Part shown: in pieces, positions 1-20,000 of the stretch
Numbering within the stretch: the stretch's first letter is position 1
Layout: each line of letters begins with the position of its first letter
Source of the DNA: an uncultured virus (IMG/VR IMGVR_UViG_3300044630_001353)
Lineage: Duplodnaviria > Heunggongvirae > Uroviricota > Caudoviricetes
Virus record (IMG/VR): IMGVR_UViG_3300044630_001353
Length of the DNA stretch: 20,000 nt
Strand: one strand, 5' to 3'
Translations under genes and position numbers: made by a program
The notes under the pieces: model-generated
The model's input: the letters and a program-made list of their open reading frames with translations, nothing else
What the model was told of the DNA's origin: nothing
Databases searched by the model: none

Positions 1-2
1 CA

Positions 3-3000
3 GAGCCTCAACGTGTGGCAGTTAAGAACCTTGTCATCAGCGCTGCTCAGCAAGTCAACCTGAAGCCGTATCAGGTGCAGTCAGTGTTGTGGTTCTATGA
101 ACAGCAACTCTTTAACAAACTTGGAACAGGAGCGAAGAGCTATGGATTCAGTGACGGTGCAAAAAAATTCGTTGAAACGCAAGGAGCTGGAAGCGGAAAA
201 GTGCCTCCTCCAACTGGGGGTGGTAATGCGCCAGCGAACAAACCAGCCGGACAGCGAGCAGGACAGGCAAGCGCTCCAGCGAGTCAACAACCTGCTGGCA
301 AACCTAAAAAGCTAAGCTTAGGTGTGGTGGGCGAAGTTGCCCCCAACCCTGACCACCCAACCGCCGCACAGTGGCGTGAGATGACGCAATCAGAACGTTT
401 AAACGCTACAACTGCGGTGGCCAGAAAGGTGATGAACGGCATCTTTGACGAGCTGAACCTTCAAGGCTACAAGTTTAAATTCTCTACCGGTACTTATGAA
501 GGTGAAATGAACCCCAACATTATTGTTGAGGCACCTGCAGACGCCAGCCTTGAGGAGCTTAATGAGCTAGCACGTGTCATGGGTTACGCCCTTGACCAAA
601 AAGCCATGGTCGTGTTTGATGATGAGAACACCAGCTCTGAAAATCAAGAAGGCCATGTCATGATAAAAGTGCCCGAGGGCATGAGCGAGGAAGTTTTTGA
701 CGCATTACGCGACCACATTGGTCGTGCCGTACCACAAGTTGAAGGCGACACCTTGCGTGATGGCATGTTGTATTTTGGCAATTTTTCCGCTTACAACGAC
801 AACATTGAAACGGTTACTGACAGACAGTATTATGATGCTATTAAAGATGCTGTCGCAACATTTGACTACGATGGCGACATTGAGATTTACGAGCCTCAGC
901 GGTTCCACAGTGAATTGATTTGGCCTGCAAACAGAGAAGCCTATTTAGAGGGGACACGCTATGGCGCGAGTAATCGAGAAGAAGTACCAGCAGGGGCAGA
1001 GGCCGTTCGGGGGTTCGGGGGTCGCCGTCTTCAGACCTTATCGGAAGACGCAATCGCCCTCAGAGACCGTTGGATTGACGCCCGAGGATCGGCTCGCCTC
1101 GGCGGCAGAAGCCAGCCTAATGCGACAAGTTATGGCGAACCAACAGCCGAGTATGGCACAGCAACGCCCGACTCAACCTCAGTCACAGGCGTCCACTTCA
1201 GCAAGCAAGCAAGAGCCTCAATAAACTCTGGCTTTTACGGCAACGGACTGCGCGGTTTAGAGTCCGAGCGTTTAAATGACCCAGCTAATTCCGACATCCG
1301 CTCACGTGCGTATTTTTACGTAGACACCGGAAAAGGTGTACGTCCGGAGGCTGGTGTTGGTGGCGTACCACACGTCATTCAACTAAACAATCTGTACGAT
1401 GCGCAGAAAGACCCGTTGCAGATCGTTAAGAATGTACGTGGTACCACAGCCGAGGAACGCGCTGACAGGCTAGAGCGTGGCATTATGAATGCTGGCTTTG
1501 ATGGTTACGTGACCCGCGACCCAATCATGAGCCAAGGTTTTGCGGTGTTGATTGGCAATCACAACATCAAGACTGGTCAAAAATACAGCCTGCAAGAAGC
1601 CCCAGATACGCCTGAGTTTAAACGGTGGTTTGGTGACAGCAAGGTTGTGGATGCTGATGGCAAGCCTTTAGTTGTTTACCACGCAACATCTGATGACTTT
1701 GATAGCTTTGACCCCTCCCAAGACAGAAGAGAAAATGGTTTAATTTTCTTTGCCGAAGATTCTGCTAATGCAGAAGCAACAAGATTTTTTGACAAGAGAG
1801 AAGCAACGCAGGTTATGCCTGTGTATTTACAAATTAAGAAAATGTTTAACGGACTTCAAGGAGTTCCCAAAGAACTGCAAAACTGGATATTGTCAAACAA
1901 AAATAATTTAAAAAAAGAGCTAAACCAATACGAGCAAGATTGGGGCTTGGCACTGAGCGCCTTAGACTATCTTGACAAGGATGACACGGGCAATTTCAAC
2001 CCTAAAAATTACATCAAAGCAATAGCCAGTGGCGAATGGCAGGCAATTGAGGCATCCAAGTCTTTAATTAACAAAATTAAAGAGCTTGGTTATGACGGCA
2101 TCAAGATGTATGAAGACGGCAATACCTACGCCGTATTTAAACCTACGCAAATCAAATCAGCCACAGGCAACATTGGTACGTTTGACGCCACCAACCCCGA
2201 CATTCGTTACAGTCTTCGGGCAGTGGAGGACACACCTAACTTTAAACGCTTCTTTAAAGAGAGCAAGTTCGTGGACAACAACGGCAACCCGTTGACGATG
2301 TACCACGCAACCAACGCCGACATTGTTGAGTTCAACAGCTCTGAGGACGGCAAGCTTGGCGCTGGCATTTACTTGTCATCAGCCCCTGACTATGTGACGC
2401 AGTACGCCCCCGAGGGCAATGTAATGCCTTTGTACGCAAGCGCACAGAACCCTTACGTTTTAAACATCCGCAGTGAAGCTGTTAAGAGCACCTTGCAAAG
2501 CAAGTTGCCTTTTGTCAATGGCATCAACAAGCAGATGGAAGAGGCCGTCACCAAACTTACTGACGGTAAGAAACGTTTAAAGGACCTAAACGGGGAGCAG
2601 GTTCGTAATTTGTTTAAACGCAATGGCTACGACGGCATCATCGCCCGGGACGACGCGGGCAACATCATTGAAGCTACAGTGTTTAAACCTCAGCAGGTAA
2701 AGTCTGCGATTGGTAACGTTGGAACCTTTAGCCCAAAGAGCAAAGACATCCGCTACAGCTTGCGTGATGCCACCGATATGTTTACCGGCAAAGAACTCGA
2801 CAAAGCTTCCAAGACTGAATATAAGGGCCGCTACAAGCTGGTCAACATGCCTATTGATGACTTCTTAAAGTTGTCAAAAATTGCTGGTCAAGACGCCGGT
2901 GCGCAAGGCAGGGCTGATGAAAGAGTGCAAGCTGGTACACCATTTACCAGTGTGCCTTACTTGTACGTAGACCCTGACGGTACTGATTTGCGTGTGACCG

Positions 3001-5810
3001 GACACGATGGCAGACACCGCGCCCGTGCTTTAAAGAGTGCAGGCTACGACACCATGCCAGTCGAATTGCGTAGCATGATCCGCTGGTCGGAGCAGGCTGA
3101 CCCTGAGAGCGCGGATTACCAAGAGACTTGGCCTGAGCGCATCTATGCCGAGGAAGGCGCTCTGCGTGAAGGCGCATCTATCCCCATGCCGGTTACACGG
3201 GAAGAGTCGCCAAAAAACTACACAGCGCCAACCAAGAAACTGAGCGTGCGCAGTGTTGAAGACAGAATTAAGGCTCTGCCTAACGGTGACAAAATGCACC
3301 AAGCGGTATCCAGTAAGACTACGGTCCGCGAGGAGAAGAGCATTGCTCAGCGCATCCTTGATGCATTTGCAGGCGATAGCATTGCATCCATACGCCAGCA
3401 GGCGTTTAACCGCTACAACCAACTGAGCGTCTATGACAAGCGTTTGGCTGATCAAATGGGTGGGGTAGAGTTGTTGGCTGACTCCAGCGCGGAGGCGGCG
3501 GCGTTGCTTTCAGATACCGCATCAGGCGTAGCGGCGGCGGCCTTTGGTGTAAACAATATTGGCGGTGCCCCCGTGTATCGTAACGGCGTTACAGTCGTAG
3601 ATAACTTTGACGGCAAAGTCAAGGGCTTGATGGACATCCTCATGCCGTTGGCTGAGTTAAAAGACCCATACGCTTACCGCGCCTTCCAGTTCTATGCGGC
3701 ATCCAAACGCGGTACCCGCTTTGACAATGACGGCAAAGAGAAGTTGTTTGACAAAGATGATTTTGCTCACGCAGCGGCATTGGAAACAGAATTTCCTATG
3801 TTTAAACAGGTACACAAGGACTGGATTGCGTACAACGACAAGCTTGTTGATTACATGGTGGCTACTGGCATCATTAGTAAAGACAAGGCTAAAGAGTTCA
3901 CCAAGTACGCTGACTACATTCCGTTCTACCGCCAGCTTGAAGGTCAGGACACCATTGGCCCTAGAGTCTTCCAAAGCATCTCAGGCGTCAAGACTCCTAA
4001 AAAGCTCAAGGGTGGCGAGGCCCCGTTAGCTGACTTCATGGAAACCATTGTCCGCAACACTCAGTCCATCATCCAAGCAGGCATGAAGAACACTGCCGGT
4101 CAAAAGGCTGTGGGTGTGGCAATGCAGTTGGGTGATGCCGAGTTACTGCCCAAACAGTCAAGCGCTCCCGGAACAATTACCATCATGCGCAATGGTGAAT
4201 ACGAATCCTACGGTGTGGCCGACGAGCTGTTTGTAAACTCAGTGAAGAGTTTAAACATGCCTGATGTGCAGCTTTGGGGAATTTTTGCTGGCCCAGCCGG
4301 GTTACTGCGTAGCATGGTTACCAAAGACCCCGGCTTCATGTTAGCCAACTTGTTGCGTGACTCGATGTCAGCCTACGTAACGAGCGGTGTCAAGATGACC
4401 CCTGTTGCTGACACCGTAGCTAATTTTGGACGCGCATTGGGCGGGGAAGACCCAACATACATAGCGCTGGTAAAAGCCGGCATTTTGGGTGGATACGACT
4501 ACGCCCAAGGGGTAGAGAGAAGTGGCAGTCAATTGTCCGCAGACCTTCGCAAACGGGTGGGCAACCAATCGCTAAGTGAACGCGCCATGGATGGTTTTGG
4601 CTTGTGGAGTGCGCTTGAAAAAGGAACCTCTGCGTCCGATGCCGCTACCCGCATGGCTGTTTACAACCAAGTCCTTAAAGACACAGGCAACGAGGCTGAG
4701 GCAATCTTCCGCGCACTTGAGGTGATGAACTTCAACCGCAAGGGTGCTAACCCTATGATCCGTCTACTTACTGCCGCAATCCCCTTCCTAAACGCACGTA
4801 TGCAGGGCTTGGATATTTTCTACCGCGCAGGCATCCGACCCTCCTTTGAACAGAACCCAACCGAGCGTCAGAAAGCAATACAGAAAACGTTTTGGACACG
4901 TGGTATGTACCTCACCTCATTGAGTGTTGCGTACTGGGCAATGACCCATGACGACGATGACTACAAGAAGCAAGAGCAAGAGACCCGCGATAACAACTGG
5001 CTGATCCCATCGTTGGGTGTAAAGATTCCAATCCCGTTTGAGGTGGGTGTGCTGTTTAAAGTAATACCTGAACGCATGCTGGGTTACTACTTAGGCGACG
5101 ATACAGGCAAAGACTTTGCAGACTCAATGGGACGTGCGGCTTGGAGCACCTTTGGCTTCTTGCCAGTGCCTCAGACTGCGTTGCCAATGCTTGAGGCGGC
5201 AACCAATTATTCTTTCTACACAGGTAGAAACATTGTCGGTGCCGGCATGGAGGGGGTCTTCCCTGAGTTCCAAAAAGGTCCAAGCACCTCTAAGGTTGCA
5301 ACGCTTTTGGGTGAACAACTGGGTATTTCCCCCATGAAAGTGGATCACATGATCAAGGGGTATACCGGAACGATTGGTACCTACATGGTGGACGTCATTG
5401 ATTCGATTGGTGATTTAAACAGCGAGTCTCCTAAAGCTGCCAAGCGTTTTGAGCAGATGCCTGTGATTAAACGCTTTGCTGTAGACCCTGAAGCCAAAGG
5501 TCAAGTTACCGCTTACTACAAGTTAAAAGACGCAGTCGATGAAACTGTCCGGACAATTAACTTGTTGGAAAGAACTGGACGGTATGAAGAGCTAGCGGAG
5601 TATGGTCAGAAAAATGCCAAACTCTTTGCCTCTCGCCAATACATTTCCGGCATGGAAAAGCAAATGAAGCAAATGCGTGAAGCCGCACTGCAAGTTAACA
5701 GTTCCACTATGAGTGCTGAGGAGAAGCGGGCAACCTTGAGCGCAATCAATCAGGCTCAAATTAAGCTGACCGAGCACGTTCAAGGTGTTAAGAAGATGTT
5801 GTCAGAGTAA
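3..5810 (+). CDS. Giant polyvalent phage protein, 5'-truncated (ART-like module, two ART-PolyVal-like modules, ParB-like module, C-terminal LPD38-like region); probably virion-injected
   Basis: Frame is open from the window edge (EPQRVAVKN...), more than 1930 aa. Two copies of the FKRWFGDSKVVDADGKPLVVYHAT...VMPVYL...GYDGI...VFKPTQIKSATGNIGTF..DIRYS signature (about 1606-2220 and 2233-2765). A more divergent H...YFY ART-like module at about 1183-1570. GHDGRHRARAL ParB/Srx-like motif near 3000. C-terminal IPFLNARMQG...IPIPFEVG...SPMKVDHMIKGYTG is typical of LPD38. Confidence 0.85.
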   Translation, partial: EPQRVAVKNLVISAAQQVNLKPYQVQSVLWFYEQQLFNKLGTGAKSYGFSDGAKKFVETQGAGSGKVPPPTGGGNAPANKPAGQRAGQASAPASQQPAGKPKKLSLGVVGEVAPNPDHPTAAQWREMTQSERLNATTAVARKVMNGIFDELNLQGYKFKFSTGTYEGEMNPNIIVEAPADASLEELNELARVMGYALDQKAMVVFDDENTSSENQEGHVMIKVPEGMSEEVFDALRDHIGRAVPQVEGDTLRDGMLYFGNFSAYNDNIETVTDRQYYDAIKDAVATFDYDGDIEIYEPQRFHSELIWPANREAYLEGTRYGASNREEVPAGAEAVRGFGGRRLQTLSEDAIALRDRWIDARGSARLGGRSQPNATSYGEPTAEYGTATPDSTSVTGVHFSKQARASINSGFYGNGLRGLESERLNDPANSDIRSRAYFYVDTGKGVRPEAGVGGVPHVIQLNNLYDAQKDPLQIVKNVRGTTAEERADRLERGIMNAGFDGYVTRDPIMSQGFAVLIGNHNIKTGQKYSLQEAPDTPEFKRWFGDSKVVDADGKPLVVYHATSDDFDSFDPSQDRRENGLIFFAEDSANAEATRFFDKREATQVMPVYLQIKKMFNGLQGVPKELQNWILSNKNNLKKELNQYEQDWGLALSALDYLDKDDTGNFNPKNYIKAIASGEWQAIEASKSLINKIKELGYDGIKMYEDGNTYAVFKPTQIKSATGNIGTFDATNPDIRYSLRAVEDTPNFKRFFKESKFVDNNGNPLTMYHATNADIVEFNSSEDGKLGAGIYLSSAPDYVTQYAPEGNVMPLYASAQNPYVLNIRSEAVKSTLQSKLPFVNGINKQMEEAVTKLTDGKKRLKDLNGEQVRNLFKRNGYDGIIARDDAGNIIEATVFKPQQVKSAIGNVGTFSPKSKDIRYSLRDATDMFTGKELDKASKTEYKGRYKLVNMPIDDFLKLSKIAGQDAGAQGRADERVQAGTPFTSVPYLYVDPDGTDLRVTGHDGRHRARALKSAGYDTMPVELRSMIRWSEQADPESADYQETWPERIYAEEGALREGASIPMPVTREESPKNYTAPTKKLSVRSVEDRIKALPNGDKMHQAVSSKTTVREEKSIAQRILDAFAGDSIASIRQQAFNRYNQLSVYDKRLADQMGGVELLADSSAEAAALLSDTASGVAAAAFGVNNIGGAPVYRNGVTVVDNFDGKVKGLMDILMPLAELKDPYAYRAFQFYAASKRGTRFDNDGKEKLFDKDDFAHAAALETEFPMFKQVHKDWIAYNDKLVDYMVATGIISKDKAKEFTKYADYIPFYRQLEGQDTIGPRVFQSISGVKTPKKLKGGEAPLADFMETIVRNTQSIIQAGMKNTAGQKAVGVAMQLGDAELLPKQSSAPGTITIMRNGEYESYGVADELFVNSVKSLNMPDVQLWGIFAGPAGLLRSMVTKDPGFMLANLLRDSMSAYVTSGVKMTPVADTVANFGRALGGEDPTYIALVKAGILGGYDYAQGVERSGSQLSADLRKRVGNQSLSERAMDGFGLWSALEKGTSASDAATRMAVYNQVLKDTGNEAEAIFRALEVMNFNRKGANPMIRLLTAAIPFLNARMQGLDIFYRAGIRPSFEQNPTERQKAIQKTFWTRGMYLTSLSVAYWAMTHDDDDYKKQEQETRDNNWLIPSLGVKIPIPFEVGVLFKVIPERMLGYYLGDDTGKDFADSMGRAAWSTFGFLPVPQTALPMLEAATNYSFYTGRNIVGAGMEGVFPEFQKGPSTSKVATLLGEQLGISPMKVDHMIKGYTGTIGTYMVDVIDSIGDLNSESPKAAKRFEQMPVIKRFAVDPEAKGQVTAYYKLKDAVDETVRTINLLERTGRYEELAEYGQKNAKLFASRQYISGMEKQMKQMREAALQVNSSTMSAEEKRATLSAINQAQIKLTEHVQGVKKMLSE

Positions 5811-6084
5811 GATGATCCGTCTCAAAAAGCCAACCAATGGTTTTTCGGTGGGCCTCATCCCAAGCCTCAAACTTCTCCTGCTTGCTTAGGGTTTTCCCTT
5901 GGTCGATGTTTGCGTGGCATGTGTAGCACAGTGCCGCAATACGGTAGTCATGGGCTTTGATGCCCATGCCTTTGCCGTCGCGCTGTTGGTTGGAGTGCGC
6001 CGCCACCACAGTACCGTCTTCAGCACCGCAAAGCTGGCAGGGGCACTCCCTGACCAGCTCTAGCAGTTTCTTATTACGGTACAT
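5788..6084 (-). CDS. DUF1364/YbcO-like zinc-binding putative nuclease
   Basis: CPCQLC...VVAAHSNQ...GKGMGIKAHD...AALCYTCH motif pattern; 3' end overlaps the convergent giant gene by 23 bp. Confidence 0.75.
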   Translation of the reverse strand: MYRNKKLLELVRECPCQLCGAEDGTVVAAHSNQQRDGKGMGIKAHDYRIAALCYTCHANIDQGKTLSKQEKFEAWDEAHRKTIGWLFETDHLTLTTSS

Positions 6085-6283
6085 CTTGCTTGCTTAGGAA
6101 GTCAACGTAACGGGCAATTTCTTTTCCGGTGTAGTCGATGTCGCCATACCCCAGAAACCGCGCTGCAATCCGTTTAAACGCAGCCTGCTGCGCTGCCTGC
6201 CAAACTTCGTAGCTCCAGCCCCCGTCGTCCTCAAAGGCTTTAGAGCCAATGAAATCGCAGTATTCCTGTTTGCACTCAGTCAT
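6074..6283 (-). CDS. hypothetical phage protein (69 aa)
   Basis: ATG start overlaps upstream stop (ATGA); part of a coupled operon. Confidence 0.7.
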   Translation of the reverse strand: MTECKQEYCDFIGSKAFEDDGGWSYEVWQAAQQAAFKRIAARFLGYGDIDYTGKEIARYVDFLSKQDVP

Positions 6284-6510
6284 AGGAGCGCCTGAAATTC
6301 TGCAAGCTTTTGTGCGTAGTGACGGGCTTTTTCGGAGTCATGAGAGCCGTCCTTGTGCCCCTGTCGCATAGCGTATTTAATGATGTTGCCCTTGAGGAAT
6401 CCTACAAACTCCTCGGGCGTTAGTACTGCCTCCATCACAGACCATGGTTGCATCTCCATGTCTTTGTAATGGCGACCATCTATTTGGTAATCATCCGCTC
6501 TTTGAATCAT
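6280..6510 (-). CDS. DUF3310 (SaV-like) protein
   Basis: GRHYKDMEMQPW...FLKGNIIKYAMRQGHK...DSEKARHY signature. Confidence 0.85.
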   Translation of the reverse strand: MIQRADDYQIDGRHYKDMEMQPWSVMEAVLTPEEFVGFLKGNIIKYAMRQGHKDGSHDSEKARHYAQKLAEFQALL

Positions 6511-6679
6511 TTTGTTCCTTTAATTTAAGCATGTAGTACGGAGTTGAAAACTTTGCCTTTTTCTTGACAATGGTGCGGAGCCATTCAGCCCCGCCCAAGT
6601 CTTGCAACATCAGCCATTCAAGGTCTGACATTCTGACCTGACGACCTATTAAAGGCATTGGTGGTTTAGGTCTCGGCAT
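6491..6679 (-). CDS. small putative ribbon-helix-helix DNA-binding protein
   Basis: MPRPKPP...RQVRMSDLEW...LGGAEWLR; ATG at 6679 preceded by GGAGG. Confidence 0.6.
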   Translation of the reverse strand: MPRPKPPMPLIGRQVRMSDLEWLMLQDLGGAEWLRTIVKKKAKFSTPYYMLKLKEQNDSKSG

Positions 6680-6857
6680 GCTTTGGCCTCCTTGTGACTC
6701 TGTTGGTCCAACACCCAGCACAGTACCACTTGTTTAAACTCATCTGGATGCCGCCCTCCGGGGGTTTGGCCAGATCGCATTTGCCGCACTGTTTAAACTG
6801 ATGTGTGTTGGCCGGCATACCATTTAAAGATAATTGTTGTTTAACAAAACCGTTCAT
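6666..6857 (-). CDS. small zinc-finger protein
   Basis: CGKC...CAGC; ATGA coupling to upstream gene. Confidence 0.7.
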   Translation of the reverse strand: MNGFVKQQLSLNGMPANTHQFKQCGKCDLAKPPEGGIQMSLNKWYCAGCWTNRVTRRPKHAET

Positions 6858-7153
6858 GTTTTCATGTTCCTTATGTAGACTGCAAAGCTTGCCGTTGTAT
6901 TGCCACCATTTTTCATGCGGTCAAACTCTTGGGCAACTTGTTCCAGTACTTGGTTGCGAACATCGTACTTTTTAGGATCAATGGCTAATTTCAGTGCATC
7001 ATTTATTTGACGGTACACCAAAGCCTCCTCTAACAATTGCTCCATCTCTTTGGCGGCTTGCAAATGAAAGGGGCTGATTGGCACATTGCTAGCAATTGAG
7101 CGCATCATGCCAATGGTTTGTCTTACTGTGGTTTCACTTAAACGTTTAGGCAT
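6854..7153 (-). CDS. hypothetical phage protein (99 aa)
   Basis: Overlaps both neighbours; C-terminal RNQVLEQVA...[11 protein letters not shown] resembles common small phage proteins. Confidence 0.7.
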
Positions 7154-7529
7154 GTGGCACCCTTAACGCTAAACCAATTTCAGCCAACTTTTCACTTACT
7201 TCCTTTTGGCTCTTACGCCCTAAGTTTGGAAGCTTAAGCAGTTCATTAGCTGTCCACTGCTGTAGCTGACCAATGGTGTAAATACCAGCCGCCTTCAAGC
7301 AGTTCCCTGTTCTAACCGTTAACTCCAACCCCTCCACGTACTGCGATGGAAGTTGATGGTTGTTTAAACGTACCAAAGCATCCGTTCTGCTTTTGATCAT
7401 TTCTTCGGCAAGTATGTACGCATTATTGGCGACGTGACTTAATTGGTTTCTATTAGAAAACACTACGCCATTCATGGCGGCTTTCATTGCCTGTATAGCA
7501 AAATTGTCCATCATCTCTTCTTGTGTCAT
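7146..7529 (-). CDS. Protein with RNA polymerase alpha-subunit C-terminal domain (alpha-CTD) fused to a short N-terminal phage domain
   Basis: [25 protein letters not shown]...[21 protein letters not shown] closely matches RpoA CTD (LELTVRSANCLK...LLKTPNLGKKS); ATG at 7529 with GGAG RBS. Confidence 0.85.
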
Positions 7530-7612
7530 GTTGGTACTCCCATAAAGAAAATTGCTCCCCAAAACATAATCACCGCAATGATGATGTATGTCCATATTGT
7601 TGAATTTTTCAT
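7526..7612 (-). CDS. 28-aa single-pass membrane peptide ([28 protein letters not shown]); not in ORF track
   Basis: Manual translation; ATGA overlaps with both flanking genes; fills the gap exactly. Confidence 0.65.
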
Positions 7613-7833
7613 GGCTTCGCCTCTGTTTTGTTTTGCTTAGCGTCCATACAACTTTTGCAAATAAATAAGTGTAGCCCTGTGGATATGCGTAGTTTCCCGC
7701 CGTAAATAGGTCTGTCTTTTTGACATTTCCAACACATTTTCCAGCGGCGATTCATGCGCTTTTGGTCATTGATTTGTGCAGATGTTGCTGAAATGTTGTC
7801 AGCAATAATATTCCTAAATCCAGTTCCTCTCAT
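7609..7833 (-). CDS. small zinc-finger protein
   Basis: CWKC...CKSC; ATG at 7833 after AAGGAG. Confidence 0.7.
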
Positions 7834-7982
7834 GACTTCTCCTTCAGCAAAGCTTCCAGTTTGTCCAAAGCCTTGTCCCAAGCGTCATAGTCAAGCTCGT
7901 TGCTAAAAGCTTTGACCACGGCATGTGCTGACTTCTCGACGCGCTCAAGGTAAGCCATGCGCTTTTTTTCTTCTTCAGTCAT
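7830..7982 (-). CDS. hypothetical 50-aa protein ([50 protein letters not shown]); not in ORF track
   Basis: Manual translation; ATGA overlaps at both ends. Confidence 0.7.
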   Translation of the reverse strand: MTEEEKKRMAYLERVEKSAHAVVKAFSNELDYDAWDKALDKLEALLKEKS

Positions 7983-8185
7983 TCACCCAGCTCCTCAAAT
8001 AGTTGATTAGTTAACTCCCTGACACGGGCAATAACCACGGCCATGTCAGCCTTGTGTGTAAACTCACCAGTCACAGCCATCTTGATGTTGGTCAGGGACT
8101 TGTACATGACAGGCCCCTTTAAAGCAAACAGCAAGTTGTCCTCGTCCTCGGGGTAGGTAAACTCAATGATGGCTTTGGTTTTCAT
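7979..8185 (-). CDS. hypothetical phage protein (68 aa)
   Basis: MKTKAIIEFTYPEDED..LFALKG; coupled operon position. Confidence 0.7.
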   Translation of the reverse strand: MKTKAIIEFTYPEDEDNLLFALKGPVMYKSLTNIKMAVTGEFTHKADMAVVIARVRELTNQLFEELGE

Positions 8186-8339
8186 GCAGGCGTCCCATCG
8201 GTTTAAACGTTAACCACTTGTCGCCCAATCTCAACACAGCCCGTACCCATTGGCGTTGGTTGTGTTGGTTGGTGTGATCGGGGGCAAATTCATTGTTAAA
8301 GAGTTTCCGTGCCTTCTGACGCAGTTGTTGTGTGTGCAT
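8163..8339 (-). CDS. hypothetical phage protein
   Basis: ATG at 8339 after CAGGAG; NQHNQRQWVRAVLRLGDKWL. Confidence 0.65.
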   Translation of the reverse strand: MHTQQLRQKARKLFNNEFAPDHTNQHNQRQWVRAVLRLGDKWLTFKPMGRLHENQSHH

Positions 8340-8562
8340 TTTTGTCTCCTGAAACAGATTCAATTAATGATGTCGGCATCTTGCAAGTAATCCAATAGCC
8401 GTCCTTGTTTAAACTGTAACCACGCTCAGTCATTTCCTCGGGGGTACGGCAACGCCTGTCCACCCCAAACTTGCCAGTCCGGTGCCCGTCAAAGGCACCG
8501 GTGCTGTTGAAATACTCCTTACAGCCTTGGCATTGGTTGCGGTCACCTTTAAGGGGTTTCAT
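8296..8562 (-). CDS. phage FDxHR-type zinc-binding protein
   Basis: CQGCKEYFNSTGAFDGHRTG...RRC motif. Confidence 0.75.
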   Translation of the reverse strand: MKPLKGDRNQCQGCKEYFNSTGAFDGHRTGKFGVDRRCRTPEEMTERGYSLNKDGYWITCKMPTSLIESVSGDKNAHTTTASEGTETL

Positions 8563-8858
8563 GCAACCTCCCGCATCACGTGGGTACTCAACTCATCGCA
8601 GATCACATCAGCAAATGATTGCCCCGAGGGGAAACGCATCTGCCCTGCGTTGTGCGCCGTAATGACCTCGGAGGCTTTGTTTAAACCTTCGTTGAAGCCC
8701 TGCAGGTAAGGGTCACCTACGGTCATGCGTAGGCTAAGCCCCTCCCTGATGACCTGAGCCATAGTGATGCGTTGCTTTTTAGCAAACTTCTTAAGCTTAA
8801 CGTAGTCGTTGTCGTCGATGTACGTCATGAAAGGTTTTAGTTTTTTAGAAGGGGTCAT
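8559..8858 (-). CDS. putative ribbon-helix-helix (CopG/Arc-like) regulator
   Basis: FMTYIDDNDYVKLKKFAKKQRITMAQVIREGL fits the RHH strand-helix-helix pattern. Confidence 0.6.
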   Translation of the reverse strand: MTPSKKLKPFMTYIDDNDYVKLKKFAKKQRITMAQVIREGLSLRMTVGDPYLQGFNEGLNKASEVITAHNAGQMRFPSGQSFADVICDELSTHVMREVA

Positions 8859-9234
8859 TGGTCGTCCCTGATTCAAATTCATGCACTAGCGCGTCAAACT
8901 TCACCTTTGCGTCAATGTTGCCATGAAGCTCGGTGCGGGATTGAATGCCACAGCGTTTACACAACATGTGGGCAGCGTCGGTTTCGTTGTCACACATCAG
9001 GTACTCTTGGAAGTCCGGATTGCGACACAGCATCCCAGCCTTCTGCACACGGTTATCGTATACAGTGGCTGACTCGTCGTCTTGCAGGCGTACCATGACG
9101 CATGCATAACGTGCCCCAACAAAATCCCTGAGCAACTCTTCAGGGGTCTCGTCGGGGTGTATGGCTAGCGTCAAGACAAAACCTGTCCGGTCTTGCTTGA
9201 GCGCTACTTTGCGGCATTCAAATTGCATGGGCAT
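8845..9234 (-). CDS. hypothetical phage protein (129 aa)
   Basis: Long ORF in coupled operon; LCRNPDF...LCKRCGIQSRTEL motif. Confidence 0.75.
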   Translation of the reverse strand: MPMQFECRKVALKQDRTGFVLTLAIHPDETPEELLRDFVGARYACVMVRLQDDESATVYDNRVQKAGMLCRNPDFQEYLMCDNETDAAHMLCKRCGIQSRTELHGNIDAKVKFDALVHEFESGTTNDPF

Positions 9235-9757
9235 TGCGTAAACCTAGCTTTCTTTCAAGGTAAGCCTTCTCAATGCGCAACGTAGTCACCTCATTACGCA
9301 GTCGTGTAAGCTCATCGTCATCAGCCTTGATCACCTCACGCACTATCTCCTGACCTTTGGTCGGTTCAGGGGTCTCATGCTTTTGGGCAAGCTTCTCCGC
9401 AAACTCTGCCACCTCCTTTGCCTGCTCAGGCGTGGGCAAAGGACCTTTCTTGAGCTTGGCTTCCCAGCCCCTCTTAGCCGCCTTTTCAGCCGCCTCCTTA
9501 GACCTAGCTTGGTCAACTAAGTCCTGCTCTTTCCACGCGGCACGTACCGTGTCACCGATAGCGCAAAGCCTAGGGAATTTCTGTCTAGCTTTAGGGCTTC
9601 CGGTCATGCCGTATTGATACAACACAGACAGCACTTGTTGCCGTGTGTAGCCGGTAGCAACTTCAATTTCCGTAGCAGAGGCATGTGCATGCTTCTCAAG
9701 GTAATTGAGTATGTCGTCGGTAGATTTCCTTACTGGGCGAAATTCTGTGCGTCGCAT
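9218..9757 (-). CDS. hypothetical protein with N-terminal HTH-like segment and C-terminal coiled coil
   Basis: ILNYLEKH..ASATEIEVATGYTRQQVLSVL; ELTRLRNEVTTLRIEKAYLERKL; AAGGAG RBS before ATG 9757. Confidence 0.65.
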   Translation of the reverse strand: MRRTEFRPVRKSTDDILNYLEKHAHASATEIEVATGYTRQQVLSVLYQYGMTGSPKARQKFPRLCAIGDTVRAAWKEQDLVDQARSKEAAEKAAKRGWEAKLKKGPLPTPEQAKEVAEFAEKLAQKHETPEPTKGQEIVREVIKADDDELTRLRNEVTTLRIEKAYLERKLGLRNAHAI

Positions 9758-9766
9758 GGTCACTCC

Positions 9767-10075
9767 TTAAAAGGGGATGTCCGAGTCATCCGCAGGGAAT
9801 GACTGCGCCTGAGACTCCTGACGTATTCCGCCCTGCGTATTGGGTACAAAGCGGTCCACAGCAACAGACAGGTAGGTCTTACCTGACTTGGACACCTTCT
9901 TCCAACCTGACAGCTTGACAATCAGTAAACCGTTTTCGGTCTTGATGTTGGTCAAGTCCTTCATGTTTAAAGCGATACTGCCAAAGTAGTCAGGAGACTT
10001 GGGGGTCTTCTTGCTTTGGGTTGCGAAAAGCTGACCGGAGTCAGGCAGGGCTTTGAAATCAGAGTTGGTACTCAT
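9767..10075 (-). CDS. putative single-stranded DNA-binding protein (DUF736-like) with acidic SSB-type tail
   Basis: GQLF...KSPDYFG...LSGWKKVSKSGKTYLS; ends DDSDIPF; directly follows the annealase gene. Confidence 0.7.
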   Translation of the reverse strand: MSTNSDFKALPDSGQLFATQSKKTPKSPDYFGSIALNMKDLTNIKTENGLLIVKLSGWKKVSKSGKTYLSVAVDRFVPNTQGGIRQESQAQSFPADDSDIPF

Positions 10076-10770
10076 TGTGTTTCTCCTTCAGAAAATTGCT
10101 TTTTAAGCTCTTGGAACTTTGATAAAACCTGTTGGTACAGGTCGGGGTGCGTCACCTTCAGCGAGTCAAGCTGAAGCTGATTGCTCTTCCAGTAGCTGTT
10201 TAAACCAGCTACGGTGGTGCAGTGGGTGGTGTACTCAACCATTCCATCTGCAAACAATTGGCGGCTAGCGTCCGAGTTATCCAATGACTCATCGGCCTTT
10301 GGTGCGGTCTTGGCTAGTATTTTTTCGTACTTAGGTGCGTCTTCCTTTTTGGTTAACTCACCCATGGTGGTGGAGGCATCGTCTGACTGCGGAAGATCGT
10401 CTCCCGAATAGATGTATAGGCCAAGTCCATGGAGGGCTAAAGCTTTGGTCATGCAACGCATGATGGCCGTGTTGACCTGAAACGCATCAGGGCTTTGGAT
10501 GGGCTGATTGCGGTGGTTCATGATCGGCAACATGCAGGTCATTGGCTTGTTAAACATAGTGACCATGACCCAAACCATACCGGTACCGTTGACATTCATG
10601 TAGGGCATCTCAACGCCCTGCGCATCATGAAACGTCTGCACTTCAAAGGAGGCGGCAGGGTCAGCCTTCAAAGCCTCAGCCCATGCCCACGCCCATGAAA
10701 GGTACGTTAAGCCGTTTTTCTTTTCGGTGTGCTCATTGACATTGAGCTTCAATAAATCAAGCGGGGACAT
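10072..10770 (-). CDS. Sak/Rad52-like single-strand annealing protein (DUF1071)
   Basis: LNVNEHTEKKNGLTYLSWAWAW...FQVNTAIMRCMTKALALHGLGLYIYSGDDLP; ATG 10770 after AAGGAG. Confidence 0.85.
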   Translation of the reverse strand: MSPLDLLKLNVNEHTEKKNGLTYLSWAWAWAEALKADPAASFEVQTFHDAQGVEMPYMNVNGTGMVWVMVTMFNKPMTCMLPIMNHRNQPIQSPDAFQVNTAIMRCMTKALALHGLGLYIYSGDDLPQSDDASTTMGELTKKEDAPKYEKILAKTAPKADESLDNSDASRQLFADGMVEYTTHCTTVAGLNSYWKSNQLQLDSLKVTHPDLYQQVLSKFQELKKQFSEGETQ

Positions 10771-11623
10771 TGATTTCTCCTTGGTACTGTTTACACCACT
10801 TGCTGACTCCACAGAAATCTCCTGTGCAACGCTTTGGCTCGCCTTTGCGGGTTTCGACATATCCTTTTTCCTTTTCTGCCAACTCGGTGGCTTCTTCTAA
10901 CGTTTTAAATACTCTGATCGCAGTCTTGCGACCCTCCCTCTTCGTTGCGTAAGTTGTTTCACTCATCCAACGCTCTTCATCGGTGCAGGGCTGAAGCTCG
11001 TCACCAAAGTCATGTGCCACTCGGGCATTGCGGTGCATCTCAAGACGCTCCCGCACGTAAGTCTCAGTCCGGACTGCGTCCCACATTGGGATGTCAATCA
11101 TGATTGCCTCAGCTTCAGGGTAACCCTCGCTGGTGTCATGGGGTGAGTAGTCCTTGACGATGGCACAAATCTGCAGTCCCTTGACTTGCACCTTCTTGAC
11201 GGTCTCAACCAGCCATTTGTAAATGTTTAACTGCGTCATCCAGTCATCCTTGCCCTGCTTGACTGACCACGCCTTGACAAACTTGTAGTCGATGATGATC
11301 ACACCGCCATCGACGTGTTGCTGAAGGTCAATGGCACCGCTGATGATCACGCCATCAACCTCGGTAAAGATGCGCTCCTCATTGGTGTAGCCCTCAATCT
11401 CCTTGGCCTCAAGCTTGCCGTGCATGAAAGTCCCAAGCTGGGACGCAATCATTTTGGTGACGTCGATGGTCATCGACGCATCGTACTGTTCGCGTAATCT
11501 GCGAATCTTTGGTGGCGACATTAGCTCTGTAACGCTATACTGTGAGGAGCCCTTACTGTAATAGTTACGTGAGAGCAAAGCCACTAACGGTGCGGGTAGG
11601 TTCTGCTTGTTGGTTATTTCCAT
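10757..11623 (-). CDS. PD-(D/E)XK (RecB/Cas4-like) exonuclease
   Basis: SVTEL...GTFMH...EER...ISGAIDL...IIDYK...QLNIY; C-terminal RC..FC...WC cysteines; adjacent to the annealase. Confidence 0.85.
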   Translation of the reverse strand: MEITNKQNLPAPLVALLSRNYYSKGSSQYSVTELMSPPKIRRLREQYDASMTIDVTKMIASQLGTFMHGKLEAKEIEGYTNEERIFTEVDGVIISGAIDLQQHVDGGVIIIDYKFVKAWSVKQGKDDWMTQLNIYKWLVETVKKVQVKGLQICAIVKDYSPHDTSEGYPEAEAIMIDIPMWDAVRTETYVRERLEMHRNARVAHDFGDELQPCTDEERWMSETTYATKREGRKTAIRVFKTLEEATELAEKEKGYVETRKGEPKRCTGDFCGVSKWCKQYQGEINVPA

Positions 11624-11643
11624 TATCTCTCCGAGGTGTTGTT

Positions 11644-12072
11644 ATGAATGCGAACTTGAATAATAGCGATGTTATCACAGAATTGCAAGAGCTATCATTA
11701 ATTATTTTTGGTGAGCCGGCATCCAAGGCTAATTCAAGGCGTGTTGTGAGGTACGGAGGGATGTCAAGGCTAATCAAATCTAAAAAAGCTTTGAGCTACA
11801 GTGATGTATTTTTACAACAGTGCCCAACACTTCCTACACTAATGACTAGTGATGTGCGAATTACTCTCCGAATTTATTACGCGTCACGACGACCCGACTT
11901 GGATGAGACGTTGATACTGGACTTGTTGCAGGGGAGGGTGTATTTAAACGACCGGCAGGTGAAAGAGCGGCACGCTTTCTGGGGGTTGGATGTAAACAAC
12001 CCGCGCACTGAGATGCTGATTCAGGAGATACCTGAAGTGGTGCCAAAAAAGAACCCCACCAAGCGAACCTAG
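11644..12072 (+). CDS. RusA-like Holliday junction resolvase
   Basis: GEPASKANSRR...RRPDLD...LDLLQGRVYLNDRQV...DVNNPRTE; ATG 11644 after GAGGT. Confidence 0.75.
   Translation: MNANLNNSDVITELQELSLIIFGEPASKANSRRVVRYGGMSRLIKSKKALSYSDVFLQQCPTLPTLMTSDVRITLRIYYASRRPDLDETLILDLLQGRVYLNDRQVKERHAFWGLDVNNPRTEMLIQEIPEVVPKKNPTKRT
11660..11688 (-). promoter_or_regulatory. sigma70-type promoter for the leftward recombination operon
   Basis: Minus strand TTGCAA (11688-11683), 17 nt, TATTAT (11665-11660); about 35 bp upstream of ATG 11623, which has a GGAGAG RBS. Confidence 0.55.
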
Positions 12073-12078
12073 TGGGGT
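12045..12078 (-). terminator. intrinsic terminator (minus strand)
   Basis: Minus strand ACCCCACTAG-GTTCG-CTTGGTGGGGT followed by TCTTTTTT. Confidence 0.7.
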
Positions 12079-12117
12079 CTAAAGGAACCAACAATAGCAA
12101 CTGCTGGAGGAGAGATG
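12045..12117 (-). ncRNA. candidate ~70-nt antisense small RNA
   Basis: Bounded by a minus-strand TTGACA/TATACT promoter and an intrinsic terminator; internal hairpin CCAGCAG-TTGCTA-TTGTTGG; no ORF. Confidence 0.45.
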
Positions 12118-12122
12118 CCCTA

Positions 12123-12149
12123 AGTATAGCGCATTTCAGGACGTGTCAA
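12123..12149 (-). promoter_or_regulatory. leftward sigma70-like promoter
   Basis: Minus strand TTGACA (12149-12144), 15 nt, TATACT (12128-12123); spacer is shorter than optimal. Confidence 0.45.
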
Positions 12150-12198
12150 CACGTATCAATACGCTCCATTACCGTCCATTAACGTCCAAAGAAGTCCA

Positions 12199-12242
12199 GC
12201 AAAGGTACGTCTCGGCGGGTGCAAAGGTACGTCTCGGCGGGT
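12199..12242 (+). repeat. perfect 22-bp tandem repeat, two copies
   Basis: GCAAAGGTACGTCTCGGCGGGT at 12199-12220 and 12221-12242. Confidence 0.95.
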
Positions 12243-12350
12243 TTTGTTGTACGTTTAAACATGCTTGCAGCGGCTGCCCGGGGAACGCCGTAAACGTTTA
12301 AACGCAACATAACCGCTGCCCGGGAACAGGTACTTTAGATGGGTATCTGC

Positions 12351-12376
12351 TGTCACCTTAGCCGGCTAGCGTGACA
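12351..12376. promoter_or_regulatory. 26-bp near-perfect palindrome, candidate operator
   Basis: TGTCAC-ct-TAGCCGGCTA-gc-GTGACA, ending about 20 bp upstream of the -35 box at 12396. Confidence 0.5.
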
Positions 12377-12395
12377 AAATATTTTTGTGCAACGC

Positions 12396-12426
12396 TTGAC
12401 ACAGCCTGAGAAATTGTGTTTATAAT
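12396..12426 (+). promoter_or_regulatory. rightward sigma70-type promoter
   Basis: Consensus TTGACA (12396-12401) and TATAAT (12421-12426), 19-nt spacer, AT-rich upstream tract. Confidence 0.65.
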
Positions 12427-12432
12427 TTAATC

Positions 12433-12538
12433 GTTGCCGTGAGAAGCGACAGATTTAGGCCACTTAATTCTACTCTCGCCCTTGGTTTTTGCCGCAGGGT
12501 TCTCACCGAGGGTAGAGCTAAGTGGCCTTTCTGTTTTT
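12433..12538 (+). ncRNA. structured RNA / leader (C4- or CI-antisense-like architecture)
   Basis: Starts just after the -10 box; 5-bp hairpin with loop CGUGAGAA; long stem 12457-12466/12519-12528 and 12469-12478/12507-12516; bulge UUCUCAC complementary to the loop; followed by a U tract. Confidence 0.6.
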
Positions 12539-12896
12539 GAGACTAGGACTGTGCAATGGGTTAGCGCCATTGTGGACTGCCTTTCTATGTTTTGAACACA
12601 CTGCTTAATGTGAGCAGTTCTAGTCTCACCCCTCCTACGACAACCGTACTCCACACGATAGCAAGGGGTAGAAATCTGCCTGCGTGGAAGCAAAGGGTTA
12701 CGTGGTATGCGCAAGCTAGGGGGCAGTTCCCGAATAATCCACGGTGCTGGTCGTATCTGCAAGCATAGGGGTCAGCTAACGCTGACATGCAGAAGCTTTA
12801 ACAAGCGGTGAAACCATCCCTCTCTACTCCTTGGGGTAGGGGGGTCTATGGGTGAAATATTAACAAAGCCCCGCCAAGGGGCGTAAAGGAGAGAAG

Positions 12897-13127
12897 ATGG
12901 AAACAGTAAAAAAGTACAGTGACTCCAAGAGTTACAGGGACGCGCAAAGAGGTGTTCAGCACCAAGGCATCGAGGATGCCACTCAAGAGGGCATCAGGGC
13001 TATTGGGTTGCTCCTAGACTTTGACAATGACCTGAGTCCGGTCGCAGAGAAAAAAATACGGGATATTCTGCGTTTGCTTGTAGTCATCAGGCACAAAAAC
13101 AGAGTGATCAAGGAGCACAACCCATGA
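12897..13127 (+). CDS. hypothetical phage protein (76 aa)
   Basis: AAGGAGAG RBS; first gene of the rightward operon. Confidence 0.7.
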   Translation: METVKKYSDSKSYRDAQRGVQHQGIEDATQEGIRAIGLLLDFDNDLSPVAEKKIRDILRLLVVIRHKNRVIKEHNP

Positions 13128-13342
13128 AATACAACGCAGAGCAAGTAGCATTTATGTTGGCCGAGGCCATAGACCAAAACCGTGAGTACCAGTCATGGCA
13201 CTGCAGTACTCAGCACCTAATGACCCTTGTGGAAAGGGTTGTTGCTGAAGAGCGTGAGGCGTGTGCAAAGGTATGTGAGGATAGCGTTGAAGAGGCTGGC
13301 GATGAATTAGCATGGCAAATCCGAGCAAGGGGCAACTCATGA
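13124..13342 (+). CDS. hypothetical phage protein, EREACAK...IRARG family
   Basis: ATGA coupling; C-terminal EREACAKVCE...IRARG. Confidence 0.75.
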   Translation: MKYNAEQVAFMLAEAIDQNREYQSWHCSTQHLMTLVERVVAEEREACAKVCEDSVEEAGDELAWQIRARGNS

Positions 13343-13572
13343 CACAAGCTGAAATCATTGCAATGCTGAGAGCATCGTGCGACAAAGACAAAGTAGACCC
13401 TGAGCAAAATGGCTTTTGGGTAATTCATACTCCAGAACTTGAAGCCTTTGCCAAGTTAATAGCACAGCATGAGCGTGAAGCGTGTGCAAAGATTGCAGAT
13501 GAGTGGGCAGTCGGCTGGCCTCATCCCGCAAAAACTATTGCTTTAGACATCCGAGCAAGGGGACAAGCATGA
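13339..13572 (+). CDS. hypothetical phage protein, EREACAK...IRARG family (shares C-terminal module with previous gene)
   Basis: ATG 13339 overlaps previous stop; LEAFAKLIAQHEREACAK...IRARG. Confidence 0.75.
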   Translation: MTQAEIIAMLRASCDKDKVDPEQNGFWVIHTPELEAFAKLIAQHEREACAKIADEWAVGWPHPAKTIALDIRARGQA

Positions 13573-13772
13573 AGCAACGTGTTTACACGGTCGGTGTCGG
13601 TGATCAGGTCAGACTGGTCAGGGCATCCAACCGCAGGCAAGCCATCGCCCACGTATCACTGGGCATCATGACCATCAGGGTTGCCACACAGGAGGACATC
13701 ATTCATCAACTTGACAAAGGAATCCCAATAGAAAACTACACCGCCCCCGAGCAAATTGAACTAGAACTTTAA
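13569..13772 (+). CDS. hypothetical phage protein (MKQRVYTVG...RLVRASNRRQAIAHV)
   Basis: ATG 13569 in ATGA overlap. Confidence 0.75.
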   Translation: MKQRVYTVGVGDQVRLVRASNRRQAIAHVSLGIMTIRVATQEDIIHQLDKGIPIENYTAPEQIELEL

Positions 13773-13790
13773 ACAACGTAGGAGAGAACC

Positions 13791-14093
13791 ATGGACTTTA
13801 GAAAATTATTCCGCAGAGAATCACGTCAAACATCCATCGATGCCGCAGAAAGCATCGTGCCGTCATTAACTGACATCCAAAACGCAGTGTTGCAATATGC
13901 CAACACTATGCCTACTGGTTTCACCGATGACCAAATGAATCGTCACTTCCAAACTTATGGGTCAACGTACCGCACCCGCAGGGCTGAACTCACAGCTAAA
14001 AATATAATTGCAGATTCGGGAAAACTCGCTCGACTGCCTAGCGGTCGGAATGCTACAGTTTGGGTTTTGGCTAAGTATATGGAGAAGTCATGA
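13791..14093 (+). CDS. hypothetical protein, possible winged-helix DNA-binding protein
   Basis: AGGAGAG RBS; TSIDAAES...GFTDDQM...RTRRAEL...DSG...SGRNATVW. Confidence 0.7.
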   Translation: MDFRKLFRRESRQTSIDAAESIVPSLTDIQNAVLQYANTMPTGFTDDQMNRHFQTYGSTYRTRRAELTAKNIIADSGKLARLPSGRNATVWVLAKYMEKS

Positions 14094-14341
14094 CCCGCAA
14101 CTACAAGCAAGAATACGCAAACTACGATGGCACAGAGGCTGTGAAAAAGAAACGCGCCCAACGCAACAAAGCAAGGCGCATGTTGGAGCGTGAAGGTGTA
14201 GTTCACAAAGGCGATGGCAAAGATGTTGACCACAAAAAACCACTGAGCAAAGGTGGGACTACGGTCATGAGCAACCTGAAGGCGAAGCCGGCCTCCGCCA
14301 ACCGTTCGTTTAAACGTAACTCGGACGGCTCGATGAAATGA
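14090..14341 (+). CDS. small HNH endonuclease-like protein
   Basis: DGKDVDHKKPLSKGG...SNL...ANRS; basic N-terminus RAQRNKARR. Confidence 0.8.
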   Translation: MTRNYKQEYANYDGTEAVKKKRAQRNKARRMLEREGVVHKGDGKDVDHKKPLSKGGTTVMSNLKAKPASANRSFKRNSDGSMK

Positions 14342-16029
14342 CCCCCGCATTTGTGGAGCAATTCCATTTCAACGAAACCACTCGGGTGCCCTGCCCGTAC
14401 TGCTCGCAAGAGCGTAGCAAATCAAATCAAAAAGACATGACGCTGACGCGCAAAGCGGATGGTGCAGTCGTATTCCATTGCCATCATTGCCAAACCAGTG
14501 GCTCGGTGCAACCAACACAACAACAACTGGAGAGAAAATTGTCAGCAGTCCCACAAACCACAATCATTTCCCATAAGCTGGGCGATGCTCATTATGCGTA
14601 CCTAGCACAGCGGGGCATCTCAGCCGCAACCGCAGACCTGATGAAACTCTTTTCTGCTGATAAATATTTCAGCAAGCTAGGGCGTCAATCGGATGCAATA
14701 GGGTTCCCTTACTTTCGCAACGGTGCCCTCATTGCCGCCAAGTACCGATCATTCCCTGACAAAGACTTTACACAGGACGCAGGCGGGGCACATGATTTCT
14801 TTGGCATTGAACACGTCATCAAAGGTCAGCCCATCATCATCGTCGAGGGTGAAATTGATTGCTTGACGGCGATTGAATGTGGTTTAAACAACGTAGTGTC
14901 AGTGCCGGCAGGAGCGCCCATCAAGGTAGCGGACGGCAAAGTTCTACCCTCAGAGGACAAACGCTTCTCTTACGTGTGGAATGCGAGGGAGTTATTGGAT
15001 GCCGCACCGTACGTAATACTTGCAACTGATCAGGATACCGCAGGGCAGGCGTTAGCGGAGGAGTTAGCTAGACGCATCGGCAAGGAGAAGTGCCGGCTCG
15101 CCAAGTTCACGAAAAAGGATTTAAACGAGGTGCACTTGGGTGACCCGTCTCGGACAGGGGAGGTGCAGGCGATCATCGATGGCGCAACCGCGTACCCGAT
15201 CAGCGGAATTTCCGACGCAGCAACATACTACGAGCGTTTAAACGATCTCTACACAAAGGGCACCGGCAAGGGATTCTCAACCGGCTACACCTCGGTTGAT
15301 GAAATCTACACCGTGGCACCCGCACAGTTAACGGTGGTGACTGGGTACCCAAGCTCGGGTAAATCAAACTTCATCGATCAGGTCATGGTCAATTTAGCCA
15401 ACGCCCATGATTGGAAGTTTGCTGTGTGCTCGTTTGAAAACCAGCCTGAAATCCACATCAGCCGACTCATGGAAATCTACACCCGCAAGCGCTTCTTTGA
15501 GGGTAAGGAGCGGATGTCGGAGGCGGAGAAGGAGAGTGCGTTTAAATTCGTTAAGGATCATTTTCTTTTCATCGATACCAATGGGGAGGAGCCCAGCACC
15601 TTGGACTCCATCCTTGAGCGGGCACGTGCGGCAGTGAAGCGGATGGGTGTACGTGGGCTGATCATTGATCCCTACAACTACATTGAGTTGCCCCGCAATG
15701 AGGGCACAGAGACAGCGGCAATCAGCGACATGCTGACCCGAGTGCAGAAGTTTTGCAAAGCGCACGATGTCCACACGTGGTTCATTGCGCACCCCTCTAA
15801 GATCACCCGACAGGGCGTTGAACAGCCGCGCCCTGATGGGATGTCCATCGCAGGCAGTATGGCGTGGTGGGCGAAGACTGACTGTGGACTCACCGTGCAC
15901 CGAAAGGATCACCACGTTGAGATCGCAGTTTGGAAGTGTCGTTATCGCTGGGTGGGAACACAGGGTGAAACGACGATGCTTTATAACAAAACGGCTGGAA
16001 CCTACTCGGAGAACCTAGATGCATTCTGA
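14338..16029 (+). CDS. bifunctional DNA primase-helicase (T7 gp4/Twinkle-like)
   Basis: Zinc-binding CPYC...CHHC; TOPRIM IIIVEGEIDC and ILATDQDTAG; KDLNE; SF4 helicase Walker A GYPSSGKS, SFEN, LIIDPYN, AHPSK, IAGS. Confidence 0.92.
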   Translation: MTPAFVEQFHFNETTRVPCPYCSQERSKSNQKDMTLTRKADGAVVFHCHHCQTSGSVQPTQQQLERKLSAVPQTTIISHKLGDAHYAYLAQRGISAATADLMKLFSADKYFSKLGRQSDAIGFPYFRNGALIAAKYRSFPDKDFTQDAGGAHDFFGIEHVIKGQPIIIVEGEIDCLTAIECGLNNVVSVPAGAPIKVADGKVLPSEDKRFSYVWNARELLDAAPYVILATDQDTAGQALAEELARRIGKEKCRLAKFTKKDLNEVHLGDPSRTGEVQAIIDGATAYPISGISDAATYYERLNDLYTKGTGKGFSTGYTSVDEIYTVAPAQLTVVTGYPSSGKSNFIDQVMVNLANAHDWKFAVCSFENQPEIHISRLMEIYTRKRFFEGKERMSEAEKESAFKFVKDHFLFIDTNGEEPSTLDSILERARAAVKRMGVRGLIIDPYNYIELPRNEGTETAAISDMLTRVQKFCKAHDVHTWFIAHPSKITRQGVEQPRPDGMSIAGSMAWWAKTDCGLTVHRKDHHVEIAVWKCRYRWVGTQGETTMLYNKTAGTYSENLDAF

Positions 16030-16357
16030 CAGTTTAAACACAACCCCAGAGGGAGGCTCAGCAGGTGAGCTACCCGTTAACCAGAAACCGCGTTTAAACA
16101 AACGCGAAGAAATTGCCCAAGACTTTGATGGCGGTTTGCTTTTTTTAAGTGAGCCGGAATACGATGACGCAATCATTGGGGTTGCGCATAGGATTGGTAT
16201 GGAGGATGTCGTGGCGTACGATTCCAACAAGGTCTATGAGGTTATCGGCAAGCTGATTAACACCGAAGATCACATGGAGATATTCGAATACTTTGAGTTC
16301 AACATCTTGGGCGCGTACGTTGGCGAGCGGACACCCGTATTCATTGATGTTGTTTAA
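16019..16357 (+). CDS. conserved hypothetical phage protein
   Basis: YDDAIIGV...VVAYD...EYFEFNILGAYVGERTPVF. Confidence 0.8.
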   Translation: MHSDSLNTTPEGGSAGELPVNQKPRLNKREEIAQDFDGGLLFLSEPEYDDAIIGVAHRIGMEDVVAYDSNKVYEVIGKLINTEDHMEIFEYFEFNILGAYVGERTPVFIDVV

Positions 16358-16432
16358 ACGCTCAGGACATGCAGGACATTAACTCTGCATTATTTACTGA
16401 CGAAAGTGCGTTTAAACGCTCAACACCAAGCC

Positions 16433-16461
16433 AAAAAAAAGGGAGCGTAACGCTCCCTTTT
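16433..16461. terminator. bidirectional intrinsic terminator between convergent operons
   Basis: A8-GGGAGCG-TAA-CGCTCCC-TTTT. Confidence 0.85.
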
Positions 16462-16472
16462 CAATCCTCGTT

Positions 16473-16712
16473 TTAATCGTTAAGTCGTGCTAAGTAAACG
16501 GCTAGGTGCATGACCTTGTTGCGTCCACATAAACGCGGGTATCGGTCGCGGTCAAGTCGGTAGACTGACCACACACCATTGTTGTAGGTGATGTAGCGCT
16601 CTCCGGTCGGTATAAATCGTTCATGGTTGACAAGCTCCAGTAAGTGGTCGTGTTTGTAGGCGGTTTTAAGGAAGTCGGGCGCGTGATGCGTCACGGTTTT
16701 AATCTTGCGCAT
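16473..16712 (-). CDS. hypothetical phage protein (79 aa)
   Basis: TGATG coupling; last gene before the terminator. Confidence 0.7.
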   Translation of the reverse strand: MRKIKTVTHHAPDFLKTAYKHDHLLELVNHERFIPTGERYITYNNGVWSVYRLDRDRYPRLCGRNKVMHLAVYLARLND

Positions 16713-16951
16713 CAGTGCATCTCCTCGCTGGCGGGGTGAAGAAACTTTTCCATTTGATAGGTAAGCTCGACAACCTCCAGCACCTCCTCTTTAGGTATTT
16801 TGTTGGTCACTGCCAGCATCATGGCGGCTTTGAGCAACAGCCCGAGGGTATGCCTACCATCGATGCCGTTGCCCTCTGCCCAGCCCACCAGCCCATCGTA
16901 GGCACCTGAGAGAGCCTCTAGCTCCTCCGGTGAGGGGTTAATTATTCGCAT
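16712..16951 (-). CDS. hypothetical phage protein (79 aa)
   Basis: GGAGG RBS; overlaps neighbours. Confidence 0.7.
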   Translation of the reverse strand: MRIINPSPEELEALSGAYDGLVGWAEGNGIDGRHTLGLLLKAAMMLAVTNKIPKEEVLEVVELTYQMEKFLHPASEEMH

Positions 16952-17190
16952 GCGTCCTCCCGATTCATGTAGCGCACAAGCTCCTGAGCCGCCTCATTAT
17001 CGGCTAGACCCTGCAGTATTTCAAACATCTGCGGGGCGATGGCAATCAGTCGGGCGTTGGCTCGCATAGTCGCAACAGGGGTGTTCTTACTGTAGCAGTC
17101 GGCAACCATAGGTATTCCATAGTCGCCCTCGTAACCCCACACAGTCAGTCTGCTGACAGACCATGGGTAAGTAGTGATGTGTTTAAACAT
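16942..17190 (-). CDS. hypothetical phage protein, ANARLIA.AP family
   Basis: MFKHITTYPW...ANARLIAIAPQM; ATG 17190 after GGAG, TAATG overlap. Confidence 0.75.
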   Translation of the reverse strand: MFKHITTYPWSVSRLTVWGYEGDYGIPMVADCYSKNTPVATMRANARLIAIAPQMFEILQGLADNEAAQELVRYMNREDACE

Positions 17191-17282
17191 TAAGGTCTCC
17201 AGTAAAACAGGTCGAGGATGACCACAATCATCCCGATTAAAAGCAGTGCGCGTTCGAGTTTCTCCCAAGGGGTATGGTTCAT
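17190..17282 (-). CDS. 30-aa membrane peptide (MNHTPWEKLERALLLIGMIVVILDLFYWRP); not in ORF track
   Basis: Manual translation; ATGA and TAATG overlaps with both neighbours; one hydrophobic helix. Confidence 0.7.
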   Translation of the reverse strand: MNHTPWEKLERALLLIGMIVVILDLFYWRP

Positions 17283-17626
17283 GGTAATTGCACCCCCGCC
17301 ATTTTGTTTTCCCACCAATCAGGCTCGTAAGGCTCAGCCTCGGTGATGGTGAATTCGCCATGGTCGGCTACGACAGGCTCACCCTCAGTGTAGAGGCTGA
17401 TGCGCTCATCTGCACCGTCATCGATACCGTCCCACTCACCGTCACAAACTAGGAAGGTCATGGGCTTGTGGTCGTCATTCCAGTAGCCCTTGCAATACCA
17501 CAGTTTGCCCAGCCCCACGGTTTCGTCTACAACGAAATTGATAACCCGAAGTCCGTCAAAGACCTCGACTACCTCGTAGTCCACGCCTGCATCATCCAGC
17601 AGGGTATAAAGTTCATTCGGTTTCAT
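17279..17626 (-). CDS. acidic hypothetical phage protein (115 aa)
   Basis: GGAGG RBS; ATGA coupling. Confidence 0.7.
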   Translation of the reverse strand: MKPNELYTLLDDAGVDYEVVEVFDGLRVINFVVDETVGLGKLWYCKGYWNDDHKPMTFLVCDGEWDGIDDGADERISLYTEGEPVVADHGEFTITEAEPYEPDWWENKMAGVQLP

Positions 17627-17862
17627 TTCACCACCTCCGAGTCAGTTACGTATTGGTCAGTCACCACGATGTCCCAGTCACGGTCGCCCAGCGACAGCAT
17701 GGCTTGGTCGTGTGCGGCATCGAGGCTGGTCGCCTCAACTTCAATCTCAACGTAGCCCTCTACAGCCACGGTGATGATGAATTTTTGGGTGCGGTTTTGC
17801 TCATCGAGCCTGCGCTCGTTAGCAACCCACAGGGCGCTGTTGTGTGCGTCTAGTCCTTGCAT
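17623..17862 (-). CDS. hypothetical phage protein (79 aa)
   Basis: GAGG RBS; IEVEATSLDAAHDQA motif common in small phage proteins. Confidence 0.7.
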   Translation of the reverse strand: MQGLDAHNSALWVANERRLDEQNRTQKFIITVAVEGYVEIEVEATSLDAAHDQAMLSLGDRDWDIVVTDQYVTDSEVVK

Positions 17863-17864
17863 GT

Positions 17865-18059
17865 TTAAACACCTCTTAAGAGTTCGATGGGAATAACCAG
17901 CGACTGCAAAACATCGCCCTGTTTGTTGTGCACGTAGATGTGCAATTCGCTGTTCTCCAATGTTTTATCAATGAAGGCTTCAACGTAGCCGCTGTTTTTG
18001 CCGATGTTGATCACTGCGGACTTGGTGTAGTTGTCCAAGGTATCGACTGATAATTTCAT
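17865..18059 (-). CDS. hypothetical phage protein (64 aa)
   Basis: AAGGAGAG RBS. Confidence 0.7.
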   Translation of the reverse strand: MKLSVDTLDNYTKSAVINIGKNSGYVEAFIDKTLENSELHIYVHNKQGDVLQSLVIPIELLRGV

Positions 18060-18226
18060 GATTTCTCTCCTTTGTTTAAACGTGTTATTTCCAAAACGTT
18101 GTATGCCTCTTGAATGTCAAGGCGTAAGTGCTCGCTCCATGAACCGCTGTCCATGTATCGATCCGCAGAAAGCGCAAGCTCTTGCAGAGCCGCCCTGAGA
18201 TGCACAATCCTTTCAAGGTCAGTCAT
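18056..18226 (-). CDS. hypothetical 56-aa protein (MTDLERIVHLRAALQELALSADRYMDSGSW...); not in ORF track
   Basis: Manual translation; AGGAGAG RBS; ATGA overlap with the downstream gene. Confidence 0.7.
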   Translation of the reverse strand: MTDLERIVHLRAALQELALSADRYMDSGSWSEHLRLDIQEAYNVLEITRLNKGEKS

Positions 18227-18259
18227 TTATTCTCTCCTAGAGTACGGTCATCAATTTAG

Positions 18260-18286
18260 AAAAAGGGGAGGGGTAGACCCCCTCCC
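18260..18286 (-). terminator. intrinsic terminator after the VWA gene
   Basis: Minus strand GGGAGGGG-loop-CCCCTCCC followed by a T5 tract, immediately after the TGA at 18287. Confidence 0.75.
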
Positions 18287-19966
18287 TCATGCGGCAAGCT
18301 TGAGCTTGGTGAATGCAACAGAGCCGAGGTCGGCAACATTGTTGACACGCACGTTGATGGGGTAGACCTCGGACACGTCATGCTTGATGCCGATGCCTAC
18401 CGTTGTGATGCCAAGGGCGGTGCCTGAGCGAGCCTGATCCTTGGTTGCTTTGCGGTTGCCGTCACCGTCCGTCAGCACAAAGGCAACCTTGCGAGCCTCG
18501 GGGCGTCCGCGCAACAACTCATGCGCATAAGCCAAGCCGAAGAAATCGTTGGTGTCACCGCCATTGCCAAGACTACGCAACAGGGGCACCGTCTTTTTGA
18601 CAGGCATGTTGAAGGGCTTGAGCAAACCGCAATTGGAGCCGAAGGTCACAACAGCAGTCGCCACGCCAGCCTTGTTGAGGGTGTCCAGCAGGGCGTATAC
18701 CGCCTGCACCGCGCTCGCCATCAGGGTGTCTTTGTAGTTGTTGGCGCGGAACATCGAGCCGGACACGTCCAGCAAGATCACCACGGCAGAGTCCACGCCC
18801 TCCTCCTCCAGTCTACGTTTAAACAACCGTTCGTTGCCGAGTGCAATTGTGTGCAGGCTGTTGACGTTGAGAGAGCCAGCCTTGCGGTTGACTTGGAACT
18901 GGTCGGTCGCGGTGTTCTCAAACAGGCGCTTGACACCGTAACGCAAGCCAGCAGGCACAACCTCACCGATGGTGAAATGCTCCGAGCCGTGCGACACGTG
19001 GTAATCGTTGCGCTTGAGCGTAGTCGCTGGGTTGTAGGTGCCGCGTGAGCCAGCGCCCTTGGGTGCATTGATGGAGGGTTCCACTTCAATGGCTTCACAT
19101 TGAGCGCCTGTAGCGTCCACAGGGCTTTGCGCGGGGGTAGGTGCGGGGGTAGTAGCACCCTGACCCTGATCGCCTGCTGTAGAGCCTTTTGAGGGGCTTC
19201 CTGAGCCTGTTTGATCGCCCTCGCCAGCACCTTGTTGCTGACCCTGACCTTTGCCTTGACCCTCGCCCTCGCCTTGACCTTGACCTTGACCCTGCCCTTG
19301 ACCCTGCCCTTGCTGTTGCTGGGGTTGTTGAGGCTTCTTAGCCTTGGGCTTTTTGTTGACTTGCTTAAGCTGGTCAAATACCCAGCGGGCAACCTCTAGG
19401 GTGTCCTCGGAATCATTGCACCGTGCCAGCTTGACAGCGGCTTGCTCGAAGATGGGTTCCAAGCCCTGAGCCAGCGGCACCTTGACAGTGCCGTGCTTGC
19501 GCAAGTACACCGCGAGCACAAAGGGGTACGACTGTGGGTTAAAGGGTTGGAAGCGGGTGTCAGCCAGCGCCTCGGTCACGATACCGTCCATGAGCGCGGC
19601 AAGCAAGCCCTCGGCATTGCCTGTCAGCTTTTGGCTGATGGCGTTGTGCTCGATCCACGCGTCCTCGACAGCGTTGTGCAGGCTGTCAATGTACTGGTTT
19701 CCATCATTGACATTGAAGTTTGTGTACTTGCGGTGCAACAACTCATGCAACACAAAGCCAGCGTAGCGCTGGAGGTCAGCGTGGGTCAGGATGGCATCAT
19801 CCTTGACGTTAGCAAGCCTGATGTCACCGTGAGCGTTAATGCAGGCGGTTTGGACGCCAACGTGGAAGGCTACGGTCACCGTGCCAAGACCAAGGTCGGA
19901 CGCGCATTTGTGGCAGAACGCGATGATCGCGTTGCGGAATTCAAAGCCTTTGTATTTTGCTTTCAT
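18287..19966 (-). CDS. CobT-like VWA-domain protein with N-terminal HExxH metallopeptidase-like region
   Basis: GFVLHELLH...NAVEDAWIE; Q/G-rich linker; MIDAS VILLDVSGSM...GGDTND...FVLTDG; GAGGAGG RBS. Confidence 0.85.
   Translation of the reverse strand: MKAKYKGFEFRNAIIAFCHKCASDLGLGTVTVAFHVGVQTACINAHGDIRLANVKDDAILTHADLQRYAGFVLHELLHRKYTNFNVNDGNQYIDSLHNAVEDAWIEHNAISQKLTGNAEGLLAALMDGIVTEALADTRFQPFNPQSYPFVLAVYLRKHGTVKVPLAQGLEPIFEQAAVKLARCNDSEDTLEVARWVFDQLKQVNKKPKAKKPQQPQQQQGQGQGQGQGQGQGEGEGQGKGQGQQQGAGEGDQTGSGSPSKGSTAGDQGQGATTPAPTPAQSPVDATGAQCEAIEVEPSINAPKGAGSRGTYNPATTLKRNDYHVSHGSEHFTIGEVVPAGLRYGVKRLFENTATDQFQVNRKAGSLNVNSLHTIALGNERLFKRRLEEEGVDSAVVILLDVSGSMFRANNYKDTLMASAVQAVYALLDTLNKAGVATAVVTFGSNCGLLKPFNMPVKKTVPLLRSLGNGGDTNDFFGLAYAHELLRGRPEARKVAFVLTDGDGNRKATKDQARSGTALGITTVGIGIKHDVSEVYPINVRVNNVADLGSVAFTKLKLAA
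19232..19320 (-). repeat. coding hexanucleotide-type repeat (QG/EG linker)
   Basis: Degenerate CARGGY units encoding QQQGQGQGQGQGQGQGEGEGQGKGQGQQQ. Confidence 0.85.
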
Positions 19967-20000
19967 GATGCCCTCCTCAGAGCCAAGACTGAATGTCGGT

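What the first reader, a model, noticed from the sequence alone, without database searches (positions are those of the whole stretch)
397..18824. Window-wide, highly iterated palindrome GTTTAAAC embedded in coding and non-coding DNA
Seen: 27 exact copies in 20 kb by manual count. An 8-mer at near-even base composition is expected about 0.3-0.5 times, so enrichment is well over 50-fold. About 13 further copies differ at one outer base (GTTTAAAT/ATTTAAAC, GTTTAAAG/CTTTAAAC, e.g. 473, 1270, 2135, 2240, 2575, 5054, 5413, 9965, 11942, 13767, 15119, 15540), and six copies extend to CGTTTAAACG. The site occurs in genes on both strands and in all three codon phases: G|TTT|AAA|C (Phe-Lys), xGT|TTA|AAC (R/S/G-Leu-Asn, using the AT-rich TTA codon) and GTT|TAA (Val-stop, at 16352 and 17863). 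It is also intergenic (12253, 12296, 16410). This points to DNA-level rather than protein-level maintenance. Known: phages usually avoid palindromes. Iterated motifs such as cyanobacterial HIP1, Chi, KOPS, matS and uptake sequences mark dedicated protein-DNA systems. Inference: this may be the recognition site of an uncharacterised system, such as a self-marking modification, a genome-organising or packaging protein, a recombination hotspot for the encoded nuclease/annealase, or a decoy for a host factor. Candidate readers in the window include the ParB-like and ART modules of the giant protein and the small RHH/HTH proteins.
Basis: partly seen in the sequence, partly recalled or inferred. Interest (0 to 1): 0.9.

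Follow-up and report, generated by a model that had tools for sequence, protein, structure and literature searches.

The report
Iterated GTTTAAAC docking word in phage
A freshwater phage keeps dozens of copies of one eight-letter DNA palindrome by selection on the DNA itself, most likely as landing sites for its own zinc-ribbon SprT-like protein, an undescribed protein-plus-address pairing that also turns up in unrelated phages.

Summary
The window has 27 exact GTTTAAAC copies against 0.42 expected and 1.75 under a synonymous-codon shuffle.

The window is the early/replication arm of an uncultured ~65-kb lake phage. GTTTAAAC is the commonest palindromic 8-mer in 73 of 80 related loci.

Selection acts on the DNA:
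- 65% of window sites are kept in relatives of 69-80% nucleotide identity, against 11-14% for control 8-mers.
- Amino acids are changed to create sites.

Some lineages switched the whole array to GTTTACAC, GTTTAAAT or CGTTTACG. The candidate host order is not enriched.

Earlier notes of this scan tied the word to an SprT-like zinc-ribbon protein, and I tested that:
- The gene is in 9 of 9 relatives, just beyond the window.
- 8 of 10 unrelated cultured phages with a homologue carry the word or GTTTACAC above control.
- 0 of 3 word-less relatives have the gene.

Best reading (0.55): docking sites for that protein. The function is still inferred. A primase zinc-finger residue also covaries with the motif type and remains a rival.

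The parts
397..404 (.). GTTTAAAC site in polyvalent-protein gene (R-L-N)
1616..1623 (.). GTTTAAAC site in polyvalent-protein gene (F-K)
2612..2619 (.). GTTTAAAC site, first of a pair 69 bp apart, polyvalent gene
2681..2688 (.). GTTTAAAC site, second of the pair
3800..3807 (.). GTTTAAAC site in polyvalent gene
4249..4256 (.). GTTTAAAC site in polyvalent gene
6172..6179 (.). GTTTAAAC site in small ORF 6074-6283(-)
6732..6739 (.). GTTTAAAC site, pair 59 bp apart, ORF 6666-6857(-)
6791..6798 (.). GTTTAAAC site, second of the pair
7362..7369 (.). GTTTAAAC site in RNAP alpha-CTD-like gene
8201..8208 (.). GTTTAAAC site in ORF 8163-8363(-)
8407..8414 (.). GTTTAAAC site in zinc-binding ORF 8296-8562(-)
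8679..8686 (.). GTTTAAAC site in RHH gene 8559-8882(-)
10198..10205 (.). GTTTAAAC site in Sak annealase gene
12253..12260 (.). GTTTAAAC site, intergenic, pair 43 bp apart, in the gene-poor stretch between the RusA ORF (end 12072) and the next rightward gene (12897)
12296..12303 (.). GTTTAAAC site, intergenic, second of the pair
14308..14315 (.). GTTTAAAC site in small HNH gene 14090-14341(+)
14882..14889 (.). GTTTAAAC site in primase-helicase gene, clade-specific, made by Ile-Glu to Leu-Asn replacements
15236..15243 (.). GTTTAAAC site in primase-helicase gene, CGT TTA AAC kept in 61 of 73 relatives while flanking synonymous sites vary
16032..16039 (.). GTTTAAAC site in the variable N-terminal linker of ORF 16019-16357, conserved cluster just after the primase gene
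16092..16099 (.). GTTTAAAC site, second of that cluster (60 bp)
16352..16359 (.). GTTTAAAC site supplying the Val-stop of ORF 16019-16357
16410..16417 (.). GTTTAAAC site, intergenic, convergent region (58 bp from the last)
17181..17188 (.). GTTTAAAC site in ORF 16942-17361(-)
17863..17870 (.). GTTTAAAC site supplying the stop of ORF 17865-18059(-)
18074..18081 (.). GTTTAAAC site 15 bp upstream of the start of ORF 17865-18059(-)
18817..18824 (.). GTTTAAAC site in CobT/VWA gene
3547..3554 (-). secondary word GTTTACAC (read on - strand)
   Evidence: 10-fold enriched in relatives
8056..8063 (-). secondary word GTTTACAC (read on - strand)
8955..8962 (+). secondary word GTTTACAC
10789..10796 (+). 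secondary word GTTTACAC
13581..13588 (+). secondary word GTTTACAC
14338..16029 (+). T7 gp4-type primase-helicase gene; zinc-finger residue 47 covaries with the motif type (rival reader)

Best explanation
The window is the early/replication arm of an uncultured ~65-kb lake phage. Its 27 copies of (Y)GTTTAAAC(R), about 40-50 per whole genome in relatives, are cis-acting docking sites kept by selection on the DNA. The most likely reader is the phage's own ~195-residue protein made of an SprT-like domain and a C-terminal zinc ribbon. That gene lies just beyond the right end of the window, after the CobT/MoxR genes, in every relative examined.

Shown here: the enrichment, purifying selection on the sites, gain of sites by amino-acid replacement, lineage-wide switches to one-letter variants, no matching enrichment in the candidate host group, and co-occurrence of the word with this gene in unrelated phages.

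Inferred: that the protein binds the word. It would read a half-site around YGTTTA, so that the palindrome offers the site on both strands.

Also inferred: what binding does. My committed guess is a DNA-bound regulator or guardian of the early arm, acting as a roadblock or regulator in the manner of stoperators. Where the HExxH motif is intact it may also act as a DNA-tethered protease on proteins sitting on phage DNA. Because 5 of 9 family members have lost HExxH, DNA binding rather than proteolysis is the conserved activity.
For: Enrichment and selection:
- 27 observed against 0.42 and against 1.75 under a synonymous-codon shuffle.
- 34.5-fold over a Markov-2 expectation in four whole relatives.
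- 233 of 359 site-by-relative pairs are conserved (65%), against 11.4% for background 8-mers and 13.6% for composition-matched 8-mers.
- CGT TTA AAC is invariant in 61 of 73 primase genes while neighbouring synonymous sites vary. Sites were created twice independently by GIEN to GLNN, and by KLG to RLN.

Specificity profile: positions 2 and 4 tolerate no change. Position 3 T>G is enriched 10-fold and position 1 G>A 6.4-fold.

Spacing like protein sites: 196 of 1175 gaps fall at 30-70 bp (about 53 expected) and 4 fall under 30 bp (about 42 expected).

Reader:
- An SprT-like plus zinc-ribbon ORF is found in 9 of 9 relatives G002-G010.
- It aligns with annotated SprT-like proteases of cultured phages.
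- Of 10 cultured phages with a homologue, 8 carry GTTTAAAC or GTTTACAC above the reversed-word control. Caron 19 v 0, Crewmate 21 v 1, R5C 23 v 4 and Venkman 58 v 19 were counted with up to one mismatch. Intolerant (20 forward + 22 reverse matches, about 41 sites, v 0), ECO1230-10 5 v 0, Persinger 4 v 0 and MQ-4 7 v 1 were counted as exact GTTTAMAC.
- One of the two without enrichment (Psa21-HRN) lacks the zinc-ribbon CxxC in the aligned part.
- 0 of 3 word-less structural relatives (023Pt_psg01, DSL-LC04, syntenic MinM2) have the gene.
- In 6 of those 8 phages a copy sits 18-72 bp upstream of the annotated start of the SprT-like gene itself (coordinates).
- The 4 phages that one search found enriched lack the primase part of the window's primase-helicase, so that rival is not the common factor.
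Against: - No binding was measured.
- The gene is not in the window.
- Within this family I found no residue of the zinc ribbon that tracks the motif type. The residue after the conserved Arg is L/M in five GTTTAAAC phages and T/S in two GTTTAAAT phages, but it is T in R5C, which uses GTTTAAAC, and L in the GTTTACAC phage G005.
- In relatives G003, G007 and G008 no site lies within 100 bp upstream of the gene.
- 2 of 10 cultured phages with a homologue are not enriched for the words searched.
- The 10 phages were picked by me from a spread of 164 hits, not sampled blind, and only 3 negatives were checked.
- A primase zinc-finger residue covaries with the motif type better than anything seen in the SprT-like protein.
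- The lead came from earlier AI notes of this scan, so my test is a re-test, not an independent discovery.
Confidence: 0.55

Rival explanations
1. The sites are priming or loading signals read by the phage's own T7 gp4-type primase-helicase. The word begins with GTT, a primase-type start, and a palindrome serves both strands. The cluster just after the primase gene would be the origin.
For: Residue 47 sits next to the third zinc ligand (Cys48) and aligns to T7 F35-C36. It is His in 83 of 105 distinct N-termini. Of those 83, 77 have at least 0.5 GTTTAAAC per kb. Every GTTTAC-type lineage has F, C, T or Y instead. Only 2 of 563 primase columns behave so. Units are spaced 1.1 kb apart on average with CV 0.80, slightly more regular than random. 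A conserved cluster of 2-4 sites follows the primase gene. The family has no DNA polymerase by Pfam. In this enzyme family the zinc-binding domain reads the template, and Twinkle of Arabidopsis needs two cryptic bases (passages read in PMC2910064 and PMC5737085).
Against: Known DnaG/gp4 primases read 3-4 bases (PMC2910064, passages). The 4 cultured phages found enriched have no match to the primase part. The word is 3-5 times denser in the early arm, whereas priming is needed everywhere. Pairs at 30-70 bp and the near-absence of gaps under 30 bp are not expected. Tyr at residue 47 goes with all motif types. GTTTAAAT lineages changed the first base without a change at residue 47.
Confidence: 0.1
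2. The sites bind some other sequence-specific dimer. That could be a small phage regulator not yet recognised, or a host factor that the phage titrates or borrows.
For: A compact 8-10 bp palindrome with symmetric Y/R flanks. Paired sites. The same two words form a 147-bp tandem array beside conjugation genes on another contig of the only bacterial assembly that holds a relative's contig. There is an operator-like triple upstream of a J-domain gene in a related genome. The motif changed in lineages of higher G+C, which may mean other hosts.
Against: No small early protein is both universal and constant in its DNA-reading part. The alpha-CTD-like protein is unique to this phage. The word travels across phages of Actinobacteria and Proteobacteria, which no single host factor explains. 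The candidate host chromosome has 89 copies against 70 of the control word in 4 Mb.
Confidence: 0.15
3. The word is the target of a base modification or of a PmeI-type restriction-modification contest, as self-marking or a decoy.
For: Several variant lineages have no exact palindrome at all: 0 in G005, G006, L056-L058 and L069. Their sites are destroyed by single changes, as avoidance would give.
Against: No methyltransferase or modification gene by Pfam among 95 ORFs of relative G003. Restriction pressure removes sites; it does not create 40-fold enrichment with amino-acid changes. Only contigs, no raw reads, were available, so modification could not be looked for.
Confidence: 0.07
4. The word is a by-product of biased mutation or repair (a ratchet as proposed for HIP1) or of an RNA/peptide signal (T_TTA_AAC is a slippery heptamer), with no DNA-binding function.
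For: One-letter neighbours are also enriched. HIP1 was once explained this way (PMC5861425, section 25 read).
Against: Sites are conserved 5-fold above control words. The enrichment is regional although codon usage is the same in both arms. Sites occur in two codon phases, on both gene strands and between genes. Asymmetric variants lie sense:antisense 179:125, which is what stop codons alone predict. No flanking signal shows within 25 bp.
Confidence: 0.03

Closest known systems
HIP1 (GCGATCGC), the highly iterated palindrome of cyanobacterial chromosomes
   Same: An 8-bp palindrome 15-300-fold over-represented. Sites are conserved within and between ORFs, so selection rather than a neutral process is inferred. 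One-mismatch versions are also kept, and some lineages use a different octamer. Here: 34.5-fold enrichment, 65% against 11-14% conservation, and lineage-specific variants.
   Different: HIP1 is a property of cellular chromosomes. This word is a property of phage genomes and is not enriched in the candidate host group. The sequence is AT-rich, not GC-rich. It is concentrated in one genome arm. A candidate reader gene co-occurs with it.
Stoperator/operator arrays of Cluster A mycobacteriophages (L5 gp71-type repressor)
   Same: Dozens of copies of one short word are spread through a phage genome, mostly away from promoters, and are bound by one phage protein.
   Different: Stoperators are asymmetric 13-bp sites oriented with transcription and are read by the HTH immunity repressor of temperate phages. 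This word is an 8-bp palindrome with no orientation bias and lies mostly inside genes. No integrase or repressor was found by Pfam in relative G003. The candidate reader is of a different fold family.
SprT/SPRTN/Wss1-type DNA-dependent metalloproteases
   Same: The candidate reader aligns with annotated SprT-like proteases and carries HExxH in 4 of 9 family members. SPRTN is a DNA-binding, DNA-dependent protease (PMC5127644, abstract in a search listing only).
   Different: No sequence-specific DNA word is described for this family in the papers I could search. The Pfam match here is below the curated cut-off (20.9 bits against 25.6). The catalytic motif is lost in 5 of 9.
KorA/KorB operator sets of IncP plasmids; Chi; primase sites
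   Same: Short words repeated over a ~60-kb mobile replicon and read by one protein. This resemblance is recalled from memory and was not tested.
   Different: Chi is oriented and is enriched in the host, and neither holds here. Primase sites are 3-4 bases. KorA/KorB homologues were not looked for.

Membership tests
HIP-type highly iterated palindrome | 8-bp palindrome over-represented by an order of magnitude or more | tested here: met
   27 v 0.42; 34.5-fold in four genomes
HIP-type highly iterated palindrome | sites conserved between genomes beyond control words | tested here: met
   233/359 = 65% v 11.4% and 13.6%
HIP-type highly iterated palindrome | a property of the cellular (cyanobacterial) chromosome, word GCGATCGC or GC-rich kin | tested here: not met
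   phage genomes only; candidate host MAG 89 v 70 control; none of 151 genomes of its order hyper-enriched, highest 38 in 2.0 Mb
Stoperator-type repressor site array | many copies through the genome, mostly not in promoters | tested here: met
   39-49 per genome; 21 of 27 in ORFs; no -10-like signal in flanks
Stoperator-type repressor site array | asymmetric site oriented with transcription | tested here: not met
   palindrome; asymmetric variants 179 sense: 125 antisense, as stop codons predict
Stoperator-type repressor site array | read by the immunity repressor of a temperate phage | tested here: not met
   no integrase or HTH repressor by Pfam among 95 ORFs of G003; small ORFs without Pfam hits remain
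Iterated word + SprT-like zinc-ribbon reader (earlier notes of this scan) | reader gene present in the phage | tested here: met
   9 of 9 relatives; not inside the window, whose own genome is not held
Iterated word + SprT-like zinc-ribbon reader (earlier notes of this scan) | word or one-letter variant enriched in unrelated phages that carry the gene, not in relatives without it | tested here: met
   8 of 10 with the gene; 0 of 3 without the gene have the word; sample chosen by hand
Iterated word + SprT-like zinc-ribbon reader (earlier notes of this scan) | reader residues change with the word | tested here: inconclusive
   9 family + 5 cultured sequences aligned: no position tracks the word
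Iterated word + SprT-like zinc-ribbon reader (earlier notes of this scan) | protein binds the word | not testable with these tools
   needs EMSA, DAP-seq or ChIP
SprT-like (Pfam PF10263) | match over the curated cut-off and HExxH | tested here: inconclusive
   best 20.9 bits v 25.6 cut-off; HExxH in G006-G009, lost in G002-G005 and G010; 33-38% identity to annotated SprT-like proteases
T7 gp4-type primase recognition site | trinucleotide with a cryptic 3' base read by the zinc-binding domain | tested here: inconclusive
   enzyme is a gp4 homologue (E 4.5e-19); residue 47 covaries with the word; but the unit under selection is 8 bp and enriched phages lack the enzyme
Chi-type recombination hotspot | oriented word enriched in the host chromosome | tested here: not met
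   breakpoints not at sites
Type II restriction-modification target (PmeI-type) | cognate methyltransferase or nuclease gene | tested here: not met
   none by Pfam in G003; modification itself not testable (contigs only)

The most novel reading that the evidence does not exclude
Many unrelated phages, of Actinobacteria, Alpha-, Beta- and Gammaproteobacteria, share a portable 'address plus reader' system. A short word (GTTTAAAC or a one-letter variant) is written dozens of times into the early arm. It recruits an SprT-type zinc-ribbon protein that works on the phage's own DNA. For example, a DNA-tethered protease or blocker could strip or exclude host proteins such as silencers, nucleases or loop extruders from incoming phage DNA. 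This would be a new principle of self-recognition by sequence rather than by base modification. The primase zinc finger would co-adapt because it must work on DNA occupied at these sites.
Probability: 0.3. Interest if true: 0.9.

Novelty: new variant of a known kind. Interest (0 to 1): 0.8.

Why it matters
Phage genomes are expected to avoid short palindromes. Here selection writes one into genes at the cost of codon choice and even of amino acids. Two relatives (G003, G004) carry a tRNA-Leu(UAA) for the TTA codon that the word imposes. It would also give a testable parallel to the 30-year-old HIP1 puzzle, in cultured phages such as Crewmate, R5C and Venkman. The lineage-wide switches of the word offer natural specificity mutants. 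Practically, the word predicts PmeI fragmentation patterns and may be a handle for host-independent marking of phage DNA.

Tried and rejected
- The whole genome of the window is not held. No near match among cultured phages.
- RNAP alpha-CTD-like protein as reader: rejected, because it occurs only in this phage and G001.
- RHH protein: rejected as a constant reader.
- ORF 16019-16357: present only in some word-rich phages.
- The 129-residue core protein: no family, no solved relative, atlas hits only to unnamed viral clusters.
- ParB-like domain: not found.
- GTWWAC methylation idea (recalled motif of Burkholderiales): GTTAAC and GTATAC are not enriched.
- Promoter idea: no flanking signal.
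- Module-boundary or recombination hotspot: not supported.
- Orientation of asymmetric variants about the primase gene: only G010 is skewed, and there the skew follows gene strand.
- Pair-spacing periodicity of 9 bp: confounded by codon periodicity and by repeat peptides, so not used.
- RusA column 97 covaries with the word but lies in a variable loop.
- The conjugative-element repeat has no match in the plasmid collection, and its ORFs have no kin in the phages.
- The pair in G042 lies inside a long ORF and looks like chance.
- Read laying gave contigs only, so molecule ends, nicks and modification could not be seen. Of the 40 listed differences (532 in all), none falls in a site, which is not significant.
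- Literature searches for the word or for sequence-specific phage SprT-like proteins found nothing relevant.

Full report
**1.

GTTTAAAC occurs 27 times in the 20-kb window at the coordinates given. Dinucleotide-preserving shuffles give 0.42, and at most 4 in 200 shuffles. It is by far the commonest 8-mer. Six copies extend to CGTTTAAACG.

The base before the word is a pyrimidine in 22 of 27 copies, and the base after is a purine in 21 of 27. Over 198 sites in five relatives only that one flanking position carries information. The unit is therefore an 8-10 bp palindrome.

There are also five copies of GTTTACAC/GTGTAAAC.

Of the 27 sites:
- 11 are read xGT|TTA|AAC.
- 10 are read xxG|TTT|AAA|C.
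- Two provide a Val-stop.
- Four lie between genes.

A shuffle that keeps every protein and the codon usage gives 1.75 sites (maximum 6 in 500) against 21 in ORFs. Phe-Lys is written TTTAAA in 17 of 18 cases, and Leu-Asn as TTAAAC in 16 of 32.

Contigs from four other lake-water runs carry the same DNA, so the word is not an artefact.

**2. What the window is.**

Pfam and PHROGs identify these genes:
- the C-terminal 1,935 residues of a polyvalent protein (ART-PolyVal, LPD38);
- small early genes;
- a Sak annealase;
- a PD-(D/E)XK exonuclease;
- a RusA resolvase (11542-12072, + strand);
- a T7 gp4-type primase-helicase (E 4.5e-19 to 6n7i);
- the start of a CobT/VWA gene.

No cultured phage is close. 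The structural genes resemble those of pelagiphages HTVC023P and HTVC027P. The gene order resembles freshwater cyanophage MinM2.

IMG/VR holds at least 135 related loci. These include complete genomes of about 65 kb, which I fetched.

**3. The word is a family trait under selection.**

It is the commonest palindromic 8-mer in 73 of 80 loci, at 0.24-2.16 copies per kb. Four whole genomes hold 177 sites, 34.5 times a Markov-2 expectation.

I compared the window with 52 relatives whose aligned DNA is 69-80% identical. Of 359 site-by-relative pairs, 233 (65%) keep the exact word. Other 8-mers are kept 11.4% of the time, and 8-mers of the same composition 13.6%. The relatives are not independent of each other, but the contrast is large.

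In the primase gene one site (CGT TTA AAC) is invariant in 61 of 73 sequences while the codons on either side vary synonymously. Other sites are clade-specific and were made by amino-acid replacements: Gly-Ile-Glu-Asn to Gly-Leu-Asn-Asn in two separate clades, and Lys-Leu-Gly to Arg-Leu-Asn.

Relatives G003 and G004 carry a tRNA-Leu(UAA) gene, which reads the TTA codon that the word imposes.

**4. Anatomy of the array.**

In whole genomes the word is dense in the arm that holds the polyvalent gene and the early/replication genes, about 0.7-1.5 per kb. It is sparse in the structural arm, about 0.3 per kb.

Codon usage is the same in both arms. Phe-Lys is written TTTAAA in 21 of 29 cases in the early arm, 10 of 14 in the polyvalent arm and 7 of 21 in the structural arm. 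The difference is therefore in selection, not in opportunity.

The gaps between sites are bimodal:
- 196 of 1,175 lie at 30-70 bp (about 53 expected).
- Only 4 lie under 30 bp (about 42 expected).
- Gaps of 80-230 bp are depleted.

There are 85 separate pair families. A cluster of two to four sites just after the primase gene is conserved. It is written into a variable, low-complexity N-terminal linker as repeated x-Leu-Asn.

With pairs collapsed, units lie 1.1 kb apart on average, CV 0.80.

Among one-letter variants only some are enriched: position 3 T>G (GTTTACAC) 10-fold, position 1 G>A 6.4-fold and G>C 4.7-fold. Positions 2 and 4 tolerate nothing.

Asymmetric variants show no orientation bias beyond what stop codons predict: 179 sense to 125 antisense. 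This argues for a DNA-level, orientation-free function and against an RNA or peptide signal.

**5. Lineages have switched the word.**

| Motif type | Loci | Exact GTTTAAAC |
|---|---|---|
| GTTTAAAT/ATTTAAAT | L052, L059, L069, L131, L048 | 0 or 1 in all but L048 (3) |
| YGTTTACA(C) | L054, L056-L058, L177, L125/126, partly L072 | none in L054, L056-L058, L177; 1 in L125/126; 6 in L072 |
| CGTTTACG and GTTAAAC | L073-L076 | 3-9 copies |

At orthologous positions the old sites are destroyed by single changes. On a primase tree most variants fall in one subclade, with L052 and L072 apart. This is the quick tree, because the careful search did not finish. The common core is YGTTTA.

**6. The host is not the source.**

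The only relative in 185,579 species genomes is a 7.8-kb contig binned in a betaproteobacterial MAG. That MAG has 89 copies of the word against 70 of the reversed control in 4 Mb.

None of 41 relatives shows paired sites beyond chance, except on mobile DNA. None of 151 genomes of its order is hyper-enriched for YGTTTAAACR. The highest has 38 copies in 2.0 Mb, and most fall below the control. One of the 151, G061, is flagged unpublished, and the statement does not depend on it.

The host itself is not established, so this shows only that no such enrichment was found in those genomes searched.

In the same MAG another contig ends in a 147-bp tandem repeat. Each unit holds four copies of GTTTAAAC or GTGTAAAC, directly after F-type conjugation genes.

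**7.

- The alpha-CTD-like protein is unique to this phage.
- The beta-strand of the RHH protein differs among phages with the same word.
- No ParB-like domain was found.
- Homology breakpoints do not fall at sites.

I then scanned ten core proteins for columns that are constant in GTTTAAAC phages but changed in variant lineages. This flagged two columns of the primase-helicase, both at its zinc-binding domain.

In the enlarged set, residue 47, next to zinc ligand Cys48, is His in 83 of 105 distinct N-termini. Of those 83, 77 are word-rich and 5 are GTTTAAAT-type. Every GTTTAC-type lineage has Phe, Cys, Thr or Tyr instead.

In this enzyme family the zinc-binding domain reads the template (PMC2910064 and PMC5737085, passages read). 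I therefore held a priming-signal model as the leading idea at that stage.

**8. The lead from earlier notes, and my test of it.**

A look-up of this scan's earlier notes showed that the same word had been found in other phage genomes. Several follow-up agents had tied it to a small SprT-like protein with a zinc-ribbon tail. These notes are unchecked AI notes, so I tested the claim.

*In the family:*
- Pfam SprT-like gives sub-threshold matches in G007 and G008: 20.9 bits against a cut-off of 25.6.
- The ORF behind them (198 residues, HELCH, C-terminal CxxC...C) has homologues of 44-59% identity in all nine relatives, G002-G010.
- The gene lies after the CobT/MoxR genes, that is, just beyond the right end of the window.
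- HExxH is intact in four (G006-G009) and lost in five (G002-G005, G010).

*In cultured phages:*
- tblastn finds homologues in 164 cultured phage records, mostly annotated 'SprT-like protease'.
- I picked ten from a spread of that list. Eight carry the word or GTTTACAC above the reversed control.

| Phage | Matches v control | Note |
|---|---|---|
| Microbacterium phage Caron | 19 v 0 | 17 are GTTTACAC |
| Arthrobacter phage Crewmate | 21 v 1 | all GTTTACAC |
| Dinoroseobacter phage R5C | 23 v 4 | 17 exact |
| Methylophilales phage Venkman | 58 v 19 | |
| Streptomyces phage Intolerant | about 41 sites v 0 | nearly all GTTTACAC |
| Escherichia phage ECO1230-10 | 5 v 0 | |
| Pseudomonas phage Persinger | 4 v 0 | |
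| Serratia phage MQ-4 | 7 v 1 | |

The first four rows count matches with up to one mismatch. The last four count exact GTTTAMAC.

- Pseudomonas phage Psa21-HRN and Microbacterium phage Eden are not enriched for these words. The Psa21-HRN protein lacks the zinc-ribbon CxxC in the aligned part.

*Negative controls:* three structural relatives without the word (023Pt_psg01, DSL-LC04, MinM2) have no homologue.

*The primase rival:* the four enriched phages of the first set have no match to the primase part of the window's enzyme. The primase therefore cannot be the common reader.

The gaps are Caron 38 bp, Crewmate 38, Intolerant 72, ECO1230-10 20, Persinger 19 and MQ-4 18 (coordinates). A protein that regulates its own gene would be expected to have such a site. 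In this family, however, no site lies within 100 bp of the gene in G003, G007 or G008.

**9. Reading.**

The evidence best fits an array of docking sites for the phage's SprT-like zinc-ribbon protein (confidence 0.55).
- Shown: enrichment, selection, lineage switches, no matching enrichment in the candidate host group, and co-occurrence with the gene across unrelated phages.
- Inferred: binding, and what binding does.

Because the catalytic motif is dispensable in this family, I take DNA binding as the conserved activity. I guess at a regulator or guardian role on the early arm, with tethered proteolysis where HExxH is kept.

The primase zinc-finger covariation is real but unexplained. It may reflect co-adaptation of an enzyme that must work on DNA occupied at these sites, or shared ancestry of the variant lineages.

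Within my alignment of 14 SprT-like sequences no residue tracks the word. That is the main weakness of the reading.

**10. Comparison and novelty.**

The closest parallels are:
- HIP1 of cyanobacteria: same statistics and same signs of selection, but chromosomal and without a known reader (PMC5861425, abstract and section 25 read).
- The stoperator arrays of Cluster A mycobacteriophages: many copies bound by one phage protein, but asymmetric, oriented, and read by an HTH repressor (PMC6550527, passages read).

Searches of the held library for the word in phages, for iterated palindromes in phages, and for DNA-binding phage SprT-like proteins found nothing on this. Subscription journals are not covered.

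The scan itself has met this word before on other DNA. This window adds:
- a large freshwater family with natural word-switch lineages;
- loss of the protease motif in most members;
- the host-side negative result;
- the array on a conjugative element;
- the primase covariation.

Noticed in passing
L086:11309-11387 (-) in relative G003; L091:8210-8294 (-) in relative G004: Relatives G003 and G004 each encode one tRNA, tRNA-Leu with anticodon TAA. It reads TTA, the codon the word imposes in one of its two coding phases. None is in the window.
   Followed up: partly
L117:7447-7817 (contig C67 of G011): A 147-bp tandem repeat, 2.5 copies running to the contig end. Each unit has four GTTTAAAC/GTGTAAAC/GTAAAC sites. 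It lies directly after F-type conjugation genes (TrbI, DsbC-like, TraV, TraC, S26 peptidase). The repeat is also an open frame. No match in the plasmid collection.
   Followed up: partly
L120:281-321 (G014 contig C98): Three GTTTAAACAT repeats, 17 and 16 bp apart, upstream of a J-domain gene. A further CCGTTTAAACGG follows a terminator-like hairpin. It looks like an operator.
   Followed up: no
window 7146-7595 (-): A 149-residue protein whose C-terminal half matches the RNA polymerase alpha C-terminal domain (Pfam E 1.1e-19). It is found only in this phage and its near-identical record G001. It may be a phage mimic or decoy of the UP-element-binding domain.
   Followed up: partly
window 16019-16357 (+) and its kin in L001-L035: The N-terminus of this ORF is a variable low-complexity linker (Ser/Gly/Glu-rich). 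It carries 2-4 x-Leu-Asn repeats, each one a GTTTAAAC site. DNA-level demands seem to shape the peptide.
   Followed up: partly
relatives G002-G010 (e.g. L100:10308-10904 -, L086:8782-9516 -): The SprT-like protein keeps HExxH in 4 of 9 family members and has lost it in 5 (IAQLCR, IAQLAC, LAQLSH, VGALAH, VAQLCH). The zinc ribbon is kept in all.
   Followed up: yes
cultured phages Caron, Crewmate, Intolerant, ECO1230-10, Persinger, MQ-4: A copy of the word or of GTTTACAC lies 18-72 bp upstream of the annotated start of the SprT-like gene in 6 of 8 enriched phages. This suggests autoregulation.
   Followed up: partly
window 11542-12072 (+): This + strand ORF is a RusA-type Holliday-junction resolvase (Pfam E 1.6e-4, at the cut-off; the true start is probably the Met near residue 38). 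It is conserved in all relatives. It overlaps the 5' end of the exonuclease ORF on the other strand.
   Followed up: partly
window 17863-18053: In three of four lake-water runs a contig joins 17863 to 18053 with other sequence between. The small gene 17865-18059 is therefore replaced in co-occurring strains. The left edge falls at a GTTTAAAC site. Breakpoints in general are not at sites.
   Followed up: partly
G099 (a 2.0-Mb genome of the order of G011): 38 YGTTTAAACR against 7 of the reversed control, spread along the chromosome. This is a mild enrichment, about 50 times lower in density than in the phage.
   Followed up: no
window 18677-19343: Summed contig depth is 4-7 times higher here than elsewhere in all four runs. 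A repeat-like insertion (CCCTCG) and back-joints lie near 19259-19312 in the CobT/VWA gene. It is probably a low-complexity repeat shared with other organisms.
   Followed up: no

What the first reader, a model, noticed from the sequence alone, without database searches (positions are those of the whole stretch)
12433..12538. Pseudoknotted leader RNA with a 7-nt loop-bulge complementarity
Seen: hairpin GUUGC-[CGUGAGAA]-GCGAC (12433-12450), then a long stem AGGCCACUUA/UAAGUGGCCU plus UCUACUCUCG/CGAGGGUAGA, capped by a small CCCU..AGGG hairpin. This leaves UUCUCAC (12500-12506) unpaired and exactly complementary to GUGAGAA (12439-12445). A U-rich tract follows. Known: P4 CI and P1 C4 antisense RNAs are processed from leaders and use short exposed segments to pair with leader targets and cause premature termination. 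Inference: an RNA-based attenuation or immunity switch controlling the replication operon; family identity is not established.
Basis: partly seen in the sequence, partly recalled or inferred. Interest (0 to 1): 0.7.

Follow-up and report, generated by a model that had tools for sequence, protein, structure and literature searches.

The report
Lock-and-key terminator RNA of phages
A 100-letter folded RNA at the start of this phage's replication genes carries a seven-letter 'lock' and its matching 'key', which change together from one related phage to the next; it matches no catalogued RNA family and probably lets a phage switch off the replication genes of its own kind.

Summary
The structure at 12433-12538 is real and conserved. 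It starts 6 nt after a sigma-70 -10 box: a 5' hairpin, an 8-nt linker, a ~20-bp stalk with a 7-nt bulge, and a U-tract. Loop and bulge covary: 97 of 108 relatives chosen without regard to the pairing have a perfect match (39 different heptamers; chimera control 6%), and 99.5% of kiss cells pair in a 55-sequence alignment. The heptamer differs in 68 of 100 pairs with near-identical flanks, as expected of a specificity code. No Rfam model matches. The window's heptamer is identical to that of P4 seqA/CI, and 12 relatives have the CI/C4 three-way fold. Unlike P4 or P1, no second target or second recognition loop was found, the stalk itself runs into the U-tract, and 0 of 19 near-complete carriers encode an integrase, CI-type repressor or ParA. 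Best reading (about 0.5): in cis the kiss blocks termination; accumulated short RNA captures the loop in trans and restores it, giving code-specific shut-off of early and replication genes. Expression, termination, trans action and host are not shown.

The parts
12396..12426 (+). sigma-70-type promoter: TTGACA 12396-12401, TATAAT 12421-12426, 19-nt spacer
   Evidence: Read from sequence. Not listed by the scan, which allows 16-18 nt spacers only. In the family the best -10 box ends 6-7 nt before the element in 96 of 106.
12433..12450 (+). 5' hairpin P1 at the inferred +1; loop carries the 7-nt code (12439-12445), G-U-N-R at its 5' side
   Evidence: 93.8% of cells paired in 55 sequences; purine at code position 4 in 95 of 96
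12451..12458 (+). linker of near-fixed length
   Evidence: 8-9 nt in 79 of 106, range 6-12
12457..12528 (+). long stalk with variable apical hairpin; its base is the terminator-like hairpin
   Evidence: 98.5% and 97.0% paired, 16 of 19 pairs with two-sided changes; 3' strand 20-21 nt in 92 of 106 while the span between stalk start and bulge varies 31-61 nt
12500..12506 (+). 7-nt bulge complementary to the 5' loop
   Evidence: kiss helix 99.5% paired, 5 of 7 pairs with two-sided changes; exact in 103 of 106
12527..12538 (+). U-rich tract (interrupted in this phage)
   Evidence: present in all 15 full-length members, 12 and 39 of 39, whose patterns did not require it
12538..12628 (+). optional second structured module (B), not part of the kiss
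   Evidence: -34.0 kcal/mol fold and recurrence with invariant loops up- or downstream of the element; downstream in 9 of 106
12644..12710 (+). conserved non-coding module (C) of the read-through leader
   Evidence: covarying 5-bp helix across 107 occurrences; no shared open frame in 44 loci
12897..16357 (+). operon behind the leader: small ORFs, HNH-like ORF 14090-14341, primase-helicase 14338-16029
   Evidence: ORFs; PHROG 239 E 3e-85; Toprim and DnaB_C

Best explanation
A self-contained RNA attenuator with a specificity code. Host RNA polymerase starts at the 5' hairpin (inferred from promoter spacing). When the bulge heptamer leaves the polymerase, about 20 nt before the stalk can close, it pairs with the 5' loop (pairing shown by covariation; timing inferred). 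This ties the linker and the 5' stalk strand into a ring and hinders the stalk base from closing in the exit channel, so polymerase reads through into the early and replication genes (inferred). Transcripts that miss the kiss close the stalk and stop in the U-tract as a ~100-nt RNA. That RNA, whole or after loss of its 5' hairpin, offers its bulge to the 5' loop of new transcripts with the same code, pre-empts their own kiss and makes them terminate (inferred by analogy with P4 CI/seqA and ColIb-P9 Inc). The result is feedback on the phage's own replication genes and shut-off of co-infecting phages with the same heptamer, which would explain why the code diversifies and the cassette is swapped.
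For: Pairing. Position at +1. Gate in front of genes: replication-initiator-like hits in 9, ParB-like in 3, primase/helicase in 1 of 55 downstream ORFs scanned; in a second subfamily an ATG follows the U-tract directly in 38 of 39, so read-through must occur and the stalk covers the ribosome-binding region. Specificity-like behaviour: code differs in 68 of 100 pairs with near-identical flanks; kiss positions differ about twice as often per base as the stalk 3' strand in flank-matched pairs (0.33 vs 0.13 at 95-99% downstream identity); 8-19 changes at four kiss pairs against at most 9 at any stalk pair on a tree; G-U pairs 0.9% in the kiss against 6-13% in other helices; conserved UNR, the U-turn signature of antisense recognition loops (PMC4485353 passages). 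Same heptamer pair as P4 and CI-like fold in 12 relatives. Precedent that structure next to a terminator can suppress it without sequence overlap (bioRxiv 10.64898/2026.06.17.733018, abstract and first third of Results).
Against: No transcript end, processing or trans action was observed (one search gave contigs only). The kiss duplex (-7.6 kcal/mol) is far weaker than closing the stalk (about -22 kcal/mol from nascent folds), so it can only be a kinetic or topological block. The fixed linker and stalk lengths equally fit a kiss that coexists with the closed stalk, in which case the short RNA would be self-locked and a poor trans inhibitor. In the tug-of-war study longer spacers (0-4 nt tested) favoured termination, and the linker here is 8-9 nt. 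Known trans systems use two recognition sites; here no second one was found. Carriers lack integrase, S24 repressor, resolvase and ParA (0 of 30), so there is no evident lysogen to be immune. The tree was built without the kiss columns, which favours the contrast, and the pairs are not independent.
Confidence: 0.5

Rival explanations
1. Purely cis attenuator: the kiss is an intramolecular folding element that sets a fixed or protein-controlled read-through fraction; the code varies by drift and recombination, with no trans pairing.
For: Both partners always lie in the same ~100 nt; fixed geometry; no other target near the element or elsewhere in 10 near-complete genomes (34 own-code sites against 39.5 for other codes).
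Against: The element is more variable than its own flanks and the code changes faster than the stalk; wobble pairs are almost absent from the kiss; a recognition-loop signature is kept.
Confidence: 0.25
2. Same parts, opposite sign: the cis kiss helps the stalk close (or protects the short RNA), and trans pairing between copies relieves termination, acting as a genome-copy or multiplicity sensor.
For: Geometry allows the kiss in the closed form if the linker is extended (rough estimate lengths; inference); code diversification would also follow.
Against: The stalk is stable enough without help; the known relatives P4 CI and P1 C4 repress (PMC4825925 and PMC5320573 passages).
Confidence: 0.12
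3. A stand-alone small RNA with its own terminator (decoy, or loop-bulge oligomer like a packaging RNA), with downstream genes fed by leak or by other promoters.
For: Strong promoter, U-tract, compact fold; occurs in front of unrelated genes, including major head proteins in 2 and a tail protein in 1 of 55 ORFs.
Against: Always co-oriented with and at the head of an operon; start codon fused to the U-tract in subfamily 2; a decoy would not need a rapidly changing code.
Confidence: 0.1
4. Chance complementarity beside an ordinary terminator.
For: A single 7-nt match in one sequence is not rare.
Against: 97 of 108 against 6.0% in chimeras; 39 of 39 in an independent subfamily.
Confidence: 0.01

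Closest known systems
Satellite phage P4 CI RNA with seqA/seqC; P1/P7 C4 RNA (Rfam RF01695 C4, RF03163 c4-a1b1, RF01394 isrK)
   Same: Leader-encoded RNA whose bulge is complementary to a hairpin loop upstream in the same transcript; P4 uses the identical loop and bulge heptamers; 12 relatives show a 17-18 bp stalk, a small tetraloop-type hairpin, a second hairpin and a 7-8 nt bulge like CI; in front of replication genes; specificity lies in the variable single-stranded part (PMC5320573 passages).
   Different: No model match either way (own model R1 misses P4 at E<=1). Target and bulge are 61 nt apart, about 220 nt in P4. P4 has a second copy of the target and a second loop with two targets; none found here. 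Here the stalk itself ends in the U-tract; in P4 the U-tract hairpin lies upstream of CI. Most members, the window included, lack the minor hairpin. Carriers lack lysogeny genes.
IncI-alpha plasmid ColIb-P9 repZ pseudoknot versus Inc antisense RNA
   Same: A hairpin loop is contested between an activating cis pseudoknot and a trans RNA, controlling replication genes (seen only as titles in the reference list of PMC10724649; details recalled).
   Different: Inc is transcribed from the opposite strand and controls translation; here the competitor would be the leader's own 3' part and the output mainly termination.
Tug-of-war transcriptional riboswitches (bioRxiv 10.64898/2026.06.17.733018)
   Same: Structure next to an intrinsic terminator controls it without sequence overlap.
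   Different: Ligand-driven, spacer 0-4 nt, no pairing into the terminator hairpin; here an RNA-RNA kiss into a bulge of the terminator stalk.
Antisense-driven attenuation of pT181/pIP501 (recalled; titles only)
   Same: Trans RNA binding a nascent leader causes premature termination before rep.
   Different: Antisense RNA from the opposite strand, with a classical antiterminator stem.

Membership tests
C4/CI antisense RNA (RF01695, clan CL00128) | Scores with the Rfam C4, c4-2, c4-a1b1 or isrK models | tested here: not met
   No such match at the locus (E<=5) or in 19, 20 and 14 further candidate loci; the P4 control scored 74.9 (C4), 60.8 (isrK), 44.1 (c4-a1b1) bits
C4/CI antisense RNA | Three stems P1, P2, P3 with an unpaired a' segment | tested here: inconclusive
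   Window and most members have two stems and the bulge; 12 of the 97 folded anchor-set members have the three-stem form (judged from MFE folds)
C4/CI antisense RNA | a' complementary to an upstream hairpin loop (a1/seqA), covarying | tested here: met
C4/CI antisense RNA | Second target downstream (a2/seqC) | tested here: not met
   Own code within 100 nt downstream 0 of 130 (1.08 expected), 600 nt 8 of 91 (3.55), 1200 nt 8 of 87 (5.45), scattered; no excess in 10 genomes
C4/CI antisense RNA | Second recognition loop b' with b1/b2 targets | tested here: not met
   Apical loop complements at 6 nt: 2 of 103 in the 5' part (1.7 expected), 18 of 89 downstream (19.7)
C4/CI antisense RNA | Released from the leader by RNase P | not testable with these tools
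   No read-level data
C4/CI antisense RNA | Maintains lysogeny/immunity of a temperate phage or satellite | tested here: inconclusive
   0 of 30 records (0 of 19 at least 90% complete) with PF00589, PF00717, PF00239 or PF13614; HTH_3 over cut-off in 2 of 30; function itself untested
Intrinsic terminator / attenuator | GC-based hairpin directly followed by a U-tract | tested here: met
   Family: 15 of 15 and 39 of 39 where the pattern did not require it; weak in the window (5 of 8)
Intrinsic terminator / attenuator | Measured 3' end in the U-tract and regulated read-through | not testable with these tools
   contigs only

The most novel reading that the evidence does not exclude
A widespread, protein-free immunity or exclusion system in aquatic phages that have no integrase, repressor or partition genes: one 100-nt transcript is promoter-proximal lock, key and terminator at once, antiterminates by a topological block (kiss before stalk), and its 7-nt code, exchanged as a cassette between otherwise near-identical phages, defines dozens of immunity groups. 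It would imply that these apparently lytic phages hold a repressed carrier state or police co-infection by RNA alone.
Probability: 0.3. Interest if true: 0.85.

Novelty: new variant of a known kind. Interest (0 to 1): 0.63.

Why it matters
RNA immunity is known from a few temperate enterobacterial phages and satellites. This is a minimal single-site version, found in well over 100 sequence variants of uncultured phages that lack the usual lysogeny genes. It makes two open questions directly testable with a 100-nt construct: whether phages classed as lytic regulate replication or exclude kin through RNA, and whether a loop-bulge kiss can block a terminator without an antiterminator stem. The natural set of about 40 codes is also a ready library of possibly orthogonal transcription switches.

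Tried and rejected
Rfam: no match at the locus. Cultured/GenBank phages: blastn of the element found nothing; a relative's leader found 1 record, an uncultured one, matching only the downstream part; the primase-helicase has no relative above 31.5% identity among the 25 listed. Bacterial genomes: 1 of 12 pattern hits is the element, on a 7-kb phage-like contig; 2 of 7 genomes of that order match R1, the second on a 29-kb contig whose identified genes are phage-like; neither shows a prophage or a host. Host not determined; the alpha-CTD protein search gave no taxa. RNA runs: 24 listed, all with shares of 0.14 or less; four were laid, two hold contigs of relatives over the element, some running upstream past the promoter, so they show neither ends nor transcription. 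A leader peptide after the U-tract in the main family was rejected: ATG in 14 of 106, no common frame. Lachnospiraceae-type hairpins with the same stalk ends (L089, L141, L142, L149) lack the 5' hairpin and promoter layout and were left out. A generic script search for further kiss-terminators recovered only 6 of 10 known elements and is uninformative. Different codes in paralogous copies of one genome (3 of 3) are not evidence of insulation, because the two subfamilies use different code sets. The small protein behind subfamily 2 has no useful family hit. A start-position slip affected about six sequences; geometry was recomputed.

Full report
Setting. The window is part of an uncultured tailed phage: a large polyvalent protein, Sak, an exonuclease, RusA and a primase-helicase are recognised. 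The finding lies in the 825-nt gap 12073-12896 before a rightward operon that contains the primase-helicase. The window's assembly is not held; the nearest record shares 58% of its words.

Observation. The fold is far better than shuffles (z = -5.25) and leaves 12500-12506 unpaired. Nothing in Rfam matches here (6 weak matches elsewhere in the window).

Family. A pattern on loop plus stalk gave 17 loci, 16 of them the element, one cut by a contig end; one of these is identical to the window over the stretch shown. The scan anchored on the stalk end and a downstream motif does not look at the loop or the bulge: 97 of its 108 distinct regions hold a perfect 7-nt match beginning GU, with 40 heptamers, one of them a spurious register; 3 more have a non-GU match and 3 look unrelated by eye. 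Chimeras of different members match in 698 of 11556 cases. From 107 distinct elements I kept 73 below 93% identity and aligned the 55 of up to 105 nt, dropping 18 longer ones. On that alignment 94.9% of cells pair against 78.4% in shuffles (0 of 500) and 37-49% in slid controls; the kiss helix is 99.5% paired, its first two pairs are nearly invariant and the other five change on both sides in 33, 9, 34, 18 and 29 sequences. After correcting a register slip, 103 of 106 parsed elements have an exact match, with 30 codes. A model built from the alignment found weaker second copies in 3 of 30 records; a stalk-only pattern for this second subfamily gave 74 loci, 39 distinct, all 39 with a 7-nt match.

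Anatomy. The best -10 box ends 6-7 nt before the element in 96 of 106 cases, and position -1 is a pyrimidine in 105 of 106, so the 5' hairpin is most likely the start of the transcript (inference). Linker 8-9 nt in 79 of 106; 3' stalk strand 20-21 nt in 92 of 106; the apical part is free to vary. The U-tract was required by my filters for the main set, but is also present in the sets that did not require it. The loop reads G-U-N-R in 95 of 96, close to the YUNR U-turn of antisense recognition loops (PMC4485353, passages). In subfamily 2 an ATG follows the U-tract in 38 of 39; a purine-rich run lies in the paired 3' strand just before it, but that run was part of my pattern. In one complete genome the two copies head two early operons, one beginning with a replication-initiator-like gene, the other divergent from the terminase operon. 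Of 55 downstream ORFs scanned (chosen by eye from 159 to avoid near-duplicates), 9 hit replication-initiator families, 4 HNH, 3 ParB-like, 1 primase/helicase, 2 major head, 1 tail.

The code behaves like a specificity determinant. Among 122 records, 100 pairs have near-identical flanks on both sides; 68 of them differ in code, and element identity falls to 55-60% in many, which points to cassette exchange (pairs not independent). On a tree built without the kiss columns, kiss pairs 3-6 change 18, 8, 19 and 11 times, stalk pairs at most 9; G-U pairs make up 0.9% of the kiss and 6-13% of other helices (85 sequences). One member has a loop of one code and a bulge of another (L008).

No other partner. 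The own code is not enriched downstream except for a mild, scattered excess within 600 nt (8 of 91 against 3.55), nor in 10 near-complete genomes (34 against 39.5 sites; 7 against 9.1 in hairpins). The apical loop has no partner. The only conserved partner of the bulge is thus the 5' loop, in the same molecule or in another copy of it.

Lifestyle. None of 30 long carrier records (19 at least 90% complete) has a tyrosine integrase, S24 repressor, serine resolvase or ParA; controls rang in 14, 9, 12 and 14 of 14 genomes. HTH_3 passes its cut-off in 2 of 30. The background rate in such phages was not measured. The two bacterial-genome matches are on phage-like contigs. A Betaproteobacteria-1 RNA directly behind one member (95.6 bits) is the only host hint.

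Mechanism. Shown: the pairing, its covariation, the layout. Inferred: start site, termination, order of folding, trans action. The bulge is transcribed about 20 nt before the stalk can close, and nascent folds leave loop and bulge largely free. A kiss at that moment closes a ring that includes the 5' stalk strand; winding two helical turns with the 3' end held by polymerase, and fitting the stalk base into the exit channel, should then be hindered (inference). That would make the kiss an antiterminator without an antiterminator stem; structure-only suppression of terminators has been reported (bioRxiv 10.64898/2026.06.17.733018; abstract and first third of Results read), though with shorter spacers. 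Terminated RNA could then capture the 5' loop of new transcripts, as CI does with seqA (PMC4825925 and PMC10111431, passages). Against this, the kiss is weak beside the stalk and the fixed geometry also fits a self-locked RNA. I give this reading 0.5, cis-only 0.25, opposite sign 0.12, stand-alone RNA 0.1.

Comparison. It works like P4 CI/seqA and P1 C4: the P4 record has the same loop and bulge heptamers, codes seen here recur in the c4-a1b1 rows shown from the supplement of PMC2864571, and 12 relatives have the three-stem fold; in 5 others the code sits in a hairpin loop. It is not a member by test: no model match in either direction, no second target, no second loop. Common ancestry with C4 is plausible but not shown.

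Prior description. Not found in Rfam 15 or in five literature searches aimed at it. The supplement of PMC5737381 (c4-2 text; main-text passages only) and the alignment files of PMC10690425, which lists 8495 unnamed candidates from the same virus collection (passages and three tables searched), could not be read; the stalk may be among those candidates. Eight unchecked notes of this scan describe similar kissing terminator leaders in other genomes, none by sequence or place; they suggest a recurring design and are not used as support.

Verdict. Real, uncatalogued, a compact variant of the CI/C4 kind with unusually strong comparative support, in phages that lack lysogeny genes; function untested. 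Interest 0.63.

Noticed in passing
window 12538-12628 (+): Second structured module with a long closing stem and two invariant loop motifs; it occurs behind the kiss element in some phages and in front of its promoter in others, twice in L044, L111 and L282. No Rfam match.
   Followed up: partly
window 12644-12810 (+): Conserved non-coding modules in the read-through leader; a 5-bp helix covaries across 107 occurrences and a further pairing of its first bases suggests a pseudoknot (by eye). In L093 a Betaproteobacteria-1 RNA takes this place.
   Followed up: partly
window 12199-12242: Two perfect 22-nt tandem copies, followed by further short direct repeats and a 26-nt palindrome at 12351-12376; possible origin or operator region between the divergent operons.
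   Followed up: no
window 7146-7595 (-): Phage gene with an RNA polymerase alpha C-terminal domain (PF03118, E 1e-19); 35 relatives of 87-149 aa; possible decoy or activator.
   Followed up: partly
window 15-5810 (+): 1931-aa polyvalent protein with ART-PolyVal and LPD38 domains.
   Followed up: no
L287, L300, L310, L332: 471 onward (+): Small Lys/Arg-rich ORFs whose start codon abuts the U-tract of subfamily 2; no family found.
   Followed up: partly
L002 1021-1440, L139 966-1409 and relatives: The replication-initiator-like ORFs behind the leader match only the C-terminal part of the known families (profile positions about 170-270); no N-terminal DNA-binding part was seen.
   Followed up: no
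L157, L174, L185, L186: tRNA genes lie 60-500 nt upstream of the element in several relatives.
   Followed up: no
window 11542-12072 (+) and 10757-11623 (-): A RusA-like ORF on the + strand lies head to head with the leftward exonuclease-Sak operon, between it and the leader.
   Followed up: no
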